Part shown: positions 1 to 64,000 of the stretch, one piece after another
Position numbering within the stretch: position 1 is the stretch's first letter
How the letters are laid out: each line of letters begins with the position of its first letter
DNA from: a virus
Taxonomy: Duplodnaviria; Caudoviricetes
Direction: 5' to 3' (one strand)
Virus record (IMG/VR): IMGVR_UViG_2907208306_000002
Span: 63,741 to 127,740 of that record
Length of the DNA: 64,000 nt
Made by a program: the position numbers and the translations under genes
Notes under the pieces: model-generated
What the model was told of the DNA's origin: nothing
Databases searched by the model: none
Seen by the model: only the letters and a program-made list of their open reading frames with translations

Positions 1-279
1 ACTGAGTTTTTTGGATATTTAACTGGTCACTTCTATGATGAATTCATTTCCAATCCAAGCGCATATCGTAAAACATATGTTAATCATCCTCTGATGTTCT
101 TAGGATATATTCAGATTGCAAAGAATTTTAAAGATCAGAACAAGGATTTAAGTGAAGTATCTCACATTAAATCCTCAATAAATTTTGATGATAAAGAGTT
201 GATAAACATTTTGAATAGTAAGAGCGGAATAAACTCAAATAGAGTAAGAAATCAAATAATTAATTATTTTAAAAAGTGA
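1..279 (+). CDS. C-terminal part of YopQ-like (DndB-like) protein, 5' truncated
   Basis: Frame open from base 1 (TEFFGYLTGHFYDEF...MFLGY); directly upstream of the YopR-like gene as in SPbeta. Confidence 0.5.
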   Translation, partial: TEFFGYLTGHFYDEFISNPSAYRKTYVNHPLMFLGYIQIAKNFKDQNKDLSEVSHIKSSINFDDKELINILNSKSGINSNRVRNQIINYFKK

Positions 280-301
280 ATTGAAAGTGTGGGTGGGAAT
301 A

Positions 302-1312
302 GTGTCTAATGAAGTGTACAATGATTATTTATATAATGAAGAACAAAAGAAGAGATATCTTAAAGGATTGAATGAAAATACTTACACTACGTATCTAAGA
401 GTATTAAAAAGGGCAAGTAAATTAGAAAAACGATTAGGTAAGGATCTTTATAACTTCAACATACATGAGATAGAAGACTTATTAAGTTATCTTGCTCCAA
501 AGACACTCCAATCTGCACACGGTAGCGGCTCCATTATACAAAGTTATATAAGGTGGGCTATTAGTCAAGATTTGAGAGACGATAATTTAAATCCATTAGA
601 CGTTCTCGGAGGCTTAGATTTTTACGAACGGTTTGTTGATAAGACAAATAAACTTCTTATAACAGATGACGAATTGAAAGATATTGTAGGCGACTTAGAT
701 AATTATCAAGACATTGTGATTCCCATGGCTCTGTTTGAAGGAATAATGGGAAGGGAATACAGTGAATTATTAAATTTGACCTTAGAAGATATAAATCAAA
801 GGGAACACACAGTGCTGCTTAAGAACGAATTAAAAAACGGTGAAATTGAAACAAGGACAATAAAAATAAGGGAAGAACTTACAAGATATTTGGTCAAAGC
901 AGCTGAGCAGCAGATATACAGCCAGGACAATGGAAATAGTCGTGCTAAGAGTCCCAATGTTGAGCTAGTCGAAAGCCCCTTTATTATACGATCAGTAAAG
1001 AGAAGAGCAACTGTAAACGAGAAAGCTGATAAACACTTAGTCCTCAGAAGATTAAAGAACATAGGCATATGGAAAGGGCTTAAGCATCTAAGCGCAATTA
1101 ATTTGCGAAATTCAGGTATGCTCTATATGGCTAGAAACCTGTTAAATGAAGTTGAGCCGTATAATTCGCTGGATCGTGATAAAATTATCACTATTTGCCA
1201 GCATTATAATATTGGAAAACAATCAAACGATAGCGAATTTTATGCTTATACAAGGTACACACAGGACTTCTTAAATGAAGAAACCATAAGGAAGGTATAT
1301 GAGATAGAATAA
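302..1312 (+). CDS. Tyrosine-recombinase-fold protein, YopR/MrpR-like probable master repressor
   Basis: Integrase-like SAM region (KDLYNFN) and degenerate boxes LFEGIMGREYSELLNL and SAINLRNSG; start may be TTG281, ATA299 or GTG302. Confidence 0.7.
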   Translation: MSNEVYNDYLYNEEQKKRYLKGLNENTYTTYLRVLKRASKLEKRLGKDLYNFNIHEIEDLLSYLAPKTLQSAHGSGSIIQSYIRWAISQDLRDDNLNPLDVLGGLDFYERFVDKTNKLLITDDELKDIVGDLDNYQDIVIPMALFEGIMGREYSELLNLTLEDINQREHTVLLKNELKNGEIETRTIKIREELTRYLVKAAEQQIYSQDNGNSRAKSPNVELVESPFIIRSVKRRATVNEKADKHLVLRRLKNIGIWKGLKHLSAINLRNSGMLYMARNLLNEVEPYNSLDRDKIITICQHYNIGKQSNDSEFYAYTRYTQDFLNEETIRKVYEIE

Positions 1313-1336
1313 GTTAAAAACTTATTCTATTTTTTT
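1304..1336 (+). terminator. Intrinsic terminator
   Basis: ATAGAATAAGTT-aaa-AACTTATTCTAT followed by T run. Confidence 0.75.
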
Positions 1337-1348
1337 GTTTGAATGGTG

Positions 1349-1377
1349 TTGACAGTGGAACAATCCGATGGTATTAT
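1349..1377 (+). promoter_or_regulatory. SigA promoter of the agr-like cassette
   Basis: TTGACA-17 bp-TATTAT with extended TG. Confidence 0.75.
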
Positions 1378-1423
1378 CAGTATATAAATTATTAATATAT
1401 TTACTTTGAAAGGATGATCAAGG

Positions 1424-2074
1424 GTGAATGCATTGGTATACATATTATTTTCAATGTTAGATGGAATAGCGATTTTTACATTTTCATTTGGTTTTTTTCG
1501 ATTGAAGATGATGGATTATTGGAAAGAGATAATAATAACAAATTTAGTAATATCGATTGGTACATTCTTCTATTCGGAAAACAACTTATTGTCAAACTTA
1601 TCACCGTTTATTAACTTAATAATTTTTATAGCTGCTCTAATTTTTTTCTTTAGAATTTCATTTTTCTCAGCGTTTAGAGTAGCCGGTTGCGGATTCCTGG
1701 CCCAAACAGTTATTTTAGGATTAGTTCTATCCATTACTTGCTTGGTATTAAATATAAGCCTTAATGAAATTAAAGAGCATGATTACATAAAATATCCACT
1801 TCAAGTGATTGGTGATATTGGAACTGTATTGTTAAGCCTAGTGTTACGTAAAAAGAAAATCTGGATGACTAACTTACCTTATTCGTATTCATTTAAGTTT
1901 AAGCCAAGCCGTATAAATGTCTTGATTTTTATAGCAACTATAATAGCAGCATTGGTAATCAGTCGGGCTTCATCAATAAACAATATTTATCTTGGACTAA
2001 TTTTTTGGATCATCTGCTTTGTTAATCTTTTATTCATGGAAATAAAGAAAGAAATGAGGGGAGAAATTGATTGA
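1424..2074 (+). CDS. Multi-pass membrane protein, possible AIP receptor (AgrC-sensor-like, no kinase domain)
   Basis: About 6-7 hydrophobic segments, no H-box or ATPase domain, overlaps agrB. Confidence 0.6.
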   Translation: MNALVYILFSMLDGIAIFTFSFGFFRLKMMDYWKEIIITNLVISIGTFFYSENNLLSNLSPFINLIIFIAALIFFFRISFFSAFRVAGCGFLAQTVILGLVLSITCLVLNISLNEIKEHDYIKYPLQVIGDIGTVLLSLVLRKKKIWMTNLPYSYSFKFKPSRINVLIFIATIIAALVISRASSINNIYLGLIFWIICFVNLLFMEIKKEMRGEID

Positions 2075-2609
2075 CCTTTTTAGTGATAAACTAAGTAGTT
2101 ATTTAAAAAATAAATACCCAGAAGAACTACCAGCCCTATCCATCGTCCGGTATTCCATTAAGTTTTTAATCTCTAATGTTTTACCAATCATAATCATCAT
2201 CTTAAGTTCAATTCTATTTCAAATGACTAAAGAAGTGGTTATAGGTTTGCTTGGGTTTTGTATACTCCGAATGTTTTCTGGTGGGTATCATGTTAAATCA
2301 GCTGAGTTATGTATTTTGACATCAGTAACAGTAATTTATCTCATTGCGATAGTGGGACAACAAATAAATAGTTACATGATTGTTTTGGACCTGATTAGTA
2401 TTATATTGGTTGGAATATATGCACCATCAAATATTAAAAAACAAACAAGAATTAAGGAAGAAAATTACCGTTATCTTAAACTGATGTCATTGATTATCGT
2501 AACGAGTAACATTTTTATACAAAGCAATATTCTCTCTGTAGCTTTTTTAATTCAATCAATAACGCTAATTAGAAATTTAAACTCTATGAAGGAGGTGAAA
2601 AGTGAATGA
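2067..2609 (+). CDS. agrB: AgrB-family peptide-processing membrane protease
   Basis: LRMFSGGYH...C catalytic His/Cys motif, YAP motif, hydrophobic. Confidence 0.92.
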   Translation: MIDLFSDKLSSYLKNKYPEELPALSIVRYSIKFLISNVLPIIIIILSSILFQMTKEVVIGLLGFCILRMFSGGYHVKSAELCILTSVTVIYLIAIVGQQINSYMIVLDLISIILVGIYAPSNIKKQTRIKEENYRYLKLMSLIIVTSNIFIQSNILSVAFLIQSITLIRNLNSMKEVKSE

Positions 2610-2731
2610 CGAAGCTAAATAAGGTAGCACTAGTTCTTGGAACAATTTTTACAGCTATTGCAACAACAGTAGCAAGTACAGCGAGCTGGACAATTCTTGG
2701 CACTGAAGAAGTACCTAACGAATTGAAATAA
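2606..2731 (+). CDS. agrD: AgrD-like cyclic lactone autoinducer precursor, 41 aa (absent from ORF track)
   Basis: RBS AAGGAGGTG, ATGA overlap with agrB; MTKLNKVALVLGTIFTAIATTVASTASWTILGTEEVPNELK has leader, TAS-xxxx core and EEVPxEL tail. Confidence 0.88.
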   Translation: MTKLNKVALVLGTIFTAIATTVASTASWTILGTEEVPNELK

Positions 2732-2748
2732 ACAAAACATTATAATAA

Positions 2749-2784
2749 TGCTTGCGTCTATATATGTAAAATTAGACGCAAGCA
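2749..2784 (+). terminator. Perfect 12-bp hairpin between agrD and LytTR gene
   Basis: TGCTTGCGTCTA-N12-TAGACGCAAGCA; no U tract. Confidence 0.45.
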
Positions 2785-2816
2785 AGGTATTATATATATA
2801 AGGGGGGGGATTAATA

Positions 2817-3197
2817 GTGTATAAAATTATTGTAGTGGGGAGAGAAGGAAAAAAAGTAAACGAAGATGCTGAATGGCTAGATATAGATGATGTTGTAGGA
2901 ATACACTCAGAGATGGTGAAGTATGGAAAATCAATTGTTATATTTAAGACTATGGATAGCGAATACATAGGCGCACACGGTATTGAAATGACAATGAAAT
3001 TATTTGAGGATCTTAAGGAATATAATTTTATTAGAGCAGACAGAGGTGTAATGGTTAATTTAAATAAGATTGAGTCAATTGATGAAAAGAACAAATTATT
3101 ATTTTACAATAATAAAAAAGATTCTTTTACAGTGTCTAAAACAAGATGGAACGAAGTTAAGGATCGTTTCATAAAAATTAATTGTATTGCGGATTAA
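2817..3197 (+). CDS. Stand-alone LytTR DNA-binding protein (no receiver domain)
   Basis: FIRADRGVMVNLNKIESID and VSKTR LytTR motifs; 126 aa. Confidence 0.85.
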   Translation: MYKIIVVGREGKKVNEDAEWLDIDDVVGIHSEMVKYGKSIVIFKTMDSEYIGAHGIEMTMKLFEDLKEYNFIRADRGVMVNLNKIESIDEKNKLLFYNNKKDSFTVSKTRWNEVKDRFIKINCIAD

Positions 3198-3267
3198 TCA
3201 TAAAAATCCGTACTTATTATAAATAAACATAATAATATAAAAATTAATCTAATCGGAAAAATTTAGA

Positions 3268-3296
3268 TTGATTTTGCCTTTTGGCAATAGTATAAT
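3268..3296 (+). promoter_or_regulatory. SigA promoter
   Basis: TTGATT-17 bp-TATAAT. Confidence 0.6.
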
Positions 3297-3302
3297 TAGG
3301 TA

Positions 3303-3316
3303 CAAACATAAGTTCG
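3303..3316. promoter_or_regulatory. LexA (SOS) box
   Basis: CAAACATAAGTTCG versus Firmicute consensus CGAACRNRYGTTCG; lies at predicted +1. Confidence 0.6.
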
Positions 3317-3411
3317 CATAAATTATAAATTCGACAGAAGACGACAAAAATTTGATAAGATTACCAACTAACAAGCGATGTCAAGAAAAATTCATAGGGT
3401 ACTTAATTTTA

Positions 3412-3439
3412 TTGCCTATTTCTAGTAATATTCTATAAT
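3412..3439 (+). promoter_or_regulatory. Second SigA-like promoter
   Basis: TTGCCT-16 bp-TATAAT. Confidence 0.45.
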
Positions 3440-3520
3440 AAAGTTAGGACCCTATCCCCTAGACAATTTATTGAGGTGAGGCTTATCGCCAGGAACACCG
3501 CTGCCAAAGGAGAATGCAGG

Positions 3521-3901
3521 ATGCTAGAGAGAGTAAAAAGGGCGTTGTGTATTGATGATGAAGCAATTAATCTGATGAAAACAATCGCTTTTCTCTGCGT
3601 GACAGCTCAGGAACAAGAGCAATTGATTGAAGAGTGCCAGGGCAAAGATTGTCAATACATTAATCGGTATCTAATAAAGCTTAGGAAAGAAAAAATCCTT
3701 AAGCTTGGCTATGATGATCAGCTTGATTTTTCAGAAGACTTTCAACGAAGCAAGATCTCCGCAATGGAGCGGTTATGTCAAGAGCCTTTGAACGAGTTTA
3801 AGTTGGCGAACCTTAAAAGCAATGATCCCGTGCATATATTTAATATACATAGACAGCGAGGACGATTCGTAAGATTCAACGAATTAGCTTTATACGCCTA
3901 A
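3521..3901 (+). CDS. Hypothetical protein, monocistronic, downstream of SOS box
   Basis: RBS AAAGGAG before ATG3521; ORF open from 3476. Confidence 0.7.
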   Translation: MLERVKRALCIDDEAINLMKTIAFLCVTAQEQEQLIEECQGKDCQYINRYLIKLRKEKILKLGYDDQLDFSEDFQRSKISAMERLCQEPLNEFKLANLKSNDPVHIFNIHRQRGRFVRFNELALYA

Positions 3902-3906
3902 TACAT

Positions 3907-3932
3907 GCCGAGCGAAAGTTCGGCTCCCTTTT
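3907..3932 (+). terminator. Intrinsic terminator
   Basis: GCCGAGC-GAAA-GTTCGGC then pyrimidine/T tract. Confidence 0.6.
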
Positions 3933-3961
3933 AACCTTAAAAGTAAAAATAAAAATAATAA

Positions 3962-3990
3962 TTGACAATGTAATATCTGGTTGGTATAGT
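3962..3990 (+). promoter_or_regulatory. Strong SigA promoter for tRNA/early operon
   Basis: TTGACA-17 bp-TATAGT with extended TG and A-rich UP element. Confidence 0.75.
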
Positions 3991-4072
3991 AAAGAAGTGG
4001 TTGATAAAAGAATAATTTCATCAAGAATATAAGCGAGTAAATGAGAGCATTAGCAAGTATTCTTGAGAATTA

Positions 4073-4151
4073 GCGAGGTAATCTATCTGGTTGATAGAGG
4101 CGTTCTTATACAGCGTTATAGGGTTGGGTTCGATTCCCCCACCTCGTACCA
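4073..4151 (+). tRNA. tRNA-Ile(TAT) with irregular T arm
   Basis: Acceptor GCGAGGT/ACCTCGT, D stem TCTA/TAGA, anticodon loop CT-TAT-AC, TTCGATT loop, encoded CCA. Confidence 0.75.
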
Positions 4152-4152
4152 T

Positions 4153-4226
<74 letters not shown>

Positions 4227-4390
4227 TATTAAAATAACGTGCTCAGCACGATAACATATAGTTTCAGAAGCTTGATTCTGTAAAGGTGGTGATGTGAATC
4301 CAGAACCAGATGAGAAGTCCTCCCTTGTATAAAGTTCAGTCTCAGAATTAATATAAAACTAAAATACATATATAAGGGAGATATTAATTA

Positions 4391-5530
4391 ATGGCAGATT
4401 ACAAAATCAAAACTAACAAAACACATGGTGGTAAAGAGTTTAAAAGCAATTTTCGATTCATCGGTAAAGTAAGCCAGGTTAGCAAGAAAGATCCTGAAAC
4501 AGATAGTTGGGAAAAACAACCGATCTACAAACAAAGCACAACTAGAACAGGTAAGCCGCGCCGTGTACTTCAATTTGAAGTTGAGACAGCTCTGAGCAAC
4601 CGGCTACGGGTTGAGCTGGCGGGAATGGAGCAGCAATTCGCTTATCCATATAGCAGCAAACATAAGAAATCTCAGAAGGTTGCCTGGAACGATCGTAACG
4701 ACAAAACAAAGTTTCCAGACGATACATATCATGCAATCGAAGTCGATTGGGACAAGGCAGAGCGGCTTGGTAAAGTAATCAAGGAAGATGATTGGGTAGA
4801 AGTTCGTGGTCAGTATCAGTTTGATACGTTTACTCCTGATGACAGCAACGAAGAAAAGGTGTTTGTTAAACGCATTATTAGCTCAGTAAGACCAATTCTA
4901 AATGGCGTAATTGTTAATGAGGATGGAACCACTCAAACTGTAAAACATGCTGGAGAAGAATTTGACTACATTACAGACTTCAACGATCCAAACTTCCGTG
5001 AGGTAAACTACTTTACAATGCAGATCGGTATCCGTAGTACATATCAGGAAGAAAGCGGAGATACAAAAGTGAACGGCACTTTCCTGGATTACGGTAAGGA
5101 ACGCTCTGAGCCAAAAGACGTTGAGTTAATTGTCTATCAAAAAGAAGTTCCAGAAGGCAAGAAGTCCATGGCTGATGCGTTTGCTTCACTTAATACATAT
5201 GATTTTATTGAAGTAACGGGACAAGACAATAATAGAGCAACATTCAGCTATGTAGATGTAGTCGAGGAATTGGCATCCGATGACCCATTTGCCGATGTGG
5301 ATGAAACAGAAAAGGTAACACGTAAAGAGCGTGTAACAAACGGCGATAAGAAGGGGCTTGAAGTAATTAGTTATGTACAGGGAAGCTTGATGCGCGAGCT
5401 GCTTACAGAAGAAGAGTTTAGAAAAACAGCAGCAGTAACAACGGAAAATCCTTTTGCTTCAAATGATGATCCATTCAGTAATACAGATAACGATCCATTT
5501 GCTGTAGATGAATCTGACCCATTTGCTTGA
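4391..5530 (+). CDS. Putative single-stranded DNA-binding protein (YorF-like)
   Basis: Beta-rich OB-like segments, acidic tail with repeated DPF, upstream of AAA protein. Confidence 0.55.
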   Translation: MADYKIKTNKTHGGKEFKSNFRFIGKVSQVSKKDPETDSWEKQPIYKQSTTRTGKPRRVLQFEVETALSNRLRVELAGMEQQFAYPYSSKHKKSQKVAWNDRNDKTKFPDDTYHAIEVDWDKAERLGKVIKEDDWVEVRGQYQFDTFTPDDSNEEKVFVKRIISSVRPILNGVIVNEDGTTQTVKHAGEEFDYITDFNDPNFREVNYFTMQIGIRSTYQEESGDTKVNGTFLDYGKERSEPKDVELIVYQKEVPEGKKSMADAFASLNTYDFIEVTGQDNNRATFSYVDVVEELASDDPFADVDETEKVTRKERVTNGDKKGLEVISYVQGSLMRELLTEEEFRKTAAVTTENPFASNDDPFSNTDNDPFAVDESDPFA

Positions 5531-5614
5531 TAAGGTTTAGGTACTATAACGGTCTGTGCTTAAACAGAGTACAGACCTTAATATAAATATAATTTAAGGG
5601 AGAGATTTATTTAA

Positions 5615-6751
5615 ATGAGTTGGAGAAAAACAACAGTAATCAAGAACGTTCCAAAGGTTGACTTGCAGGCTTACAATGTACTGATTGCCGGAGGATTCAA
5701 GGCAGGGAAAACAAGATTGTGGAAAGAAGTGATGGAGAAGTTTTATCCCAATGATCCAGATGCAGGCATCCTTCTGGCTTTTGAAGATGGGTTTTCTAGC
5801 TGGGAGCTTGAATCCGTAATTGATATGTACAATAAAGATTGGAAGTTCTTTAAAGATGTAGTAGTTAAAAACCTAGTGGAAGAAGCTGCAAATGGCAGAG
5901 TTTCAAAAGTGATCGGTATTGATACGGTTGATCGAATGTGGTCGATGGCAGAGGAATATATTATCGAAACCTATTCAAAAAAATATGGCAAGAAGTTCGC
6001 ATCGCTTCAAGACATTACAGAAAGTGTTAAAGAACTGAATGGACACACACTTACAAAACAAGAAGTGTGGAATCAAATTGATACTCTTAAAAGAAGCGGC
6101 TACGGTTTCTTTTGGCTCTGTTGGGTGAAGGAACGCGAGACCGTAACAATCGATGATGTAAAATTTCAATCAATTGAACTTTCCATTAGTAAGTCTGGAC
6201 GAGACATTTTCGAATCACAAGCACATCTAATTTGTACGCTCTTTAATGAGGTAACGGTAACAGATAAAGAAGGCAATGAACTCGAAGAAAACAAAAAATC
6301 AAAGAGCGGTAAAGAAATTGCTTCTAAATTCCATAAGAGTGAAGTGATGATGTACTTCCGTCCCTCTAACTATATTTCCATTGGTGGTGGTCGATTCACA
6401 GATCTCCCCGACAAAGTTGAATATAGTGCGGAAAATTTTATCAAGGTATTCGAAAATGCAGTTAAAGGCCAATTGAAGAATACAGATAAAACAGTTGAGG
6501 AACTTAAAGTATCTCAAACTCAAGAACGAGAAGAAAAAGCAAAAGAATTTGCAGAACAAGTGGAAGAGCAGCAAACTGTTGAAGATTTGATTGCACAAAT
6601 TGATACAGAAACTAAACGCTTTGCTTCTAACGATCTGAAGGAACGAGTAGTACCAAAGTTCACAGAAATTTTCGGTTCTCCAAACTATCGCAAATCTGAA
6701 GATACCGAAAAACTCAAAGAAGCTTTGGAATTTATTAAATCAACAGCTTAA
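5615..6751 (+). CDS. AAA-family NTPase (YorG/Sak4-like)
   Basis: Walker A GGFKAGKT, LLAFEDG, Walker B IGIDT. Confidence 0.75.
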   Translation: MSWRKTTVIKNVPKVDLQAYNVLIAGGFKAGKTRLWKEVMEKFYPNDPDAGILLAFEDGFSSWELESVIDMYNKDWKFFKDVVVKNLVEEAANGRVSKVIGIDTVDRMWSMAEEYIIETYSKKYGKKFASLQDITESVKELNGHTLTKQEVWNQIDTLKRSGYGFFWLCWVKERETVTIDDVKFQSIELSISKSGRDIFESQAHLICTLFNEVTVTDKEGNELEENKKSKSGKEIASKFHKSEVMMYFRPSNYISIGGGRFTDLPDKVEYSAENFIKVFENAVKGQLKNTDKTVEELKVSQTQEREEKAKEFAEQVEEQQTVEDLIAQIDTETKRFASNDLKERVVPKFTEIFGSPNYRKSEDTEKLKEALEFIKSTA

Positions 6752-6785
6752 TACATAGTTCTGATGAAAGACACTTTTTTTAAAT

Positions 6786-6811
6786 AGCCTCACTTGCAAG
6801 AGTGGGGCTTT
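6786..6811 (+). terminator. Probable terminator hairpin
   Basis: AGCCTCACT-TGCAAG-AGTGGGGCT-TT. Confidence 0.5.
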
Positions 6812-6838
6812 AACATAAATATCTAACCAACCAGGAGC

Positions 6839-7381
6839 GTGATTATGGGAAGTTTTATTCTCTTCTTGCTGCTAACGCTATCAGCAAATAAGTCTGAATT
6901 AGAGGGCGTTATGAAGGCACAGGAGGCAGCAAACACTATACATAAGCAAAGTGTTCAAGTTGAAATGTTGGATAAGTCAGAGAAAGCGATTGTTAAACAG
7001 GAGCAAAAGGAAAGAGCGACAACAAGTAAAACAAAAGTTAGTAACTCTAGCAAGGTTGCAACAGAATGGAAAACATACACTGTTACCGCCTATGATAACG
7101 GATACGAGTCCACGCAAAAGCGTCCAGGTGATAAGGATTACGGCATTACGAAGAGCGGCGAAAAGACCGTTGAGGGGCGCACAGTAAGCGCAGATCCAAG
7201 AGTTTTGCCATTGGGTACGGTTATTTACATAGAGAATGTTGGGGAGCGCGTAGTAACCGATACAGGTTGGGCAATTAAAGGCAGACGGCTCGATCTCTAT
7301 TTTGAAAGTCATAAAAGGGCGCTTCAATTTGGGAAACAGAAACTGAAAGTTAAAATAATTAAAATGGGTGTGAAAAAATGA
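6839..7381 (+). CDS. 3D-domain cell wall lytic protein (YorM-like)
   Basis: Signal peptide, VTAY, ITKSG, ADPRVLPLGT, DTGWAIKGRRLDLY. Confidence 0.88.
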   Translation: MIMGSFILFLLLTLSANKSELEGVMKAQEAANTIHKQSVQVEMLDKSEKAIVKQEQKERATTSKTKVSNSSKVATEWKTYTVTAYDNGYESTQKRPGDKDYGITKSGEKTVEGRTVSADPRVLPLGTVIYIENVGERVVTDTGWAIKGRRLDLYFESHKRALQFGKQKLKVKIIKMGVKK

Positions 7382-7665
7382 AATCTCAAACGGATTTAAT
7401 TAAAGAAGTGTGTGCGGATGTAGAGGATTTACTGATTAGAAAAAACAATGATTATGGTAATTCATTTAGCCTCCAGTTTGAGAAGTATGGAATTCTCAGC
7501 GCAATAATTCGAATGGATGATAAAATGAGACGTCTTGAGAACCTGATTAAAGGTCATGACCCTCAGGTTGATGAATCACTTGAGGATACACTTAAAGATT
7601 TAGTTGGATATGGGACACTCGCTTTGGTGGAGTTACAAAAAAAGAAAGAGGGATTGAATGACTAA
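7378..7665 (+). CDS. DUF1599 / nucleotide-modification-associated protein
   Basis: KNNDYGNSF...RMDDKMRRL...DTLKDLVGY. Confidence 0.75.
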   Translation: MKSQTDLIKEVCADVEDLLIRKNNDYGNSFSLQFEKYGILSAIIRMDDKMRRLENLIKGHDPQVDESLEDTLKDLVGYGTLALVELQKKKEGLND

Positions 7666-8194
7666 AAAGCGTTTAGCGGTAGACCAGGATAATGTCATTG
7701 CCGATCTACTTTCCTACTGGGTAGACAGATATAACAAGGACTATAATGACAACTTAAAACCTGAGCAGGTAAATGCTTGGAATTGGCATCATTTATGCAA
7801 GCCAGAATGTGGAGAAAAGATATATACATATATGGATGAACCAGATTTCTTCTTAAACCTTCCTGTCATGGAAGGTAGCCAAGAAGTTCTAAAGGAGATG
7901 AATCTAATATATGACATCTACATTGTGACTGCTCCTTTTAACATGAGAAATGTTCTTCCTAAATACGAATGGCTTAAAAGTCACTTCCCGTTTTTGGATT
8001 CTGGTAAATTTGTGTTCACCAGAGATAAATCGATCATTAATGCAGATTATTTAATCGATGATAAGCCGTCTAACCTTGAACATTTCAGTGGCAGCAAAAT
8101 ATTGTTTGATGCGCCTCATAATCAGAATGAGGATAAATATTATCGGGTGAAAACTTGGAATGAAGTAAGAGAAATTCTGCTGGATTGGAAGTGA
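7658..8194 (+). CDS. 5'(3')-deoxyribonucleotidase (HAD, YorS-like)
   Basis: VDQDNVIAD, KYEWL, LIDDK, PHN motifs. Confidence 0.88.
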   Translation: MTKKRLAVDQDNVIADLLSYWVDRYNKDYNDNLKPEQVNAWNWHHLCKPECGEKIYTYMDEPDFFLNLPVMEGSQEVLKEMNLIYDIYIVTAPFNMRNVLPKYEWLKSHFPFLDSGKFVFTRDKSIINADYLIDDKPSNLEHFSGSKILFDAPHNQNEDKYYRVKTWNEVREILLDWK

Positions 8195-8343
8195 AAAACT
8201 TGTTACCGATTAACTTTGAGCGCTTCGCAGAACTTTACAGATACCTGGAAGATGGAGAATGCAGTTATAGTGAGCTGCAGGAACTCAGAGACAAGTTGGA
8301 GGATATCAAAGAAATCGTTGAAGATGCAATGGAGAAGTTTTAA
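8191..8343 (+). CDS. Small hypothetical protein
   Basis: Translated by hand; GTGA overlap, tiles between genes. Confidence 0.55.
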   Translation: MKNLLPINFERFAELYRYLEDGECSYSELQELRDKLEDIKEIVEDAMEKF

Positions 8344-8513
8344 TGAAGCGTTTGAAAACAATTAAATACATATCTGAAACGCTGGTAGAAGATCTGGTTA
8401 ACGATGTTCTTAAAAACAATCGAGACCCTAACCATATGATACAGGCAGCGCTTGAATCTAGAAAGGAATATGGTTTAAAGGTTCAGGAGTTTATAGATAG
8501 ATTAAAGAGTTAA
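8343..8513 (+). CDS. Small hypothetical protein
   Basis: TAATG overlap, RBS GGAG. Confidence 0.6.
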   Translation: MKRLKTIKYISETLVEDLVNDVLKNNRDPNHMIQAALESRKEYGLKVQEFIDRLKS

Positions 8514-8529
8514 GTTGGGAGGTGGTGAT

Positions 8530-8697
8530 ATTTTCCCTGAATTATTCTTTCTTAGTGAAACAGATAGATATTTTATAAAATATAAATTGATAACTGATTA
8601 TGGATTTAAGCTCTATGAACTGGCTTCGTTGTGTGATGTCGATCTTGTAGAATTATTGGAAAATCAAAAAACAGTGACTATTGATAAGGAGAGATGA
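8530..8697 (+). CDS. Hypothetical protein, probable ATT start
   Basis: RBS GGAGGTG precedes ATT8530; track start TTG8515 lacks an RBS. Confidence 0.55.
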   Translation: MFPELFFLSETDRYFIKYKLITDYGFKLYELASLCDVDLVELLENQKTVTIDKER

Positions 8698-8888
8698 TTG
8701 ATCAAATGGTAAGCGAAAATCAAATGCGTAAATTTGTCGACAGTAATTTACCCAATATAAAAGTAAATCATTTTAGTACAGAAAAGAATCAATGGATTTG
8801 TGTTTTTCAAGAGGATTTCAAATATCCCTATATATCATTAACAACGAAGCAAATTGAGGAATCGACAGAACTAATAAAGAGTAAATAA
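8694..8888 (+). CDS. Hypothetical protein
   Basis: RBS, ATGA overlap. Confidence 0.65.
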   Translation: MIDQMVSENQMRKFVDSNLPNIKVNHFSTEKNQWICVFQEDFKYPYISLTTKQIEESTELIKSK

Positions 8889-8913
8889 AACATGTATTTT
8901 AAAATTAGGAGGA

Positions 8914-9174
8914 TTGTTAATAGTGGCATTGGGCGAATGTTCAGAAAAAATTCAAGCTTTTTGGTTTGGTGCAAATGGATGCGAATATGTTGCTTGGAAA
9001 GGATCTCATCAAATTTATGTATATCCGACAGATGAATACCCAAGTCCACCTTCATACATTATTCAGCATAAAAAACGAATTGAAACATTAGAAGAATTTG
9101 ATAATGCATTAATTCATGGAATTAGAATGAGAGCAACCTATTCGGAGATTGGAACGGGCGTTTTTGGAGATTAA
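8914..9174 (+). CDS. Hypothetical protein
   Basis: RBS AGGAGG; flanked by palindromic sites. Confidence 0.7.
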   Translation: MLIVALGECSEKIQAFWFGANGCEYVAWKGSHQIYVYPTDEYPSPPSYIIQHKKRIETLEEFDNALIHGIRMRATYSEIGTGVFGD

Positions 9175-9206
9175 ATAAAACTAGGATTTTATGAGGAGAT
9201 GTTATT

Positions 9207-9395
9207 TTGGATTTAAATGTAAATGAACTGAAGTTACTTCTTTTCCAGTTGGAACGTGAAAAGATATCATATGGTCTAACCGATGAAGAATCGGACTTGA
9301 TGATTAAGTTAGAGAAAAGATATAAAGAATTGGGGGGCTATGTTAAAGAAATCCAACAAGCCGAGAGCAGCAACTTAGCTCCATGGGAGGGTTGA
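9207..9395 (+). CDS. Hypothetical protein
   Basis: RBS and tiling. Confidence 0.6.
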   Translation: MDLNVNELKLLLFQLEREKISYGLTDEESDLMIKLEKRYKELGGYVKEIQQAESSNLAPWEG

Positions 9396-9399
9396 GACT

Positions 9400-9666
9400 T
9401 TGTTTGATGAATTAACGATTAAGAAAAATGATGATAATACATATTCACTTGAAGTAAAAAATGGAGTTGATCAAGCAACAGGAAGAGTAATTGATATTAA
9501 AGTAGATAAAATCGAAAATATTTCTATATATTCTAACAAAGAGACTCCACAGCAATTTGACTTCTTTGCTTCTAAAGACTGGAAAATTAATATTGAAGGA
9601 AATATTATACCAAGTAAAGACGGAGAATTGTGGAGATATGAGGATAAAGGATTTCTAATAAAATAA
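9400..9666 (+). CDS. Hypothetical protein
   Basis: RBS GGAGG and tiling. Confidence 0.65.
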   Translation: MFDELTIKKNDDNTYSLEVKNGVDQATGRVIDIKVDKIENISIYSNKETPQQFDFFASKDWKINIEGNIIPSKDGELWRYEDKGFLIK

Positions 9667-9707
9667 AGATTTGATAGGAAAGGAGAGTATAATAAACTCT
9701 CCACATC

Positions 9708-10037
9708 TCAGTAAACTAGATCAAGGCCAAAGAATGAATCAATAATATTCTTTAATTCCCGTCGTTTGTTTTCGTCTTCTTCTAAAATATATTGAATATC
9801 TAAGCCGTTGTTATGAGCTCGAACCTTAAGGATGTCTGCATCAATATACCTTTTGAGATTACCAGTCTGAGCAGCTTGTAATGGCACTAAAACCCCTTCT
9901 TCGGTTTTAGTGATAACGAATACACAGGCAACTTCAGGAATTTCATTACTAGGATGCAGACCAACTCTTTGCCAATCCAGTTTTGCCAATTCTTCAGGCA
10001 GAGAGGATCTATTAACCTTAAACACTGATTTATTCAT
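9708..10037 (-). CDS. Hypothetical protein on the minus strand
   Basis: RBS AAAGGGG; no competing + ORF; hairpin at 3' end. Confidence 0.7.
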   Translation of the reverse strand: MNKSVFKVNRSSLPEELAKLDWQRVGLHPSNEIPEVACVFVITKTEEGVLVPLQAAQTGNLKRYIDADILKVRAHNNGLDIQYILEEDENKRRELKNIIDSFFGLDLVY

Positions 10038-10129
10038 ACATTAAGCCCCTTTATTATTTTATATAACTATTATCGGATTTGGTTTACTGTTTATGAAACT
10101 GATAATTCATCAAGAAAGGAGGGTTCCCA

Positions 10130-10765
10130 TCGAAAATCTGTTCAACTTGTAACCGGTCAAAGGAAGAAAGTGAATTTTATTCAAGAACACAGTCTACTAA
10201 AAAACGTGGAGAGTTTATTTATATTTATCCAGAATGCAAAGAATGCACTAAGAAACGAAGTAGGAAATGGTCAATTAATAATAGAGACAGAGTCCGTAAA
10301 AGTGGAAATAAGCACAATACAAAATTGGACAGAAAACTAGATATGAGAAAGAACAATCAAAAATACAGAGAAAGCGGAGGCTATCGTTCTTGGTTAAACA
10401 GCAACAAAGATAAGATTCAAAAGTATCATGATGCAAAGTTAATGCACCGTACTCATAACATTACTGATGAAGAATGGAAGAAGTGCAAGGAATACTTTAA
10501 TAATTCATGTGCCTATTGCGGACTACATATTGATGACCACTATAGAAAAATAAGAGGTATCAACAAGAAGATTGATCTTCACAAGGAACACGTTGATCAT
10601 AGTGGGGCGAATGACATAACTAATTGTATTCCTTCGTGCTTAAACTGCAATAGTCAAAAATGGGTTTTCGAACTAGAAGATTGGTATAACGTATCAAATG
10701 AAAATTATACATATGAAAGACTTAATAAAATTTATAAATGGTTAAGGAAAGTAAGTTCTTGTTGA
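10130..10765 (+). CDS. HNH endonuclease with N-terminal CxxC zinc motif; start codon atypical or mutated (TCG)
   Basis: CAYCG...KEHVD...NCIPSCLNCN; frame open upstream of track start with KICSTC, paralogous to 14046. Confidence 0.75.
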   Translation, partial: SKICSTCNRSKEESEFYSRTQSTKKRGEFIYIYPECKECTKKRSRKWSINNRDRVRKSGNKHNTKLDRKLDMRKNNQKYRESGGYRSWLNSNKDKIQKYHDAKLMHRTHNITDEEWKKCKEYFNNSCAYCGLHIDDHYRKIRGINKKIDLHKEHVDHSGANDITNCIPSCLNCNSQKWVFELEDWYNVSNENYTYERLNKIYKWLRKVSSC

Positions 10766-10801
10766 AATCAGCATTTCATGAAAAGGGGGTGTCGGAAGGC
10801 T

Positions 10802-10948
10802 ATGACGACTAAGAAAAGTAATCACAAGCATGAGTATGAAATGATTGAAATCAAAGAGGATGGTTGGTTTACTCATGAAATGACATGTAAGATTTGTGGT
10901 CATGTAGGCAATCGTTACAGGATTGGACTGGATAAAGTGATGAAATGA
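10802..10948 (+). CDS. Small Cys/His-rich protein
   Basis: Translated by hand (HKH...CKICG); between two palindromic sites. Confidence 0.55.
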   Translation: MTTKKSNHKHEYEMIEIKEDGWFTHEMTCKICGHVGNRYRIGLDKVMK

Positions 10949-10970
10949 AACTTTTATAAGGAGGTATAAT

Positions 10971-11117
10971 TTGAAAAAGTGTGATGATTACTGTATTGCT
11001 ATTTGTGATTATTGTACTCATTTTAAATGGTTCAACAGGGAGTCAGATGATGAGTTTGATGGCAAATGTGAAATTGATAATCTAAAAAAGTATGCGATGG
11101 ATTCTTGTAATGTCTGA
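10971..11117 (+). CDS. Small Cys-rich protein
   Basis: RBS AAGGAGGT + TTG. Confidence 0.55.
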   Translation: MKKCDDYCIAICDYCTHFKWFNRESDDEFDGKCEIDNLKKYAMDSCNV

Positions 11118-11163
11118 TTAGAGCATACAGAATGCAACTACTATAAGGAAGTGATAAATATAG

Positions 11164-11313
11164 ATGAATGTTAAATGCTCCAAGTGCAGCGAAGAGGTAT
11201 TTGAATCTGGATCAATCAGCAGATGCTTGAGATGTGGTAAGCCAACGGAAAGAGAAGTTCCAGGTATAGAGTATTATGAAAATAAATATAAAGTAAAGGA
11301 TGATGAAAAATGA
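11164..11313 (+). CDS. Small zinc-ribbon protein
   Basis: CSKC...CLRCG; ATGA overlap with next gene. Confidence 0.55.
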   Translation: MNVKCSKCSEEVFESGSISRCLRCGKPTEREVPGIEYYENKYKVKDDEK

Positions 11314-11579
11314 GTCTGACAGCAGCTGAACGCGAAGCAGTCCTTACATACGATGAAGAAACTGATATGTACCATATTTTCTGTAGTTCCAGTAAAGAGC
11401 AGACACGTATGAGAAAAGCCGGATTTGAGCCCTATAAGACAGATAGTGACGGATCGAGCTATTATAAAGTTGAACGTAAACAGATTTCATTTAAATCTAA
11501 AGGCAAGAAACGCGAGTGGACAGAGGAGCAACGCAGAGCGGCCGCTGAACGATTGGCAAAGGCAAGACAAAGTAAGTAA
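11310..11579 (+). CDS. Hypothetical phage protein
   Basis: RBS; basic C-terminal helix. Confidence 0.7.
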   Translation: MSLTAAEREAVLTYDEETDMYHIFCSSSKEQTRMRKAGFEPYKTDSDGSSYYKVERKQISFKSKGKKREWTEEQRRAAAERLAKARQSK

Positions 11580-11599
11580 AAATACATAGGAGTGATTCA

Positions 11600-12187
11600 A
11601 TGGATTTGTTTTTTGCACGTTTGAAAGAATATATGATTAACAATGATTCGTTTGAGGAAATTGATCGTGTGGGATATTATCATACGCTTGAGCAACAGAA
11701 AGAAAATCTGCATGAATTACTTAGTGATTGTAATACATATGATTTCTCGTTTGAGTTTGATAGAACCGGTGATGTCGACAGTTATTACTCTCCAGGTAAA
11801 ATAATCATTAACCTGTATGACAAAAGTAAAATCGACGATTCGTACGCAGATTGGGAAAGACAATTAAATCACTTTTATACCGTTGATTTTGGTATTGAAG
11901 AGCGTTATTGGGGATATTGCACGTGCCAAGACACAGATGAAGGATTTAACTATGTTCATCGATGCTGCGGAAACGGATGTGATTGGGTCGCGCCAAAATT
12001 AAGCGTTACAAAGCATCAAGTATTAACCCATGGAAGTTTTAATGGCATAGAAAGAGATTTATGGAAGCTACAAGAGCAATGGACTGATAACCAAGAGGAA
12101 AGCGATAAGAGAGAGAAGGAAGCACAAATTAAATATATTCAAGATCAGATTGATACATTAAACAAGAAGAAAGAAGCTTTATTGTAA
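11600..12187 (+). CDS. Hypothetical protein
   Basis: RBS; 195 aa with Cys cluster. Confidence 0.75.
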   Translation: MDLFFARLKEYMINNDSFEEIDRVGYYHTLEQQKENLHELLSDCNTYDFSFEFDRTGDVDSYYSPGKIIINLYDKSKIDDSYADWERQLNHFYTVDFGIEERYWGYCTCQDTDEGFNYVHRCCGNGCDWVAPKLSVTKHQVLTHGSFNGIERDLWKLQEQWTDNQEESDKREKEAQIKYIQDQIDTLNKKKEALL

Positions 12188-12241
12188 ATACATATACATA
12201 AGTTTGCATGAAATGAGAATTTGATTTGAAAGGATTGTCGA

Positions 12242-12445
12242 GTGAACATTCAAAGCAAAGTTAATGAAATTGCACTAAAACAAATGAAGGATGGATGGTC
12301 AAAACTTGAGGATAAAGACAAAGAGTACCTAATTAATCTAATCATGAGTATCGAGAACGAGAATGTGAAGGCTTTTGTTCGGCAAGTTCATGTACTGATG
12401 AGTATAGTTGAGACAGAATGGAATGTGGGAGGCGGTCTCCAATAG
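12242..12445 (+). CDS. Hypothetical protein
   Basis: RBS and tiling. Confidence 0.6.
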   Translation: MNIQSKVNEIALKQMKDGWSKLEDKDKEYLINLIMSIENENVKAFVRQVHVLMSIVETEWNVGGGLQ

Positions 12446-12993
12446 CAAAAACAGAGCTCACCCAAAAGATTGAGAAGAATTTATATGAATATACAAATAA
12501 ACAAGGGACATTTGGCTGTTTTGAAGTGACAATAGGTTGGTTTGGATCAGAACGAGTTGACTACATTACTTATGACACCAAGGGGACTTGGCGCTGCTAC
12601 GAAATTAAGGTGTCCAAGTCGGATTTCTACAGCTCCGCTAAAAAAACATTCATTGGACACTTTAATTACTTCGTGATGCCGAAGGAATTATATGAACAAG
12701 TAAAAGATGACATACCCTCTCATGTAGGCGTAATTACAGACGGGAAATATTCTATAAAGAAAGCAAAACGACAAGAATTAAGCATTGACGAAAAGATACT
12801 TAAAGACTCACTTATTCGCTCCTTATCGAGAGATGCAGACAAACTTTATAAAAGCAATGATCCAGAAAAGTTAAATCGAATGAATAGACGTATTACTAAA
12901 GCAGAAAACGAGCGTAATGAATGGAGAGACAAGTATCACAAGCTAATGAATATTGGCTATGCAAAGTATGGTGTTGGCTGGCATAGGGAGTAA
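12442..12993 (+). CDS. PD-(D/E)xK nuclease-like (MmcB-like) protein, probable ATA start
   Basis: RVD...YEIKVSKSDF motif; RBS GGAGG then ATA overlapping upstream TAG. Confidence 0.65.
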   Translation: MAKTELTQKIEKNLYEYTNKQGTFGCFEVTIGWFGSERVDYITYDTKGTWRCYEIKVSKSDFYSSAKKTFIGHFNYFVMPKELYEQVKDDIPSHVGVITDGKYSIKKAKRQELSIDEKILKDSLIRSLSRDADKLYKSNDPEKLNRMNRRITKAENERNEWRDKYHKLMNIGYAKYGVGWHRE

Positions 12994-13027
12994 ATAATAT
13001 CGTGATTTTATAAAGAAAGGGGTATCA

Positions 13028-13276
13028 ATGGCAAATTTACAAGATGAGAGAGTTACCTTTTGTTCTGCTTGTTTCGCTACTAATGAAAATGGATCAAGCA
13101 CTCCAAATGGATGGTCAGTTAGGGACGTAGAGGATTTTGGAGTCAACTGCTATTGCATGAACTGTTCTGGCCATGGTGAGATTGTGATTATGTCACGTAG
13201 AGCCGCAGATGCTATACGACATAACGCATCCTGGGTAGGGAAGAGGTTTTATCCTTGTGATGAAGATAGAGACTAA
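13028..13276 (+). CDS. Zinc-finger hypothetical protein
   Basis: Two CxxC motifs; RBS. Confidence 0.7.
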   Translation: MANLQDERVTFCSACFATNENGSSTPNGWSVRDVEDFGVNCYCMNCSGHGEIVIMSRRAADAIRHNASWVGKRFYPCDEDRD

Positions 13277-13313
13277 GAAAATAAATTAATAATTTTGAAG
13301 AGGAGGTTGTTAG

Positions 13314-13523
13314 GTGGAACGACTGAAGACAATGCCATTTGATTCTCTTGAATGCTTAGAGGGCATTATAAGCCGCCTTGAAGGATTGATTAAGGCCTGT
13401 GATGGACGGAAAATGGATGAACGATTAGCAAGAGAATTTAGTGGGATGATACATGAACTCAAGCTTGTAAAAATGTACTTAACCATAGAGACTTGTGAAC
13501 GTGATGAACCAGATTGGTATTAA
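13314..13523 (+). CDS. Hypothetical protein
   Basis: RBS AGGAGG. Confidence 0.65.
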   Translation: MERLKTMPFDSLECLEGIISRLEGLIKACDGRKMDERLAREFSGMIHELKLVKMYLTIETCERDEPDWY

Positions 13524-13708
13524 TGGGAGGGAGAGAGGGAGTGATTCATTTTTTACTAGATGTAATTGGTGTTGTTGTTCTTTACTTAGTTATTAGTCTT
13601 ATTTGGATGGCTGCCGAGAAATTGATTTATGGCCAAATTACCCCGAGATTTATTGATGATGTTGTAGCTTTGGTTTTAGCTGTATCACTGTACTTTAATT
13701 TTAAGTAA
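13514..13708 (+). CDS. Small membrane protein
   Basis: Two hydrophobic segments; start uncertain. Confidence 0.6.
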   Translation: MVLMGGREGVIHFLLDVIGVVVLYLVISLIWMAAEKLIYGQITPRFIDDVVALVLAVSLYFNFK

Positions 13709-13759
13709 AAATAAGAATGTATTAATGAAATAGAAATTTGATCAAGAAAGGATGAACAT

Positions 13760-14020
13760 ATGTACGCTACTTATGAGCAAGAAAAAGCAAAAATTGATTT
13801 TCGGTTGATCTTCAATGATGAGCCAAACAACTATAGATTCACTAATACAGAACATTTGAAACTTGTTAATAAGTATGGCTTATATTGCGGAGATGTTAGC
13901 AAAGCAATTCGGTTGTCTGAACTACACACCCAAATTCAATTAGAAGCTGCTACTTGTGGAATTGATTTAGACGACAATTCATTAATCAAGTTGATTGGCG
14001 ACAATTATTACGGTGGTTAA
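13760..14020 (+). CDS. Hypothetical protein
   Basis: RBS. Confidence 0.65.
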   Translation: MYATYEQEKAKIDFRLIFNDEPNNYRFTNTEHLKLVNKYGLYCGDVSKAIRLSELHTQIQLEAATCGIDLDDNSLIKLIGDNYYGG

Positions 14021-14045
14021 CCCAAGTCTGAGGAAGGAGGATGAT

Positions 14046-14708
14046 GTGTTATTGAAACAATGTTCAACCTGTGGTTTAGAAAAAGAATTGAGTGAGTTCT
14101 ATTCACGAATAGCCTACAGTAAAAAACGAGGTGAGTATCTATATTATTACCCTGAGTGTAAAAAGTGTACTTCCAAAAGAGCAGATACCTGGCAAAAGAA
14201 TAATCCAGAAAGACACAAGAAAAGTAGAATGCGTTATGACAACAAAGAACATCGGAAGAAACTTCACTATCAGTATAACAAAAAAAGAATCAATAACGGA
14301 AAGCATAGAGAATACATGAGAAAAAATCCTGATAAAGTGAAGATGTATTGGAATAAACATAGAAAACATAATATTAGCGATTTGCAGTGGATTGAATGTA
14401 AGAATTATTTTGCAAATGAAAAGAAAGAATGGTGTTGTGCATATTGCGGTTTGTTACACAAAGCGCACTTTAAAAGGAGATTAGATAAGAATATTCCACA
14501 AGATCTTCACAAAGAACATGTTGACGATAGGGGTGCGAATGATCTAAGTAATTGTATCCCAGCCTGTCAGAGCTGCAATTCGAGTAAAAAACAAAGTAAT
14601 ATGCTTGATTGGTATAAAAAAAGACCTTACTTTAGTGTTGATAGATTGAGAAAAATTGAAGGATGGCTTGCAAAGGATTATAAAAAATACATAGAGGACA
14701 AAGATTAG
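14046..14708 (+). CDS. HNH endonuclease with N-terminal zinc motif
   Basis: RBS AAGGAGG + GTG14046; CSTC, ECKKC, CAYCG, KEHVD, NCIPACQSCNSSK. Confidence 0.85.
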   Translation: MLLKQCSTCGLEKELSEFYSRIAYSKKRGEYLYYYPECKKCTSKRADTWQKNNPERHKKSRMRYDNKEHRKKLHYQYNKKRINNGKHREYMRKNPDKVKMYWNKHRKHNISDLQWIECKNYFANEKKEWCCAYCGLLHKAHFKRRLDKNIPQDLHKEHVDDRGANDLSNCIPACQSCNSSKKQSNMLDWYKKRPYFSVDRLRKIEGWLAKDYKKYIEDKD

Positions 14709-14719
14709 GAGGATGATGA

Positions 14720-14953
14720 GTGAATTGTAACAATACGCACTGTTTATGGAACGCATTTGACCAGTGTTGTCCGGAGAGCGAAGAACTATATAATGCAGCT
14801 ACACCAGACCGATTAGATTGCCCTTCATCCATGAGGAAAGATCACCAAGAATCCATGTATCAAATTATGGATGAAGTTGATGAAATGATGATGAAGAGAA
14901 ATTTTAGAGAGTTGATTCAAATACATAAATTCGTTAAAGAGCAGAGGAAATAA
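14720..14953 (+). CDS. Cys-rich hypothetical protein
   Basis: RBS. Confidence 0.65.
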   Translation: MNCNNTHCLWNAFDQCCPESEELYNAATPDRLDCPSSMRKDHQESMYQIMDEVDEMMMKRNFRELIQIHKFVKEQRK

Positions 14954-15145
14954 GTATGGGGCAGAACTGGCTAGAAGATTACATGAAGTTTAAGGGCATT
15001 ACGCCTTTTGGTATTGTTATGTATCCATTCGTAGCAGCAATTGTAGGAGTTCTATTAACGTTCATGTACATACTAAAAATAACTTATTGGATTCAGAAGA
15101 AATTTTAAAAAAAGAAGTTAAAATGTAAATTTTATCGGAAAGGAT

Positions 15146-16075
15146 TTGAGGAGTATCGAGAAATTATTTAAGGTCGAACTGCCGCTCAACGATCTGTTAA
15201 AGTTGGATGGGAATGTGCCCGAGACAATCCAGAAAGTCATTGATGAAGCAAAAAAGGAGTCATCGTATGGCTTTGAGTTGCCGGTTATGAATGAGATTCT
15301 TAAGCAGTCTGAGAATAATGGAAAATTAACTTGGACAAATAAACAAATAACTTCATGCGAATTTTGCGATAAAAAGCGCGACTATTACAGATACCCACGC
15401 AGCAGCAGGTATCACAGCAAAGGCAACAAGAACTTTGATAAGCCGATTTATTACTCAGGAATCAAGTTCAACGAAGGCTTTGTAACCTTAAAAGGCTATG
15501 GAGATATGTGTTCTGAATGCTGCAGTAAGCATAAAGTTAAAGAACGTCTTATCGATTACATAATTGAGCACGATCTTAAAATCCAAGTCATGAAGAATGA
15601 CTATAAGCCAGGAAGATATCTCAGAGACGATATTCGTATTTGCTATGATTGTGGCGAGGAAATGCTTGAATCTCAAATGAGTAAAGAGATGACATTGATG
15701 GGGAACGGATATTATCCTTCGGGCTGTCCTAAGTGTGGAGCCAAGTCTTTACCATTCGGTAAGAGTCATAAAACAACTAGCAAATTCGGATATATTCATA
15801 ATCCTGAGTCGCTTGAAGAAGTGGTGGAAATGAAGAAGTTGGTTGATGAATATAATAAAGGTAAACAGGAAGAAGAGAAGTTTTGGTTTAATCAAAGTTC
15901 GAATTCAATAAGTTCTTTCTTTGTAAAAGAGAAGAAATGGTCAAACGGTAATAGAGAGGTTATTCAGTTTGGGACTAGTAGCAAAAAGTTTACAGTGGGG
16001 TATTTTTATAAAGACAAATGTGATGAATTTACGGAAGTTCTATTAAAACACGGATATATAGAAAATCAGAATTAA
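15146..16075 (+). CDS. Hypothetical protein with several CxxC motifs
   Basis: 309 aa ORF. Confidence 0.75.
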   Translation: MRSIEKLFKVELPLNDLLKLDGNVPETIQKVIDEAKKESSYGFELPVMNEILKQSENNGKLTWTNKQITSCEFCDKKRDYYRYPRSSRYHSKGNKNFDKPIYYSGIKFNEGFVTLKGYGDMCSECCSKHKVKERLIDYIIEHDLKIQVMKNDYKPGRYLRDDIRICYDCGEEMLESQMSKEMTLMGNGYYPSGCPKCGAKSLPFGKSHKTTSKFGYIHNPESLEEVVEMKKLVDEYNKGKQEEEKFWFNQSSNSISSFFVKEKKWSNGNREVIQFGTSSKKFTVGYFYKDKCDEFTEVLLKHGYIENQN

Positions 16076-16120
16076 GGTGAAACATAACTTTTATTAAAAT
16101 ATATGGGAGAGATTAATTAA

Positions 16121-16627
16121 ATGAAACTGTATGAACTTACAGGCATGTATAAGAAATTCAATGATTTCGCCAATGATGAACTCGAAAATGATGTAACCGA
16201 AGACGAGATTCAGGCACTAATTGATAACCTGGAGGCCATTGACGATCTAATTGAAAACAAATGCGAGAACACTGCTAAACTAATGAAGAATATTGAATCA
16301 GATATCAAAGCTCTAAAGGAAGAGGAAGAACGGTTATCTAAGAGACGAAAAGCCCTGCAGAACAGATACGATGGTATTAAAGGGTACATGAAAGTAATGC
16401 TGGAATCTAGCGGTAAACAAAAAGTAAATGCTGGATTATTTAAGATTAGAATTCAAAAGAGCAATCCTTCTCTAGAAGTAATCGACCCAAAACTGATTCC
16501 TAATGCATATAAAATTCCTCAAGATCCTAAAATCGACTCAAAGAGTATTTTAGCTGCCGTGAAAAATGGAGAAAAAATCGATGGAGTTCGACTCGTAGAA
16601 GATAAACAGCATTTAGTTATTTCTTAA
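16121..16627 (+). CDS. Siphovirus Gp157-family protein
   Basis: MKLYELT start, coiled coil IKALKEEEERL, C-terminal PKIDSK...KNGEKIDG. Confidence 0.85.
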   Translation: MKLYELTGMYKKFNDFANDELENDVTEDEIQALIDNLEAIDDLIENKCENTAKLMKNIESDIKALKEEEERLSKRRKALQNRYDGIKGYMKVMLESSGKQKVNAGLFKIRIQKSNPSLEVIDPKLIPNAYKIPQDPKIDSKSILAAVKNGEKIDGVRLVEDKQHLVIS

Positions 16628-16716
16628 TAAAATAAATATATACATATAATTATTTTGGTGGTATAATGACTTCAGTGGGGTTGTATACCACCATTTTTAA
16701 TAAGGAGGGTTAAATA

Positions 16717-16887
16717 CTGGAGAAAGTTGATTACACGGATGCAGAGAAGGAAGCGTTAGTGGATGCCATGCTTACAATGGTAAAAGGCAACCTAATGAAG
16801 TGTGATATCAATGACATATCGATTAATAGAAACGGTAATACATATAGTATTAATTTTAAACATAGGGAAGGAGGTTGCCTTAATTGA
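16717..16887 (+). CDS. Small hypothetical protein, probable CTG start
   Basis: RBS AAGGAGG + CTG; stop overlaps next start. Confidence 0.55.
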   Translation: MEKVDYTDAEKEALVDAMLTMVKGNLMKCDINDISINRNGNTYSINFKHREGGCLN

Positions 16888-17102
16888 ATCAGTTCAAGAC
16901 ATATATTCGTTTGATTCAAAATGATCAGTTTGACAATAAAACAGATATCCTTTTTACATATCCAAGACACATGCCAACTCCAATGATTGGTGAGACGATT
17001 AATTATAAAGATGTCGATTATACGGTGACTCATAAGCGTAGTTTACCAGAATACAGTACCATTGTAGTGTTTGTGCAGGAAGACGATATCCAATCGTGTT
17101 AA
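16884..17102 (+). CDS. Hypothetical protein
   Basis: RBS AAGGAGGT. Confidence 0.65.
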   Translation: MNQFKTYIRLIQNDQFDNKTDILFTYPRHMPTPMIGETINYKDVDYTVTHKRSLPEYSTIVVFVQEDDIQSC

Positions 17103-17138
17103 AAGAGTTCTTTTATTTAGAAATGGAGGATAAGATTA

Positions 17139-17333
17139 ATGAATTTATTACAGGTTATTGAAGAAATGAATGTTGGAGATATTGCTTTCGCAAGTTTCGA
17201 TTTCTTTGACTATTGGCATATTCTAAAAAGAGAAGATGGTGCAATAGTATATTGTGAAGCAGATGGTAAGCATCAGAATGAAATAGTTGGGCTCACGTAC
17301 AGCAATCTTAACTCAAGTTATAGAATTCTGTAA
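17139..17333 (+). CDS. Hypothetical protein
   Basis: RBS GGAGG. Confidence 0.65.
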   Translation: MNLLQVIEEMNVGDIAFASFDFFDYWHILKREDGAIVYCEADGKHQNEIVGLTYSNLNSSYRIL

Positions 17334-17366
17334 GACAGGTTTATCTTACTGGAAGGAGAATGGCAT

Positions 17367-17795
17367 ATGCTTAAACAGTTACACTCTTTAAGAGAAGGAG
17401 TATCGAATCTTATAAGATGGTTCCCAATAATCTGGCGCGATAGGGATTGGGACCAAGAGAACTTATACAAAATCGTACATAAGAAATTGGAACACATGGA
17501 GGACTTCTTCAGAAGCGAAAACACTCATATTAAAGCAGCTAAAGAGGTTGCTGATGAAATCAGAGAAGCAAAGGTTTTATTGGCTAACAAAATTAATACC
17601 GCTCATACGAATAAAGTTGATTATGATACTGATGAATTTATCAGCCTGAAGAATAATGAGTTCAACGTAGATAGAGAAAATAAAAACTATAAAGCATGGA
17701 TGAAAGAAATGAGTGCAGCAGAAGAACAAGAAAGTAAAGATATGAAGGCAGCGTTTGAAATCATCGGGAATAAATCTGAAAGCTGGTGGGACTGA
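17367..17795 (+). CDS. Hypothetical phage protein
   Basis: RBS; WFPIIWRDRDWD...WWD. Confidence 0.75.
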   Translation: MLKQLHSLREGVSNLIRWFPIIWRDRDWDQENLYKIVHKKLEHMEDFFRSENTHIKAAKEVADEIREAKVLLANKINTAHTNKVDYDTDEFISLKNNEFNVDRENKNYKAWMKEMSAAEEQESKDMKAAFEIIGNKSESWWD

Positions 17796-17850
17796 AAACC
17801 CATAACTCAATTAGATGAAAGTTCTACTTAATTCAAAGGAGTTGTTATAG

Positions 17851-18012
17851 ATTTTTCATAAATGGAAGCTAGTGTCTGATACTGGTAAGCATAGATATTA
17901 TGAATGCTCTTCATGCAACGCTCGAAAGGTCTTGATTGCTCCTGAAGGTTATCAACCACTCGACAAACAATGGCTTAAAGGGAGAGAAGCGAAGATATTT
18001 TGCAGAAAATAA
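17851..18012 (+). CDS. Small zinc-finger-like protein, probable ATT start
   Basis: RBS AAAGGAG + ATT; HKW...YYECSSC; bounded by palindromes at 17815 and 18017. Confidence 0.55.
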   Translation: MFHKWKLVSDTGKHRYYECSSCNARKVLIAPEGYQPLDKQWLKGREAKIFCRK

Positions 18013-18052
18013 TACGATGAAAGGCGCGTTTCATGGGGAATGGAGAGGAAAA

Positions 18053-18277
18053 ATGATTATTGAAGTAGGAAAATTACCTGATAGCGTTAAATCAATCATT
18101 CGGCAACAAACAACGGATTCTGAAGTGGATGTGTATTGGTCTAATGGTTGTAATGAAGAAGGAGAAGATTTTTATGAGCTTCAAGTAGAAAGTACTGATA
18201 ATCAAATAACATATTTTTATAAGGAAGGTTGGGGAGAGATAAACGGTATTGAGGAAGCATTGGAGGAATTGGAATGA
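18053..18277 (+). CDS. Acidic hypothetical protein
   Basis: RBS before ATG18053 (shorter than track ORF). Confidence 0.6.
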   Translation: MIIEVGKLPDSVKSIIRQQTTDSEVDVYWSNGCNEEGEDFYELQVESTDNQITYFYKEGWGEINGIEEALEELE

Positions 18278-18675
18278 GTTTAGACACATTCTACATAAGC
18301 AGCGTTCAACAAAAGAAAAAAGGACATATGACGGAATACGAAACTGTGCTTAATGAGGTATTTGGTCGAGTAATTTCTTGGGAAGAGTTTAAAAACTCTG
18401 ACCGCAAACTTCAAGCACGAGTAATGCTTAAACTTGATGAGGTAATTAAATTAAATGAATCGCCCATTGACATCAAAAAGCTTGCATATGCCATTCAGCA
18501 TTCCAGAAGTGGAGTGGGTGGATGCGCCATGACAGAGTTTGAGTGCAAGTTTTGCGGTAAAGAGGAACTATGGGGTAATACAAATACACCTGGAATCTGT
18601 AAAGACTGCGCTACTAATATGGCGAAAAATATTGCTAAATATAATTATAACATCTATAAGGAGGATATATGTTAA
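18274..18675 (+). CDS. Hypothetical protein with CxxC pair
   Basis: RBS GGAGG, overlap. Confidence 0.7.
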   Translation: MSLDTFYISSVQQKKKGHMTEYETVLNEVFGRVISWEEFKNSDRKLQARVMLKLDEVIKLNESPIDIKKLAYAIQHSRSGVGGCAMTEFECKFCGKEELWGNTNTPGICKDCATNMAKNIAKYNYNIYKEDIC

Positions 18676-18854
18676 AAGAGTGGATACAAGCTAATTTAAC
18701 AATATTTTCAGCTATTTTAATAATTAAGTTAATCTGTTGGGCAAACCCTGATTTGGATGAGCCATTTAATTATTGGTGGGGTATGTTAATACCCAATGTA
18801 GCATTTATATTAGTGTTAATTTTGAAACGATTCTTTAAGGAGGAATTTCACTGA
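18669..18854 (+). CDS. Small membrane protein
   Basis: RBS AAGGAGG; two hydrophobic segments. Confidence 0.65.
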   Translation: MLKEWIQANLTIFSAILIIKLICWANPDLDEPFNYWWGMLIPNVAFILVLILKRFFKEEFH

Positions 18855-18892
18855 ATCAAACAAATCCATATAAACTTGAAAAACTAGGTTTA

Positions 18893-19150
18893 ATGCTAAA
18901 ACTTAAATCACTGAATGGAGATCAATCACTTCTCAATGGGTTTATTGCTCGCGGAGGAGTTACAATAGGGGATTTAGAAAAGGCTTATGAAAGATTGGAA
19001 TCAATAGATGATGACATTAAAAAATGGGATGCAATACATAAAGTAAACGAAATAAAAAAACTATTCAACCAGGCCGACGAGGAAACGAAGAAGATAATGA
19101 AAATTGAACTTATGGAATTATGGAGGGTAGTTTACGATGGCCAAAATTGA
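18893..19150 (+). CDS. Hypothetical protein
   Basis: Tiling; start uncertain. Confidence 0.55.
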   Translation: MLKLKSLNGDQSLLNGFIARGGVTIGDLEKAYERLESIDDDIKKWDAIHKVNEIKKLFNQADEETKKIMKIELMELWRVVYDGQN

Positions 19151-19418
19151 GTATACTGGACAACTTCCCATCCACAACAAAATACCTGAAAATCGCATTA
19201 AGCAAGGGGATTTTGTTTACTGCAGTGGTAGTAATGGCGTTTATGATTTTTGGGGATTGTACAACGCAAGTAATAAAGCTGTGGTCGCATTGGATGGTGG
19301 AAGTACTGAATATGTTAGAGGTGAGGAATTGTATCTGTATGGTACATATAGTTATTGGACTATTATCAAGCGTATTCCGTGCAATAAAGCTAACTTGGTT
19401 ATTTCTGAGATTGAATGA
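19137..19418 (+). CDS. Hypothetical protein
   Basis: RBS GGAGG. Confidence 0.7.
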   Translation: MAKIEYTGQLPIHNKIPENRIKQGDFVYCSGSNGVYDFWGLYNASNKAVVALDGGSTEYVRGEELYLYGTYSYWTIIKRIPCNKANLVISEIE

Positions 19419-19457
19419 AATGCGTGTTTGATAAAAATAATGGAGGAGATTAAATAA

Positions 19458-19766
19458 ATGATACATAGATATAGAGCGACAGTAATCAGAGAAGATGAAT
19501 ATATTATTGAGATCGATGACGAACAAATTGATAGGGAGTTTATGAAAGAGTACAAAGAGCACATTGGAAATATTGAAACATTGGAAGGTCATGCAGAGAA
19601 TTTAGCTTGGTATCGAATGATTCACGGAGAAGATTTCTATGAGGGATATGGTAATGTTCTACACAATGGAAAATTATATGATTATTTACCTGGAGTCAAA
19701 GAGACTGGGATTAACATCAAAGTTGTTTCAGATGAAAATGTCGATGTCTTGGTAACTAAGATGTAA
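19458..19766 (+). CDS. Hypothetical protein
   Basis: RBS GGAGG. Confidence 0.7.
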   Translation: MIHRYRATVIREDEYIIEIDDEQIDREFMKEYKEHIGNIETLEGHAENLAWYRMIHGEDFYEGYGNVLHNGKLYDYLPGVKETGINIKVVSDENVDVLVTKM

Positions 19767-19785
19767 GAGAGGAGGAATATAGCAG

Positions 19786-19980
19786 GTGACACAAGAAGAA
19801 TTTAATGAACTTTACAAAGAACCAGTTGATTTATTTGAGGCACAAGCAGCGTTAAATAGATTTATTAACGGGAAAGGTGTACTTAGAATCCCTGCAAGAC
19901 CAGATGATGATGACATGTTGATCAGTAGAGCATTGAGTGAATTGAAAAAATTGAGAAACAGTACTATACAAGAAGAATAG
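19786..19980 (+). CDS. Hypothetical protein
   Basis: RBS AGGAGG. Confidence 0.65.
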   Translation: MTQEEFNELYKEPVDLFEAQAALNRFINGKGVLRIPARPDDDDMLISRALSELKKLRNSTIQEE

Positions 19981-19989
19981 GGGGATATT

Positions 19990-20457
19990 TTGGCTCGATT
20001 AAGCGCAGAAAGATTAAGATTACATATCAATAATATCATTACATGGACAGTTAATGAGAATCCTATGTATGAGAATTTTACTATAAAGTTGACTATTCTT
20101 GGTCGCGAGACAGTTCCAGGTTTAAATGGGAGTCATGAGTTGGTTGATGGGAATATCGAATACTTAATGGATACCATAAAAAAATCGCTTGAAGGATTTG
20201 AATATACAGAGTGTGAGTTCTTAGAGCCAGATTTCAAATTTGAAATTAAACGACATGAAGCATGGTATGATAACGGCTTTAAAATCCATCATCCTGTCAG
20301 TTTTGAGTTTATTGTTTGGGTGAATAGCGGTAGATGGAACGGTATATATTCGTGCACTGAATTGGGACATAAATTTTGCATTGAAGAAAATTCTTTAATT
20401 AAGTTCTATGATGATTTGAAAAGCGAATGGGAGAATAGAAAGATTTTAGAATATTAA
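19990..20457 (+). CDS. Hypothetical protein
   Basis: RBS and tiling. Confidence 0.7.
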   Translation: MARLSAERLRLHINNIITWTVNENPMYENFTIKLTILGRETVPGLNGSHELVDGNIEYLMDTIKKSLEGFEYTECEFLEPDFKFEIKRHEAWYDNGFKIHHPVSFEFIVWVNSGRWNGIYSCTELGHKFCIEENSLIKFYDDLKSEWENRKILEY

Positions 20458-20490
20458 AATACATATTTTAAGGAGAGTTGTGGGAGACAA

Positions 20491-20790
20491 ATGAATAAAA
20501 TTATCGAGATTAGCAAAGAAACTTTCACGGAAATAGAAAGAGTCATTGACGAGTTTGAGTGTAATAAGCCACCAAGAAATTGGACATGGGGATTTACTAT
20601 TGAAGGTGATGAAGAGACTGGATACGAACTATATGAAACACATTTAGAAAGTATCGTATATCCAAATTATGATGTAGAAACCCATAAAGATATTATAGGT
20701 CGATTTATCGACAAAGGCAGCGCAGAGCTTTATGTTAAAGCATATAACTTACTCAAGGCTGTGATTGGTCAAGAGGATGAGATTGAATAA
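20491..20790 (+). CDS. Hypothetical protein
   Basis: RBS. Confidence 0.7.
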   Translation: MNKIIEISKETFTEIERVIDEFECNKPPRNWTWGFTIEGDEETGYELYETHLESIVYPNYDVETHKDIIGRFIDKGSAELYVKAYNLLKAVIGQEDEIE

Positions 20791-20940
20791 TTGAGAATGA
20801 ACACTTTAAGGAGAGAGAGTCAAGTGTTGAATAGTTGCGAGATACTTAAGAATGTAGAGTTTTTGAATGGAAAATTAATGATGAAATGGGTTTTTATGAT
20901 GACGCAGTAGACACAAAATGCGAAGCGAGGAGGGAATAGC

Positions 20941-21243
20941 GTGAAGTACAAAGCAATTGTATCAGCTCATATATGGCTAAACGGGGGTCATGAAGAAATC
21001 GAAATACTCTCCATGACACACAATGACGAAAAAGCAACTGGTATATTCGACGATATCGACCACGCTCTACTTCATGAAATTGAAATCGGTGGCAGTCAGG
21101 ACTATTACTTTATCGCCATTATAGAATCCAGATTTGTCGAGCATAGAACGTGGGAGGGCTCAGAGTGGGAGGTCGAACACGAAGTTCGAGAGATCAAATC
21201 CATTCAAGACATTGCTTCACAGTTCGAACAAAAAGCGAAATAA
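20941..21243 (+). CDS. Hypothetical protein
   Basis: RBS AGGAGG. Confidence 0.7.
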   Translation: MKYKAIVSAHIWLNGGHEEIEILSMTHNDEKATGIFDDIDHALLHEIEIGGSQDYYFIAIIESRFVEHRTWEGSEWEVEHEVREIKSIQDIASQFEQKAK

Positions 21244-21537
21244 GGAGGAATTAAGTTGAAAATCCCATTCGGTAAACGCCCTATGTGTTCATGTGGAGTT
21301 AAAATGAAGCTTGTCGAGTACAAAGGATATTACGATGGATTTAAATATTGGTGTTGCGAAAACTGCAATTTAGAGAATGAACTAGATAAATATGAATCAG
21401 ACGATAAGAAGTTTGGAGCATATGCTTAATATGTATTCCAAGCAAATTAGATAAAAGGAATCTTTCATAAAAAACCTGATCGATAGTTTTTCGACATATT
21501 GATACAATTTCCCTCCTTAACAGTAATTAAATACCTC

Positions 21538-21587
21538 TTGCATAAAGAACGTCTGTTCGGTATATAATATATACAAACGGATGTTCT
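21538..21587 (+). promoter_or_regulatory. SigA promoter with two LexA boxes
   Basis: TTGCAT...TATAAT; AGAACGTCTGTTCG (21546-21559) and CAAACGGATGTTCT (21574-21587). Confidence 0.85.
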
Positions 21588-21611
21588 TATTTTTTGGAGG
21601 AGATGAATAAC

Positions 21612-22856
21612 ATGGTAAAGAAACAGCGAACAGTTATGCTTATTGACATGCAGAGTTTCTATGCCAGCGTTGAGAAGGCAAAAGTACCTGAATATAAAAA
21701 TGAACCTTTGGTTGTTGCGGGAGATCCGTCAAGAAGATCTGGAATAATATTGGCTGCTTGTCCGATTGCAAAATCTTATGGGGTGGAAACGGGAGAAGTG
21801 CTGTGGCAAGCCTTACAGAAATGTCCAAATGCAATAGTGGTCAAACCACACATGCAGGAGTACATTGATGTTTCCTCTCAGATCACACAGATTGTGGAGA
21901 CATTTACTGACCTAGTGGAATGTTATTCAATTGATGAAATGTTTGCTGATGTTACTGGATCATTACATCTGTTTGGAAACAATCCAATTGAACTGGCAAA
22001 ACAAATTCAGCAGAAAATTTTAAATGAAACCGGCATTTACGCGAGGGCTGGAGTGGCAGAAAATAAGATTCTAAGTAAATTATGCTGTGACATGATCGCA
22101 AAGAAGATAGATGGTGGAATTTATTATCTGCACAAGGATGAATTACATAATTACATATGGAAGCAGCCTGTCCGTAAAATGTGGGGTATTGGCTCCAGGA
22201 TGGAGAAGCATCTTTATAAGATGGGCATTTTAACGATTGGCGATTTAGCGAATTACTCTCTGCCAAGACTTAGAAAAAAATGGGGAGTTAACGGTGAGGT
22301 TATATGGCGCGTAGCAAATGGTCTTGACGACTCTCCTGTAACTTTGACTACACATAACCGTCAGAGGGAAATTGGTAACGGAATGACCTTACCCCGAGAC
22401 TATTCACAAGCCTGGGAAATTGAAGTTGTATTACTGGACATTAGTACTGAAGTCTGTCGTAGGGCAAGACAAAAAGGATACAACGGATCTGTTGTTTCAG
22501 TGAGTATTTCTGGTGCTGACTTTGACATTAGAACAGGTTTTCACAGACAAAAGAAATTGACTGATCCAACCAATATCACTCAGGAAGTTTTCAATGCAGC
22601 CAAACAGATATTTCATCAACACTGGAATGGATTACCTATAAGAAGAGTAGGCGTTTCATTGTCTGATTTAAGCGATGCTAACACATATCAAATGTCTTTG
22701 TTTGACTACAATAAGGATCAATTAAGGGCAATAGATAAAGTTATGGATGACATTAAAGACCGTTTCGGTGAAGTATCAATCCTTAGAGCAAGCTCATTAA
22801 CCACAGCGGGTCAGGCAGTAGACAGAGCTGCTAAAATTGGAGGGCATTACAAATGA
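21612..22856 (+). CDS. uvrX: Y-family translesion DNA polymerase (UvrX/YqjW/UmuC-like)
   Basis: DMQSFYASVE, YSIDE, WGIG, Q(M)SLF clamp motif; SOS boxes. Confidence 0.92.
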   Translation: MVKKQRTVMLIDMQSFYASVEKAKVPEYKNEPLVVAGDPSRRSGIILAACPIAKSYGVETGEVLWQALQKCPNAIVVKPHMQEYIDVSSQITQIVETFTDLVECYSIDEMFADVTGSLHLFGNNPIELAKQIQQKILNETGIYARAGVAENKILSKLCCDMIAKKIDGGIYYLHKDELHNYIWKQPVRKMWGIGSRMEKHLYKMGILTIGDLANYSLPRLRKKWGVNGEVIWRVANGLDDSPVTLTTHNRQREIGNGMTLPRDYSQAWEIEVVLLDISTEVCRRARQKGYNGSVVSVSISGADFDIRTGFHRQKKLTDPTNITQEVFNAAKQIFHQHWNGLPIRRVGVSLSDLSDANTYQMSLFDYNKDQLRAIDKVMDDIKDRFGEVSILRASSLTTAGQAVDRAAKIGGHYK

Positions 22857-23188
22857 GTAAAAAGTTATCAGGAAATGGAATCTGGGAATCAAGCCGAATG
22901 ATGCTTCCACAGCACAGGGAACGTATTATAGATAATCAAAAAATACCTCTCCAAAAAACGAAACCAATCATCCATGCAGACGAGTGGGAAATCATAACTC
23001 AAAACATCAACCTGTCTCTAAGTGAACAGGAGCCTGTTGTCGTAACTATTTTTGGTGAGTATGAGAACTCAGAAGTTAGTGGGGTAATAAAGAATGTTAG
23101 TCCAATTCAAAAGAAACTTAAACTAGAAAATGATGAAGGTTTTGAATGGATCGATTTTAATGAAATTGTATCAGTAACACTCGAATGA
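22853..23188 (+). CDS. yolD: YolD-like protein
   Basis: WESSRMMLPQH N-terminus; coupled to the Y-family polymerase. Confidence 0.85.
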   Translation: MSKKLSGNGIWESSRMMLPQHRERIIDNQKIPLQKTKPIIHADEWEIITQNINLSLSEQEPVVVTIFGEYENSEVSGVIKNVSPIQKKLKLENDEGFEWIDFNEIVSVTLE

Positions 23189-23571
23189 TCATGAGACAAT
23201 CCGAAGGTGATTTAGAAATTGTTAAACGTTATTTAGAACTTCCTATTTTACTTGATGTCTTGGAGTATGATAAGAAGAGAATAGGAAGTTCTAAACTTAA
23301 TAATCAAAGTATCATGGTGTCATATTTAGAGTCAATTCAAGACAAAGTTACAACGGATATATATGAAGTTAAAAAGGAAATGAGAAAAAGATCAATCAAA
23401 ATTATCGAGCAAAGAAGGTTGGAGGATAGACTTGTTGCAGATTATTTGTGCAGGAATTATAAGCATCAAATTTCATTGCTCTGGAGTAAGGTGAAGTTTG
23501 ATTCTGAGGTTACATTAGCAAGATATATGGGAATTGATATTTATAAATTAGATAAACCGCCTATTCGTTAG
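23185..23571 (+). CDS. Hypothetical protein, third gene of the SOS operon
   Basis: ATGA overlap. Confidence 0.7.
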   Translation: MIMRQSEGDLEIVKRYLELPILLDVLEYDKKRIGSSKLNNQSIMVSYLESIQDKVTTDIYEVKKEMRKRSIKIIEQRRLEDRLVADYLCRNYKHQISLLWSKVKFDSEVTLARYMGIDIYKLDKPPIR

Positions 23572-25945
23572 ACGGTTTACTTTTTGTGTTTATGCGTTTT
23601 TCAACCTTACCAGGAAGAGCGGTAATAAACCTAGAATATCCTTGATCACACTTAACATAATTCATTGAATGATAACGCTTAAGATTCTTTAAGTCCTCAT
23701 CAGTAAAAGGGTAAAGTTCACTCTTTAATTCATCAAAGTTCTTCTTATCGCATCCAGCCAAGAGCATGTAGGAAGTGTTTGCACTACGCAGCTCATCACG
23801 CATATACTTCAATTGGTTAATGTAGTGGCAACTTATAATTGGTTTCATGATGAACTTGGCGATTTGAGATAGTTTAGAGGTTAGGAAACGTTCAGTGTTT
23901 TCGACTTGATACAACTCATCAACAATTAAATTAACCTTAGTCCTTTTGCTTTTGTCCCTTATTCGGTCAGCTCTAATCTGAAGTGCAAGCCAGATTTTAG
24001 TTATCCAATAAGTCGTACAGATGTCCTTTTCTGAATCAGTGGTAAACATTGATTGAGGCATTTTGATTACGATTAGTTGATTCTTTTGCATCTCAGCACT
24101 CAAATCAATGTTCTTGCTGGTATCCTTTTTGAGCATTAACTCCATGTATGTGTTTCGTTTGAGAATGTTTAGGCGGTCAATTATACCTGTAATTAAGTGT
24201 GTTTTGGTTCCAATAATCGTGCCTTCTTTATCGGTCTCATCCAGCTCACTTAAATTTTCGATATATTCCTCCAGGTTGTTGAGTTGATTTCTAGGCACCT
24301 TACTTAGAAATTTCATTCGTGCATTATGGTTTTGGAGTACATTAAAGACATCTTTGATACTTCCAGTATTAATAAATACAACAAGGCTGGCACTCTCTAG
24401 ATATCGTTCCATTTTGGGACTTAATGAACTGTCGCTTGCGTTTATCGAGTTGATTAGAGTGAGCATGTTGGCTGTCTGACGTTTAGCATTTTCATATTGT
24501 TTAAATACATCTTTGCTAACTCCTACTTCGTTAAAGCCCAGACCTTGCATTGTGTCGAAGTCATCGCAGCGGATCTCAAGTACTTTGTCTTTGGGGAATA
24601 GCTTTGAGACATTTTCGCTTAATTCACAATTCTCGATAAAATCGAAAATTATTACACATTCACCGGCCTCAATGGCATCAATTGAAAGGTTGGCGATTAG
24701 GTTTGATTTACCAGCTCTCGTTGGGCCTATGAGAAGCAGAAGGAGATTCCTAAATTCAATGTCATTACTTAAGAATGCTTTCTGCTTCTTGCCTTTATAA
24801 ATATTCTCACCAATACACATTGTACCTGAACAAAGATCCTCTGGAACCTCGGTTTCAAACGTCTCAACTTTCTCAATAAAGTTATACTGTTCTAAGATGT
24901 CTCTTCCCGCCAATGACAAGAAGTTCTGTGCTTCACCGTCCCCAACAAGTAATTTATCTGCTCGGATATTGTAATCAGTGTATTCAAAATCCTTCCTAAA
25001 AGGCTTATAAATCAGTTCATTGTCTTCACTTATCGTGTCAAAACTCTGAGCTAAACTTTTAACGGTATTTCTTTGCCTTAAAGCGTCAGAGCTGCTGCCC
25101 ATGACTACAATTTGGGTAGAGAGAATGGAGGCAACGCCTTTTTTCAATGTGCTATCGCTTATTCTGAGTTTTTCTGTACCAGAAAGGGCGTTTAATAGAC
25201 CTGATAAAAACCCACTTTCATCCGATTTTTTATCCGATAAACTGGATACAGATAGCGCATCAGATAAGGTATTTATCACGGAGTCAATGACGGAGATACC
25301 CCATTTAAGCAAGTATCTCCATCCAGTCTTATTGCGGTCAATAGGTTTCCCCGATTTAAGTTTCTCGATGGTTGCTTTATGTTTATACCTCCAACCATGC
25401 TGAGAAGTTGGAATGAAATTATAGAAGATGCCTAACTTATCGCCCTCCTTGAGCATCTCTACAACGTTTAAATTAGAATGGAGGAGATCATTGTTACGCC
25501 GGTCAATGGAAAGGCTCATACCGTCTTCGTTTTTATAGACAATTTGATACTTTGTGGGACTGTCATTAAAAGTGGGGAGGGTGTTTACTTCTTCGATTGT
25601 TAATTGAGTCCACACATCGCTTATCTTTTCTTTAATGTACATAAGTTGATGATGAGGAATGATGAAATAAAACTCGATTTTTTTATTCTCCATATAAATG
25701 AAGTAACTTACTTTGGAGTTGATTTGAATCGAGATTTTTGTTGGAAATACTATATCTTTACCAAGGATTTTTATCATCTTTTCTTCCTGTTTGCTAATGT
25801 TCTCGATAACATTTTTATATAGACCAGATATTGCTCGTGCGAGTTTATGAGTTGAATTGTTACGTATTGAATTATTGGGCTTTAGCTTAAGGAATACATA
25901 GTTAGGTCGAGCAACCTCGATTACATCGCGGAGTTTAAGAGCCAT
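23561..25945 (-). CDS. Large P-loop ATPase, FtsK/HerA/VirB4-VirD4 superfamily
   Basis: Walker A GPTRAGKS, Walker B LIVDE, 794 aa. Confidence 0.78.
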   Translation of the reverse strand: MALKLRDVIEVARPNYVFLKLKPNNSIRNNSTHKLARAISGLYKNVIENISKQEEKMIKILGKDIVFPTKISIQINSKVSYFIYMENKKIEFYFIIPHHQLMYIKEKISDVWTQLTIEEVNTLPTFNDSPTKYQIVYKNEDGMSLSIDRRNNDLLHSNLNVVEMLKEGDKLGIFYNFIPTSQHGWRYKHKATIEKLKSGKPIDRNKTGWRYLLKWGISVIDSVINTLSDALSVSSLSDKKSDESGFLSGLLNALSGTEKLRISDSTLKKGVASILSTQIVVMGSSSDALRQRNTVKSLAQSFDTISEDNELIYKPFRKDFEYTDYNIRADKLLVGDGEAQNFLSLAGRDILEQYNFIEKVETFETEVPEDLCSGTMCIGENIYKGKKQKAFLSNDIEFRNLLLLLIGPTRAGKSNLIANLSIDAIEAGECVIIFDFIENCELSENVSKLFPKDKVLEIRCDDFDTMQGLGFNEVGVSKDVFKQYENAKRQTANMLTLINSINASDSSLSPKMERYLESASLVVFINTGSIKDVFNVLQNHNARMKFLSKVPRNQLNNLEEYIENLSELDETDKEGTIIGTKTHLITGIIDRLNILKRNTYMELMLKKDTSKNIDLSAEMQKNQLIVIKMPQSMFTTDSEKDICTTYWITKIWLALQIRADRIRDKSKRTKVNLIVDELYQVENTERFLTSKLSQIAKFIMKPIISCHYINQLKYMRDELRSANTSYMLLAGCDKKNFDELKSELYPFTDEDLKNLKRYHSMNYVKCDQGYSRFITALPGKVEKRINTKSKPSNE

Positions 25946-26243
25946 GAATCATCCCTCCCATAAGAAGGAATTTAATTAGAACGTTCGCCAGGTAAAGAAT
26001 CCCAGCCCATTTTTTCCCTTTATTCCATCCAACAACCCAAAACAAGATACATAATCCGCAGCCAACTAAGGCAACCGAATAGCTGAAATCTATGAATACG
26101 TTTCTGATAGAGTCTAAGACTCCAAGCAATATATCGGTTGTTTGTTCTTGTGCCCAGTGTCTGATTCCGTGTGTCAGTGGATTACCTTCTGACGGAACCT
26201 GAGGGAAAGGTATATTGTTGATTTTAACAAGCATAGATGTCAC
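25935..26243 (-). CDS. Small membrane protein
   Basis: Two hydrophobic segments; overlaps ATPase start. Confidence 0.7.
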   Translation of the reverse strand: MTSMLVKINNIPFPQVPSEGNPLTHGIRHWAQEQTTDILLGVLDSIRNVFIDFSYSVALVGCGLCILFWVVGWNKGKKWAGILYLANVLIKFLLMGGMIHGS

Positions 26244-26248
26244 ATCCC

Positions 26249-26650
26249 TTAGATGTCTTTGAATACTGAATCAATCTGATCTAAGCTCCAAGGAAGGGCG
26301 AGAAGTATTACGTAAACGATAAGGTATTGAAGGAAAGACTTTTTAGCGTAGTCAAAATCACCTTTTATAGTGTGTTGAATGGTATCCCATCCTCCTTTGA
26401 TAATTACGACCCATTTACCAAGGTTAACTAGTTTGCGATATATTCTTAGCCCACCTGCATCAATTCCTGTTCCAGCAGCGTAAAGAGTGGGATCTAAAAT
26501 ACCAGATGCGAAAATAATAATCGTGACTCCAATAATTCGATATGCTATTTTATGGCGTTTTAAGTGTGAGATAATAGTATCTTTTATTTTTGAGACATTG
26601 TAATCCTTGTTGATAAACTGGCTAAACGATATAGTTTCAACTCTAGTCAT
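26249..26650 (-). CDS. Membrane protein, TrbC/VirB2 pilin-like
   Basis: RBS AGGAG + ATG26650; leader-like hydrophobic stretch then two helices with GD...AKK loop. Confidence 0.55.
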   Translation of the reverse strand: MTRVETISFSQFINKDYNVSKIKDTIISHLKRHKIAYRIIGVTIIIFASGILDPTLYAAGTGIDAGGLRIYRKLVNLGKWVVIIKGGWDTIQHTIKGDFDYAKKSFLQYLIVYVILLALPWSLDQIDSVFKDI

Positions 26651-26816
26651 GATGCACCAACTCCTAAAATTTTTATAAAGACAAATACGAACAGGCATAA
26701 ATGAGAGAATGCTAACATAAAATTAGAAGCAAAGCGTTTCTAATTTACATAGGCATAGTCTACCCTACGGAAAAGAGGGGAAGGGACATCTTATGACAAC
26801 CCTTCCTGGGTCATAA

Positions 26817-26984
26817 TCAGCCTGCCAATTCATTAGTAGAAGCAATCTCTTTAATCTCTTCATAAAACGAATCTTCAAGGCTCATAAGTCCGACAAACAC
26901 GCTCCAACCTTCCTCCGTTAACAAGATAGATACTCCACGTTTTTGCAGATCAACCAAAGCATTTAACATATCATTTTTAAACAT
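26817..26984 (-). CDS. Small hypothetical protein, 55 aa (absent from track)
   Basis: RBS GAGGAG; MFKNDMLNALVDLQKRGVSILL... Confidence 0.6.
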   Translation of the reverse strand: MFKNDMLNALVDLQKRGVSILLTEEGWSVFVGLMSLEDSFYEEIKEIASTNELAG

Positions 26985-26999
26985 TATAACCATCTCCTC

Positions 27000-28079
27000 T
27001 TAATGTTTATATTTACTTAAAATGTCCAGCACAGATTTTCTTTCTGTGCTTTTTTGTTGTGGAACAAGTGTTGACACATTTGCCTGAAACCGTGAATTAT
27101 GAATAGGTTCAACTTGCTCTTTACATATACTTATGGATTTTTCAATATCATGTAGGCGTTTAAGAGACCAGGGAAGACCGGTAATGATTGAGATGATTTT
27201 CCCGTTGTGTTCATGATAATTACCTTCAAACAACTCATATGGCATTTGCTTAAAGATTAGATCATGTCGGACATACTCAAGTAACGATTCTTGGCCATCA
27301 AAGATAAGCGCAGCCTTTGAGATACGATCTGATTCAATTGGTGCGAATATTGATTGTGACCAAGATGTTCTCACTTTTTCAGCTACGCTTTCAGAAGACA
27401 GGGTGAGTCCCTGATTCAGATTGGTGATGTTAGTCTCACTAATTAGGGCAATACCAGGATTGTTAAGGATTGTTATAAGATCTTCTTTATCAAAGTTGCC
27501 GTTCTTGGAGTGCTTTTCCGTATAAGAATAGATGGTGTTCAGCATCGATACCGCAGATTTGTTAGTCATATCCAGTAATAAATTTTTACCTATATTAGGG
27601 TAGTTATTTCTTGTTTGCTGGTTATCGATGGGGAATACGGCTACATTTAATTGAGACAACTCTTCAAATGCTTTTAATGTATTCACCTGAGCCGAGTATG
27701 ACTCAGATGTTTCAGGAATAATTGGCATCGCTATGAATGTGGTATCTGGCAATGTATTAATGGTAACTTCGAGAAGAATTGGGCCGATCCCACTACCAGA
27801 ACCACCGGCTAAAGAGAAGGTAAATACGATGACTTTAGCATTCGCAAAATTGTCTTTAATGAAGTTTAAAGCATCTTCCCACTGATCCTGAAAAAGCTGT
27901 ATTGCTTCGTTTCTCTTCTTACCAACCCCTTCTGAACCAAGCAAGCGTAATTTGTGTCTGACTGTAACTGAGTCTAAGTCCTTTTGTGAGTAGTTTATAG
28001 CTCCCGAGAGGTAGCCCTGTTTGTGGGCTTCTTCAGCAATATTTGAACCCGCCTGACCCAAACCAATCACAGCAAACAT
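27000..28079 (-). CDS. Tubulin/FtsZ-family GTPase (TubZ-like)
   Basis: IGLGQAGSNIA, GVGKKR, AGGSGSG, IDN, NFDKED. Confidence 0.88.
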   Translation of the reverse strand: MFAVIGLGQAGSNIAEEAHKQGYLSGAINYSQKDLDSVTVRHKLRLLGSEGVGKKRNEAIQLFQDQWEDALNFIKDNFANAKVIVFTFSLAGGSGSGIGPILLEVTINTLPDTTFIAMPIIPETSESYSAQVNTLKAFEELSQLNVAVFPIDNQQTRNNYPNIGKNLLLDMTNKSAVSMLNTIYSYTEKHSKNGNFDKEDLITILNNPGIALISETNITNLNQGLTLSSESVAEKVRTSWSQSIFAPIESDRISKAALIFDGQESLLEYVRHDLIFKQMPYELFEGNYHEHNGKIISIITGLPWSLKRLHDIEKSISICKEQVEPIHNSRFQANVSTLVPQQKSTERKSVLDILSKYKH

Positions 28080-28363
28080 TAAGCACCAGCCCTCTCTAAT
28101 GATTTAGTTACAGCAGCTACTCCATACTCTGTTAGGTACAACAGATTTTGTTTCTTTACATTTATTGTTTCGATTAATTTATTAGCGCACAAACGATTAA
28201 TGGTTCTACGATATGTTGCTTCAGTAAATGAAACTGTTTTTTGAAGTTCGGAATTGCTAACTGCTTTAAAGCCCGTTGTTGCCTCGGCTTCATGGAGTGC
28301 CCCAAGAACATAAACGTCATCGATAGTTAGGCTACTTAGAACGTACTCGAAATATCTTTCCAT
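28079..28363 (-). CDS. Winged-helix DNA-binding protein (TubR-like)
   Basis: RBS GGAGGTG + ATG28363; TEATYRRTINRL...LYLTEYG; TAATG-coupled to tubZ-like gene. Confidence 0.7.
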   Translation of the reverse strand: MERYFEYVLSSLTIDDVYVLGALHEAEATTGFKAVSNSELQKTVSFTEATYRRTINRLCANKLIETINVKKQNLLYLTEYGVAAVTKSLERAGA

Positions 28364-28448
28364 ATGACTAACACCTCCCCAATGATGTTCAAGCATCTTG
28401 CACTGTCTTAGATGAGTTTGAAAGACGTTGTTTGATGTTTGATGATAT

Positions 28449-28478
28449 AGCATATTGCGACAGGCTTGACCAATATAA
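28449..28478 (-). promoter_or_regulatory. SigE-like sporulation promoter for the tubR-tubZ operon
   Basis: Minus strand TTATATT-N15-AATATGCT. Confidence 0.35.
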
Positions 28479-28499
28479 CCCAGAAAATTGAAAATTCGT

Positions 28500-28529
28500 G
28501 TATTTATTTTCGAAGATTTGTCCATCCTA
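28500..28529 (+). promoter_or_regulatory. SigG-like forespore promoter
   Basis: GTATT-N18-CATCCTA versus GNATR-N18-CATNNTA. Confidence 0.5.
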
Positions 28530-28550
28530 GTCATTAAAGGGGTGGATATA

Positions 28551-28772
28551 GTGGGAGCTTTTGAATTTAAGAAGAGGACTAAATTTGGTAAGTGGATAGA
28601 TCAGAACCGAATTAGCCAGGAGTGGCTAATTAAGAATATAGGATTAAACAGAAAGACAGTTTACTCGATATGTAATGACACAGAACACAACCCTCAAGAG
28701 GTGACGCAGCTTAAGATTGTAAGTAAGCTGAGAAGAGAAGGATACGATGTTTCGGTAAGTGATTTTTGGTAA
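28551..28772 (+). CDS. Small XRE/Cro-like HTH protein
   Basis: RBS AAAGGGGTG + GTG; ISQEWL...GLNRKTVYSIC; ends DFW. Confidence 0.75.
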   Translation: MGAFEFKKRTKFGKWIDQNRISQEWLIKNIGLNRKTVYSICNDTEHNPQEVTQLKIVSKLRREGYDVSVSDFW

Positions 28773-28774
28773 AC

Positions 28775-28812
28775 AAAAAAACCGACTTCCTATTATAGAG
28801 GTCGGTTTTTTT
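28775..28812. terminator. Bidirectional intrinsic terminator
   Basis: A7-CCGACTTC...GAGGTCGG-T7. Confidence 0.8.
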
Positions 28813-28974
28813 AATGGAAGAAAATGCTTGACTTTATAAAATGAATATAATAATATAAGGTTATAAATTATTCGGAAGGTAAATACATAAATAATGTCGA
28901 ATAATAGAAGTGAGCCCGAGTTGCTTATTCCTTGTTAAAGGAATTAAAAACGTTGTGGAAGGAGGTCGATACTT

Positions 28975-29376
28975 ATGATTCAAGAGATTTGGGATTACTT
29001 TAATAAAGAACAAGTAAGAGCTATTGATGTTGTATTCCTATCGTTGCTAACTTCTTTTTTCTTATGGATTATCAACTTTATATTTAAGAAATTAGTGAAA
29101 TTAATGTCCCCAAGAATTGGGAAATTAAAGAAAATCATTGAACTGTATTATAAACTTATATTTAAGAATGTTATGAATGGACGCTATCTTGTGGCTTTGG
29201 AGAGGAGATTGGCAGCAGGTGGCAAACTAAAGTGGTATGAAACCAAAGCATATAATAAATTTAAAGAAGAGATTAGAACATATAATGAAGAACACAAAGA
29301 GGAAATTTCAAAATTGGAAACAAACCTAACTAATCAAGTGAATCACTTAAATAATGAGTTTAAAAATTTTCGTTGA
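28975..29376 (+). CDS. Membrane-anchored hypothetical protein
   Basis: RBS AAGGAGGT; N-terminal TM. Confidence 0.7.
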   Translation: MIQEIWDYFNKEQVRAIDVVFLSLLTSFFLWIINFIFKKLVKLMSPRIGKLKKIIELYYKLIFKNVMNGRYLVALERRLAAGGKLKWYETKAYNKFKEEIRTYNEEHKEEISKLETNLTNQVNHLNNEFKNFR

Positions 29377-29620
29377 AATTAGCCTTTAATTAAGAAGTAG
29401 GAGCATATAGTTATGGGAAGTAATCAAGTATTAAAAGGATTCTTCTTAATTTGTATTCTGGCAGCTCTAATAAATAAATGGTTGCTGCTTGGAGTCTCTG
29501 TTGCCGGTTTGATCATTTTCATTATATCCAAAGTAGAGTTGTGGGAAATAATAAGAGCGTACAGAAATAAAAGGAATAGAGAATAAATCGAATCTTTTGT
29601 ATAGAGGAGACGAATGCTTT

Positions 29621-29779
29621 ATGAGAGACAAAACATATTTATTAACATATCAGAATAATAAAAATTCACTAACGTTTGCTTGGTTTGACACTGAAAGTGA
29701 AATGAGCGAGTTCGTAGAGAACGAAGATATTAACGTAATAGAGGCCTTATATGTTAAAGAAGCCGAAGTATTGCTATAA
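29621..29779 (+). CDS. Hypothetical protein
   Basis: RBS GAGGAG. Confidence 0.55.
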   Translation: MRDKTYLLTYQNNKNSLTFAWFDTESEMSEFVENEDINVIEALYVKEAEVLL

Positions 29780-29812
29780 AGATGTGAGTTTTTAGAGAAG
29801 GGAGTGTTAAAC

Positions 29813-29989
29813 ATGACTAAAAAATTTATCATTAAAGAAGCATGGCTACTAGACGAAAACGGCAATAAGTCACTAAAATTGAAACAGCAACTTGACCCAA
29901 ACGAAGTGTTTGAAGTTCGTGTAGACCATGAAAGTGTTAGAGGTGGTCCAGGAAAAGTAAGCAATGAAGCAGAACGCATAGAGGATTGA
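29813..29989 (+). CDS. Hypothetical protein
   Basis: RBS GGGAG. Confidence 0.55.
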   Translation: MTKKFIIKEAWLLDENGNKSLKLKQQLDPNEVFEVRVDHESVRGGPGKVSNEAERIED

Positions 29990-30067
29990 ATAAAATATGA
30001 GTGGAATTAAGGGCAATAGTTATAACTACATAGAACAAATATTTCATTGAGAATGGGAGATAGTTAA

Positions 30068-30409
30068 ATGGATATTTATAATACATTTAAAGTCGCAATG
30101 GAAATTACTGAGTTAGCTAAAAAATACGATTTAGAAGAAACTGGGAACAGTTCACCGGAAGAAATACAATCTCGAAATTTTGCTAAAGAGTTGGATGTTA
30201 TTCATGACAAGTTGCTATATCTAGGTAAATTCTCTAAGGAGGACGTTTTAGAGAAAGAGGCTGTTAATACTGTAAGTGTTACTGGACTTCCATCATACTC
30301 AAAATTGATCGTTTATTATGTTTATGAGGATGAGCAAATGGCACTTGTAGAGGATACTGCCATGAATTTGCATCTTATCCCATTGGAAATTGTGAAGTTT
30401 AATGAATAA
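30068..30409 (+). CDS. Hypothetical protein
   Basis: RBS; flanked by palindromes. Confidence 0.7.
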   Translation: MDIYNTFKVAMEITELAKKYDLEETGNSSPEEIQSRNFAKELDVIHDKLLYLGKFSKEDVLEKEAVNTVSVTGLPSYSKLIVYYVYEDEQMALVEDTAMNLHLIPLEIVKFNE

Positions 30410-30453
30410 TTGTTTATAAAATTTTCCTTTTATAAAGAAAGAGGGAATTACAG

Positions 30454-30639
30454 ATGAAAAAATCAGAATTAGTTAATTCTTGTAATCAATTAATAAATAA
30501 AATTAGAGATCCAAGAGTTGAGATATATGGTGCTGGAGAATTTTTAGAAGGTACAGTAGAAGAATTAATCCCGTATTTGAGTAAAGAAGGATTAATTTTT
30601 CTTAGAGATGAGTTGGATAGATTATTAGCAAAAGACTGA
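30454..30639 (+). CDS. Hypothetical protein
   Basis: RBS; flanked by perfect palindromes. Confidence 0.65.
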   Translation: MKKSELVNSCNQLINKIRDPRVEIYGAGEFLEGTVEELIPYLSKEGLIFLRDELDRLLAKD

Positions 30640-30677
30640 ATAAAATCTTTCTTTTATGAAGAAATGGAGGAAGAGCA

Positions 30678-30962
30678 ATGAAGATCAATAAAAAATATAA
30701 TTACTGGGAGTTTTATTATGATGAAGAAATGCCTGATACTACATACCCAACTCCGGAAGATCGCCAGTGTATCGGTTCGATTTGGTCAGATGAGTGGAGC
30801 GGACTAGAGTTATTTGAAATTACAGATGAGGAATTGAAGCAACATCTATTACAGGATATAGATAATTGGTATGAGAAAGTTGATAAACGCAAAATCAAAT
30901 CTGCAATCAAGGAACTTAGACAAATTCAGAAAGAAGTTAGCATTTCAGTATTAACTCAATAA
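30678..30962 (+). CDS. Hypothetical protein
   Basis: RBS GGAGG. Confidence 0.7.
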   Translation: MKINKKYNYWEFYYDEEMPDTTYPTPEDRQCIGSIWSDEWSGLELFEITDEELKQHLLQDIDNWYEKVDKRKIKSAIKELRQIQKEVSISVLTQ

Positions 30963-30990
30963 AAGTTTACTTTTACTAAGATAAAGGAGG

Positions 30991-31176
30991 GTGTGGGAAT
31001 TGATCGAAGCGAGCCAATGTCAATTAGGAGACATGTACGAAGAAATAGCAACAGGACAGTTATTTATAGTTAAGAATTACGATGAAATCAGAGTTTTTGA
31101 AGTTTATGGTCAACCAGGCAACTATACTACAGCCCTTAATGAAAAATACCACCGTAAAGTAAAAACTCATAGTTAA
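30991..31176 (+). CDS. Hypothetical protein
   Basis: RBS AAGGAGG. Confidence 0.6.
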   Translation: MWELIEASQCQLGDMYEEIATGQLFIVKNYDEIRVFEVYGQPGNYTTALNEKYHRKVKTHS

Positions 31177-31295
31177 AATCCCTTATAAAATAAGGTATTT
31201 TTGAAGAGTAAAACTTGATAAAAGGTTGATTTCATGGAGAATCTGTAATAAAATAAAAATAAGAATAATAAATATAATATACTGGGAGGTGGGCT

Positions 31296-31619
31296 GTGAG
31301 GAAACCAACATATATGCAGCCAAGACACTACAGATACTTCAATAAAAATAGGTTTCATATTGAAGGAGTATCCAGGAAGACTAAGAAGTTTCTTCAGAAA
31401 GCAATTTCGGAAGGATATTTGCCCACTGCAGAAGAACTCAGGTGGTCAAATCTTCCTGACTGCCGATGGTGTAACGGAAGTGGTACATATAGAGAGCATC
31501 CAAGTGACAGTGGCTACGGGTGCAGCGATTGTGCAGGAACCGGAAAGGTGGGATGGAAATACGCTAAAGATAATCGGAAAATCAGCATAGAGACTGGTAA
31601 GACAGTTGTAGAATATTAA
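31296..31619 (+). CDS. Protein with DnaJ-type CxxCxGxG zinc finger
   Basis: CRWCNGSG and CSDCAGTG. Confidence 0.7.
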   Translation: MRKPTYMQPRHYRYFNKNRFHIEGVSRKTKKFLQKAISEGYLPTAEELRWSNLPDCRWCNGSGTYREHPSDSGYGCSDCAGTGKVGWKYAKDNRKISIETGKTVVEY

Positions 31620-31648
31620 TAAATCATACATATTAGGAGTGAAGAAAA

Positions 31649-31873
31649 ATGGATAAAGTATATTGGGCAGGTTGCAATTACTGGGTGAATCAAGGGGCTA
31701 CCGAGTATGAACCAATTGGGACAGCAACATCAATGCATGATTGCGTTGGTTGTGAGAAGACTTTATATTGCACCATGAAGCAAGTATCAGATGTTTGGGA
31801 ATGGAATGAAGAAATTGCAAAGAACTTAAAACATAAATCCAATGAAATGCACAAGATCAGTAAAACTCAATAA
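31649..31873 (+). CDS. Hypothetical protein
   Basis: RBS. Confidence 0.6.
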   Translation: MDKVYWAGCNYWVNQGATEYEPIGTATSMHDCVGCEKTLYCTMKQVSDVWEWNEEIAKNLKHKSNEMHKISKTQ

Positions 31874-32149
31874 AGGTTCAGAAGGGAGGGAAAAATATGA
31901 ACGTAGTATATAACCTACATATGCAAGAAGTAAAAGCAATCATCATAAAACATCTCAATGAGACTAAAGGAATTTACATTTCAGAGAAAGACTCGGACAT
32001 TTTAGTTCTAGACAAAGAAGATAAATTCATTAATGGCGAGATTATTCAAGTGTTTCATGAGATTTAATGAAACCTCACTGAGCATACATAACTTACCTGT
32101 AAACAGCATCATTTGCCTTTGATACACTTATCTTAGGTAGGTGATAAAA

Positions 32150-32977
32150 ATGTTCGTTTCCCCGATGCTGTTAGAATACGCAGCAGACAACAAGCCTTTT
32201 GATGACGACAACTACATAACCGAACTAAAACTAGACGGTATAAGATTGATCGTTAGCAATATGGATAGAGTAAGACTTTACACTAGACATAACAATGAGA
32301 TAACGGCCAACTTTCCTGAGTTAGTCGATAATATAGATATCCCCAAAGGAACGATACTAGATGGAGAACTAATCGTATCAGGGCCAGATGGCAAACCCGA
32401 TTTTGAAGCAGTTATGGAAAGATTTAAGTCTAAGAAAAGTAAGCACAAAGCTACTTTCTGTGCGTTTGACATTATTAAACATAAACATAACGATATCCAT
32501 AGTTATCCATTGTTGGAGCGCAAGGCAATACTCGAATCTGCCTTTGAACCTAATGGTTTTTACATGAAGTCAAAATACCTAGTGGGTAATGGATCTGCTT
32601 ACTTTGACTTAGTTAAGCAACAGAATCTTGAAGGTATTGTTCTAAAAAGAGCAGATACAAAATATGAAATCGGCAAACGATCAGACAAATGGCAGAAGGT
32701 TATTGCTTACGATATGGGTGAATACTTCATTGCAGGCTATCGTAAAGATGAGTTTGGGTGGCTCCTTTCCGATGGGATCAGAGTACTTGGCGTAATGGAA
32801 TTAGGTGTACCAACAGAGGAACGTAGAGCGGGATGGAGAGTCTTCCAGCAGCTGAAGACTAAAGAAACAAAAGACATGGTATATCTCCAACCACTTATTA
32901 AGTGTGTTGTTAAACATAGAGGATTCACAAAGAACAACATGTTAAGGTTGCCGGTTTTTGAAAAGTTTATTCTATAA
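32150..32977 (+). CDS. ATP-dependent DNA ligase (SPbeta LigB/YoqV-like)
   Basis: ELKLDGIR, ILDGEL, AFDI, EGIVLKR motifs. Confidence 0.92.
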   Translation: MFVSPMLLEYAADNKPFDDDNYITELKLDGIRLIVSNMDRVRLYTRHNNEITANFPELVDNIDIPKGTILDGELIVSGPDGKPDFEAVMERFKSKKSKHKATFCAFDIIKHKHNDIHSYPLLERKAILESAFEPNGFYMKSKYLVGNGSAYFDLVKQQNLEGIVLKRADTKYEIGKRSDKWQKVIAYDMGEYFIAGYRKDEFGWLLSDGIRVLGVMELGVPTEERRAGWRVFQQLKTKETKDMVYLQPLIKCVVKHRGFTKNNMLRLPVFEKFIL

Positions 32978-32991
32978 GGGAGGTGATCTAA

Positions 32992-33564
32992 CTGGCAAAA
33001 CCAAGACCAGTAAAATGTCCAGTTTGCGAACAATATGGCGATAGAGAGTTAATGCAGAGAGAAGACAAGCGGTTTTATCACAAAGAAGTTTGTTATAAGA
33101 AATACCTGGATGCAAAAGCAGCTACAAAAAGAGAGAATGAAGAATGGGACAAGTTATACCAATACATCATTGCTCTGCATGATTTAGTTGTACTTCCCAC
33201 AGGAAACATCACAAGACTTAAGGAACTTAGAGCTGGGTACTTAATTAAAAATGGCGAAAAAGTGCGACAATGGAGAACGGGTCCATCGTTTGAATTAATG
33301 TATGAAGCTTATCAATTAGCAGAAGAGAGCATTAGATGGTGTATCGCAAATAAGCTTGATGGGTCGAACGATACTAAAGCAATCAATTACGGCATCAGCA
33401 TTATGATTGATAAGTTGAATGAAGCCAATCAAATTAGGAAAAGCAAGAAGAACCAAGAGCGAGCTCAGAAACAGGTAGCGGCACAAGAATCAAAGAAAGA
33501 TCAGAGTTTTAAAAATAACTATAATAAAAAGAGTGACGATTTAGACATTAGTGCTTTTCTGTAA
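32992..33564 (+). CDS. YorH-like replication protein, probable CTG start
   Basis: RBS GGAGGTG + CTG adds VKCPVC, completing a C-C-H-C zinc site; precedes helicase. Confidence 0.65.
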   Translation: MAKPRPVKCPVCEQYGDRELMQREDKRFYHKEVCYKKYLDAKAATKRENEEWDKLYQYIIALHDLVVLPTGNITRLKELRAGYLIKNGEKVRQWRTGPSFELMYEAYQLAEESIRWCIANKLDGSNDTKAINYGISIMIDKLNEANQIRKSKKNQERAQKQVAAQESKKDQSFKNNYNKKSDDLDISAFL

Positions 33565-33576
33565 GGGGGAATATAC

Positions 33577-35067
33577 ATAGATTACTTAAAAGATTTTATT
33601 GATCCATCTAAAGTGCATGAATCAATTTTTGTTGGTTACTTATGGAATACTCCAAGTCTATATGAAAAATACAAAGCTCATAAGATTACCAAAGACACAT
33701 TTACCGAAGGCATCTGGTGGTATTATTTTTATATCGGAAAAGAGATGTATGAAAATGGTGTTCGTTTATTTGATGATGTAACCACATACTCATACCTGAC
33801 CTCCAAACCACAGGAAACCGGTAAGAAGTCTTACTTCGATTATTACAATCAATACGGAGGCTTTAACACGGTTGAAGAAGTAATTTCTGAGTGCGATGGC
33901 GATAAAGGGAATGACGAATATCACTTTAGCGAGATTCAGAAATATGAGTCACTCCGTAATCTACAGAAACAGGGTCTTATTGATACAAATAATCAAAAGT
34001 TGGTTAATAGTCTGGTTAAAATGTCGTTAAAACAAATGCAGAGTTTTTATCAATACAAGCATAAAGAATCATTTGCCCACGTAAATAGTGGAGAAGTAAT
34101 TGAGTACAATCTTATCGATAACCTTGACGAGACCATTGATCAACTTGAAGCAGGTGAAGATGTTGGAATCCCACTATATGAATCACCACGGCTAAACAAG
34201 AAAATCAATGGACAGAAATTAGGGAACCTGATGTATTTGGTGTTGCCGTCTGGTGTAGGTAAATCTAGTATTATTACCGAGAAGGCTGTTCTTGGACTTC
34301 TAGAAAGTGAAGAGAAGGGAATCGTATTTGCCAATGAGGAAGGTGTTAAAAGGTGGAGAACACGATTACTGGTCACGGTAGCTGCACGCATCCTAAAAAA
34401 GCCAGTAGCACGAGACACAGTTAACCGTGGTGGATTTAGTAGCGAAGTTAAGGATACATTGAAAGAGGCTGCTGACTGGCTAAGAACACATCGTCCTGAC
34501 TTCATTAAATTTATTCAATTAAAGAAGTATAGAATTGAAGACGTTATTAGTCGAATCGAACTGTATAGGCCCCTCGGATACAAACACATTTACTTTGACA
34601 CATTCAAACCAGATCTAACCCAGAACGTTGAGAGATGGTTGGCCTTCTCTAACTCAGCCCAGGAACTGTATGATTGCATTAAAGAAGAATCGAATAACTG
34701 TGCCACAATCGCAACTGTTCAGCTTAAGATTGGCAAAGAATTCAGATACATAGATTTAGACTGTATAGGAAAATCAGCAGAAATTGTTGAAGTGGCTGCT
34801 GTGGTCATGGCCGGACGCTTAATATTTTCAGATGAATACGAAGGGGGCAAAAATGAACTTCATCCATATAACTGGGAGAAAGATGAAGGTTTCGGCAAGT
34901 GGCATAAGAAGCCATACAAACTAGACCCCGAAAAGAAATATCTCATCTTATTCCTTCCTAAGAATCGCGAGGGCAGTGAGGATGAGCAAATCGTATTTGA
35001 AGTGAATTATGACTTTAACATCTGGAAAGAAGTCGCATTGGTTGTCGTACCTAATAATGGACGTTAA
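33577..35067 (+). CDS. Replicative DnaB-like helicase (YorI-like), probable ATA start
   Basis: Walker A SGVGKS, ANEE, YFDT, VQL, KNREG. Confidence 0.88.
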   Translation: MDYLKDFIDPSKVHESIFVGYLWNTPSLYEKYKAHKITKDTFTEGIWWYYFYIGKEMYENGVRLFDDVTTYSYLTSKPQETGKKSYFDYYNQYGGFNTVEEVISECDGDKGNDEYHFSEIQKYESLRNLQKQGLIDTNNQKLVNSLVKMSLKQMQSFYQYKHKESFAHVNSGEVIEYNLIDNLDETIDQLEAGEDVGIPLYESPRLNKKINGQKLGNLMYLVLPSGVGKSSIITEKAVLGLLESEEKGIVFANEEGVKRWRTRLLVTVAARILKKPVARDTVNRGGFSSEVKDTLKEAADWLRTHRPDFIKFIQLKKYRIEDVISRIELYRPLGYKHIYFDTFKPDLTQNVERWLAFSNSAQELYDCIKEESNNCATIATVQLKIGKEFRYIDLDCIGKSAEIVEVAAVVMAGRLIFSDEYEGGKNELHPYNWEKDEGFGKWHKKPYKLDPEKKYLILFLPKNREGSEDEQIVFEVNYDFNIWKEVALVVVPNNGR

Positions 35068-35089
35068 TTACTCCTGTGGGGGAGCTTAG

Positions 35090-36163
35090 ATGAGTAATGA
35101 TTTAAAAACAATAAAGGAGCGAATTTTAGACGAGGATAAGGTCGGCTTGCTTCTTGAAGCGATGGATTGTCAGTTTGTTGATAAGAAGAATAATCGATAT
35201 GAAGCACAGCTGCCCGAGAAATTTAATTCACCAAATAAGCGTTCTGTCCAAGTGTACTTAAACGAGAGCTTATCTAGTAGAATTAGAACGCTCGGAGAGT
35301 CAGAATTAGATATATATGGGTTAGTGTCATACATAGTTCATGACCGGTTCTCAGAAGAAGAAAGACAAAATGATTTGTTTCACGCTAAACGATGGATATG
35401 TGAAACGCTTGGCTACAACGACTATGCCAACAATTCATTTGTTAAGAATCCTGCAGCTGATCAACTTAAATGGCTTAAGGAAGTGAAGAAACGACGAAAA
35501 AGAAAGCGTGACTTATCAAATCTGGAAAACCAGGTGTATGATGAAGATATACTGGACCAGTATGTGATGCTTCCTCATCAGATTTACATTGATGAAGGAG
35601 TTTCTTATGAGACTCAATTAGAGTTTCAGGTGGGTTACGACGTTAAAAGCCAGCGCATTATTTTTCCCATTCATAATCGCTTTGGAGAGATCGTTTCAAT
35701 TAAGGGTAGGACTATTTATGAAGACTATGAGAAGCGAGACATTTATAAGTTCATTTACCTGTACAACTTTAATAAGATGATTGAGCTTTTTAATTGGCAT
35801 AGGGCATTATATTACATTCTTGAGAAAAAAGAAGTCATCATTTTTGAAGGCGAGAAAACTTCTATGCTCGCTACTCAGTGGGGGTTTAGGAATTGTGTGT
35901 CAATAAGTGGTGACGACCTAAGTGAATGGCAAGTAAACATGATCAAAGAGCTTGGAAGTGAAGTTCAGATTGTTATAGCCATGGATAAGGACAAGTCAAT
36001 TGAGGCAGTAAGGAAGCAAGCTGCTAAGTTTGGGAAGACCAGGATGGTCTATGCGTTGTGGGACAATGCAGAACTGTTTTTAGACCGAGATAGTCCTACA
36101 GATCGAGGAGAAGAGACGTTTAAAACCCTTTATAATCAATGTAAATTTAAGGTGTCAGTTTGA
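35090..36163 (+). CDS. DNA primase (TOPRIM, YorJ-like)
   Basis: RIIFPIHN...GRT, FEGEK, AMDKD, DSPTD. Confidence 0.88.
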   Translation: MSNDLKTIKERILDEDKVGLLLEAMDCQFVDKKNNRYEAQLPEKFNSPNKRSVQVYLNESLSSRIRTLGESELDIYGLVSYIVHDRFSEEERQNDLFHAKRWICETLGYNDYANNSFVKNPAADQLKWLKEVKKRRKRKRDLSNLENQVYDEDILDQYVMLPHQIYIDEGVSYETQLEFQVGYDVKSQRIIFPIHNRFGEIVSIKGRTIYEDYEKRDIYKFIYLYNFNKMIELFNWHRALYYILEKKEVIIFEGEKTSMLATQWGFRNCVSISGDDLSEWQVNMIKELGSEVQIVIAMDKDKSIEAVRKQAAKFGKTRMVYALWDNAELFLDRDSPTDRGEETFKTLYNQCKFKVSV

Positions 36164-36210
36164 ATGAAATCTAGTTTTTATCAAGACAAGAAATAAATAG
36201 AAACAAGCTA

Positions 36211-36239
36211 TTGACAGATTTTAATAAAATAAATATAAT
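36211..36239 (+). promoter_or_regulatory. Consensus SigA promoter
   Basis: TTGACA-17 bp-TATAAT. Confidence 0.85.
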
Positions 36240-36271
36240 GATAATACGAATTAAGAAAGGATTGATGACAC

Positions 36272-36511
36272 TTGTCTAATCCGAGCATTGAAGACCTAAT
36301 AGAAACGAAAGAAGAAGGTGAAGCGAAGTACGTAAGGGTCGATAAGGTATTATTCAAATGTTTCCTGACCGAAGGGAAGATATATCCCCTACATCGTAAT
36401 TATAACGTTAATCCAGATGTCTTTACTAACGGCGAGACTTATGTAGTTGATGATCAAGGCCGAAATAATTACTCATTGTTCATGTTATGTAAGAGCACAT
36501 TATTAAAATAA
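36272..36511 (+). CDS. Hypothetical protein
   Basis: RBS after promoter. Confidence 0.65.
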   Translation: MSNPSIEDLIETKEEGEAKYVRVDKVLFKCFLTEGKIYPLHRNYNVNPDVFTNGETYVVDDQGRNNYSLFMLCKSTLLK

Positions 36512-36593
36512 ACATAATAATACATATTGAATCAGAGGTCATGAAAATAATTCAGATGCTACAAGTGACCTCTAATTCGAAAGGAGTTATGAA

Positions 36594-36881
36594 GTGAAGA
36601 AGAAATTAGCAATAATTTTGTTGTTGGTTGGTTTAACTACCGCATTGACGGCATGTGATTGGAATACGATTCCAAGAAATAATCAAAAGATTGTGGATGG
36701 GAATAGATTCACTGTCAATGGAGGAAGAGTAGACGACATTCAGATCCTAACAGATAGAGAAACTGGTTGTAGATACATAATTTATTACAAGAACGTTGAA
36801 GGGTTAGCTCCATTGTACGGTAAAGACGGGCAAGTTGTTGGATGCGGAGAGCCACTGGTTGATGAGGATCGATTGAAGTAA
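36594..36881 (+). CDS. Small lipoprotein (DUF6440-like)
   Basis: Lipobox LTAC; ILTDRETGCRY. Confidence 0.75.
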   Translation: MKKKLAIILLLVGLTTALTACDWNTIPRNNQKIVDGNRFTVNGGRVDDIQILTDRETGCRYIIYYKNVEGLAPLYGKDGQVVGCGEPLVDEDRLK

Positions 36882-36912
36882 AAGTCGGTTTTTTTAAAAG
36901 GAGAAATAGAAA

Positions 36913-37191
36913 ATGGAAGAACAGAGTTGGCCAAAGTTAGTTGGAGATAGAGTTAGAATTAAACTAAGGCAGCGATATACAGCTAATGAAATTAGAGAAT
37001 TTGGGTGTCACCCCAATGTTGATGGAAAGACGGGAACCGTATTGGGTGTTGAAGATTATTGGGATGGAACGAAGTCATACACGATTAAATTAGACGAAGT
37101 AATGTATCCACACACATTACATAAAAACACGGAATTTGAAGAGCCGTTCGACATTTACATTGAAACATCTGATGCAATTGAGTTGATCTAA
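36913..37191 (+). CDS. Hypothetical SH3/KOW-like protein
   Basis: VGDRVRI...GKTGTV. Confidence 0.65.
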   Translation: MEEQSWPKLVGDRVRIKLRQRYTANEIREFGCHPNVDGKTGTVLGVEDYWDGTKSYTIKLDEVMYPHTLHKNTEFEEPFDIYIETSDAIELI

Positions 37192-37271
37192 TATGGCACA
37201 AGTATCTTGAATCAGTGATGTAGAGCACTACGAAAGAAGATTTCATTAAAAAAAGGAGACGTAATCGATAG

Positions 37272-37499
37272 ATGAGTTATGCTAATAAACAATTAGAAAA
37301 TGTAAAAACAATCAAAGAAGAGGCAGACTATGTATTTGAAGAAATCAACTCGAACATCTTCACGGTTATAAAAGATAGAGGATGGTTTGCCGGATATGAA
37401 TATGCATCTGCCGATGAAGTCTTGAAGTTTTTAAACTCTGATAGAAAAATCATCATTCTTAATAGAGGATGCACTACAATTCTACATAAAAATTTCTGA
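37272..37499 (+). CDS. Hypothetical protein
   Basis: RBS. Confidence 0.65.
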   Translation: MSYANKQLENVKTIKEEADYVFEEINSNIFTVIKDRGWFAGYEYASADEVLKFLNSDRKIIILNRGCTTILHKNF

Positions 37500-37535
37500 T
37501 AAAAACATACTTTCATTGAGAAGAGGAGGTTTTAA

Positions 37536-38333
37536 GTGAAAGACATTAGGGAATTTAATCATAGAATTGAATTAGCAGTTAACCGACTCAATAAGCAGCG
37601 AGAATTCTTAAAAAGAGCAACAGATAAACCTGAAATTTTATTTGATAAAGCATCAACCATGTTTACCCGAAAAGACGACATCTTCTCAATAATGAACGTA
37701 TACGAAGATGGACAGCGAAAAATGAATGTTCACGATCTTCAAGCATTCTTATGCTCAATTATAAACAACTTCTTTAGATCAGAACTAAAAGACGAGCGAA
37801 TCACAATTAAAGTACGTGATCGGTTACGATATCCTTCAATATTCGCTGTTTATTATGATGATAATGAATTCCTGCAATTTGATATTTTTGAGAGATATTA
37901 CGGTAAACGAATGATGAAGACTGTAGAAGAAATTGAAGAGCACTATAAAAGACAAGCAGATCAAAAACATAAGGAATTAGAAATAGTAAAAGAGAAAATT
38001 TCCGACATGCTTGCAGCAAAAGATAATCCTATCAAGTACATAATTAATTATCATAAGAATAGAAAAACAAAAATCTATAAGAAGTGGTTCTATGGTTCAA
38101 AAGAACTTGTTCTCTACGTTTTCCAGTGGGGTAAGATGTCCAAGTTGGTTGGTAAAGCTCTCGACAAATACGCTCAACAACTTGAAGAAATTGAAGCCAG
38201 ATATAAAAAATACGATAATTTAGAATTCGACCTGAAGAATCTACGAATTAAGGAAGACCTTATTTCTAAAGTGGAACCAATTTTCATCAAATATAACTAT
38301 AGACTTGAAACAGAAAATCACAAACTTTATTAG
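37536..38333 (+). CDS. Hypothetical protein
   Basis: RBS AGGAGG; 265 aa. Confidence 0.75.
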   Translation: MKDIREFNHRIELAVNRLNKQREFLKRATDKPEILFDKASTMFTRKDDIFSIMNVYEDGQRKMNVHDLQAFLCSIINNFFRSELKDERITIKVRDRLRYPSIFAVYYDDNEFLQFDIFERYYGKRMMKTVEEIEEHYKRQADQKHKELEIVKEKISDMLAAKDNPIKYIINYHKNRKTKIYKKWFYGSKELVLYVFQWGKMSKLVGKALDKYAQQLEEIEARYKKYDNLEFDLKNLRIKEDLISKVEPIFIKYNYRLETENHKLY

Positions 38334-38534
38334 ACAAATTGCACCAATATATCCTAACAAAAAAAGGAGAATTGCTGTGACAAACACTAAGAAAGAAGTA
38401 AAGATCAAAATAGTGCATAAGGAAACAGGATTTGAAAATAAAAATATTACTAAACACTTCGACTACTTACTCTTAACTGGACAGGATCTTTATTTGCCTA
38501 AGCAATATAAAATTACATTTGAATAATTTAGGGG

Positions 38535-40190
38535 GTGATCATTATAGGTTGGAAGCTCAAGCAGCCCAAGATACCATATAGTGATAATGATATTCTGTAT
38601 GGAAAACTAGCTAAGATTAATGGAATTGAAAACATTGACCAATTTCTAAATCCATTGAGTAATGTAGTACATAGCCCTTACTTACTGAAGAATGTAGATG
38701 CACTATCGGAGAGAATCATTCGAGCTATTAAGAATGGCGAAAAAATCGTTATCTTTGGGGATTGTGATTTCGACGGATTAGTTTCAGGTATTACACTTTA
38801 CAAATACTTACTCAATTTTACTGACAACATTGAACTCAAATATGTTGAGCGCTCTTCTGGTCATGGAACTGCAAATATTATTACTGAGGTTCCAAGGGAT
38901 ACGAACTTATACATAGCTGTTGATAGCAGTAGTAACGATGTAGAGGAAATGAAGCTTCTACAATCCAAAGGTATTGATTGTTTAATAATTGATCACCACT
39001 CGATAACCAATCCTAATCCATATGCTCTTATTGTTAACCCTCAGCAAGAGGGATGTTCTTACCCAAATAAACATGCTTCGGGTGGATTGTTAGTGTGGAA
39101 AGTGTGTTCAGTACTTGATGATTATATGGACACTGATTTTGCAAGAAAATACTCTGATGTTGCCGGTTTCTCCTTGGCAGCAGATATGATGTCCATGCGA
39201 GAACTTGAAAACAGATATTACCTTAAAAATGCACTCAAGTTTGTGAAACACCCAGGACTTAAAGCGTTATTTAAAGAAATGAACTTTGATACTGGCAATC
39301 TATATGCTAATGATTTTGTTTATGGAGTTTCACCTGCGGTAACTGCAGCAACACGAGCTGATAAGATTGGCGTAGCAATTGACTTTCTAATGTGCGACGA
39401 AGAGTCACCAAAACTACCAGGTTTGGTTAAAGAATTAGTTAAGTTGAACGAAGAGCGAAAAGTAATTCAAGCAGAAGCATTAGAAAGACTAAAACCGTCA
39501 ATCGATCCAAATGACAAGGTGATTATTGTTTATGATTCATCCATAGGGAAGGGATATAATGGCTTGGTAGCACAAGAAATTTCAAAGAAGTACAGCAGAC
39601 CGGCTATTGTTCTTGGTGATGGAGATGAAGAAGGAATATATTCTGGCAGTTTTAGAGGGTTAGAGAGCTTTCCACTGCTAGACATTCTTTCAGAGTGTAA
39701 ATTTATTACATTCGCAGTTGGTCATCCCGGAGCAGGGGGTACAGGAGTAAAGATTGAAAACTTAGGAGAGCTGAGAAATGAGTTAAACAATAAATTAGGT
39801 AATGTGGAATTCGATGAAACTCAATATTATGATTTAGAATTCCATGTTGATGAGATTGATGAAAGATTTATTAAATACATAGCAGAGTTTTATCGTGTAT
39901 CGGGTATGGGATTCAAAGAAGGAAAGTTTCTTGTCAAAGGATTATTTGTAGAAGACAAAAAGCCATTGGGTAAGACTAAAAACACTGTAATGATTGACTG
40001 TGGGAACTTGAAGCTGATGAAATTTAAAACGGATAAGGAATTCTACGATAAAGTACCTGTATTTTCGGAAATAGAGGCAATTGGATCGTTGAACGTAAAT
40101 GAGTTTTGGCGATACAACAAAGCAAAAAGAAGAAGAGAACTTGAAAAGACTAATCAGTTATTCATTGATGACTACAGAGTTGTTAATTAA
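38535..40190 (+). CDS. recJ: RecJ-like DHH ssDNA exonuclease (YorK-like)
   Basis: GDCDFDG, IDHH, ADMM, GSFR, GHPGAGG; true start possibly ATT38541 or ATA38544. Confidence 0.92.
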   Translation: MIIIGWKLKQPKIPYSDNDILYGKLAKINGIENIDQFLNPLSNVVHSPYLLKNVDALSERIIRAIKNGEKIVIFGDCDFDGLVSGITLYKYLLNFTDNIELKYVERSSGHGTANIITEVPRDTNLYIAVDSSSNDVEEMKLLQSKGIDCLIIDHHSITNPNPYALIVNPQQEGCSYPNKHASGGLLVWKVCSVLDDYMDTDFARKYSDVAGFSLAADMMSMRELENRYYLKNALKFVKHPGLKALFKEMNFDTGNLYANDFVYGVSPAVTAATRADKIGVAIDFLMCDEESPKLPGLVKELVKLNEERKVIQAEALERLKPSIDPNDKVIIVYDSSIGKGYNGLVAQEISKKYSRPAIVLGDGDEEGIYSGSFRGLESFPLLDILSECKFITFAVGHPGAGGTGVKIENLGELRNELNNKLGNVEFDETQYYDLEFHVDEIDERFIKYIAEFYRVSGMGFKEGKFLVKGLFVEDKKPLGKTKNTVMIDCGNLKLMKFKTDKEFYDKVPVFSEIEAIGSLNVNEFWRYNKAKRRRELEKTNQLFIDDYRVVN

Positions 40191-40280
40191 ATAAACATAA
40201 ATGGAGGAATTTTAAATGAAAAATCATCATCAAGTCCTTAAGTCTAATGAGGGTCGAGTCACAACTCGAATCACAGAGCG

Positions 40281-40526
40281 GTGAAGGACATGAGAATCAA
40301 ATTTACCAAACATGCTTTACAAAGGTGTTCCGAAAGTAACATACGTTGGCAACGTCTTTACAGGGAAATCAGAGATCTTCCGCTTACGGGTAAATGTAGA
40401 TGGGTTACCAAATACGGAGTTTTGATACTGGAACAAGTTAATAGCAGCCTGATTATTGTTAAGACGTTCATTGCTAAGTACAAGTACAAGGGCAAACAGT
40501 TTCATAAAGGATGCAACACTTTTTAA
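40281..40526 (+). CDS. Small basic protein, DUF4258/RelE-like fold possible
   Basis: FTKHALQR motif and terminal VKTF. Confidence 0.5.
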   Translation: MKDMRIKFTKHALQRCSESNIRWQRLYREIRDLPLTGKCRWVTKYGVLILEQVNSSLIIVKTFIAKYKYKGKQFHKGCNTF

Positions 40527-40576
40527 TACATAGATTTGAATGAAATTGAGTTTTTATCAAGAAAGGGGAGAGCGGA

Positions 40577-40795
40577 TTGTATTTATCCGAAAAGAAAGAA
40601 AAAATTTATGTTATTGGTGTTAAAGATAAAGGCTACATCGATCAAGAGGGATATCTTATCCAAGATGTTTTTAATGCTAAAAGCTACCTGGATCTCGATA
40701 GCGCTAGAGAAAAAGCAGTTTTGTTTGCCGAGTTAGGAGATTTATATATCAGAATACTAATTGTCGATAACGCTGGAGTTGCGAACCTAAAATGA
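40577..40795 (+). CDS. Hypothetical protein
   Basis: RBS; flanked by palindromes. Confidence 0.65.
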   Translation: MYLSEKKEKIYVIGVKDKGYIDQEGYLIQDVFNAKSYLDLDSAREKAVLFAELGDLYIRILIVDNAGVANLK

Positions 40796-40834
40796 AAGAA
40801 CTGTTTTATCAAAAATGAAGGGTGGAATTTTTAA

Positions 40835-41110
40835 ATGACGGAAGGTAAAGTGTTGGCTGTTGCTAAGAAGCCATTATTGTCACGAAAAGTAGCACATGAA
40901 AACGATTATGAAACGGCAGTTAGCCAGTGGGAACTACAAGATCTTTTTTTGTTGCATGGCGGTTCACCAACAATTGATGGCGTGGTAACCATAGACACAA
41001 CCCAAGTAGCCAGACAATTTCCTAGATATAAACTACTATATCCAGATGGATTCGTAGATTACGCCAGGATTGACTCATTCAGTAAATGGTATGACATGGT
41101 TATCAGATAA
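40835..41110 (+). CDS. Hypothetical protein
   Basis: RBS; flanked by palindromes. Confidence 0.65.
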   Translation: MTEGKVLAVAKKPLLSRKVAHENDYETAVSQWELQDLFLLHGGSPTIDGVVTIDTTQVARQFPRYKLLYPDGFVDYARIDSFSKWYDMVIR

Positions 41111-41144
41111 AATACAAGCTTTATTAAGAAATGGAGGAGTCAAT

Positions 41145-41399
41145 ATCATTAGAATGATGCACATCACTATTGAAGAAGTTGTAGAAATAAAAGATCCTTT
41201 GAAACCCTGGATGAAAGGTAACGATGCGGCACAAAAAACAACCGTTTACGCTGAAGTTGATGCAAATAATGAAGTTTCCGAATTGATTGTTTTGGATAGA
41301 GAGATATTTTCTGAAGATAAAAATGTAACAACTGGAGTATCCGAGAAAGAGAGCAGTCTTATAAAGAAGATCATACAGGATTATGTCAAAATGAAATAA
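41145..41399 (+). CDS. Hypothetical protein (start ATC41145 to ATG41154)
   Basis: RBS GGAGG after palindrome 41107. Confidence 0.6.
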   Translation: MIRMMHITIEEVVEIKDPLKPWMKGNDAAQKTTVYAEVDANNEVSELIVLDREIFSEDKNVTTGVSEKESSLIKKIIQDYVKMK

Positions 41400-41441
41400 T
41401 GTTTTTATGCAAATATACATAGCGAAGGAGTAATTTGATAA

Positions 41442-41894
41442 ATGATTTTTTGGACACTGGTATTTTTTGTAATTAGCCTATACGGATTGATTAGAGGTTC
41501 AATTTTCTTTGATGCGACTAAGAGAATTAAATTGCTTAGTATTGATAAAGCACAGGGGAAAATTGATGCCGATACTCTAGGCAAGGAATTTGTAAAAGAT
41601 GGTTGCCTTCAATAGATCATTGCAGTAATTTTAGCAGTTGCAGAGTTGATTTATTTGGTGAACGCCTTTCACTATGATACATATAAGATTCCAACCCTGT
41701 TAGCCGTTCTTTTCTTCGTCATGGCATTCATTACAGCTTCATTCAAGAAGAGCATCAATAAGATGGATGCGAATGAATTAGTCGTTGAAAAGGCTAAAGT
41801 TCAAAGTTCTAAAAAGATTTCTTTCAGTAGTGTTATTAGAAGTCTAGTTTGGACGATTTATTTCGGATATATGTTTTATGTCCTGGTGTTTTAA
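41442..41894 (+). pseudogene. Membrane protein gene interrupted by in-frame TAG
   Basis: RBS + ATG41442, TAG at 41613-41615, same frame continues into track ORF 41646..41894. Confidence 0.7.
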
Positions 41895-41941
41895 AATACA
41901 TATTCAACAAGAAAAATATTATTTTAAAGAGGAGAACATAA

Positions 41942-42133
41942 ATGAGAACACCAACAAAGGATGAAATTGCTCAGGTAGTGGCGGAGATAGCTTTCGGTAT
42001 TGGTTCTATTACACTGACTGACTTCCAACGGTATGCTGTTCAATTGTTTATAGAAGAACTTGTACTCACGGAAGATATTGAATCTTATACAAAAACAGAA
42101 TTGTATTCGTATGTACTAAATTATTTACGATAA
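41942..42133 (+). CDS. Hypothetical protein
   Basis: RBS. Confidence 0.65.
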   Translation: MRTPTKDEIAQVVAEIAFGIGSITLTDFQRYAVQLFIEELVLTEDIESYTKTELYSYVLNYLR

Positions 42134-42424
42134 AAGATATATTTTATTAAGGAAAAGGACTGAGAAATTATATTAACAAGAATTCGAATTTTCCTAAGAT
42201 TAACTAACTTATTATTTCAGACTGCGGTGTTGAGTAAGAACTTTGGAGTCTTTTATAAGAGTTGCGGCTTTTGTAAAGGAGTAATGCATCAAAGAATTAA
42301 TTATACCGAAAATCTTGAAACAGGCAGTTATGAAGCGAAGTTTAGATGTAATAAGTGTGGAGCAATAGGGGCAACGCTAGAGCAATGGAATAAGTAAATA
42401 AAAGAATAGATTAGAAAAGGAGTT

Positions 42425-42607
42425 ATGAATATGGGTATTCTTGATCAAATGAAAGAAACGTTTAGACTTTTGACACAAGCAAAAGACGATTTACAGGAGT
42501 GGCTTGATGCAATTGAAGGAGACATGAGTTTCAATGCTGACGCAATCGAAGAAACTAAGTCACTAATTTTAGAAATTGAATCTTTTCTTCACGAAGTAGG
42601 TGCTTAA
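42425..42607 (+). CDS. Hypothetical protein
   Basis: RBS. Confidence 0.6.
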   Translation: MNMGILDQMKETFRLLTQAKDDLQEWLDAIEGDMSFNADAIEETKSLILEIESFLHEVGA

Positions 42608-42807
42608 TGGATAAATACGCAGCCATCGACAAGTATGAAGCTCGAATAAATGATCTAGAAGAAAAGAGAAAATCAACTTTATCGACCCTCGAAGATAAGG
42701 ATGTAGCTAAGCACTCTAAAGTTGTACTTAAGGATGTAGCAGATATTGATGTAGAAATTGCAATATACGTTGATGTTATCGAGACTATCAGTTCATTAGA
42801 AATTTAA
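42607..42807 (+). CDS. Hypothetical protein
   Basis: TAATG overlap. Confidence 0.6.
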   Translation: MDKYAAIDKYEARINDLEEKRKSTLSTLEDKDVAKHSKVVLKDVADIDVEIAIYVDVIETISSLEI

Positions 42808-42840
42808 GATTGTATGTCATAATGGAAGGTTGAGGTAAAA

Positions 42841-43023
42841 GTGGATCTCGAAAAACAGCTATTTGATAGAGTAGTTAAGTTCATGATTGATAACGGAATT
42901 AAATGTGACGAATATGTTGCTCAAAGTGACCACGTAATAGAAAACGCATATGAATTTATTGAGGATTTATTTAATATCGTTGAGCCTCGATTACCAGCAT
43001 CGTTTTTGTATGCGGATGTGTAA
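42841..43023 (+). CDS. Hypothetical protein
   Basis: RBS GAGGT. Confidence 0.6.
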   Translation: MDLEKQLFDRVVKFMIDNGIKCDEYVAQSDHVIENAYEFIEDLFNIVEPRLPASFLYADV

Positions 43024-43046
43024 TTTAAATGAAAGGAGGTGTTAAG

Positions 43047-43319
43047 CTGAGTCGCAAACTTAAAAAGAAAAGTGCGTTCAGAGTTCAAGATCTATGGGAA
43101 ATTGAAAAAATGGCCCTATACGCCATTGCACGTACTGAGAAATACATAGAAGCTGAACCGAATCCCAGATTGAGGAGCATGGCCAAGGGAAGTATTGAAC
43201 ATTACAAAGAGATTATTATGAAGTGTTATTGGCAGCAAGGTAAAAAAGCAGCAGATAGCTGGAATAAGTATTTGCCTGATTTAAATAGCCAGGATAGAGA
43301 AAGGAATGATGAAAAATAA
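43047..43319 (+). CDS. Hypothetical protein, probable CTG start
   Basis: RBS AAAGGAGGTG + CTG. Confidence 0.6.
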   Translation: MSRKLKKKSAFRVQDLWEIEKMALYAIARTEKYIEAEPNPRLRSMAKGSIEHYKEIIMKCYWQQGKKAADSWNKYLPDLNSQDRERNDEK

Positions 43320-44431
43320 AAACTAACATATTTATTCCTAAGAAAATTAAAGTAGGATTCCAAAACAGAGATAATACATATACAAAGAAGCTAGCTTATG
43401 TAATTTACTACGACCACAAAGATAAACTACGCAAAGAGGCATCTTGGCAGAACTGGAGAGATGAAAAAATTGATCCGGTTGACTATGATAATGAACCCCT
43501 GTCTGGGTTTGTATTAAATAAGAAAGTTGGAGATTACGTTTCAGATTGGAATCACCGCCAAGCATACGTTCGAGTATATGATCCAAGAGGATTTGAATTC
43601 GAAATCACCATTGAAAACTTGCTTTATATCCTGGAAAATGCAAACTCAATCAAAGGTAAAGGGCTTGAGGGGGAGTTTGTATACGGATGGGACGGTAAGG
43701 AGCTGGTTTTAATGCCAGTTGACTCGCCGGATTATAAAGAAATTAGCTCATTTAATAAAATTCTACATGAGAAAAACTATATAAAATCTAAAGAATTAAT
43801 TGTTGGGGCGACTTATAAAACAAAAGAAAATCAAGAATTAGTTTATATGGGCAGATTTGATTACTGGGGATCGAAATGGAATCGTGATAACGGCTCTTAT
43901 GAATATCTAAACAAAGGAAAGTACTATTACTTCGCACAAGAAACAACAAACTATCGCAAGAAACCGGATCTTAATATAGTCGATTTGAAATCATTAGGCG
44001 ATAAAATTATTGAATGCGTTACTGCGGAGTGCAGTGAACGATATGCAGATATATTTGAAATGCTTGAGCACAAATCATGCTATTCGCCATATGACGAAAG
44101 TAAAGACGAGTATGTCTACTACGACAAATATAGATTTTGTGAAAAGGTTAAAGCAAAAATAGATAAATACTATTGGCATTACTCCACTTCTGTATATATT
44201 GAAAACAATGAGAACGGAATTGCGGAAGTTTCTGGTGATGGCAAGGACATTGCGCGTTATCAAATTACACAAAATAAAAAAGTCCCTCGTGTTTGGGGTA
44301 GTGGATATGAGACGAAGAAAGAAACGTTGTATTCTGGCTCCCTAGAAGAAATTTGGGAAAGATATAAACCTAGATTCAGAAACAAATATCTAGCGAATGG
44401 AAAGCTATATCAAAATGGAGATGAAAATTAA
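43316..44431 (+). CDS. Hypothetical phage protein, probable ATA start (about 371 aa)
   Basis: Frame open 101 codons upstream of track start (IFIPKKIKVGFQ...RVYDPRGFEFEI) with no ATG/GTG/TTG. Confidence 0.7.
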   Translation: MKTNIFIPKKIKVGFQNRDNTYTKKLAYVIYYDHKDKLRKEASWQNWRDEKIDPVDYDNEPLSGFVLNKKVGDYVSDWNHRQAYVRVYDPRGFEFEITIENLLYILENANSIKGKGLEGEFVYGWDGKELVLMPVDSPDYKEISSFNKILHEKNYIKSKELIVGATYKTKENQELVYMGRFDYWGSKWNRDNGSYEYLNKGKYYYFAQETTNYRKKPDLNIVDLKSLGDKIIECVTAECSERYADIFEMLEHKSCYSPYDESKDEYVYYDKYRFCEKVKAKIDKYYWHYSTSVYIENNENGIAEVSGDGKDIARYQITQNKKVPRVWGSGYETKKETLYSGSLEEIWERYKPRFRNKYLANGKLYQNGDEN

Positions 44432-44841
44432 TGGCAAACTTAAATGATCAAAAAATTCTTGAACTTAAAAAGCAAATCGAAGAGAAAAAGAAATTGATTG
44501 GTAAATCAAAAAAGTTCTCACCAATCACTAACTGCTCCATTGAACTTGATGGAGTAAGACAGAATATTCAGACACTAGGCAAAGAACAACTGGTTCTGAT
44601 GCTGATTAAACTAAATGCCTACGCAGCTTCTGCGAAGGAACTCGGTTTATTAGATGTATATAATGTTAGCGGATATAACGTAATTGAATGGATTGAGGAT
44701 CTTAAAGCAAAACTTGACTTTATTAATCGTAAAGATGAAGAGAACAAACTAAAAGCAATGGAGGCTAAGTTGGATAAATTGCTGTCTGATGAAAAGAAGG
44801 TTGAACTAGAAATTGATGAAATTGAAGCAGCATTGAAGTAG
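44431..44841 (+). CDS. Coiled-coil hypothetical protein
   Basis: TAATG-coupled to previous gene. Confidence 0.75.
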   Translation: MANLNDQKILELKKQIEEKKKLIGKSKKFSPITNCSIELDGVRQNIQTLGKEQLVLMLIKLNAYAASAKELGLLDVYNVSGYNVIEWIEDLKAKLDFINRKDEENKLKAMEAKLDKLLSDEKKVELEIDEIEAALK

Positions 44842-44881
44842 TGGATGAAAGTCAAATTCCATCAAGAAAGGGGTCTTAAAT

Positions 44882-45064
44882 ATGGAGATTATTATTCATT
44901 TAAAAGACAATGTACAACTTATTACAAAGGTTAAAGCAGATAACTTTGATAATTTTAAGAGAGAATATTTCCAGGGTATTGCAGCCGGTAAAAAATTTGT
45001 GGCTACTGCAGACTCAATTCTTAGATACGACGATATTTTAATGGTTACGCAGCATTCTAAATAA
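44882..45064 (+). CDS. Hypothetical protein
   Basis: RBS. Confidence 0.6.
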   Translation: MEIIIHLKDNVQLITKVKADNFDNFKREYFQGIAAGKKFVATADSILRYDDILMVTQHSK

Positions 45065-45074
45065 AGAAAAGCCG

Positions 45075-45103
45075 TTGACTTAACGTTATAAAATAAATAT
45101 AAT
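45075..45103 (+). promoter_or_regulatory. SigA promoter upstream of the nrd cluster
   Basis: TTGACT-17 bp-TATAAT. Confidence 0.75.
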
Positions 45104-45134
45104 AATATAATGTAGACATAAGGAGGCGATAAAT

Positions 45135-45359
45135 ATTAGAACTGTCTACGAACTAACCGATGTGTTGATTGATTGTTTTGAAAGAGATGTTGGAACAGAA
45201 CTTGAGGAGATGCTGCACGACGACAAATACGTAACAAGTAAATTAAAGAAGCATCTTGGAACAAAAGTATTCAAGGAATACGATGCGTTGAGTGAAGATG
45301 TATGGCGAGATGCTTGGATGGATTTCGGCTTGAAGATGTGGAAGAAACAGAATACATAA
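45135..45359 (+). CDS. Hypothetical protein, probable ATT start
   Basis: RBS AAGGAGG + ATT in frame with track ORF. Confidence 0.6.
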   Translation: MRTVYELTDVLIDCFERDVGTELEEMLHDDKYVTSKLKKHLGTKVFKEYDALSEDVWRDAWMDFGLKMWKKQNT

Positions 45360-45378
45360 ATTTAAAGGGAGCACAAAG

Positions 45379-45645
45379 ATGAACTTGAATCCAACGATGC
45401 AAGAGATGATTGAAATTTTTGAGGACGCTAAAGAATTTGGAGCACAATACATCGCTGTAAAAATTGAGATGGACGGTTTTGAAAAACCGGAAGTAATTAT
45501 CAACGAAAAAGAAAACATCGACACTAAGCTTGCTTATTATAAGAATACATACAATGAGGATCTAACTCACAAATACTCTAAGGAAATTCGGATTGTAAAT
45601 TACTCTTACGGTAACTCATATGACGAATTCCTTAATACATTATAA
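45379..45645 (+). CDS. Hypothetical phage protein
   Basis: RBS; EVIIN...KLAYYKNTYNEDL. Confidence 0.7.
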   Translation: MNLNPTMQEMIEIFEDAKEFGAQYIAVKIEMDGFEKPEVIINEKENIDTKLAYYKNTYNEDLTHKYSKEIRIVNYSYGNSYDEFLNTL

Positions 45646-45668
45646 ATACATAAAGAAGTGATTATAAA

Positions 45669-46022
45669 TTGCTGATTGTTTACGATTCAATGACTGGCAA
45701 TGTGGATCGTTTTGTGAAGAAACTCGGTTTGAGGAATAAAAAGATTGAACCTAGACTAGTAGTTGAGGAACCATTTCTCTTAATAACCTATTCTATCGGG
45801 TTTGGAGAAGTTCCCAAGAAGGTGAATGGCTTCTTAACTGCTAATAGCCATAATCTACGTGGGGTAATAGGTAGCGGTAACAAGATTTGGGGAGCCAACT
45901 ATTGTGGAGCAGCAGAAAAAATTGCTAAAGAGTTCAACGTTCCGTTGGTACATAAATTTGAACTATCGGGAACTGATAAAGATGTAGAGAAAGTACAACA
46001 GGAGGCCAAAAATATTGGATAG
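45669..46022 (+). CDS. nrdI: Class Ib RNR flavodoxin NrdI
   Basis: YDSMTGNVDRFV, GSGNKIWG, KFELSGT. Confidence 0.95.
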   Translation: MLIVYDSMTGNVDRFVKKLGLRNKKIEPRLVVEEPFLLITYSIGFGEVPKKVNGFLTANSHNLRGVIGSGNKIWGANYCGAAEKIAKEFNVPLVHKFELSGTDKDVEKVQQEAKNIG

Positions 46023-49000
46023 CGTTCCAAAGTATATCAAACTTAATAATGAGATTATGATCCAAGATGACGGTAAGTTTCAATTTGAGAAGGACAGAGA
46101 TGCAGTTAAAAGTTACTTTATTGATTATATAAACCAAAACACCGTCTTCTTCCATGATTTAAAAGAGAAATTGGATTACTTGATTGAAAATGACTACTAT
46201 GAAGAAGAATTTCTAAGCAAGTATACATATGAACAGATTAAAGACATTTACAATATCGCCTATGCTAAGAAGTTTAGATTCCCTTCCTTTATGAGTGCTT
46301 TCAAATTTTATAATGATTATGCGCTAAAAACAAACGACAAGAGAAAGATTCTTGAACGTTATGAAGATCGAATTGCTATTGTTGCACTTTACCTGGGCGA
46401 TGGTGATTATGATAAAGCTAAGAAACTGGTTAACGCGCTAATCAATCAAGAGCTTCAACCATCTACTCCAACATTCCTTAATGCTGGTCGCAAACGCAGA
46501 GGAGAACTGGTAAGCTGCTTTCTAATGGAGGTTAACGACTCCTTAAATGACATTTCTAAAGCAGTAGATATGTCAATGCAACTGTCGAAAGTAGGCGGCG
46601 GTGTTTCATTAAATCTCTCTAAGATTAGAGCAAAAGGGGAAGCCATTAAAGGCATCGAGAATGCAACAAAAGGTGTTGTCGGTGTTATGAAGTTGCTTGA
46701 TCACTCTTTTCGATATGCCGATCAAATGGGACAAAGACAAGGGTCAGGAGCGGCATACTTAAATGTATTTCATGCAGATATTAATGATTTCTTAGACACC
46801 AAAAAGATCAGTGCAGACGAAGATGTTCGAGTCAAAACACTCTCAATTGGTGTTGTAATCCCCGATAAATTCATTGAACTTGCTAAAGAGGATAAGGATG
46901 CTTATGTGTTCTATCCGTATACAGTTTATAAAGAATACGGAACGCATCTTGATGATATGGATTTTAATTCAATGTATGATGAGTTGGCAGAAAATCCAAA
47001 TGTCCGGAAAGATAAAGTGAACCCAAGAAAATTGCTTGAAAAGATGGCCATTTTGCGATTTGAGTCTGGTTATCCATACATCATGTTTGAGGATAATGTT
47101 AATGCTGAACACACATTACAGGAAATTGGCAAAGTTAAATTTAGTAATCTGTGTGTTACGGGCGACACAAAACTTCTTACGGCAGACGGATACCGTACAG
47201 CCAAAGAACTTTATAGTGAACAAGAGAACCTTAGAGTAGTGATTGATAATAGAACAAAAGAGTTAGATGCTAACAACAGAGGGACGTCTATTGTAAATGC
47301 TATACCGATGCAATTAACAGCAAAACAAGCTGATGTTTATAAATTGTCTACACAACAAGGCTACGAAATCAATGCAACAGGCTGGCATAAGATGTATGTT
47401 TCCAGGGATAACAAAGTTATCAAAATTCCAATGAATGAGGTTGCTATCGGAGATAAGGTTCTTGTGCAATCAGGAGAAGGTTCTTTTGGTAAAATTCATG
47501 CTCCAGAACTTGCTTACATCGCTGGTCTCATCGCAGGGGATGGATGTATTGATGATACAACGGCAATCATCTATCTGTATGGCAATAAATCTTCAATTAG
47601 AGATCGAGTCGAAAAAAATGTATCTTATATAATTGATCAATACTTGGATAAAAATTTTATATATAAACACAGCGCAAATTTTCATCCAACATTTAACGAA
47701 TCGTCTGATGGATCACGTATTGTATTAACTAGCCAGTTACTTAAAAAAGTGTTAGGTATGTTTTTTATTAATAAAGATACAAAAACTGTAATTCCAGAAA
47801 TTGTGTTTGCCGGAGACAAGGCGACTCAAGCTGCATACCTATCAGGGCTGTATCAAATGGATGGAACAGTGAACTGCAATGAAAGATATAAGGCAGGATC
47901 AATTGAACTAACATCTACAAATAAACAAAGTCTCAAAGAAATTCAGATGATGTTGTTGAATATGGGTGTTTATAGCACCGTTTATAGTTACAACAATGAA
48001 GGTTTGCGATCAATGCCAGATGGGAAAGGTGGATATAAGGATTACTACTGCAAAGAAACGCATAAGATTACTATCCAAGACAGGAACTCTAGGGAACTTT
48101 TTAACTCAATTATAGAGCTCAAAGATACAGATAGAACTAAACTTGCGGATTTCACTAAGACACTAAAACCTAAATCGAGAAATCCGAAGCACAACTATAC
48201 TGCGACTGTCTCTAACATTGAATACATAGGTAAAGAAGATGTATATGACACCACCCAAGAAGACTATCACTCTCTCATCTTTAATGGAATTGTTACAGGA
48301 AACTGTTCTGAAATTCTTCAGTATTCAGATGTTTCATCTTACACAGATTATACCCATGAAGATGAGCTCGGCATGGATATTTCCTGCAACTTAGCCTCTA
48401 TTAATATTGTTAATGTGATGGAGAATAAATCTATCAAAGATACTGTGAAGGTAAGCGTTGATGCTCTGACTACAGTTTCTGAAAAAACCAGTATTGAAAA
48501 TGCTCCTGGAGTACAAAAAGGGAACAATCTAATGAGGTCAATTGGATTAGGGGCAATGAACCTACATGGTTTCCTTGCAAAGAATAAAATCATGTATGAG
48601 AGCGAACAGGCAAGAGATTTCGCAAACACGTTTTTCATGATGGTTAATTATTATTCCATTGAGCGTTCTATGGAAATCGCAAGAGATACCGGCATTAAAT
48701 ACTACGGCTTTGAAAAATCAACTTATGCTTCTGGTGAGTACTTTAACAAGTACACTAACCAAGATTTCAATCCTAACAATGACAAGGTTAAGGCGCTCTT
48801 TGAAGGGATCTATATTCCAACCGTTGAAGATTGGAAAGTGTTAAAAGAGATGGTCATGAAGCATGGTCTTACTAACTCTTACAGACTTGCAATTGCACCA
48901 ACTGGTTCAATTTCATATGTGCAGTCTTCAACAGCTTCTGTCATGCCAATCATGGAGAGAATCGAAGAAAGAACTTATGGTAATTCAAAAACATATTATC

Positions 49001-49263
49001 CAATGCCTTACTTGTCGCCTGAAACATGGTTTTTCTACAAAGAAGCTTATGACATGGATATGTTTAGAGTAGTGGACATGATTTCAACGATTCAACAACA
49101 TATTGATCAGGGCATCAGCTTTACATTGTTTATGAAAGACACTCATACAACTAGAGATTTAAATAGAATCGATTTGTATGCTCATCACAAGGGAATCAAA
49201 ACGCTCTATTATGCCCGAACAAAAGATACATCTAGAGAAGTATGCTTGTCATGCTCAGTTTAA
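46015..49263 (+). CDS. nrdE: Class Ib ribonucleotide reductase alpha subunit with intein
   Basis: [18 protein letters not shown]|CSE, APTGSIS, C-terminal CLSC. Confidence 0.96.
47152..48303 (+). mobile_element. Intein (384 aa) with LAGLIDADG homing endonuclease
   Basis: CVTGDT...IVTGN|C inserted at FSNL/CSEI; [10 protein letters not shown] and [10 protein letters not shown]. Confidence 0.93.
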
Positions 49264-49283
49264 ATAAGAGGGAGAATAAACAA

Positions 49284-50258
49284 TTGACTAAAATTTTTGA
49301 TGCTGCAAATTGGTCTAAACAAGACGATTCATTTACACAGGTTTTCTATAATCAAAATGTCAGACAATTTTGGCTACCAGAGGAGATTTCCCTAAACGGG
49401 GATCTCCTGGCTTGGAAGTCGATGAGTGGACTAGAAAAAGATACATATAAAAAAGCTTTAGCGGGTCTTACACTGTTGGATACAGAACAAGGCAATACTG
49501 GAATGCCAAAGATTTCTGAACACGTAGAAGGACATCAACGGAAAGCAGTTCTTAATTTTATGGCGATGATGGAGAACGCAGTGCATGCTAAATCCTATTC
49601 GAATATTTTCATGACACTTGCTCCAACAGAAGAGATTAACGAATTGTTTGAGTGGGTCAAAGATAATAAATACCTTCAAAAGAAAGCAGAAGTTATTGTT
49701 GGTCTTTATAAAAACATCAAGGATAACGATGAAATTGCACTTTATAAAGCAATGGTTGCATCTGTTTTCTTGGAAAGTTTCTTGTTCTACAGCGGATTTT
49801 ATTATCCTCTTCTCTGCTATGGTCAAGGCAAGATGATGCAAAGTGGAGAAATCATTAATTTAATTATCCGTGACGAAGCTATCCATGGGGTTTACATCGG
49901 TCTATTAGCACAAGAAATCTATAATAAACAAGATGAAAAAACAAAAAATGAACTTATCATCTTTACAACCAACCTGCTCGAAGACCTTTATGAAAACGAA
50001 CTTCGTTATACAGAAGTTGTTTACGACCAAATTAGCTTGGCACACGATGTGAAAAAGTTCGTTCGATACAATGCAAACAAAGCTTTGCAAAACCTGGGGT
50101 TCGATGTCTTCTTTCCAGAGGAAGAAGTAAATCCTGTTGTAATCAATGGATTAAATACAAAAGCAAAGTCACATGATTTCTTTAGCATGAAAGGCAGTTC
50201 ATATCAAAAAGCGAATGTCGAGAGCCTAAAAGATGAAGACTTTTACTTCAGTAACTAA
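49284..50258 (+). CDS. nrdF: Class Ib ribonucleotide reductase beta subunit
   Basis: [27 protein letters not shown]; RBS + TTG49284. Confidence 0.96.
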
Positions 50259-50292
50259 AAAATAAATATAATAAGGGAGTAAACAAATACAT

Positions 50293-51078
50293 ATGGAACA
50301 ACCATTTCAACCGAAACTAAATAAACCATGTTTCATCAAAGGAATTAATAAAAAAGGTATTGTGAAAGACTCAGAGTTTGCAAAGGAACGTTTTTTGGTC
50401 ACTTATTTCTCGCGTGATACAGATAAGAGAATCACAACCTGGTTCGATATTACTCAACTTGAAGAGTATAAGCCGAAAACTAAACGATTAGGAGGGATTG
50501 TTGATACTAATAAAATCAATATTCCTACTCCTGACATGGTTTTAACGAATGAACAGATTGAATCATTCTCTAAAATTTTTGAAACTAACACAAGTAATAT
50601 CTCAACAAGAATCTCGAATTGCATGAAAGAGGTTGGTCGTAAACTGAATTCACTTCAAATCAAAGTAAAATACTTTGCAGACATCGAACCTCTAAATAAA
50701 ATCAGTAAGGGAGACTGGATCGATCTGCGTTCCGCAGTAGATATCGAATTAAAAAAAGGCGAATATGCACTAATTCCATTGGGTGTTGGCATGAAGCTGC
50801 CTGAAGGATATGAAGCAAACCCGGTACCAAGAAGCAGCACATTCAAAAATTTCGGTATTATCCAGACAAATCACTTTGGAGTAATTGACAACTCTTATTC
50901 GGGGAATGAAGATCAGTGGCATTTCCCTGCGCTTGCTATGCGAGATACTGTAATTAAGAAGAACGATAGAATTTGTCAATTTCGTATTCAAGAATTGATG
51001 CCGGAAGTTGAATTTATTACTGTTGATAAACTTGATGATGTTTCAAGAGGCGGTTTTGGAAGCACAGGAAAGAATTAA
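50293..51078 (+). CDS. dut: Trimeric dUTPase with long N-terminal extension
   Basis: [28 protein letters not shown]. Confidence 0.92.
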
Positions 51079-51080
51079 AA

Positions 51081-51653
51081 ATGGATATAATCAATGATAA
51101 ACTTATTTTAACTGACTCACAAAAAAGAATCGTGGAAGCATATAATAGAGGATATCGAGTAACTCCCGAAGGAGTGTTTTTAAATCGGCATGGTGTAGCT
51201 TTGTCTATAGAGCTTAAAAGTAAACAAAGATACCCGTCTCGTCAAATTTCTATTAATGGAAAGAAAAAGAATTATTATATACATCGCCTGGCAGCATATT
51301 GTTTTTATGGCGATGAAGTGTTTAAAGAATACATACAAGTAAGACATCTTAATGGTAATGTCCTGGACATATCCAAAAGTAATTTAGCGCTAGGAACTTG
51401 CTCTGAGAATCATCATGATAAAAGTCCCGAAGTCAGAAAATGTTCAGCAACTAAAGCATCGCATTCAAGAAAGAATGTAACAATGAGAACATTGAGAAAA
51501 TTAACAGACGAACAGGCTTTAAATGTAAAGATGTTACTTCATCAAGGAGTAGACTGCGTGACAATCTCAAAAATGTATAAAGTTAGCGATGAGACGATTC
51601 GTCAAATTAAGAATGGATTAACTTATAAAGAAATTAAACTAAAGGAGATTTAA
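51081..51653 (+). CDS. HNH homing endonuclease with C-terminal HTH
   Basis: IHRL, VRHLNGN...NL...SEN, KLTDEQ. Confidence 0.8.
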   Translation: MDIINDKLILTDSQKRIVEAYNRGYRVTPEGVFLNRHGVALSIELKSKQRYPSRQISINGKKKNYYIHRLAAYCFYGDEVFKEYIQVRHLNGNVLDISKSNLALGTCSENHHDKSPEVRKCSATKASHSRKNVTMRTLRKLTDEQALNVKMLLHQGVDCVTISKMYKVSDETIRQIKNGLTYKEIKLKEI

Positions 51654-51662
51654 ACATAATAT

Positions 51663-52355
51663 ATGAATAATAAAATTGAAGTATTGAATTGTGGGTACGT
51701 AAGACTGCTAGACTCTTTTGGAGACGACCTGATGGTTGTTAATAACGCTAGAGCATCTTATGATAAAGAAGTGTCAGAGCTTAGTGAGAAAGATATTCGA
51801 CTCATCAAATTTTTAGCTCGTGAAGGACATATGTCTCCTTTTAGAACACCACGCTTACAATTTGAAGTGTATGCCCCTTTGTTTGTGGCTCGTCAGTGGT
51901 GGCGCTACACAGTTGATAGTTCACATATTGAAGATGGTACAACTTGGTCGGAATCGAGTAGACGATACATTACTGAAAATACAGAATTTTACCTGCCAGA
52001 TAAAAACGAGTGGAGAAGTAAACCACTAAACAGTAAACAGGGGTCTGGAGATATTCTTCCGGAGGAAATCGGTCATATTCTTACAGAAAAATTAGCCCAA
52101 CTTTACGATGAAGGCGAAAAGCTTTATCAAGTAGCAATGGATATGGGAGCCGCACCAGAGCAGGCCCGATTATTCCTACCTGCTTATGGATTGATGGTAC
52201 GCTGGAGATATTCTGCATCACTACAATCTATTTGCCATTTTCTTTCTCAACGCCTAGAACACGATGCTCAGAAGGAAATCCAAGACTATGCGAAAGCTGT
52301 GCTTGAGCTAACCAAAGAAAAATTCCCAGTAAGTATTAAAGAATTAATAAAATAA
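51663..52355 (+). CDS. thyX: Flavin-dependent thymidylate synthase
   Basis: HMSPF, ARQWW, ESSRRY, EQARLFLP, AQKEI. Confidence 0.92.
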   Translation: MNNKIEVLNCGYVRLLDSFGDDLMVVNNARASYDKEVSELSEKDIRLIKFLAREGHMSPFRTPRLQFEVYAPLFVARQWWRYTVDSSHIEDGTTWSESSRRYITENTEFYLPDKNEWRSKPLNSKQGSGDILPEEIGHILTEKLAQLYDEGEKLYQVAMDMGAAPEQARLFLPAYGLMVRWRYSASLQSICHFLSQRLEHDAQKEIQDYAKAVLELTKEKFPVSIKELIK

Positions 52356-52387
52356 CTATATACATAATCAAAAAATCGTGGTATATT

Positions 52388-52417
52388 AAGTACAGGAAAT
52401 CAATCCTGTACTTTTTT
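52388..52417 (+). terminator. Intrinsic terminator
   Basis: AAGTACAGGA-aatcaa-TCCTGTACTT-TTTT. Confidence 0.75.
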
Positions 52418-52452
52418 CTTTGATAACTAAATAAGGGGAGTGATAGTTAAGA

Positions 52453-52959
52453 GTGTACATGCTTCTGAATGTAGTACCAACATTGATTTTATTAGTGATC
52501 ATCAAGTACCGGCATAAACTCTTCGAACAAGAGTGGGATGTTCTTAAGCAGCGCAAAACATGGGAATCCATCTTTTATTCATTCTGCATTTCATTTATGG
52601 GATACAGTTTACTTACCAGCATCTCATTCTACATGTTAGATCCACCAACGGTACATAAAACTCAGACACCAATTATGATTATATACTCGGTATTATTCAG
52701 TCCGATATTTGAGGAGTTGATATGTAGAAAGTTCTTACTGAACAAACTAAGTAAATATATAAATAATAATTTATCGATATTGGTCAGTTCTTGTGTATTT
52801 GCAACTCTTCATTTCGACGTTACAAGTTTTCTTGGATACACCTTCTTGGGAATTGTATGGAGCTTTTACTACAAAAAAACTAACAGCATCTTCGTACCAA
52901 TTATAAGCCATTTTTTATTCAATTATTTCGTAATTCTAATTCAATCTGTAAAGGGATGA
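52453..52959 (+). CDS. CPBP/CAAX (Abi) intramembrane protease
   Basis: PIFEELICR, FATLH, HFLFN. Confidence 0.85.
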   Translation: MYMLLNVVPTLILLVIIKYRHKLFEQEWDVLKQRKTWESIFYSFCISFMGYSLLTSISFYMLDPPTVHKTQTPIMIIYSVLFSPIFEELICRKFLLNKLSKYINNNLSILVSSCVFATLHFDVTSFLGYTFLGIVWSFYYKKTNSIFVPIISHFLFNYFVILIQSVKG

Positions 52960-53201
52960 TACATATTAAAGTTAACGATTTGATCAAACATATTGTTTCA
53001 ATTTGCTGTGACGGAGAAGTGATCAAAGCAACGAATTTTGTAATGGGTGAAACTTATACATATGAGGGTAAGAAGTACGAATTAAATGAAGATTTCTATA
53101 ATGAACTCGTTAAGTACCAGGAGTATTCGAGCAAACCTTTTAAAGTGGTTCGGTTAGGAAATAGCAAGGTTGTAAACGTAACTGGGAAAAGAGTGCTCTA
53201 A
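52956..53201 (+). CDS. Hypothetical protein
   Basis: ATGA overlap. Confidence 0.6.
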   Translation: MIHIKVNDLIKHIVSICCDGEVIKATNFVMGETYTYEGKKYELNEDFYNELVKYQEYSSKPFKVVRLGNSKVVNVTGKRVL

Positions 53202-53368
53202 ATGAAGGTTTTTAAAGATCTAATACATATGTTGTTTTGGAGTCGGATGTTTGAGGAAGTTAGAGAAGGACATAAAGAGATTTGCTACAACCTTGGAAAA
53301 TCTGATGCAATAAAACAAATGAATAATCAATTTTATATTGAGTTCTCTAATAGCAAAGGAGAGATTAG

Positions 53369-53656
53369 ATGAAGGTAAAATCAAAGGTTATTGAGCAATA
53401 TAAGGAACTGTGCCCTTTTAGTTACGCTAAGTGTGAATCAATCACAGATGTTGAATATAAAATCAAACGTGCTGTACAACTTGGTACACACATAGCAACT
53501 TTTGAGGGTGAGAAGTACATTCAATACTACTATAACTGCTTCGTGGTTAAAGGAAATAAAGTAATACATATGTTTAAGAACATGGATAAATACATAGATA
53601 TTCGAGAATCGGTTAAAACAGCATACGACAGGCTAGAAGGAAAGATATTAGTATGA
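53369..53656 (+). CDS. Hypothetical protein
   Basis: RBS. Confidence 0.7.
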   Translation: MKVKSKVIEQYKELCPFSYAKCESITDVEYKIKRAVQLGTHIATFEGEKYIQYYYNCFVVKGNKVIHMFKNMDKYIDIRESVKTAYDRLEGKILV

Positions 53657-54054
53657 ATAAAGAAGGAGGAATGAATCTCATGTGTAAGGCCATTGAATAT
53701 GGAACTTTTTTAACTGATACATTTAGCAAAATGAAAGAGGATTATGACAAAATAAAAAGCAAAATTTCTGAGTATGACAAAAAAGTTAATGGCATTTATC
53801 ACGAAATCGAAACCAGCAACTTGAATGCTTCTGAAGGTTATAAGAAGTATAAAGAGCTCCGCCAAACACTTAGGATGAGAAGAGTTCTAAAGCAGGAGTT
53901 CTATACCTTAGAGAAACTCATGTATAAGACATTTGATGTCGATAGAATTAGCAGTCAAATACATAAAACTCTTCAGAGTGCGAAGGCATCTGAAGTTGGC
54001 AATCAACAGTATCGAAATGGTTGGGATATCGATGTAGACGTTATTATTGGCTAA
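53653..54054 (+). CDS. Coiled-coil hypothetical protein
   Basis: Tiling; start may be a downstream ATG. Confidence 0.7.
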   Translation: MNKEGGMNLMCKAIEYGTFLTDTFSKMKEDYDKIKSKISEYDKKVNGIYHEIETSNLNASEGYKKYKELRQTLRMRRVLKQEFYTLEKLMYKTFDVDRISSQIHKTLQSAKASEVGNQQYRNGWDIDVDVIIG

Positions 54055-54148
54055 TCCATTGAGTTGATGAAAGCCGTCTTTTATCAGGATTTTAGGCTAG
54101 AAAACAAGAGAATAAGTGAGCAAAAGAGAGAAAATAGGAGAAAGTTAA

Positions 54149-54457
54149 ATGAAGGAAATTAAATATTTGCAACATCCTCAAAATGGTGAATGGTATAAGG
54201 CAATTGGCAACAATCCAGATGGGACACTAATTCTTGAACCGGCCGCAGAAACCGAAGTCCATTTAATGAAAGAAAAAGAAAAATGGGCAGCATGGAATCG
54301 TAACATTAATGAATTTAAAGTTGGGGATATCGTTTGGGACGGAGATCGTATTGTTCAAATTACCAACCCTCCATTAGATGAATTTATCTCTCGATGTAAG
54401 ATGATTTGTCCAGTCGAGTGGAGAGTTGATGAACTCAAGGAGGCAACCCATGGATAA
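54149..54457 (+). CDS. Hypothetical protein
   Basis: RBS. Confidence 0.7.
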   Translation: MKEIKYLQHPQNGEWYKAIGNNPDGTLILEPAAETEVHLMKEKEKWAAWNRNINEFKVGDIVWDGDRIVQITNPPLDEFISRCKMICPVEWRVDELKEATHG

Positions 54458-54782
54458 ACAAACTGAGCGCCTGATAAGCGCTGATGGAATATTGTCATGG
54501 ATTAATGGAGTCCTTATAGAAACGGACAGTGAACCGATTAGATATATGTTTTCCTGCTTAAAGGAGAGATTGGAGAACGGAGCCTTCGACCAAGATCCCA
54601 TCCCCTTACCCACCTTAAAACCTTGGGATAAGGTACGGCATAAGCAATACCGAACTTCCGGAATCATTAATGGAATAGATGAAAAGGGCATCGCTGCATA
54701 TGTAAGTTGGGAAACCGGACAACAATCGTGGTATCCATTGAATCATTTGGAACTGGCGGAGGCGAGAGAAGATGTCAAATAA
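54450..54782 (+). CDS. Hypothetical protein
   Basis: RBS AAGGAGG + ATG54450. Confidence 0.65.
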   Translation: MDKQTERLISADGILSWINGVLIETDSEPIRYMFSCLKERLENGAFDQDPIPLPTLKPWDKVRHKQYRTSGIINGIDEKGIAAYVSWETGQQSWYPLNHLELAEAREDVK

Positions 54783-55038
54783 ACCAATCAAGCCATCATT
54801 TGAAGAAATCAAAATCAAACTGGAACCTGATCAATGTTTCTTTTATCAACGTGAGTCTGACGGAGACATTGTTCTGGTGGATGAAATAGAAATATTCGCT
54901 TATGCCAAGCAGATTACATTGATTGGAACACATTTTTCAGTCGATTATGAAGATAAAACAATCAACAAGGCATCGGATCGGAGCTTCATGAACTTTGAAA
55001 CCAACCTATTGGGCGAATATTCGGAAGGTGAGGGTTAA
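54772..55038 (+). CDS. Hypothetical protein
   Basis: RBS GGAGG. Confidence 0.65.
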   Translation: MSNKPIKPSFEEIKIKLEPDQCFFYQRESDGDIVLVDEIEIFAYAKQITLIGTHFSVDYEDKTINKASDRSFMNFETNLLGEYSEGEG

Positions 55039-55040
55039 AG

Positions 55041-55250
55041 ATGTCAGATAATCGGGACTGGCAAGCAGATATGGAACGGAAAATAGGAGAACTCGTTCAA
55101 GTAAAAGGAGATAACATGCGTTACGATTGGACAATTCGTCTCAAAAAGTGGCATGAGGAAACAGGACAAAGTATTTACTTTATAACCCGGCCTGGATATG
55201 AGGGATGGTTTAGCAACGCAGCTCTAATGGATAAGGAGGCTGAAGCATGA
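55041..55250 (+). CDS. Hypothetical protein
   Basis: Tiling. Confidence 0.6.
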   Translation: MSDNRDWQADMERKIGELVQVKGDNMRYDWTIRLKKWHEETGQSIYFITRPGYEGWFSNAALMDKEAEA

Positions 55251-55474
55251 CACCTAATTACTATATGATGTGGATTGAACTTGAAGAAGAAATCAGACGC
55301 TTAGAAGAAATAGGCCATACAGATATAGATTTAGGAGACCTGCAACGAATCATGCATGAACTATATCTAGACAATAGGGATTGAATATAAGGAGAATGAG
55401 GCACGATCAACTAGATCGTGGAACTTAAAAGATTAAATAAAAGTATAGTTTTATCAAAATAAAGGAGGAGCAAA

Positions 55475-55762
55475 ATGAAGTTATTCAGAGTGAAAAACAA
55501 ATTTTCTGGTTATGGTTTGGTAACTTATGTTGTATATGCCAAAGACGAATCAGAAGCAATAAACTTGGCGGGTGAAAAGTTAAGAGAGTATGCGCTTAAA
55601 ACTAACTATAATGTTAATGAAGCAGCATATGCTCAGGTCGGAATAAAAGTTAATAATATCTTTGAATTAATTGATACAGAAGACTACCATACATATTTTA
55701 GTGCAAAATGTTTGTCGGAGGATATTGAGGAAGAACAGATTGTTGAGATGCATTATTTCTAA
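55475..55762 (+). CDS. Hypothetical protein
   Basis: RBS AAGGAGG after palindrome. Confidence 0.7.
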   Translation: MKLFRVKNKFSGYGLVTYVVYAKDESEAINLAGEKLREYALKTNYNVNEAAYAQVGIKVNNIFELIDTEDYHTYFSAKCLSEDIEEEQIVEMHYF

Positions 55763-56143
55763 TACATATTTAGAGGAGCGATTAAATAATTGAATATTGT
55801 TTTCTTTTGGATTTGGTTTGTATTTATGATCGTTCAACTCGTATATGTTGGCATTTATAAAACACTGAAATGGAAGCCATTGAAATGGAATCAATTAGGC
55901 TGGTTTTCCTTAGGATTACTCGATGCCTATCTCACTGGTTTGCTACTAAATTGGAGGTAATATGAAGAAAATTCTAAAGAACTTATGGAATGTTCACAGA
56001 GAACAATATCCCACTGACAAAGAAGAATGGATTGTCTTTATCTCTATCTATGTAATTATGCTGCTAATTTGTTTAATGGGATACTCGGCTACTTACCTAT
56101 AACCAAATAAAAACCATATTTTATAGTGAAAGGAGTGTAATAC

Positions 56144-56386
56144 ATGTTTATCGGTTTCCCTTTAAGTGGAGCGTTATGGGGATTTGTAATTATGGTGGCC
56201 AGTATTATATTTTGGAACCTACAAACATTTGTTTTTTCTCTGTTATTGATGATCATATGCTTAATTACAACGTACAGACTGTATGAATATTCACAATGGA
56301 AAGGAATGCAGCATGATAAACAATTTAAAGGATTACATAACTCTGATTTGCAGTTTGATGATAATGATTCCACTATTAAAAGATAA
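56144..56386 (+). CDS. Small membrane protein
   Basis: RBS; two TM segments. Confidence 0.65.
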   Translation: MFIGFPLSGALWGFVIMVASIIFWNLQTFVFSLLLMIICLITTYRLYEYSQWKGMQHDKQFKGLHNSDLQFDDNDSTIKR

Positions 56387-56421
56387 AATACATAGCTGGC
56401 TGAAAAAGAGGAGAGAGTATT

Positions 56422-56754
56422 TTGAAAAATGAAATTGTTCAATACTTTGTAGTAAACAAAGAACTCAATATGTCACCAGGTAAAATAGCGGCACAAGTAG
56501 CGCATGTAGCAACTAACATTACCCACAATGATAACGAAACAAGATTGTGGAGTGAATGGTATGCAAATGACCAACCGAAAATCATCCTTCGAGGAAAAGA
56601 AAGGGATTTACTTAAACTCATCGAGCAGGGATGGTATTACATACGAGATAATGGAAGGACAGAGATTCCAGAGAATTCTTTGACAGTCGTAGGTTGTGCT
56701 CCAAATTATAAGTCTGAGCTTCATAAGCAGGTAAAAAGGTTTCAGCTTCTTTAG
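56422..56754 (+). CDS. Peptidyl-tRNA hydrolase, Pth2 family
   Basis: MSPGKIAAQVAH, KIIL, DNGRTEI, TVVG. Confidence 0.85.
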   Translation: MKNEIVQYFVVNKELNMSPGKIAAQVAHVATNITHNDNETRLWSEWYANDQPKIILRGKERDLLKLIEQGWYYIRDNGRTEIPENSLTVVGCAPNYKSELHKQVKRFQLL

Positions 56755-56788
56755 TAATAGAGGTGTTGAACAATGCATTTTAAGAGGA

Positions 56789-57019
56789 GTGATTATTATT
56801 TATCTTAGTGAAGCCATCAAAAAAAGACAGCAACTACTAGAAAAAGCTCAAGCAATGGAAAAATGGGCATTAGATCAGGAGCATGGAACTAAGCAGTTAG
56901 TTTGGTTCGAGATGAAAAAAGCAATTAATCAAGTCATCGAAGATACATATGAGGAATGGCAGAGGTACAACGAAGCCGTTGAAAAGGATATTAATCAACT
57001 GCAAATAGAAATCAGATGA
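56789..57019 (+). CDS. Hypothetical protein
   Basis: RBS; start uncertain. Confidence 0.6.
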   Translation: MIIIYLSEAIKKRQQLLEKAQAMEKWALDQEHGTKQLVWFEMKKAINQVIEDTYEEWQRYNEAVEKDINQLQIEIR

Positions 57020-57037
57020 AACATAAACTTGTAGGAA

Positions 57038-57529
57038 GTGATAAAAATGCTTGTACTGGGTAAGACCGAATTGATGCAACTTCTAACCGATCAATTGACA
57101 ATCATGCTCAGACGAAAACCGAAGAGTGTTGACTTGCATGTTGATTGGACTTATATCGACTACGATAAGAAAAATAGAGAGTACTATTTTGATACAAAGA
57201 AGAAAGATTGGAAATATATAATTAAACTTCATGATGGATATACATATAGATATCTCGATACGGTTTGTGTTAGACAATTGATTAGGCATGAGTATTTGGA
57301 CGCTAAGGACATACATATCGATATTCGTATTAAAGACAATTTTGATTTATTGAACACCAAGACAATTGAAGAGGTTGTTAAATTAATGGATATTACGGCA
57401 AATATAGAACTTGATAATGAAGTATTATTAAGCAAAGAGGAAATTAAAAACCTAATTGATCTTTCTCTGGACATGGGGAACAAAGAAATGTTTATGGAGT
57501 ATACGGCACAATACAATAGTTATATATAA
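57038..57529 (+). CDS. IDEAL-domain protein
   Basis: C-terminal LIDLSLDMGNKEMF. Confidence 0.65.
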   Translation: MIKMLVLGKTELMQLLTDQLTIMLRRKPKSVDLHVDWTYIDYDKKNREYYFDTKKKDWKYIIKLHDGYTYRYLDTVCVRQLIRHEYLDAKDIHIDIRIKDNFDLLNTKTIEEVVKLMDITANIELDNEVLLSKEEIKNLIDLSLDMGNKEMFMEYTAQYNSYI

Positions 57530-57643
57530 AATAAAAATACATATACTATTACTTTATAATGTGATATAATCTCTAATATAAGATGTAGCACAAAAGGGAA
57601 CAGGGCGCCACGCTGTGTCTCTCTTTATATTGGGAGGTTAATC

Positions 57644-58591
57644 ATGAGTTCAGAATTATGTGTGTTTGATCTTGGATTCAGTTGGTCTAAAGGTAAGAAG
57701 AAGAATAAACTATATCTGCAGCCTTCTATTTATGGTGAAGGAAAGCCGATCTTTGAAGGAAGTATTAAGCAAGATGATTTTATCTTCAACGAAGATCTGT
57801 TTGTGGGCAAACTAGCTTTAAGACATAGTGACATCAAATATTTCTCACTTAATGACAATAAAACCGAAGCAATGACATCCGATGTTCTTATGAAGACCGG
57901 ATTAGGATATCTAAATGGTAACAATCCATTTAACCTGGTTACTGGTTTGCCTGTTAAATTCTACTTCTCACAGAAAGACCATATGAAAGATATGATCGAG
58001 AGACTTGGGACATCAGAGAAATATGAAGTTAAAAAGGGAAATGGAAAGCCTCACATCATTAAGCTAAATATAGATAAATACAAAATTGTACCACAGGGAT
58101 ATGGTATTGCAATGGACTTTCTTCTTACCTCAGATGGTAGAATTAAAAATAGTGGAATAGCTAAGAAAAAGATACTCGTTATTGACCTTGGTTTCTATAC
58201 ATTAAATCTTCTTGGTTTAGACAAGATGGAAATTATGAAGGAGTCAACTAGCATTATATTAGGTGTTGAAAAGGCATATAGACTCCTTCAGACATATCTC
58301 CAAAAAGTAGTGGGCAAGTCTCCATCAATTTATGAAATGGATGCCTGCGTTATAGAGGGAAAGTATGAGGGGTATGATATCAGACCATTAATTCAAAAAG
58401 CCTTTAAACCTTTATCAAAACAGATTCAAAATGAAGTCGAAAGCCTGAATATTAATTTTGATTATCATCTGATTGGAGGAGGTGCAGCCCATAATGTATT
58501 TGAACAAATTAACCTACCCAACAAAATTCTCTTTGATCAACTAGCACAAATAAGAGGCTATGAAAATGTAGGTGTTCGGTTATGGAAATGA
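57644..58591 (+). CDS. ParM/StbA-family actin-like ATPase
   Basis: FDLGFSWSK, VTGLP, VPQG, IDLGFYT, IGGGA. Confidence 0.88.
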   Translation: MSSELCVFDLGFSWSKGKKKNKLYLQPSIYGEGKPIFEGSIKQDDFIFNEDLFVGKLALRHSDIKYFSLNDNKTEAMTSDVLMKTGLGYLNGNNPFNLVTGLPVKFYFSQKDHMKDMIERLGTSEKYEVKKGNGKPHIIKLNIDKYKIVPQGYGIAMDFLLTSDGRIKNSGIAKKKILVIDLGFYTLNLLGLDKMEIMKESTSIILGVEKAYRLLQTYLQKVVGKSPSIYEMDACVIEGKYEGYDIRPLIQKAFKPLSKQIQNEVESLNINFDYHLIGGGAAHNVFEQINLPNKILFDQLAQIRGYENVGVRLWK

Positions 58592-58863
58592 AAATCTTGA
58601 GAGCACGATTACGAAAACATAAAGACAAAGATCTGCAAGAAGCAATGAGCAAAATACCTATATATTATGATCAAAGCGATATTATAAGAGAAGCCTTAAG
58701 ACAGTTTTTATTTGGTCATCAAGGAAGAGAACCGCAATTACTTGGTAGTGAAATCATGAAGGATATTGGTAAAGTAGAAGAGGAAGAATTAGTTGAATTA
58801 GAAGAAATTGAGGTAACTGATGAAGATTTAGAGGCGAAGTTAGATGAGTTTATTTTAAAGTAG
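58588..58863 (+). CDS. Ribbon-helix-helix adaptor (ParR-like)
   Basis: ILRARLR...SDIIREALRQF; acidic tail; ATGA overlap. Confidence 0.7.
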   Translation: MKILRARLRKHKDKDLQEAMSKIPIYYDQSDIIREALRQFLFGHQGREPQLLGSEIMKDIGKVEEEELVELEEIEVTDEDLEAKLDEFILK

Positions 58864-58880
58864 GCATTTGCCTACTTTAA
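58855..58880. terminator. Hairpin/terminator after parR-like gene
   Basis: TTAAAGTAGGCA-tt-TGCCTACTTTAA. Confidence 0.6.
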
Positions 58881-58911
58881 TACATAAATATAACTATATA
58901 AGGAGGTTAAA

Positions 58912-59286
58912 GTGAGTCGACATAAAAAGTTCATTGCATTTTGTCTTAAGAAAGCTAGGAAGAATCGTATCGATAATTACCGACTTGCAGCGACGATAAT
59001 CAAGGGAGGCAGAGTTATTGCTGTAGGAGTCAACTCAAATAAGGCCGGTTGTCTAATTGACCCATTGTACGAAAACAAGGGAGTTCATGCTGAATTGGAT
59101 GCACTTTGCAAACTCTCTGAGAAGCAAATAAAGGGATCAATTATGTATGTAGCAGGTTGGAGTAAGGCAAACAATATGATCACCTCAAAACCCTGTCCAA
59201 AGTGTCAGGAATACATGAAAAAGTTTGATTTGAAAGCAGTATACTATTCGATGCCGAATGGTGAATATGAGGAGTTAACTATTTAG
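58912..59286 (+). CDS. Cytidine/dCMP deaminase-family protein
   Basis: HAE and PCPKC zinc motifs. Confidence 0.85.
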   Translation: MSRHKKFIAFCLKKARKNRIDNYRLAATIIKGGRVIAVGVNSNKAGCLIDPLYENKGVHAELDALCKLSEKQIKGSIMYVAGWSKANNMITSKPCPKCQEYMKKFDLKAVYYSMPNGEYEELTI

Positions 59287-59518
59287 AGGAGGTGGTTAAT
59301 TGAATTTAGAGTTATTCACTAAATACTATGTAGATTGCGGAGGTAGTGATGAGTTTCAAGGTTGGAATTTGATTGTGCTGCGAACAAAACCATTTCAATT
59401 TAGATGGTTCACGGATTGTGGTTATCATTTCTTATACATTAATTTGGGTAAGAAGTGTTGGAGAGTTGTTTGATGGCATTTAATTTTATACAGATAACTA
59501 TTATGAAAGGAGTAAACA

Positions 59519-60502
59519 TTGATAGTGAAGCTATGTGAGATTTGCGGTTCCGGTGAAAGAGTGAGCTTTGTTAAGAAATCTAGGAACGAAAAGTATTTAG
59601 GAATGAATATATGTCATAAACATCGTCAGCAAATTTATAGAAATGGCAAAATAACTGATAATATGCGTTCACGAAGAAATGATGAAAGGATCTGCGATAT
59701 TTGCAAAGACGGATTTGACGTAAGGCAATGTGGATTAAATGGGAACTATAATGGTTTTTTATTGTGTCGAAAGCATTATCACCAAGTAAGAGCGACTGGT
59801 AGCATAGTTGATGCAAATAAAAGCCACCGTGATAGAGATAGGATTTGCGAGGTGTGCAATAAGGAAGATGCTATTTATTGCAGCGAGTTAGATAAGATGC
59901 TTTGCAGAAGACACTATGATCAAGTTTGGAATTATGGAAAGATTTTCGAAAGGACTGTTTTCGATTCGAATGATATCGTTAAATATGATACATATGCAGA
60001 AGTGATTTTGTATAATTCTAAGCACATTGAAAAAGGAAGGGTAAAAATAGATTTAGAAGATGTGGAGCATCTTTCAAAATATAAATGGTATCTTGATACA
60101 TGGGGTTATGCTTCTACTGGCAATGGAAATGGAGGCACAAAGTCAGTGATGATGCAAAGGTTAATCATGGATGTAGAGAAAGGAGAGATTGTTGATCATA
60201 TAAATAGAGACACGCTAGATAATCGGAAAGAGAACTTGAGAATTGCCGATAAATCATTGAATGCTGTAAATGCAGGTTTGCGTACCAATAATACAAGTGG
60301 CGTTACGGGAGTATCTTTCAACAAACATGCAAACTGTTGGCGAATTTATATTAACTACCAGGGAAAGCGTATAGAGTTAGGTTATAAAAAGGACTATTGC
60401 GATGCAGTTGTAGCGAGATTATTAGCTGAAAAGGAATACTATCCAGAACATCCACCACAAAAACATCTATTCGAAGAATATGGGGTATTATACGATGAGT
60501 GA
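59519..60502 (+). CDS. HNH-AP2 homing endonuclease with three N-terminal zinc-binding repeats
   Basis: VDHINRDTLDNRKENLR, NNTSGVTGV...W; three CxxC...CxxH repeats. Confidence 0.85.
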   Translation: MIVKLCEICGSGERVSFVKKSRNEKYLGMNICHKHRQQIYRNGKITDNMRSRRNDERICDICKDGFDVRQCGLNGNYNGFLLCRKHYHQVRATGSIVDANKSHRDRDRICEVCNKEDAIYCSELDKMLCRRHYDQVWNYGKIFERTVFDSNDIVKYDTYAEVILYNSKHIEKGRVKIDLEDVEHLSKYKWYLDTWGYASTGNGNGGTKSVMMQRLIMDVEKGEIVDHINRDTLDNRKENLRIADKSLNAVNAGLRTNNTSGVTGVSFNKHANCWRIYINYQGKRIELGYKKDYCDAVVARLLAEKEYYPEHPPQKHLFEEYGVLYDE

Positions 60503-63500
60503 TAACTACGTCTTATACCATCTGCACTCCGATGCAAGTAATCCATCGAGTTCAATGTCTATGGACTCAATAACTAAATTTGAAGAATATATTAATGCCG
60601 CCGAAAAAAACGAGATGACTGCTATCTGCTTCTCGGAACATGGGAATATCTTCAACTGGGTTAACAAGAAGAAAACAGTTGAATCCAAAGGATTAAAATA
60701 CATACATGCGAACGAAGTTTATCTTACCGAACACAATGATAGAGAGCGTGGTTTAATAAGAGATAATTATCACTATATGCTTATTGCAAAAAATTGGGAT
60801 GGGGTCAAGGAGTTAAACAAACTAACATCCATTTCGAATGATAAGCTTGATGGTCATTATTACTATAATCCTCGCGTAACGTTTGAGGAACTATTCAATA
60901 CTTCAGATAACATAATTATGACCTCAGCCTGTCTTGCTTCGCCATTATGGAGAGCACTAAAAAATGATAATAAGCAGATGCTAAACATGTTTATGGATTT
61001 CTTTGTGAAAAATAAGCATCGTATGTTTTTTGAAATTCAGTATCACTCACACCCAGAACAAAAATTATTCAACCAACATCTATACGAACTATCTAAGGAG
61101 ACAGGTATTCCTTTGATTGCTGGCACTGACACTCATGCTTTGAATAGAGATCAGGCAGAGGCAAGAAAGATACTTATGAAGGCAAAGGGTGCTACGTATG
61201 GAGACGAAGATTCTTTTGATTTAACATTTAAAACTTATCCCGAACTAGTGAGAATGTTTGAAGAGCAAAGTGCAATCCCACGAAGCGCTTATCTGGAGGC
61301 TATTTACAACACCAATGTAATGGCGAATATGGTTGAAGAGTTCACTTTAGATAAGTCAGCTAAATATCCTAAGATTCACGAAGATTCAGAGAAGGTGTTT
61401 AAAGAAAAAATTAATATCGGTGTAAAAGAGCATGGAATTAATAAATTCCAAACTGAGAAGCGACAAGAGTATTTCAAGAGAATACGTGAAGAGTTTGATA
61501 CATATAAAGCCGTAGGTGCAATAGACTACATGCTGCTGCAGAAAGATGTTGTTGATTGGGCACATAGCAACGGAATATATCAAGGATATGGTAGGGGATC
61601 GGTAAACGGAAGTTTAATTGCGTACCTGTTGAAGATCACTGAAATGGACAGTATTAAGCACAAATTGAACTTCTTCAGATTCCTTAATCCAGAACGCATC
61701 TCTCTAGCTGATATTGATCTGGATTGGCCACCAAGTAAAAGACAGGATGTTATTGATTATGTAGCATCAATACCAGGGATTCATTTTTCTGAGATAATCA
61801 CATTTAACACTATCGCACTAAAAGGAGCCATTAGAGAAGTTGGGCGAGCTTTAGGTATGGAATTATCCTTAGTCGATGAGATAGCAAAATCCGTATTCAA
61901 AGATGAGAAAAAGAAGGATACCGTAGATCGTCGGTATAGAGAACAGTACCCAGAACTATTCAAATATGTGGATTTGGTACAGGGAGTAATAATGAGTATT
62001 GGTTCTCACCCATCTGGATATGTTGTATCGCCAATTAGCTTGGACGATAATATTGGGTTGTGCTTCACCAAGGAGAGTAAATATCCTGTTAGTCAAATCA
62101 ATATGAAAGAGCTAGATGGATTAAACTATGTAAAGCTTGATATCCTTGGACTTGATAACATCGAAATCATTAACGAAACGTGTAAACTAGCAGGAATTGA
62201 TAGATTGGTTCCAGACAACATGGACGTTAATGATGAGAATGTTTGGAACTCAATTAGAGAATCGGGCTTAGGGATATTTCAATGGGAAAGCGTTAGCGCT
62301 CAAGCCTACCTCAAAGACCTGTTGAGTCCTGAAACAATACATAAAATCAAACAGCAACACCCGAACTTTAGTTACATTGAGTTATTTTCAATTGGAAATG
62401 GTGCAATCCGACCATCAGGTGACTCATATAGACAGGCGTTGGCAAACGGAATATTTAAAGATCACGGTCACTCTGCACTAAATAAGTTCTTGGAAAATAC
62501 AATCGGATATCTCGTTTATCAAGAACAAATCATGAATTTCCTGGTTGAGTTCTGCGATTTCTCAATGGCTGAAAGCGATAGTGTAAGGCGGGGATTGTCA
62601 AAAAAAGAAGGCACTGAAAAGTTTTTGCCAGAGATTCGAAAAAGATTTATTAATAAAATGATAAAAGAATATCAAGAGACTGAAGAAGCTGCCATTTCAG
62701 TACTTGAACCATTTTTGCAAGTTATTGATGATGCCCAGCGCTATGGATTTTCTGATAACCATTCGAATCCTTATTCTCATATCGGTTACGGAAATGGATA
62801 CTTACGCTATTATTATCCGTTGGCCTTCTTAACGGTAATGCTGAATATAAATAAGGACGACATCGAGAAGACAGGTCAGATAATTGAATATGCAAAGACA
62901 AGAGGAATTGAAATATCGCCAATCAAGTTTGGTAAATCTGGATCATCTTATTCTTATAACGAAACTGATAATATGATTTACAAAGGATTAGAATCTATAA
63001 AGTTCCTTAATGCTAATATTGCAAACGAGCTGCTCCAATTAAGCAAAAATAAATATAGTGATTTCATGTCCTTGCTAGCCGATGTAACAGAAAAAACATC
63101 GGTAAATTCAAAACAGTTAAAGATTCTAATCAGACTCAACTTTTTTTCCGAGTTCGGTAATAGCAGTCTCCTTCTTAAACTACATGAAGAGTTCTCTGAA
63201 GGAAAGATAAAATACGGTAAAAACTTAAAGTCAAAACTGCAAAGGTTAGAGAGTTTGATTGAATATGAGCATAAGATCAGAAAAGAAGACTCTATTCCTG
63301 ATACATTGCCAAATGACGAAGTGATGTTTCACAAGGAGATGTTAGGTTATGCCGATATTAAATATCCTCATGTCTCTCCTGGATGGTGTGTTCTTACTGA
63401 ATTGGATACCAAGTATTCTCCCAAATTAACACTATACAACCTAAAAACCGGACAAGAACGAATATTTAAGATGGACAAGAAAACATTTAACGTAAAAGAT

Positions 63501-63671
63501 AATTCTTTGAAAATTAATAAGGGCGATTTGATTAGGATTGATAGCTTCATAAAGAAACAGAGGCAAGTACCTGACGGCAAGGGCGGTTTTAAACCAACTG
63601 ATCAAACAGATGTATGGATAACAGGTTACACAAAATACAGCGACAAGGAGACTTTAAATGGAATTAAGTAA
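60495..63671 (+). CDS. dnaE: DNA polymerase III alpha subunit (DnaE, YorL-like)
   Basis: PHP HLHS, GRGS, ADIDLD, GSHPSG, KLDILGL, VYQEQ. Confidence 0.95.
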   Translation: MSDNYVLYHLHSDASNPSSSMSMDSITKFEEYINAAEKNEMTAICFSEHGNIFNWVNKKKTVESKGLKYIHANEVYLTEHNDRERGLIRDNYHYMLIAKNWDGVKELNKLTSISNDKLDGHYYYNPRVTFEELFNTSDNIIMTSACLASPLWRALKNDNKQMLNMFMDFFVKNKHRMFFEIQYHSHPEQKLFNQHLYELSKETGIPLIAGTDTHALNRDQAEARKILMKAKGATYGDEDSFDLTFKTYPELVRMFEEQSAIPRSAYLEAIYNTNVMANMVEEFTLDKSAKYPKIHEDSEKVFKEKINIGVKEHGINKFQTEKRQEYFKRIREEFDTYKAVGAIDYMLLQKDVVDWAHSNGIYQGYGRGSVNGSLIAYLLKITEMDSIKHKLNFFRFLNPERISLADIDLDWPPSKRQDVIDYVASIPGIHFSEIITFNTIALKGAIREVGRALGMELSLVDEIAKSVFKDEKKKDTVDRRYREQYPELFKYVDLVQGVIMSIGSHPSGYVVSPISLDDNIGLCFTKESKYPVSQINMKELDGLNYVKLDILGLDNIEIINETCKLAGIDRLVPDNMDVNDENVWNSIRESGLGIFQWESVSAQAYLKDLLSPETIHKIKQQHPNFSYIELFSIGNGAIRPSGDSYRQALANGIFKDHGHSALNKFLENTIGYLVYQEQIMNFLVEFCDFSMAESDSVRRGLSKKEGTEKFLPEIRKRFINKMIKEYQETEEAAISVLEPFLQVIDDAQRYGFSDNHSNPYSHIGYGNGYLRYYYPLAFLTVMLNINKDDIEKTGQIIEYAKTRGIEISPIKFGKSGSSYSYNETDNMIYKGLESIKFLNANIANELLQLSKNKYSDFMSLLADVTEKTSVNSKQLKILIRLNFFSEFGNSSLLLKLHEEFSEGKIKYGKNLKSKLQRLESLIEYEHKIRKEDSIPDTLPNDEVMFHKEMLGYADIKYPHVSPGWCVLTELDTKYSPKLTLYNLKTGQERIFKMDKKTFNVKDNSLKINKGDLIRIDSFIKKQRQVPDGKGGFKPTDQTDVWITGYTKYSDKETLNGIK

Positions 63672-63769
63672 AAAGCAAATTGAAAAAATATTAGGAAAGA
63701 ATATCTCGGATTCAGATTATATTGAATATTTAATTTATACGTATCAGCAGCTCAAAAAGGACGAAGAAA

Positions 63770-64000
63770 ATGGGCAGTCTTGATAGATTTGAAAATCCAT
63801 ACTACCAAAAACGATTCCCTGATCCACAAGAAAAGGAAGTGATGGAATACTCAACTTGTTCGGGGTGCAGAAAGATTGTAACCAATCAAGAAGTTGATGA
63901 TGGTGAGGTTTTAGATGTCTACGGAATGGTCGTTCATGATGATTATTCATGTTTGAAAAAAGCAGTAGAAGCAAGAACAATTTATTTAGATAAGGAATGA
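63770..64000 (+). CDS. Small zinc-binding hypothetical protein
   Basis: CSGC...H...C. Confidence 0.6.
   Translation: MGSLDRFENPYYQKRFPDPQEKEVMEYSTCSGCRKIVTNQEVDDGEVLDVYGMVVHDDYSCLKKAVEARTIYLDKE

Follow-up and report, generated by a model that had tools for sequence, protein, structure and literature searches.

A minimal Agr-type peptide cassette with a kinase-less putative sensor and a receiver-less LytTR regulator beside the master repressor of an SPbeta-like prophage

The window analyzed here, a stretch of 64,000 nucleotides from an SPbeta-like prophage of Paenibacillus, carries a four-gene Agr-type cassette whose apparent sensor lacks a kinase half and whose regulator lacks a receiver half. 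The reading that we favor, with a probability of roughly 0.55, is that this is an intact and selected minimal Agr system of a chromosomal type, captured by the prophage between mrpR and a phage backbone gene, and that it signals by contact between its membrane protein (MEM) and its LytTR protein. The features concerned, all on the plus strand, are the following.

281 to 1,312, +: MrpR/YopR-like master repressor gene (PF22822, 1.3e-28; PF22823, 5.8e-15; phrog_5830, 1e-79)
1,349 to 1,377, +: SigA-type cassette promoter (TTGACA-17-TATTAT with a TG extension, TG-n-TATTAT; 11/12 matches)
1,424 to 2,074, +: MEM, a seven-helix membrane protein of 216 aa (no Pfam family; AF2 pLDDT 92.9)
2,067 to 2,609, +: AgrB, the AgrD-processing membrane peptidase (PF04647, 1.8e-24; phrog_10353, 4e-29)
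2,606 to 2,731, +: AgrD precursor, 41 aa (TIGR04223, 1.2e-5; 4-nt overlap with agrB)
2,741 to 2,794, +: hairpin between agrD and the LytTR gene (-22.5 kcal/mol, z -5.0; 0/200 shuffles fold equally well)
2,817 to 3,197, +: stand-alone AgrA-type LytTR DNA-binding domain, 126 aa (PF04397, 4.4e-9; no Response_reg)
3,476 to 3,901, +: conserved backbone gene with its own promoters (no Pfam family; candidate output gene)

A preliminary description of this DNA had placed four ORFs here, a 216-aa membrane protein overlapping agrB and then agrD and a 126-aa LytTR protein, under a SigA promoter of their own and next to the master repressor. All four were recovered at the same positions (MEM, AgrB, AgrD, LytTR-only) with matching domains, and both the near-consensus promoter at 1,349 to 1,377 and the MrpR-like gene at 281 to 1,312 were found. 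A TTGAC-type -35 element occupies the equivalent place in five related prophages; the promoter looks constitutive. AgrB appears to be translationally coupled to MEM, the overlap of the two genes being 8 nt here and 3–8 nt in nearly all loci, and the hairpin downstream of agrD is possibly an attenuator or a module boundary. For all four genes pN lies far below pS; they are under purifying selection, with a conserved gene order. The arrangement is far beyond chance, recurring in 101 sampled chromosomal loci and eight phage or prophage loci.

The LytTR protein is the more readily assigned of the two reduced partners. Its AF2 model matches the LytTR domain of Staphylococcus aureus AgrA along the entire protein (TM 0.80–0.83, rmsd 2.4–2.5 Å), and Foldseek returns the same domain (4g4k and 3bs1) with probability 1.0. 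The absence of a receiver domain, previously claimed for this protein, holds across its family: PF04397 is the only match here, and among 35 homologs at the same position LytTR is matched by 33 and Response_reg by none.

MEM is predicted to lie with its N-terminus outside and its C-terminus inside, with a basic loop at residues 144–162 (positive-inside rule), and it stops after helix 7, so that DHp and ATPase domains are absent. It belongs to a stand-alone family of 406 clusters of about 205–230 aa; the best 150 of these clusters range from 116 to 231 aa and none is kinase-sized. Longer fused forms were sought and none was found, itself weak evidence. Only two residues, S10 and Q98, are nearly invariant, and protease- or transferase-type motifs are absent. 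Fold searches with the MEM model gave generic helical-bundle matches only (Foldseek best E 0.38; best Z 8.2 VIA-wide, to Pex3), which is no evidence for a new fold, and the ESM Atlas returned unnamed Bacillota clusters only. Identity with AgrE, which N-acetylates the peptide in P. polymyxa (PMC12180512), was ruled out because the locus with the ICFGLF AgrD has no MEM; the gene adjoining that locus encodes a TraX-family protein (PF05857, E 1e-32), likely the acetylase described in that work.

The relationship of MEM to Agr sensors emerges from other Bacilli families. There, frames of 406–467 aa that lie directly 5' of agrB match the MEM profile over their N-terminal ~205 residues, the matches spanning profile positions of about 3–207. 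Nine of those frames contain H-, N- and G-box motifs, and the two scanned against Pfam both match SPOB_a and HATPase_c. When MEM was aligned by hhalign with the sensor domains of genuine AgrC-type kinases, the match reached 98.5% (E 3.8e-15, 147 columns), and the AgrC-type kinase profile in turn matches MEM at 7e-6. The likeness is confined to kinases of non-Paenibacillaceae families with the gene order sensor-B-D-regulator; against the sensors of canonical Paenibacillaceae AgrC, hhalign gives only 13.8%, no detectable likeness, a point that counts against the favored reading. On this profile evidence, MEM is a homolog of the AgrC transmembrane sensor without its kinase half.

Among the peptide quorum-sensing pathways of Firmicutes, Agr is the textbook case, and its defining step is the phosphorelay from AgrC to AgrA. 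The earlier claim that no kinase accompanies the cassette extends to the entire ~130-kb prophage, which contains no histidine kinase and no receiver domain. PF14501 is unmatched within the prophage, its nearest occurrence lying about 390 kb past the end of the window, and when an AgrC-type kinase profile and 12 kinase or regulator queries were run against the 461 ORFs of the interval C11:466-598 kb, only MEM was matched; a host kinase, as positive control, scored 8e-20. With a sensor that lacks its kinase half and a regulator that lacks its receiver half, phosphotransfer is impossible, and MEM would therefore signal by direct contact. The phosphorylation-independent route first proposed from the letters is thus the sole one that the domain content permits.

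It might be supposed that such a cassette is a decaying, functionless agrCBDA remnant with truncated agrC and agrA genes, since MEM corresponds to AgrC's N-terminal half and the LytTR protein to the C-terminal half of AgrA. We regard this as highly improbable, and the present data contradict it: the frames are intact and of uniform length in hundreds of genomes, pN is well below pS in all four genes, and the losses of the sensor kinase and the receiver always occur together. A truncated agrC had been named beforehand as the outcome that would count against the module; MEM, though homologous to the AgrC sensor, instead forms a large stand-alone family under purifying selection; in the prophage pair L105/L107 the dN/dS estimates are 0.06 (MEM) and 0.15 (AgrB).

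The AgrD ring is predicted to be a Ser-lactone, S-W-T-I-L, with cleavage before the tail GTEEVPNELK. Of 83 AgrDs in the alignment, 71 have Ser and 11 have Cys at the position that forms the ring; L191 falls outside the register, and 10 of the 71 Ser assignments were made after a one-residue anchor correction. The rings of the five related prophages read SWTIV (one), SWTVI (two) and SWTLI (two). An exact-sequence search with a published agrB primer gave no match. As for the co-variation of ring and MEM that had been proposed as a check, among pairs that are phylogenetically dependent MEM identity drops as rings diverge, AgrB identity drops alike, and a receptor is not separated from a biosynthetic partner in this way. 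The LytTR proteins of L080 and L087 share 91% identity, while MEM and AgrB are both at 60% and the rings differ (CWTFW versus CWALF), a pattern like that of the hypervariable agrB-D-C (sensor) block of staphylococci. The pair L105/L107 shows the reverse, with pS of 0.35 for MEM-AgrB-AgrD and 0.86 for the LytTR gene. Such differing histories of MEM and the LytTR gene are unexpected for a tightly co-evolving pair.

These patterns bear on the idea that MEM is not a receptor at all but an accessory of AgrB, acting in processing, export or self-protection, with a LytTR protein that is co-expressed and otherwise regulated, or unregulated. The 3–8-nt overlap of MEM and agrB nearly everywhere and the joint divergence of the two proteins are as this idea would have it, as are the loci that consist of MEM-AgrB-AgrD without a LytTR gene; moreover, MEM-linked AgrBs are shorter than canonical AgrBs of the same family (about 170–180 versus about 190–230 aa). 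The translational coupling of MEM to AgrB and its divergence at AgrB's pace are as compatible with a biosynthetic partner as with a receptor, and so weigh against the favored reading. We nevertheless consider the accessory role unlikely, because MEM is a homolog of the sensor half found in genuine AgrC-type kinases and occupies the same operon position, and because near-invariance limited to S10 and Q98, with no enzyme motif, is what would be expected of a ligand-specific sensor. Canonical loci, moreover, produce peptide without MEM, and for the P. polymyxa canonical locus in B. subtilis, AgrB and AgrD alone are enough for peptide production (PMC12180512).

The host element is a ~130-kb SPbeta-like prophage, marked by a low-GC island at C11:467-597 kb, and it has the MrpR domains, the YopQ-like neighbor (here a 436-aa DndB-like gene upstream of the MrpR-like gene) and the size that characterize this group. 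An AT-rich hairpin with a T-run, read from the letters by eye, follows the MrpR-like gene at ~1,304–1,337; the terminator scan made no call there. Homologs of the gene at 3,476 to 3,901 lie 3' of the LytTR gene in all five related prophages, and in MrpR prophages without the cassette (for example, L240) the homolog comes directly after mrpR; this gene is therefore counted as phage backbone and not as part of the cassette. The search for aimR upstream of the window, suggested at the outset, found none: of the 10 larger ORFs scanned within 20 kb on the upstream side, none is AimR-like, and AimR (NF038310) is absent genome-wide, the best score being 17 bits against a cut-off of 70 that the B. subtilis control passes.

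The module is not a phage invention but a widespread chromosomal system that phages have captured. Of 401 Paenibacillaceae genomes, 223 have MEM; this host's own genome carries a second copy of the system, with the ring SPVYV. In 101 sampled loci, MEM is followed by AgrB in 95 and accompanied by a LytTR-only protein of ~125 aa in 84; about one in six MEM loci has no adjacent LytTR gene. None of 25 canonical agrB-D-C-A loci of Paenibacillaceae contains MEM, and none of 41 MEM loci with 5-kb flanks contains an AgrC-like kinase: MEM and the kinase are alternatives. The search for the four-gene architecture, besides showing it to be common in Paenibacillaceae chromosomes, recovered it directly after mrpR with the same synteny in six SPbeta-like prophages, and in the lysogeny region beside the integrase in Brevibacillus phage Abouo and in Harrison, a phage of P. 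larvae. Agr-type genes in three arrangements lie directly 3' of mrpR in about 10 of 30 MrpR loci. In the phage collection, blastn of the cassette and tblastn of MEM and of the LytTR protein gave no match, and the isolated phages were recovered by the AgrB query only. The module has thus been captured repeatedly into the lysogeny-control regions of unrelated temperate phages.

Even if the signaling mechanism is as we favor, the phage copy could be a lysogenic-conversion moron that acts on host physiology, or on the host's own MEM/LytTR system, and not on lysis and lysogeny. This is a real possibility, albeit a doubtful one. With a promoter and a terminator of its own, the cassette forms an insertion between mrpR and a backbone gene that elsewhere directly follows mrpR; PHROGs places MEM in the category moron, auxiliary metabolic gene and host takeover; the cassette of phage Harrison sits among toxin-like accessory genes; and a paralogous host system could cross-talk. 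Set against this, the cassette recurs where three unrelated phage types control lysogeny, and in three gene orders behind mrpR; AimR, which has been described as belonging to the core genes of SPbeta-like phages (PMC10516654), is absent; and the phage and host rings, SWTIL and SPVYV, differ at four of five positions. The converse idea, also rather unlikely in our estimation, is that AimR-less SPbeta-like phages have replaced arbitrium with phage-to-phage communication in Ser-lactone dialects (SWTIL, SWTIV, SWTVI and SWTLI), a kinase-less sensor detecting the phage-specific peptide at the membrane, gating the LytTR protein by sequestration and so biasing the MrpR switch. If true, this would make it the first Agr pathway to work without phosphorylation and the first viral quorum signal to be sensed at the membrane.

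Under the favored reading of a captured system that signals by contact, AgrB would make and export cyclo(SWTIL), a lactone peptide that carries a short exocyclic tail, and MEM would bind it from outside. MEM would then pass the signal by direct contact, not by phosphate, using its conserved basic loop and C-terminal tail to keep the LytTR protein at the membrane; binding of the peptide may release the LytTR protein, or the reverse. Membrane anti-regulators of stand-alone LytTR proteins work by such holding and release. More speculatively, the freed or sequestered LytTR protein may set phage promoters, and the density of lysogens or infections may thereby be fed into an MrpR-controlled lysis-lysogeny switch in a lineage without arbitrium genes. 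Several observations count against this reading. A crude scan of the regions 5' of 49 operons turned up no 10-mer pair in common at a spacing of 19–24 bp, and no LytTR-type direct repeats, so that neither autoregulation nor a target site emerges; the histories of MEM-AgrB-AgrD and of the LytTR gene can differ, as in L105/L107 and, reversed, in L080/L087; and the promoter looks constitutive and about a sixth of MEM loci have no adjacent LytTR gene.

Comparison with known systems places the cassette among several partial likenesses. With canonical Agr, as in Staphylococcus or in the P. polymyxa agrBDCA locus beside the paenibacillin cluster (PMC12180512, PMC13700820), it shares the AgrB peptidase, an AgrD with a five-residue ring from Cys or Ser and an acidic xPxELL-type tail, an AgrC-type transmembrane sensor with an AgrA-type LytTR domain, and a hypervariable specificity block adjoining a conserved regulator. 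It differs in that the sensor is without the DHp/ATPase half and the regulator without the receiver half, in the order sensor-B-D-regulator, and in that no P2/P3-like direct repeats were seen in the crude scan of 49 upstream regions. The proposed likeness to the streptococcal LytTR regulatory systems holds for a receiver-less, stand-alone LytTR regulator co-transcribed with a membrane protein and, as judged for the cassette from domain content, for signaling without phosphorylation. It fails for gene order and membrane-protein family, and operon direct repeats were likewise not seen by the crude scan: in HdrRM and BrsRM of Streptococcus mutans the gene for the regulator leads and that for the membrane inhibitor follows at once, the inhibitors are of different families such as DUF2154, and the operons have 9-bp direct repeats and no known signal (Zou et al. 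2018, PMC6193735), whereas the cassette encodes an AgrC-sensor homolog first, AgrB and AgrD between, and a cognate peptide within the operon.

Among phages, phiCDHM1 of C. difficile carries agrB, agrD and agrC (Hargreaves et al. 2014, PMC3901668); it shares AgrB and AgrD in a temperate phage, but has the full kinase and no regulator. The same paper noted, in one sentence and without a LytTR partner, agr cassettes in the Brevibacillus phages Davies, Emery and Abouo, whose membrane proteins may be AgrC homologs without the ATPase domain, and the cassette type is accordingly not wholly new in phages (PMC3901668). New here are the LytTR-only fourth gene, the MEM-AgrC homology, the frequency of the module in chromosomes, and its association with MrpR in SPbeta-like prophages that lack AimR. 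Arbitrium (AimR/AimP/AimX) is likewise a peptide module beside the yopQ/mrpR-type repression genes of an SPbeta-like phage, with slightly different peptides among closely related phages; its proteins are unrelated, its linear peptide is imported and bound by a cytoplasmic TPR receptor, and its output is AimX, whereas the cyclic peptide of the cassette is probably sensed at the membrane.

Both Agr partners, then, have been reduced to their signal-facing and DNA-facing halves, and this in hundreds of genomes. If the module signals, a peptide receptor must be coupled to a transcription factor without phosphate, and Agr would be tied to orphan LytTR regulatory systems, which have no known input signals, with a natural ligand supplied. 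The annotation of phages Abouo and Harrison can also be corrected, in that the LytTR gene labeled "peptidase" encodes a regulator and the "membrane protein" a putative sensor. Since phages have captured the module repeatedly, among them phages that infect the honeybee pathogen P. larvae and an SPbeta-like lineage that lacks arbitrium, a second class of viral peptide communication, unrelated to the first, becomes directly testable.

The cassette is real, functional-looking and unusual, and is best classed as a form of Agr signalling whose sensor lacks a kinase and whose regulator lacks a receiver domain. The window (G000:C11:531799-595798 in the host genome) occupies the right half of a ~130-kb island (C11:467-597 kb) with ~35% GC, set in a Paenibacillaceae genome of 7.9 Mb and 54% GC. 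ORF coordinates and family searches bear out the ORFs of 1349-3197 as the preliminary description gave them, with overlaps of 8 nt between the membrane-protein gene (MEM) and AgrB and of 4 nt between AgrB and AgrD:

281-1312, MrpR-like gene, for the master repressor (PF22822 and PF22823)
1349-1377, SigA promoter, 11/12 matches, TG extension
1424-2074, MEM, 216 aa, no Pfam or NCBIfam family
2067-2609, AgrB (PF04647, 1.8e-24)
2606-2731, AgrD (TIGR04223, 1.2e-5)
2741-2794, strong hairpin between agrD and the LytTR gene (-22.5 kcal/mol, z -5)
2817-3197, LytTR protein, 126 aa, sole family LytTR (PF04397, 4.4e-9)

The promoter lies immediately 3' of the AT-rich hairpin and T-run closing the MrpR-like gene, and looks constitutive.

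The lack of a kinase and a receiver domain, first remarked in the window, holds for the prophage. Searches of its 461 ORFs with an AgrC-type kinase profile, ten host kinases, AgrC and a LytTR response regulator matched MEM alone (host-kinase positive control, 8e-20), and PF14501 had no match within the prophage. The domain content of cassette and prophage rules out a phosphorelay. The arbitrium receptor AimR (NF038310) was absent from the whole genome, with a B. subtilis control passing. A scan of the 10 larger ORFs of the 20 kb upstream gave no AimR-like protein either. This stretch carries GIY-YIG genes, a methyltransferase, MazF, an XRE-type HTH gene and a DndB-like YopQ-sized gene.

MEM is modelled by AlphaFold with seven transmembrane helices (pLDDT 92.9), and the positive-inside rule predicts an N-out, C-in topology; residues 144-162 make up a basic loop, and the C-terminal tail is charged. 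It was conceivable that MEM is a broken gene, a truncated agrC remnant. An exhaustive HMMER search returned 406 clusters of relatives (clustered at 50% identity). Lengths in the best 150 run from 116 to 231 aa (mostly 205-230), none kinase-sized, and a separate search found no longer forms; MEM is therefore a stand-alone family, and the remnant reading was rejected. Searching 401 genomes of the class with a broader, 120-member profile recovered stand-alone MEMs in three families; in other families the match was to the N-terminal ~205 residues of frames 406-467 aa long, all of them immediately upstream of agrB. Invariant H-, N- and G-box residues occur in nine of the longer proteins, and both of those scanned against Pfam matched SPOB_a and HATPase_c. 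Profile-profile comparison aligned MEM with the sensor halves of these kinases (98.5% probability, E 3.8e-15, 147 columns), the full-length kinase profile in reverse retrieved MEM from the prophage, and a KK-x-W motif after helix 5 is common to both. By this profile homology, MEM is an AgrC-sensor homologue without the kinase part, and comes from an agr lineage ordered sensor-B-D-regulator. Fold searches gave nothing specific, and likeness to the sensors of canonical Paenibacillaceae B-D-C-A loci was undetectable (13.8%). Separately, seven loci of other Bacilli families (L212-L217, L227) encode 406-450-aa proteins in which a MEM-like sensor is joined to a ~200-aa soluble C-terminal half, with a coiled coil, an LRH-like motif and no kinase or ATPase match in a Pfam scan; they precede AgrB and then a full receiver-plus-LytTR regulator, and could represent pseudokinases intermediate between AgrC and the stand-alone form of MEM.

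The four-gene architecture proved recurrent in both chromosomes (101 sampled loci) and prophages. MEM is present in 223 of 401 Paenibacillaceae genomes and 15 of 19 genera, often in two to five copies. It is followed by AgrB in 95 of the 101 chromosomal loci, usually with a 3-nt overlap, and then by a recognisable AgrD in ~80; a ~125-aa LytTR-only protein occurs in 84. Among 35 regulators scanned against Pfam, 33 matched LytTR and none Response_reg. The host's own second copy (C24:361123-362805, predicted ring SPVYV) and the C11 prophage hold the only AgrB genes in its genome, which has no AgrC-like kinase. MEM is absent from all 25 agrB-D-C-A loci of canonical type that were sampled in the family, and an AgrC-like kinase from all 41 MEM loci with 5-kb flanks; by this mutual absence, sensor-only plus DNA-binding-only proteins, versus kinase plus response regulator, are alternative complete sets.

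The LytTR protein model (AF2, pLDDT 88.8) superposes over its full length on the LytTR domain of S. aureus AgrA (4g4k, 3bs1; TM 0.80-0.83, rmsd ~2.5 A, probability 1.0). No part of it could receive phosphate or bind a ligand by any known route.

In an alignment of 83 AgrDs on the xPxELL tail, the residue exactly five before the inferred cut is Ser or Cys in 82 (Ser in 71, with the anchor corrected by one residue in 10 of these; Cys in 11), one AgrD (L191) being out of register; the spacing of cut site to tail proline is assumed to be that of S. aureus AgrD. The window AgrD is predicted to give an S-W-T-I-L lactone. The peptides at the AgrD position in two isolated phages depart from this form: that of Harrison (L139 4513-4638) has no hydrophobic leader and no Ser/Cys at the expected ring site, and that of Abouo (L138 4519-4644) has Ser six, not five, residues before the inferred cut. 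At a paenibacillin/agr locus of a P. polymyxa-type genome (L258, G415), where AgrD carries ICFGLF, a TraX-family membrane protein (12007-12801; PF05857, 1e-32) directly follows agrA. TraX acetylates F-pilin; by analogy, this protein is likely the peptide N-acetylase AgrE/PaeN.

All four genes show pN far below pS in every pair tested, and dN/dS in one prophage pair (L105/L107) is 0.06 for MEM, 0.15 for AgrB and 0.20 for AgrD. Two closely related chromosomal loci (L080/L087) have regulators with 91% identity, MEM and AgrB with 60% each, and different rings (CWTFW and CWALF), the same pattern as the staphylococcal hypervariable block of agrB, D and the C sensor. Two identical-ring pairs have MEM/AgrB/LytTR identities of 94/86/76 and 80/70/60, MEM being conserved equally or more. 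The proposed co-variation of AgrD and MEM is thus seen in these pairs, which are not independent: MEM tracks the peptide, a pattern that fits a receptor and a processing partner alike. Pairwise substitution comparison indicates that the regulator can have a history separate from that of the MEM-AgrB-AgrD block.

The synteny is shared by five more SPbeta-like prophages, which belong to another GTDB genus and have ~35-45% protein identity: a Myb-like gene, MazF, an HTH gene (minus strand), a 59-aa ORF, a YopQ-like gene and MrpR, followed by MEM, AgrB, AgrD, LytTR and the ORF at 3476-3901. Among the rings of these five, SWTIV occurs once and SWTVI and SWTLI twice each. Agr-type genes directly follow mrpR in ~10 of 30 MrpR loci of the family, in three arrangements (MEM-AgrB, AgrB-MEM, or LytTR gene first). 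Because a homologue of 3476-3901 directly follows mrpR at other MrpR loci, the cassette is an insertion between the two. The same four genes adjoin the integrase in Brevibacillus phage Abouo (gp44-47) and, in P. larvae phages Harrison and Paisley, occupy gp38-41 within the lysogeny region; in these isolated phages the regulator, though annotated as a peptidase, matches LytTR at ~1e-6, and the membrane protein scores 2e-13 and 1.5e-11 against the MEM profile.

Several features surround these genes. At two MrpR loci (L250 in G358 and L256 in G393), mrpR is directly followed by the gene of a ~165-aa LytTR-like protein that is extended at its N terminus, with MEM and AgrB absent from the 1.5 kb examined; this is a third mode of association of a LytTR regulator with an MrpR-type repressor. 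Some 2-3 kb before the start of the window (G000:C11:529006-529828), a PemK/MazF toxin gene (PF02452, 1e-22) without an obvious antitoxin faces an XRE-type HTH gene in convergent orientation. The toxin gene lies a short way 5' of the YopQ-like and MrpR genes and is kept in 6/6 prophages. Its conservation is notable in light of phi3T, whose arbitrium works via host MazEF. The leader of the conserved 3476-3901 gene (3198-3475) has strongly conserved motifs in six prophages (the window and L103-L107): a -10 box and a LexA-type GAAC-N4-GTTC box (AAAC-N4-GTTC in the window), then a tandem, Spo0A-box-like TTCGACA-N5-CGACA and a second promoter (-35 TTGTCA). These motifs would suit a gene integrating SOS and sporulation signals. 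Back-to-back tRNA-Ile (anticodon UAU) and tRNA-Arg (CCU) genes 3' of it (4073-4227) are consistent with a phage that is AT-rich and a host that is GC-rich.

In the proposed mechanism, AgrB would make the lactone peptide and MEM would sense it, as suggested by its homology to AgrC sensors and co-divergence with AgrD. MEM may then control the LytTR protein by contact, because LytTR regulatory systems offer an analogy and no other component is present. Those systems (PMC6193735) are a mechanistic precedent for stand-alone LytTR control, although they differ in gene order and membrane-protein family, and the operon repeats are theirs. A crude direct-repeat scan found no LytTR boxes upstream of 49 operons; this, the constitutive-looking promoter, the tight MEM-AgrB coupling and the separable history of the regulator are the weak points of the mechanism. 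A possible lysis-lysogeny role is suggested only by the cassette's position and the absence of AimR.

Studies of P. polymyxa (PMC12180512, PMC13700820) deal with canonical agrBDCA, and the literature searched yielded no account of the kinase-less system of chromosomes. The agr cassettes of phages Davies, Emery and Abouo occupy one passage of Hargreaves et al. 2014 (PMC3901668), which remarks that the Brevibacillus phage membrane proteins could be AgrC homologues without an ATPase domain, but does not note the LytTR partner and reports no test; the phage genome papers name AgrB alone. In phages the feature was thus glimpsed in 2014. The kinase-less Agr module is widespread in the Paenibacillaceae and has been repeatedly taken up by temperate phages.

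Follow-up and report, generated by a model that had tools for sequence, protein, structure and literature searches.

Botstein's modular theory of phage evolution predicted linker sequences between interchangeable modules; to our knowledge, such linkers have rarely been found. The arms of recombinase sites measure 13 bp in loxP and FRT, 11 bp in dif and about 7 bp in the lambda core. Heterospecific lox and FRT variants are used in recombinase-mediated cassette exchange, and integron arrays and pdif modules are exchanged between replicons. The PeSLs of T4-type phages are composite sigma-70 promoters and terminator hairpins that recombine by homology (PMC2839356, PMC4122927). Stoperators of cluster A mycobacteriophages are 13-bp asymmetric sites, oriented with transcription, whose consensus varies by immunity group (PMC3029335, PMC9283540). 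SPβ carries about 10 copies of SPBRE (core AATATGTATA) at promoters, bound by a monomer over 24–26 asymmetric bp (PMC10516654; bioRxiv 10.1101/2025.11.27.690993). A phi3Ts x SPβ evolution experiment gave numbered recombination sites (its Suppl. Table 1), of which 15/16 used ordinary homology; the shared stretches are nearly always long, and the 30-bp J7 is among these 15 (bioRxiv 10.1101/2020.05.06.055103).

The window analyzed here, a 64-kb stretch of DNA (64,000 nucleotides), belongs to an SPβ-like prophage (131 kb, 35% GC) of a Paenibacillus host (52% GC). It contains a series of 18-bp dyads, listed in the table, which we read, with a probability of about 0.6, as fixed, individually addressed crossover points at the gene-cassette boundaries of the prophage. 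The anatomy of the sites, their conservation pattern, an excess of natural mosaic breakpoints at site-bearing junctions and two laboratory junctions located at sites were observed directly. In each dyad, the arms ATRAAA and TTTYAT, often extended to TTGATRAAA and TTTYATCAA, flank a 6-bp spacer and lie 12 bp apart from centre to centre, and the spacer-adjacent arm positions are invariant. Arms of this length are short for the core site of a recombinase, which was counted against the recombinase reading.

Eighteen perfect ATRAAA-N6-TTTYAT matches were found in the window, compared to 0.7 expected. The pattern of the preliminary description gave 40 strand-matches, corresponding to 22 sites (0.73 in shuffles), and the sharp N6 peak that it had predicted was observed: the 22 matches at N6 contrast with 0–2 at each other length within N0–N14. 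Over the entire prophage, N6 gave 31 perfect and 31 one-mismatch sites, compared to about 0.4 and about 9 at other spacings. Two-mismatch matches showed no excess at N6 in the whole prophage (94 vs about 120 at other spacings), so that it is context that supports the six two-mismatch sites of the window; two of these, 20454 and 29583, have independent support, as their spacers recur at collinear positions in 3–4 relatives. All 38 sites first listed are present at the coordinates given (16 perfect, 16 with one and 6 with two mismatches to the stricter ATRAAA-N6-TTTYAT), and one perfect intergenic site, at 4004, had been omitted. Across the 7.87-Mb genome, 31 of the 34 perfect sites lie inside the prophage. 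The same arms and N6 peak were found in SPβ, phi3T, seven Paenibacillaceae prophages and P. dendrobii. The prophage analyzed here has about 50 of these palindromic sites.

Dyad sites and candidate sites in the window (G numbers designate relatives; mm, mismatches)
Feature	Position	Strand	Match	Spacer	Remarks
dyad site	4004..4021	.	perfect	spacer GAATAA	intergenic; weak shared-spacer match in G051 only
dyad site	6764..6781	.	1 mm	spacer GACACT	3' of Sak4/YorG-like gene; spacer also in G292
dyad site	8885..8902	.	1 mm	spacer CATGTA	overlaps stop; next start 20 nt away
dyad site	9175..9192	.	perfect	spacer CTAGGA	stop-to-site 0 nt; start 14 nt on
dyad site	9658..9675	.	1 mm	spacer TAAAGA	
dyad site	10093..10110	.	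1 mm	spacer CTGATA	
dyad site	10762..10779	.	1 mm	spacer TCAGCA	collinear same spacer in G289
dyad site	10940..10957	.	perfect	address TGAAAC	shared with G089, G279, G292
dyad site	12208..12225	.	1 mm	address TGAGAA	shared with G089, G279
dyad site	12994..13011	.	1 mm	address TCGTGA	shared with G089, G391
dyad site	13725..13742	.	1 mm	address TAGAAA	shared with G089, G391, G279
dyad site	15118..15135	.	1 mm	address TGTAAA	shared with G344, G289, G279
dyad site	16077..16094	.	1 mm	spacer CATAAC	
dyad site	17099..17116	.	1 mm	spacer GAGTTC	
candidate site	17815..17832	.	2 mm	spacer GTTCTA	context only (2-mismatch class not enriched)
dyad site	18017..18034	.	perfect	spacer GGCGCG	then RBS, ATG at 18053
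dyad site	19415..19432	.	1 mm	address TGCGTG	shared with G344, G089
site	20454..20471	.	2 mm	address TACATA	collinear in G344, G089, G289
dyad site	21451..21468	.	perfect	spacer GGAATC	closes a + unit
candidate site	29373..29390	.	2 mm	spacer TTAGCC	context only
site	29583..29600	.	2 mm	address CGAATC	collinear in G344, G089, G391, G289
dyad site	30030..30047	.	1 mm	address CAAATA	shared with G344, G279, P. dendrobii
dyad site	30416..30433	.	perfect	address TTTTCC	shared with G344, G089, G279
dyad site	30640..30657	.	perfect	address TCTTTC	left edge of one-gene cassette common to P. dendrobii
dyad site	30959..30976	.	1 mm	address GTTTAC	right edge of 30640-30976 one-gene cassette
dyad site	31218..31235	.	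perfect	address GGTTGA	shared with five relatives
dyad site	36164..36181	.	perfect	address TCTAGT	3' of primase-like gene, upstream of consensus sigma-A promoter
candidate site	36878..36895	.	2 mm	spacer GTCGGT	context only
dyad site	37499..37516	.	perfect	address ACATAC	shared with P. dendrobii, IMG/VR contig L037
dyad site	40540..40557	.	perfect	spacer TTGAGT	
dyad site	40792..40809	.	perfect	address GAACTG	five relatives, flanking genes different in each
dyad site	41107..41124	.	1 mm	address TACAAG	
dyad site	41391..41408	.	perfect	spacer TAATGT	
candidate site	41910..41927	.	2 mm	spacer ATATTA	context only
dyad site	42130..42147	.	perfect	address GATATA	
dyad site	44845..44862	.	1 mm	address GTCAAA	shared with seven relatives
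dyad site	54067..54084	.	perfect	address GCCGTC	shared with four relatives
dyad site	55437..55454	.	perfect	spacer GTATAG	
dyad site	56107..56124	.	perfect	spacer ACCATA	

The sites are placed within operons, after a stop codon and ahead of the following RBS, and separate consensus sigma-A promoters drive these operons; the sites themselves contain neither promoter nor terminator components. Coding sequence makes up about 79% of the element, yet 26 of the 31 perfect sites lie outside it, while 34 of 57 control matches at other spacings are intragenic. Stop-to-site distances are typically -9 to +13 nt and site-to-start distances 13–25 nt, on gene positions from a simple RBS-scored ORF caller whose stops are exact and whose starts are approximate. 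This agrees with the site-RBS-ORF layout described earlier. Since the site lies between stop codon and RBS, an exchange there swaps whole translation units. The reported absence of sites from the helicase-primase, nrd, agr and tubZ operons holds at up to one mismatch and fails for a few chance-level matches inside coding sequence (25204, 25667, 37624 and 53319). In SPβ, some sites lie between convergent or divergent genes.

What is new is that no spacer recurs within a genome, yet spacers are conserved between phages. All 62 perfect and one-mismatch sites of the prophage have distinct spacers, as had been noticed for those first read. Between genomes, spacers are 92.8% identical within blocks of 79% identity; among 35 orthologous groups, the spacer is invariant in 26, the two arms in 13 and 9, and the flanking hexamers in 1–3. 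Each of seven relatives has 4–11 spacers identical to spacers of the window (control hexamers, 0–1), always in perfectly collinear order (permutation p <= 0.002 in six relatives, 0.049 in the seventh), and 25 of 39 window sites have a shared-spacer partner in distant relatives, compared to 6/39 for controls. For 51 of the 58 pairs that share an address, no homologue of either adjacent ORF is present on the matching side. The one-gene unit 30640–30976 is common to P. dendrobii, with both flanking sites and their spacers intact and unrelated outer flanks. Because spacers behave as conserved, collinear addresses, we infer that same-address sites in different phages exchange with each other, and not that the sites of one array are shuffled among themselves; the tolerance of heterologous overlaps invoked originally is not needed.

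Gene-content breakpoints in relatives were expected at the sites, and they were found there in natural Spbetavirus phages. In SPβ, 56% of site-bearing junctions are breakpoints, compared to 21% of site-free ones; the odds ratio is 4.7–7.7 in each of four Spbetavirus genomes and about 5 overall, these genomes being related, so that pooled p-values overstate. Among length-matched gaps the rates are 61% and 20% (p = 0.003). Homology edges coincide with site edges: homology starts at site positions -10 to +6 in 29/35 cases and ends at +13 to +30 in 17/27. The spacer is kept in 17 of 23 junctions as scored, and in at least 19 once two 1-nt offsets are corrected. One and the same address may stay with the gene on its left when two phages are compared and with the gene on its right when another pair is. 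No site is recognisable at about 55% of the junctions that are breakpoints in Spbetavirus, and of the 19 SPβ/phi3T segments that were replaced, only about 4 are bounded by sites on both sides. In the Paenibacillaceae set, the excess is not reproduced because about 60% of all junctions are breakpoints there; the rates are 66% vs 62% (p = 0.5).

Both low-homology junctions of the phi3Ts x SPβ experiment, J7 and N1, map onto dyad sites. The J7 homology is the site ATAAAA-TGCATA-TTTTAA, common to SPβ and phi3T, with unrelated flanks. N1, the sole non-homologous junction, coincides on the SPβ side with base 1 of site 116414, and an 18-mer identical to this site lies 14 nt from the phi3Ts end of N1; a crossover inside the phi3T site fits N1 less well than one in an ATAAAA hexamer located 14 nt away. 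The boundaries of the phi3T-to-phi3Ts fragment swap are not at sites.

It is quite likely that the sites act as exchange points, by whatever mechanism. They are probably tyrosine-recombinase core sites; that a site-specific tyrosine recombinase performs the exchange is a tentative proposal. In such a scheme, two related phages would meet in one cell, the inverted arms would bind the recombinase, and identity of the overlap would pick the partner, giving a crossover between same-address sites; genes between addresses would be replaced and gene order left unscrambled. Two PF00589 recombinases with R..HxxR..H..Y are encoded by the prophage. The YopP-like enzyme, suspected earlier to lie outside the window, is indeed encoded 22 kb upstream, has intact catalytic residues (R..HxxR..H..Y) and is 58–64% conserved in five related prophages; it is the prime candidate. 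SPβ YopP has HxxK in place of the expected HxxR. Some expression-related function at each junction could be an alternative cause of the conservation of its unique spacer. Taken as a whole, the preliminary interpretation is partly supported.

Breakpoints at sites would also be seen if these were PeSL-like conserved intergenic linkers with a primary role in expression, recombined by general or relaxed homologous recombination (host RecA or a Sak4/YorG-type annealing protein) because the 18-mers are the sole sequence shared by unrelated neighbours, with no dedicated site-specific enzyme. We consider this unlikely, even if J7 formally counts as recombination at 21–30 bp of homology and N1 as recombination at 6 nt of microhomology, and ordinary homologous recombination accounts for most laboratory junctions. 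A Sak4/AAA_24 protein is encoded at 5615–6751, about 18 nt, made up of the right arm and the RBS lead, resemble one another at many junctions, and T4-type PeSLs are regulatory cassettes that can mediate shuffling and form mini-circles (PMC2839356). However, partner sites differ at degenerate arm positions and are contiguously identical over only about 12–13 bases, and every junction has an RBS, yet site-free junctions are 3–5 times less often breakpoints. A common dyad with exact N6 spacing is not required for exchange driven by homology, which also leaves spacer conservation above that of coding sequence unexplained; the missing promoter and terminator components also speak against it.

An operator or roadblock array, on which a dimeric phage or host protein silences or times each small gene as at stoperators, would link the sites to mosaicism indirectly. 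Some 50 intergenic copies inside operons, an arm distance typical of dimeric binders, several HTH proteins encoded near the lysogeny module and the 24–34 intergenic stoperators (PMC3029335) suit this idea, which we nevertheless find improbable: it predicts neither unique yet conserved spacers nor site persistence while both neighbours are replaced, and the arms are the same though the repressors are only 27% identical, whereas the stoperator consensus varies between heteroimmune phages. In SPβ, MrpR ChAP-seq peaks occur only at SPBRE, whose sequence differs from the dyads, and SroF/MrpR binds its 24–26-bp asymmetric operator as a monomer. Identity with the SPBRE/MrpR operator was rejected on sequence, and YonO promoters were rejected as well. 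The least probable is an intercistronic element acting on the polycistronic mRNA, as a hairpin or a site bound by protein, that governs how the next cistron is processed, translated or kept stable. Phages do have intercistronic processing sites and RegA-type translational repressors, and the position 13–25 nt before start codons, adjoining the RBS, is constant; but breakpoints and collinear addresses stay unexplained, pair 3/16 shows no covariation (28/38 pairable vs 27.6 expected, 10/38 non-pairing), and mean hairpin energy is -0.4 kcal/mol, not meaningfully different from shuffles, so that stable hairpins were rejected. The perfect DNA dyad and the SPβ sites between convergent or divergent genes fit DNA recognition better. 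The lack of covariation and the low hairpin energy argue for recognition by a protein, not by base pairing. Both alternatives named at the outset, repressor operator and RNA hairpin, are thus weakened.

Read as addressed crossover points, the sites resemble heterospecific lox/FRT cassette-exchange sites, with inverted arms, a 6-bp asymmetric spacer and invariant spacer-adjacent arm positions; as in lox/FRT variants, the spacer varies within a genome and is identical between presumed partners, and genes between addresses are replaced with order kept. As candidate core sites, they differ in having arms of only 6–9 bp and about 50 natural copies per genome. Like integron attC/attI sites and Acinetobacter pdif (XerC/XerD) modules, candidate tyrosine-recombinase-type sites here bound accessory genes. 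The label integron-like does not fit, however: a 57–141-bp structured attC, an attI or Pc next to an integrase and dif-like 11-6-11 arms are all missing, the cassettes carry their own RBS in ordinary sigma-A operons, and exchange is seemingly address-specific, not at one attI. Like SPBRE, the MrpR/SroF operator of SPβ, they recur as a cis-element in the same family of phages, and the SPBRE binder has a tyrosine-recombinase fold; the dyad sequence is different, and the SPBRE counterpart in this phage is likely a separate promoter repeat. With stoperators they share dozens of short intergenic sites across a temperate phage genome (PMC3029335, PMC9283540), but they are dyads with constant arms and site-specific spacers. 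As with T4-type PeSLs, short elements are repeated between genes of hyperplastic small-ORF regions and coincide with boundaries of insertion, deletion and replacement (PMC2839356, PMC4122927); unlike PeSLs, they have no promoter or stable hairpin and carry unique, conserved spacers. Finally, they recall the linkers of Botstein's theory, short conserved sequences between interchangeable modules, which would here be explicit, numerous and individually addressed.

All 38 sites of the preliminary description were recovered at their positions in the window. Its pattern gave 40 strand-matches, compared with 0.73 expected, and the 6-bp spacing proved sharp: when the distance between the arms was varied from N0 to N14, the window held 22 sites at N6 and 0–2 at each other spacing, and none at N6 with the arms in the reversed arrangement. 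Over the whole prophage, scoring against ATRAAA-N6-TTTYAT gave 31 perfect matches (about 0.4 at other spacings) and 31 with one mismatch (about 9 at other spacings), while two-mismatch matches showed no enrichment. The prophage contains about 50 real sites. The enriched classes of the earlier list were confirmed, whereas six of its members are two-mismatch sites, a class without enrichment, and are supported by context; the two-mismatch sites at 20454 and 29583 have spacer partners in relatives when weaker arms are allowed there. Only 34 perfect sites exist genome-wide, 31 of them inside the prophage.

Perfect sites are mostly non-coding (26 of 31), though coding sequence makes up about 79% of the element; in the control, 34 of 57 matches at other spacings fell within genes. 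As had been noticed, the usual order is stop codon, site, ribosome-binding site and start codon. The stop codon overlaps the site or ends at most 13 nt ahead of it, TAA or TGA being contained in the ATRAAA arm itself, and the site-to-start distance is 13–25 nt, with yAAGAAAGGAGG. A site is present in 34 of the 73 co-directional junctions (gaps between adjacent genes) of at least 25 nt in the window; a further 35 junctions are tightly coupled. All 62 spacers of the prophage are distinct, extending the earlier statement that they differ. In SPβ, 14 perfect ATAAAA-N6-TTTTAT sites were counted, compared with 0–3 at other spacings, typically in the order stop, site, ribosome-binding site. Seven Paenibacillaceae prophages carry 4–12 sites each per 40–60 kb over a background near zero, and the 21.6-kb Paenibacillus dendrobii locus contains 12. 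Viral contigs scanned with the extended palindrome yielded mostly single chance matches in AT-rich contigs. Two SPβ sites (NC_001884, 113663–113715 and 132746–132795) share a longer leader downstream, TTAGARTAAAAATAAAAT..GGAGG, so that some junctions have more than the 18-mer in common.

The window, at G000:C11:531799-595798, is the right half of an element of about 131.5 kb (C11, about 466.5–598 kb) with a GC content of 31–40%, lying in a 7.87-Mb Paenibacillus genome of about 52% GC. Overall prophage GC is 35%, against 52% in the host; as related prophages of other Paenibacillaceae genera have 33–38%, the phage lineage retains its own base composition. The nearest named relative is the P. dendrobii prophage. 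The gene content is SPβ-like. The window also encodes a Sak4/AAA_24 protein, primase-like, RecJ-like, Y-family polymerase and TubZ genes, and a PolIII-alpha 56% identical to that of large Bacillus phages. The prophage outside the window encodes a YonO RNA polymerase (52% identical to that of SPβ) and HU-like YonN, YopQ-like, YopP-like and SprA-like proteins. The MrpR-family protein retains the first Arg in the alignment and lacks the box-II His; a YopQ-like gene precedes it and extends into the window start. The oppositely oriented block encodes an ATPase of 794 aa that weakly matches TrwB/coupling proteins, and GC skew switches sign in this block. The MazF/PemK gene is of note because SPβ/phi3T lysis-lysogeny control works via host MazEF.

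Features of the prophage; positions without prefix are window coordinates, those with prefix refer to the host contig
Feature	Coordinates	Strand	Remarks
YomM-like tyrosine recombinase	G000:C11:486577-487599	minus	
YopP-like tyrosine recombinase	G000:C11:508311-509351		candidate enzyme; 22 kb upstream of window
Phage-borne MazF/PemK toxin gene	G000:C11:529018-529407		just upstream of lysogeny module
MrpR/SroF-family repressor	281-1312	+	PF22822/PF22823; PDB 8a0a family; tyrosine-recombinase fold
Oppositely oriented block	23561-28534	minus	TubZ 27000-28079 and small upstream partner ORF
NrdE with intein	46015-49263		LAGLIDADG domain; like SPβ bnrdE
Promoter repeat copies	11265-11295, 16615-16645, about 31250, 36211-36239, 45075-45103, 50245-50275, 63030-63060		head early transcription units

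The spacer was the most conserved part of the site. In 79 orthologous site pairs from diverged alignments (mean block identity 79%), it was 92.8% identical, compared with 88–89% for the arms and 55–62% for fixed-offset flanks. Of 35 orthologous groups, 26 had an invariant spacer, compared with 13 for the left arm, 9 for the right arm and 1–3 for the flank hexamers. The arms vary at degenerate positions (ATAAAA, ATGAAA, GTAAAA; TTTCAT, TTTTAT, TTTGAT), and AAA-spacer-TTT is fixed. The window shares 10, 11, 6, 7 and 8 identical spacers with the related Paenibacillaceae prophages G344, G089, G391, G289 and G279 respectively, 9 with P. dendrobii and 4 with an IMG/VR contig; control hexamers gave 0–1. 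The order of shared spacers was perfectly collinear in all seven comparisons (longest increasing subsequence equal to the match number); permutation tests gave p ≤ 0.002 for six of them and p = 0.049 for the remaining one. With weaker arms allowed in the relatives, a spacer partner was present for 25 of the 39 window sites and for 6 of 39 controls. No spacer was shared between the window and SPβ (38 × 49), and these sets of spacers, hereafter addresses, are therefore lineage-specific.

The genes beside a shared address were generally different. For 51 of the 58 shared-address pairs, both ORFs flanking the window site lacked a homologue on the matching side (tblastn E < 0.01); because shared neighbours are 43–79% identical, true orthologues would have been detected. 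The address GAACTG has a different next gene in each of six phages, and the gene at 11600–12187 precedes TGAGAA in the window while its G344 orthologue precedes TGTAAA: genes shift position relative to addresses. The one-gene unit at 30640–30976 also occurs in P. dendrobii, where its two flanking sites are present with their spacers (TCTTTC, GTTTAC) and the outer flanks are unrelated. An attachment of sites to orthologous genes was rejected, the counts being 5 shared versus 29 unshared on the stop side and 2 versus 34 on the start side. The low gene linkage, which at first resembled rapid turnover, is explained by addresses tracking genome order and not neighbours.

Nucleotide-level mapping of breakpoints (junctions where homology between compared phages starts or stops) was not possible for the window: identity to its relatives is only 64–76% in core genes, and the majority of small genes are unique. 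No closer relative of the prophage was found in the phage collection, genome contigs or viral contigs searched, and the breakpoint test was therefore done in Spbetavirus, using SPβ, phi3T, Goe13 and Goe14. There, the prediction that breakpoints fall at sites was borne out: 15 of 27 site-bearing gaps of SPβ were breakpoints, versus 19 of 91 others (p = 0.0012). The odds ratio was 4.7–7.7 in each of the four genomes, which are related, so that pooled p-values overstate. The excess was also seen in co-directional gaps of 40–70 nt (19/31 with a site, 5/25 without, p = 0.003) and in variable neighbourhoods only (14/24 and 3/17, p = 0.012). Homology began at site positions −10 to +6 in 29 of 35 cases and ended at +13 to +30 in 17 of 27; these limits are not produced by BLAST running through conserved arms. 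Among 23 junctions with one homologous and one unrelated flank, 17 had a fully identical spacer as scored; correcting two 1-nt mapping offsets raises this to at least 19. The addresses ttctaa and ctaata retain the left neighbour in one phage pair and the right neighbour in another, indicating exchange on both sides of the spacer, and several SPβ/phi3T 'islands', for example 69423/62422, consist of identical sites with both flanks unrelated. About 55% of the Spbetavirus breakpoint gaps have no site, and sites bound both ends of only about 4 of 19 replaced segments between SPβ and phi3T. In five Paenibacillaceae prophages the same junction test was saturated and uninformative (breakpoints 66% versus 62%).

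Laboratory recombinants could also be placed relative to the sites. For phi3Ts × SPβ hybrids and extrachromosomal DNA, Dragos et al. reported 16 numbered recombination sites, of which 15 lie at regions of homology, and listed a non-homologous junction, N1, in addition (bioRxiv 10.1101/2020.05.06.055103). Chromosome positions were converted to SPBc2 coordinates with K = 2,286,447, a conversion inferred from the supplementary table and validated within 2 nt by three other junctions coinciding with alignment block ends. Junction 7 ('30 bp') corresponds to the island AAATAAAATGCATATTTTAAA, the site ATAAAA-TGCATA-TTTTAA, which both phages carry between unrelated flanks. N1 was placed at position 116414 of SPBc2, where the perfect site ATAAAATATTCCTTTTAT begins; phi3T contains the same 18-mer, 14 nt away from the junction's phi3Ts end. 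A crossover in an ATAAAA hexamer would fit N1 best. Upstream of the matching phi3T site are three tandem ATAAAA hexamers (KY030782, 107914–107948), and N1 appears to use the outermost. Both low-homology events thus involve sites. The natural phi3T/phi3Ts swap of the 's' fragment, which has no sites at its boundaries, is a counter-example.

Tyrosine-recombinase core sites have inverted arms around a 6–8-bp overlap, as found here (6-6-6, extended 9-6-9, sharp N6), and an overlap identical between partners, as found in 26 of 35 groups, in 17 of 23 junctions and in the junction 7 partners. Overlap homology is an established requirement for Cre, Flp, lambda Int and XerCD, and if the dyads are core sites, their spacer boundaries would be cut through a 3'-phosphotyrosine intermediate. 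Invariant arm positions next to the spacer, degenerate outer ones, and an asymmetric spacer identical between partners and different between loci are what such core sites would show. Two prophage PF00589 proteins have the R..HxxR..H..Y signature, one YopP-like and one YomM-like. The YopP-like protein is 58–64% identical in five relatives, among their best-conserved proteins; its gene has a RecD/UvrD-like and an HTH_36 gene downstream. We tentatively propose, with a probability of about 0.4, that SPβ-like phages carry a natural recombinase-mediated cassette exchange, with about 50 ordered heterospecific tyrosine-recombinase sites and the conserved YopP-family recombinase as putative enzyme. The 6-bp overlaps would be locus addresses common to a phage lineage, allowing relatives that co-infect or already reside in a cell to exchange accessory genes one locus at a time while synteny is kept.

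Homology-driven exchange via a Sak4-type annealing protein or RecA is a possible alternative. A primary regulatory role of the sites is also possible. As regards specific regulators, SPBRE, the MrpR operator, was rejected, its sequence, copy number and binding mode all being unlike those of the dyad. The ten ChAP-seq peaks of MrpR in SPβ coincide with SPBRE promoters (PMC10516654), and the repressor operator is 24–26 bp long, asymmetric and monomer-bound (bioRxiv 10.1101/2025.11.27.690993). The 10-mer common to the upstream regions of 9 of 10 MrpR-bound SPβ genes is AATATGTATA, not the dyad.

YonO RNA-polymerase promoters were rejected because YonO initiates the late operon at a single site (PMC5467207). 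Site flanks contain no conserved −35/−10, and no sigma-A promoter, intrinsic terminator or terminator-like hairpin was found at the sites. The prophage has a separate promoter repeat, TTGAC(A/T)-N17-TATAAT with a shared TAAAATAAATATAAT core, which is consensus sigma-A (12/12 for the copy at 36211–36239, 11/12 for that at 45075–45103). Since transcription units are headed by these sigma-A promoters, the dyads lie within the units; the repeat is likely the counterpart of the SPBRE-bearing, MrpR-controlled promoters of SPβ. A structured RNA was likewise rejected, covariation being absent and the fold unstable: the sole variable arm pair, 3/16, can pair in 28 of 38 sites, where independence predicts 27.6, mismatches in the arms have no compensating change, and the mean folding energy of the 18-mer is −0.4 kcal/mol. 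The two 'palindrome' features of the SPβ record are sequences different from the dyad. Fixed spacing together with the lack of a pairing constraint best fits DNA recognition by a dimeric protein.

How phage genomes remain collinear despite accessory-gene turnover is a long-standing question. According to the modular theory, modules should be joined by conserved linker sequences, few of which have been found. The sites constitute an explicit, countable linker set with a simple grammar of common arms and a unique conserved spacer, and because they occur in the well-studied, tractable SPβ and phi3T, the mechanism is directly testable in B. subtilis. If a recombinase reads them, a function would be assigned to the conserved YopP-type recombinases, mosaicism would be explained for a large family of Bacillus/Paenibacillus prophages with anti-defence, toxin and communication genes, and a ready-made set of orthogonal recombination sites would be at hand. 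Even if exchange is homology-driven, unique 6-bp spacers conserved above coding sequence are an unexplained constraint worth pursuing.

The preliminary term 'integron-like' is not upheld by the comparison with known systems. attC sites are imperfect palindromes of 57–141 bp (R''-L''/L'-R') used as folded single strands, whereas the present sites are 18 bp long and have no stable fold; integrons have IntI beside attI and a Pc promoter directed into the array, whereas here the nearest recombinase is 22 kb away from the arrays of the window, which lie in several operons with sigma-A promoters of their own. Stoperators are asymmetric, oriented with transcription and of immunity-specific consensus, unlike the symmetric dyad arms, which are identical in phages whose MrpR is only 27% identical. 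PeSLs combine a sigma-70 promoter with a terminator stem-loop, which the sites lack, but the sites share their placement at indel and replacement boundaries of hyperplastic regions (odds ratio about 5). pdif modules are flanked by XerC/XerD-type 11-6-11 sites; the inner arms of dif, CATAA-N6-TTATG, would appear to differ from ATRAAA/TTTYAT. The element does not have the defining properties of integrons, SPBRE, stoperators or PeSLs. No earlier description of the dyad was found in the literature searched; the 1999 SPβc2 genome paper lay outside the search, and an earlier mention is possible. The nearest analogues are heterospecific lox/FRT sites in grammar, PeSLs in phenomenology, integron and pdif cassettes as accessory genes bounded by sites, and the linkers predicted by Botstein.

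Follow-up and report, generated by a model that had tools for sequence, protein, structure and literature searches.

Organization of the locus

Within the window (the whole stretch of DNA analysed, 64,000 nucleotides long, located at 531799-595798 on a contig of chromosomal size, at least 596 kb long, and inside a prophage), six co-oriented minus-strand genes form a run at 23561-28363 and are faced by a divergent HTH gene that ends at a hairpin terminator (Table 1). The genes flanking this module (23561-28812) all lie on the plus strand. The layout agrees with the original prediction, except that the small ORF described there as 55 aa encodes 58 aa; this ORF gave no family match in profile searches. 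The longest ORFs for TubR and for the pilin-like protein run to 151 and 149 aa, respectively, and the 94-aa form of TubR starts at the same methionine as its relatives. The GTG start of the HTH gene is preceded by a AAGGGGTGG ribosome-binding site, and its product was without a Pfam match; members of its family were seen near the cassette in 68 loci, mostly in divergent orientation. The recurrence of this gene order in 110 related loci shows that the arrangement is not due to chance.

The host is a Paenibacillus-like spore-former, with the phage integrated in its chromosome. DNA polymerase III alpha of this phage has its nearest relative in the large Tyrovirus siphophages of Bacillus (55% identity), and the phage is tentatively placed near the Tyrovirus/PJN02/SPbeta-type phages as a large temperate siphophage, carrying the module as an autonomous accessory operon.

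Table 1. Features of the module, with positions in the window
Feature	Position	Strand	Basis or remark
Terminator-like hairpin, operon end	23552..23580	-	12-bp stem overlapping the ATPase stop codon
VirB4-type ATPase, 794 aa, no TM segment (phrog_5156)	23561..25945	-	phrog_5156, E 7.5e-91
Small 2-TM protein, VirB3 position	25935..26243	-	TM segments 53-71 and 81-99
Pilin-like membrane protein, 133 aa from Met17 (149-aa ORF)	26249..26650/26698	-	VirB2-like architecture
Soluble 58-aa protein	26817..26993	-	Kept only in L007/L062 and L063
TubZ-like tubulin/FtsZ GTPase, 359 aa	27000..28079	-	Pfam Tubulin and c-st TubZ match
TubR winged-helix DNA-binding adaptor, 94 aa	28079..28363	-	PDB 4asn match
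Divergent control region, ~45-bp conserved element and two 20-nt imperfect repeats	28364..28550	.	Repeat search and relatives
Small divergent HTH regulator, 73 aa, GTG start	28551..28772	+	Family recurs near the cassette
Bidirectional hairpin terminator closing the HTH gene	28775..28812	.	Arms of 15 nt with 93% complementarity, between A and T runs

TubR, TubZ and the control region

Comparison with solved structures confirmed that the genes originally described as TubR-like and TubZ-like are genuine. Residues 1-90 of TubR match TubR of B. megaterium pBM400 (PDB 4asn) with an E-value of 1.5e-16. TubZ scores 54.6 bits against Pfam Tubulin (cut-off 33), carries the motifs GLGQAGSN, AGGSGSG and NFDKED, and has its best solved relatives in TubZ of Clostridium phage c-st (4xcq/3v3t, E 4e-15), with FtsZ behind (4e-8). 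The tubR gene lies directly upstream of tubZ and its stop codon overlaps the tubZ start at 28079. In this gene order, in the overlapping codons and in the homology of both proteins, the pair resembles the TubZRC type III partition systems of pBtoxis, pBM400 and c-st. Unlike those systems, it is carried by an integrated prophage rather than a low-copy plasmid or extrachromosomal replicon, and tubR-tubZ is followed by a T4SS-derived cassette. A further difference is that no tubC-type iterated centromere was found near tubR by a repeat search and comparison with relatives, which revealed only two imperfect 20-nt repeats (28383-28402 and 28440-28459) and one conserved element of about 45 bp (28426-28470, GTCAAGC.TGTCGCAATATGCTATATCATCA..CATCAAACAAC), also present upstream of tubR in the related loci L007, L008 and L063. 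This element is a candidate operator, tubC-like site or promoter.

The ATPase and its membrane partners

The match of the ATPase to phrog_5156 extends over residues 6-787. Its Walker A motif reads GPTRAGKS, and G412, K413 and the Walker B residues D676/E677 are invariant among 36 homologs. No VirB4 sequence model of Pfam or NCBIfam matched the protein, and the sole matches to curated models of these collections were TrwB_AAD_bind (18.7 bits, below the cut-off of 20.5) and SXT_TraD (18.6 bits). In an AlphaFold2 model (pLDDT 86), the C-domain (residues 365-785) aligned best with VirB4 4ag5 (Z 27.2, rmsd 3.5, 341 residues aligned), with DndH-C (Z 26.1) and TrwB (25.5) close behind and the HerA proteins of the SIR2-HerA and DUF4297-HerA defence complexes at Z about 20. 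The N-domain (residues 11-354), folded alone (pLDDT 87.8) and used in a structure search over 48,161 chains, aligned with residues 34-422 of TrwK/VirB4 (7o42_A; Z 14.9, rmsd 3.5, 231 aligned), the second-best fold reaching only Z 8.2; the top eight Foldseek matches of this domain were all TrwK. Judged from these models, the ATPase is VirB4-type in both domains, which upholds one half of its earlier description as FtsK/VirB4-like. An FtsK/SpoIIIE identity was rejected, as the protein has no TM segment and a VirB4-like N-domain, and its alignment with the FtsK motor covers only 218-223 residues, with a Z of 16-17 that falls well short of the values for VirB4, TrwB and HerA. The two-domain fold without a TM segment is shared with the VirB4 proteins of T4SSs (R388 TrwK; Thermoanaerobacter pseudethanolicus VirB4), whereas the carrier here is a phage and the ATPase is not accompanied by VirB6, VirB8, VirB10, VirB11, VirD4 or relaxase partners.

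T4SSs have the gene order virB2-virB3-virB4, and in the present module the ATPase gene is likewise placed directly behind the small 2-TM gene, whose end overlaps it by 11 nt, with the pilin-like gene before that. The pilin-like protein has a basic N-region, a hydrophobic leader and an A-x-A-type site (LYAA/GTGID), followed by about 75 aa in which a basic loop connects two hydrophobic helices. It shares the VirB2/TrbC-type plan of a leader, a signal-peptidase site and a two-helix mature part of some 70-80 aa, and the leader/helix pattern is kept in 82 distinct relatives. No Pfam or PDB sequence match was obtained for the protein itself; VirB2/TrbC PF04956 was matched, weakly, by one of 27 members of its family (E 0.083), and the Atlas assignment 'TrbC/VirB2 family' (0.87) serves as a lead only. 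The 2-TM protein, for which no sequence match was found among solved chains, is homologous to the C-terminal ~70 aa of the relatives' ~225-aa M23-peptidase proteins, and it probably docks the ATPase to the membrane. The labels VirB2-like and VirB3-like are predictions drawn only from architecture and gene order. Most relatives have the 2-TM protein joined to an M23 peptidoglycan peptidase. Here the M23 domain has been lost, the protein being a short form without it, and tblastn detected no M23 or other hydrolase domain in the 64-kb window. The claim that the module lacks a hydrolase gene is thus correct for this locus but does not extend to most of its relatives.

The module had also been described as lacking a relaxase and a VirB6-like gene, which proved right. 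Pfam Relaxase (PF03432) and T4SS-DNA_transf/VirD4 (PF02534) had no match in the whole 7.87-Mb genome (99.96% complete), and the module contains neither a polytopic VirB6-like ORF nor a VirB8-like protein. Replic_Relax was likewise without a match in the genome, but the control was also silent, so this negative is weak. With the M23 hydrolase missing and a channel protein of VirB6 or VirB8 type absent, no complete conduit across the envelope is apparent.

Related loci, filament exchange and host range

The comparison set comprised 110 related phage or prophage loci, in Mb-size contigs and, where prophages, adjoining lysis genes and integrases; 95 of them had enough upstream sequence. Their constant core consists of the pilin-like protein, the 2-TM protein and the ATPase. 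The pilin-like gene lies directly upstream of the 2-TM gene in 100 loci, and its family was found in 84 of the 95, with the M23-TM form in 54 of them and the short form in 22. These are compact phage cassettes rather than pieces of a complete conjugative T4SS, which answers the objection that the original prediction had raised against itself, and their setting in prophages beside lysis genes and integrases likewise speaks against conjugation.

About a third of the loci carry an upstream actin-like ALP gene (Pfam ALP_N 1e-26, phrog_691). ALP or TubZ was present within 4.5 kb upstream in 37 of the 95 loci, nearly always co-oriented and in the same slot, between the divergent HTH gene and the pilin-like gene. 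In the ATPase tree, the deepest branches carry ALP (SPO1 gp27.9, D6E, Clostridia), while all five TubZ loci fall into a single clade (support 93) that branches from among sisters with ALP. Since this clade is nested among ALP-bearing relatives and uses the same slot, one cytomotive filament has replaced another in place, and TubRZ replaced the actin-like gene once. The actin-like gene in this slot of many relatives and its exchange for TubRZ lend comparative support to the originally suggested link between filament and ATPase. Even in loci without ALP, the cassette keeps a small RHH protein, SPP1 gp31 being one example. As 58 of the 95 loci and SPP1 have no filament gene beside the cassette, the filament is optional, and the two may be neighbours simply because they occupy one accessory slot.

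The cassette occurs widely among phages of spore-forming hosts. Homologs were found in 58 phage records with this ATPase as query and in 146 with SPO1 gp27.4 as query. The restriction to spore-former phages that had been put forward for examination held for all phage records but one, from Microcystis, and almost all related genome loci are from spore-former genera.

Previously described relatives

This type of cassette is already in print, as SPP1 gp31.1/gp31.2/gp32 were proposed to form a trans-membrane translocon (Godinho et al. 2018, PMC6316719). The SPP1 genes gp31/gp31.1/gp31.2/gp32 parallel those described here in encoding, in the same order, a small DNA-binding protein, a leader-bearing membrane protein, a 2-TM protein and an ~800-aa ATPase without TM segments. 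gp32 and the present ATPase are homologous along 672 residues, N-domain included (E 2e-14, identity 23%), while the small membrane proteins are weakly similar (hhalign probability 36% and 12%). SPP1 differs in being strictly lytic, in having no filament gene and in using an RHH protein, gp31, where TubR is found here. During vegetative infection, the SPP1 cassette is expressed from the early promoter PE5, and the phage can dispense with it (PMC6316719).

A filament, a DNA-binding protein and a T4SS protein are also combined in the 'plasmid-like region' gp11-gp18 of the Tyroviruses (Thrax1-5, Tsamsa, Kirov), for which ParM, an RHH protein and a 'T4SS protein' were reported in one region (PMC9703825). 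The Tyrovirus 'type IV secretion system protein' was picked up in a tblastn search whose query, SPO1 gp27.4, is related to the present ATPase. There, however, the filament is actin-like rather than tubulin-like, and a replication-relaxation gene follows the ATPase, which is not the case here. Phage-encoded filaments acting with a small DNA-binding adaptor position phage DNA in B83, IEBH and CGP3 (AlpC/AlpA; PMC8026635); the published accounts consulted on such ParMRC/Alp phage systems treat them as partition or replication aids and draw no tie to a VirB4-type cassette.

Possible function

The identities of the individual parts (TubR/TubZ, pilin-like protein, 2-TM protein and VirB4-type ATPase) are very likely correct. 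As a whole, the locus is best explained, with a probability of roughly 45%, as a TubRZ DNA-positioning pair joined to a minimal T4SS-derived module. The type III TubR/TubZ pair would position DNA, with TubR binding a phage-DNA site in the tubR-HTH control region and TubZ filaments then bringing the complex of TubR and DNA to the membrane or to a cell pole. The T4SS-derived part would consist of the pilin-like protein with its cleavable leader, the 2-TM protein and the soluble VirB4-type ATPase; during lytic development, a hexamer of the ATPase and its two membrane partners would anchor phage DNA or a DNA-protein complex, or pass it through the envelope, assisted in most relatives by the wall-opening M23 peptidase. 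The divergent HTH protein would otherwise keep the operon off. The chances that filament and cassette act in one pathway are about even, and it is doubtful that the cargo is phage DNA crossing the membrane.

It is possible, if less probable, that two unrelated modules share one accessory slot, TubRZ (or ALP with the RHH protein) only positioning replicating phage DNA and the cassette acting without phage DNA; its task might then conceivably be a short pilus or adhesin, protein secretion or superinfection exclusion. VirB4 ATPases power pilin extraction and pilus assembly in T4SSs, which would suit such a division. The filament-free loci are consistent with it, as are the separation of TubZ-like gp138 and VirB4-like gp156 in phage G by about 11 kb and the AlpC/AlpA precedent in prophage CGP3, cited in PMC8026635. 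However, the order HTH, filament, adaptor, pilin-like protein, 2-TM protein and ATPase is tight and co-oriented across distant hosts, TubRZ took exactly the slot of ALP, and the DNA-binding RHH gene is still attached to the cassette after loss of ALP, all of which argues against such a division.

The transport of phage DNA into the forespore or between cells, as originally proposed, takes its one footing from the host range of the phage hits. Spore entrapment, in which the filament would push phage DNA to the pole and the VirB4-type module would help it to reach or stay in the forespore, so that the genome survives in the spore, is unlikely. Apart from the host range, it could account for the presence of the cassette in SPO1 and SPP1, two strictly lytic phages to which plasmid partition offers no gain. 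Yet the host restriction may be plain phylogenetic inertia, a prophage, being integrated, reaches the spore in any case as part of the chromosome, no sporulation-sigma promoter was recognised upstream of tubR, and the dispensable SPP1 cassette is under an early vegetative promoter. Capsid-independent, conjugation-like transfer of phage DNA to neighbours in a chain or biofilm is quite improbable. VirB4 is the signature ATPase of conjugative T4SSs, archaeal Ced DNA import likewise combines small membrane proteins with a VirB4-like ATPase and no relaxase, the M23 wall hydrolase of the relatives recalls Gram-positive T4SSs, and a 'replication-relaxation' gene lies just downstream in SPO1-like and Tyrovirus relatives; against this stand the lost hydrolase of the present locus and a relaxase, coupling protein and VirB6/VirB8-like gene found neither at the locus nor in the genome. 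Least probable is that the cassette provides anti-phage defence or exclusion, with a HerA/VirB4-like ATPase at its base. A PADLOC mad8 match (E 8e-9, residues 394-759), the likeness of the C-domain to DndH-C and HerA and the position of the cassette in a moron-type region of temperate phages would fit such a system, but a linked effector, for instance a nuclease or SIR2, is missing, both the VirB4-specific N-domain and the pilin-like partner suggest descent from a T4SS, and strictly lytic phages carry the cassette too.

Organization of the module and its phage context

The module (23561-28812) consists of six co-oriented minus-strand ORFs, set in a window whose remaining genes lie almost entirely on the plus strand. 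The gene layout of the original prediction was borne out by ORF analysis, barring the length of one small ORF, which had been given as 55 aa and measured 58 aa. Another hairpin, besides that which ends the HTH gene, sits after the ATPase gene.

Genes and other features of the module
Feature	Size	Position	Strand	Remarks
P-loop ATPase	794 aa	23561-25945	-	ORF
Two-TM-segment protein	102 aa	25935-26243	-	ORF; end overlaps ATPase start by 11 nt
Membrane protein	133/149 aa	26249-26650/26698	-	ORF
Soluble ORF	58 aa	26817-26993	-	ORF
Tubulin-like protein	359 aa	27000-28079	-	ORF
Winged-helix protein (TubR)	94 aa	28079-28363	-	94-aa form conserved in relatives; stop overlaps tubulin start
Small divergent HTH gene		28551-28772	+	GTG start
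Hairpin ending HTH gene	15 bp	28775-28812		A and T runs on either side

The window corresponds to G000:C11:531799-595798, inside a 7.87-Mb genome, and looks like the early/replication part of a large temperate phage, with genes for UvrX-YolD, an intein-containing class I ribonucleotide reductase, DNA polymerase III alpha, and RecJ-like and primase-like proteins. The nearest isolated phages by polymerase (~55% identity) are the large Bacillus siphophages PJN02, FADO, Thrax and Kirov; Paenibacillus is the main source of close ATPase homologs, and no near-identical DNA was found in the phage and plasmid collections. Prevalence was 4/401 genomes of the phylum, a figure that does not bear on any restriction to spore formers.

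Several further features of the window were recorded. The ribonucleotide reductase large subunit (46015-49263) is split by its intein, which contains a LAGLIDADG homing-endonuclease domain (Pfam Intein_splicing, LAGLIDADG_3), the gene for DNA polymerase III alpha (60480-63671) has a free-standing HNH endonuclease gene (59519-60502) directly upstream that overlaps its start, and adjoining phage-borne genes for tRNA-Ile (anticodon TAT) and tRNA-Arg (CCT) occupy 4073-4227. Convergent with the ATPase gene are UvrX (a Y-family polymerase), YolD and a 128-aa protein of phrog_34234 (21594-23571); this trio also stands beside the module in the related loci L007/L062 and L092. Members of the 128-aa family occur close to the module in 10 loci.

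Predicted fold and identity of the ATPase

Apart from TrwB/TraD matches below threshold, phrog_5156, a family of unknown function (E 7.5e-91), was all that sequence models returned for the ATPase. In structure comparison of an AlphaFold2 model built from 36 homologs (pLDDT 86), the best match of the C-domain was VirB4 of T. pseudethanolicus (Z 27.2, rmsd 3.5, 341 residues), closely followed by DndH-C (26.1), TrwB (25.5) and HerA (24.0), while FtsK reached only ~17. The N-domain, which was folded separately (pLDDT 87.8) and compared with 48,161 chains without a pre-filter, matched the N-domain of TrwK, the VirB4 of R388 (residues 34-422) at Z 14.9 and rmsd 3.5 over 231 residues, against Z 8.2 for the next fold; Foldseek concurred on TrwK/VirB4. 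The Walker A and B residues were invariant, and the protein has no TM segment. As the fold matches of the C-domain and N-domain each favour VirB4, the models identify the ATPase as VirB4-type in both domains.

An FtsK/SpoIIIE identity was rejected on the low FtsK score and the VirB4-like N-domain, so that of the "FtsK/VirB4-like" ATPase proposed from the sequence, the VirB4 part held in both domains and the FtsK part did not. A defence function might be read from the match of residues 394-759 to PADLOC model mad8 of the MADS defence system (E 8e-9) and from the DndH likeness of the C-domain, both of which probably reflect the shared ATPase fold only; because the likeness to mad8 and HerA does not extend beyond the common ATPase domain, defence was rejected as the main reading. 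The module might also have been a remnant of conjugation. The Pfam Relaxase and VirD4-type coupling-protein models, whose controls gave a signal, found no match in the whole genome (99.96% complete), in agreement with the lack of a relaxase reported for the module; Replic_Relax also had no match in the genome, a weak negative, as its control was silent too. The homologous loci were found to be compact phage cassettes, and therefore not fragments of a full conjugative type IV secretion system (T4SS).

The TubR/TubZ pair and its control region

The tubulin-like protein scored above the Pfam Tubulin threshold and had TubZ of Clostridium phage c-st as its best solved relatives (E 4e-15), with FtsZ well behind, and the 94-aa protein matched TubR of B. 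megaterium (4asn; E 1.5e-16); the genes described as TubR-like and TubZ-like are thus a genuine pair. No iteron array was found near tubR; a pair of imperfect 20-nt repeats is present there instead, along with a ~45-bp element that three relatives keep. No TubY-like gene was recognised, and the 58-aa ORF has relatives in three loci only. By-eye inspection upstream of tubR gave no convincing promoters of the sigma-E, F, G, K or H type, and a sigma-70 scan found sites no more numerous than in shuffles; the presence of sporulation-type promoters was not confirmed.

The one isolated phage with such a TubZ is phage G (gene 138, 27% identity; JN638751.1 78710-79807). Its VirB4-type homolog, gp156 (JN638751.1 91015-93138), lies ~11 kb from the TubZ gene, the two not being adjacent.

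The pilin-like and two-TM membrane proteins

A common build unites the 133-aa protein with 82 distinct relatives: a basic N-region is followed by a hydrophobic leader and by an A-x-A-type site with G-x-I-D behind it, after which the mature part of ~75 aa forms two hydrophobic helices with a basic loop between them. This architecture is that of VirB2/TrbC pilins, although neither profile nor PDB matches supported homology, and the Atlas offered only a weak lead. Family profiles of the pilin-like and two-TM proteins found no match among PDB sequences, no named relatives in a collection of 5.8 billion proteins and only noise in Pfam.

The 102-aa protein forms a TM hairpin, whose homologous counterpart in 70 related loci makes up the C-terminal portion of a protein of ~225 aa; the N-terminal portion of that protein is an intact Peptidase_M23 domain (E ~1e-24). 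The short form stands alone in 19 loci, that of the module included; some short-form loci (L043-L046, L051 and L063) have a separate M23 gene in the operon. No M23 domain occurs anywhere in the 64-kb window, in line with the absence of a hydrolase gene from the module noted at the outset. Comparison of these sequences indicates that the M23 domain, fused in most relatives, was lost in the module locus. In the fused proteins (L009:6961-7623, L010:7198-7878 and ~70 further loci), the N-terminal M23 domain lacks a signal peptide and precedes the hairpin, whose connecting loop is short and basic (GW-K-G-x-R-W); the basic loop hints at N-out topology.

Comparative genomics of the cassette

From viral and genome collections, 110 related loci were fetched and their ORFs called and clustered. 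The common order was lysis genes, a divergent HTH gene, an actin-like gene (ALP; Pfam ALP_N, phrog_691), a gene for a small DNA-binding protein (RHH), the pilin-like gene, M23-TM, ATPase and integrase. Among the 95 loci whose upstream sequence reaches 4.5 kb or more, the pilin-like gene was present in 84, the M23-TM form in 54 and the short form in 22; a filament gene occurred in 37 (32 ALP and 5 TubZ). The ALP cluster takes in SPO1 gp27.9, the phiCp-D "ParM" and the D6E "partition protein".

In the ATPase tree, ALP-bearing loci occupy the deepest branches and occur throughout. All five TubR/TubZ loci fall in a single clade (support 93), itself part of an eight-row clade (support 97) where the other members bear ALP; given this nesting, ALP/RHH was replaced once by TubR/TubZ in the same slot. 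In a Bacillaceae clade, ALP was lost and the RHH gene kept. The module is a genuine TubR/TubZ pair with a minimal VirB4-type cassette. The pattern across these loci is the chief argument for joint action of filament, adaptor and VirB4 cassette, and the absence of the filament from most loci is the chief argument against an obligatory link. A joint role of filament and membrane machine, as in the minimal filament-plus-translocase machine originally proposed, is plausible and backed by the comparison of loci. With a tubulin-like filament taking the slot of an actin-like one, the loci offer a natural experiment on the interchangeability of two cytomotive systems.

Host range and proposed role

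In tblastn searches, 58 phage records were recovered with the module ATPase as query and 146 with SPO1 gp27.4. Their hosts were Bacillus, Geobacillus, Lysinibacillus, Brevibacillus, Alicyclobacillus, Clostridium and Terrisporobacter, with one Microcystis record as the exception. Phages of Staphylococcus, Streptococcus, Lactococcus and Listeria gave no match in the same searches; the collection holds many of them, and some were seen in the polymerase-search results from it. Plasmid matches were mostly ~55-kb non-mobilizable Clostridium plasmids, which are phage-plasmids, as they carry terminase and portal genes. The suggested restriction to phages of spore formers was therefore upheld by all tblastn phage records but one, and the host range fits a link with endospore formation, though it does not set such a link apart from shared ancestry. 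Distant ATPase homologs outside Bacillota were seen in L114 (a Cetobacterium MAG, 30% identity) and L116 (a Patescibacteria MAG, 20%), and these, with the Microcystis record (matched by SPO1 gp27.4), are possible exceptions to the pattern.

VirB4, the motor that typifies conjugation and effector secretion, is present here in hundreds of Bacillus, Paenibacillus, Geobacillus and Clostridium phages. Its only companions there are a pilin-like protein, a small membrane protein that mostly carries a fused wall hydrolase and, in many cases, a DNA-moving filament; the rest of the T4SS is absent. Such a stripped-down cassette points to a phage function, which could bear on phage persistence in sporulating or chained hosts. 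In phages of endospore formers, a minimal VirB4-based translocon, fed by a phage actin- or tubulin-like filament and a DNA-binding adaptor, might move phage DNA across the septal/forespore membrane, as a capsid-independent means of genome transmission or persistence; this reading is a long shot, with a probability of roughly 0.12.

Known relatives and neighbouring genes

According to the SPP1 genome paper, gp31.1 and gp31.2 are membrane proteins, and gp32 is an ATPase of 836 aa that resembles TrwB, VirB4 and FtsK by HHpred; the paper proposes a translocon, reports transcription from early promoter PE5 and shows 31.2 and 32 to be non-essential (PMC6316719). SPP1 gp32 is homologous to the module ATPase (E 2e-14), gp31 falls in the RHH family of the relatives, and the small membrane proteins are weakly similar to those of the module. 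ParM, an RHH protein, a "type IV secretion system protein" and a replication-relaxation protein occur together in Tyrovirus (PMC9703825), and some phages are known to position their DNA with actin-like proteins, AlpC/AlpA of CGP3 being an example (PMC8026635). The literature searched contained no assigned function for the cassette and no link to TubZ. As SPP1 (gp31-gp32) and SPO1 (gp27.9-gp27.3) carry the cassette and plaque formation does not need it, its function is directly testable in these model phages.

One subclade of Paenibacillus phages has, after the ATPase gene, a conserved trio encoding ~210-aa, AgrB-like (Pfam AgrB 7.5e-15, phrog_10353) and ~125-aa proteins, and then an HTH gene (L025:5708-6865, also L030, L048, L053, L055, L058, L077 and L082). 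This trio looks like a phage-borne Agr-type peptide-signalling cassette beside the VirB4 module.
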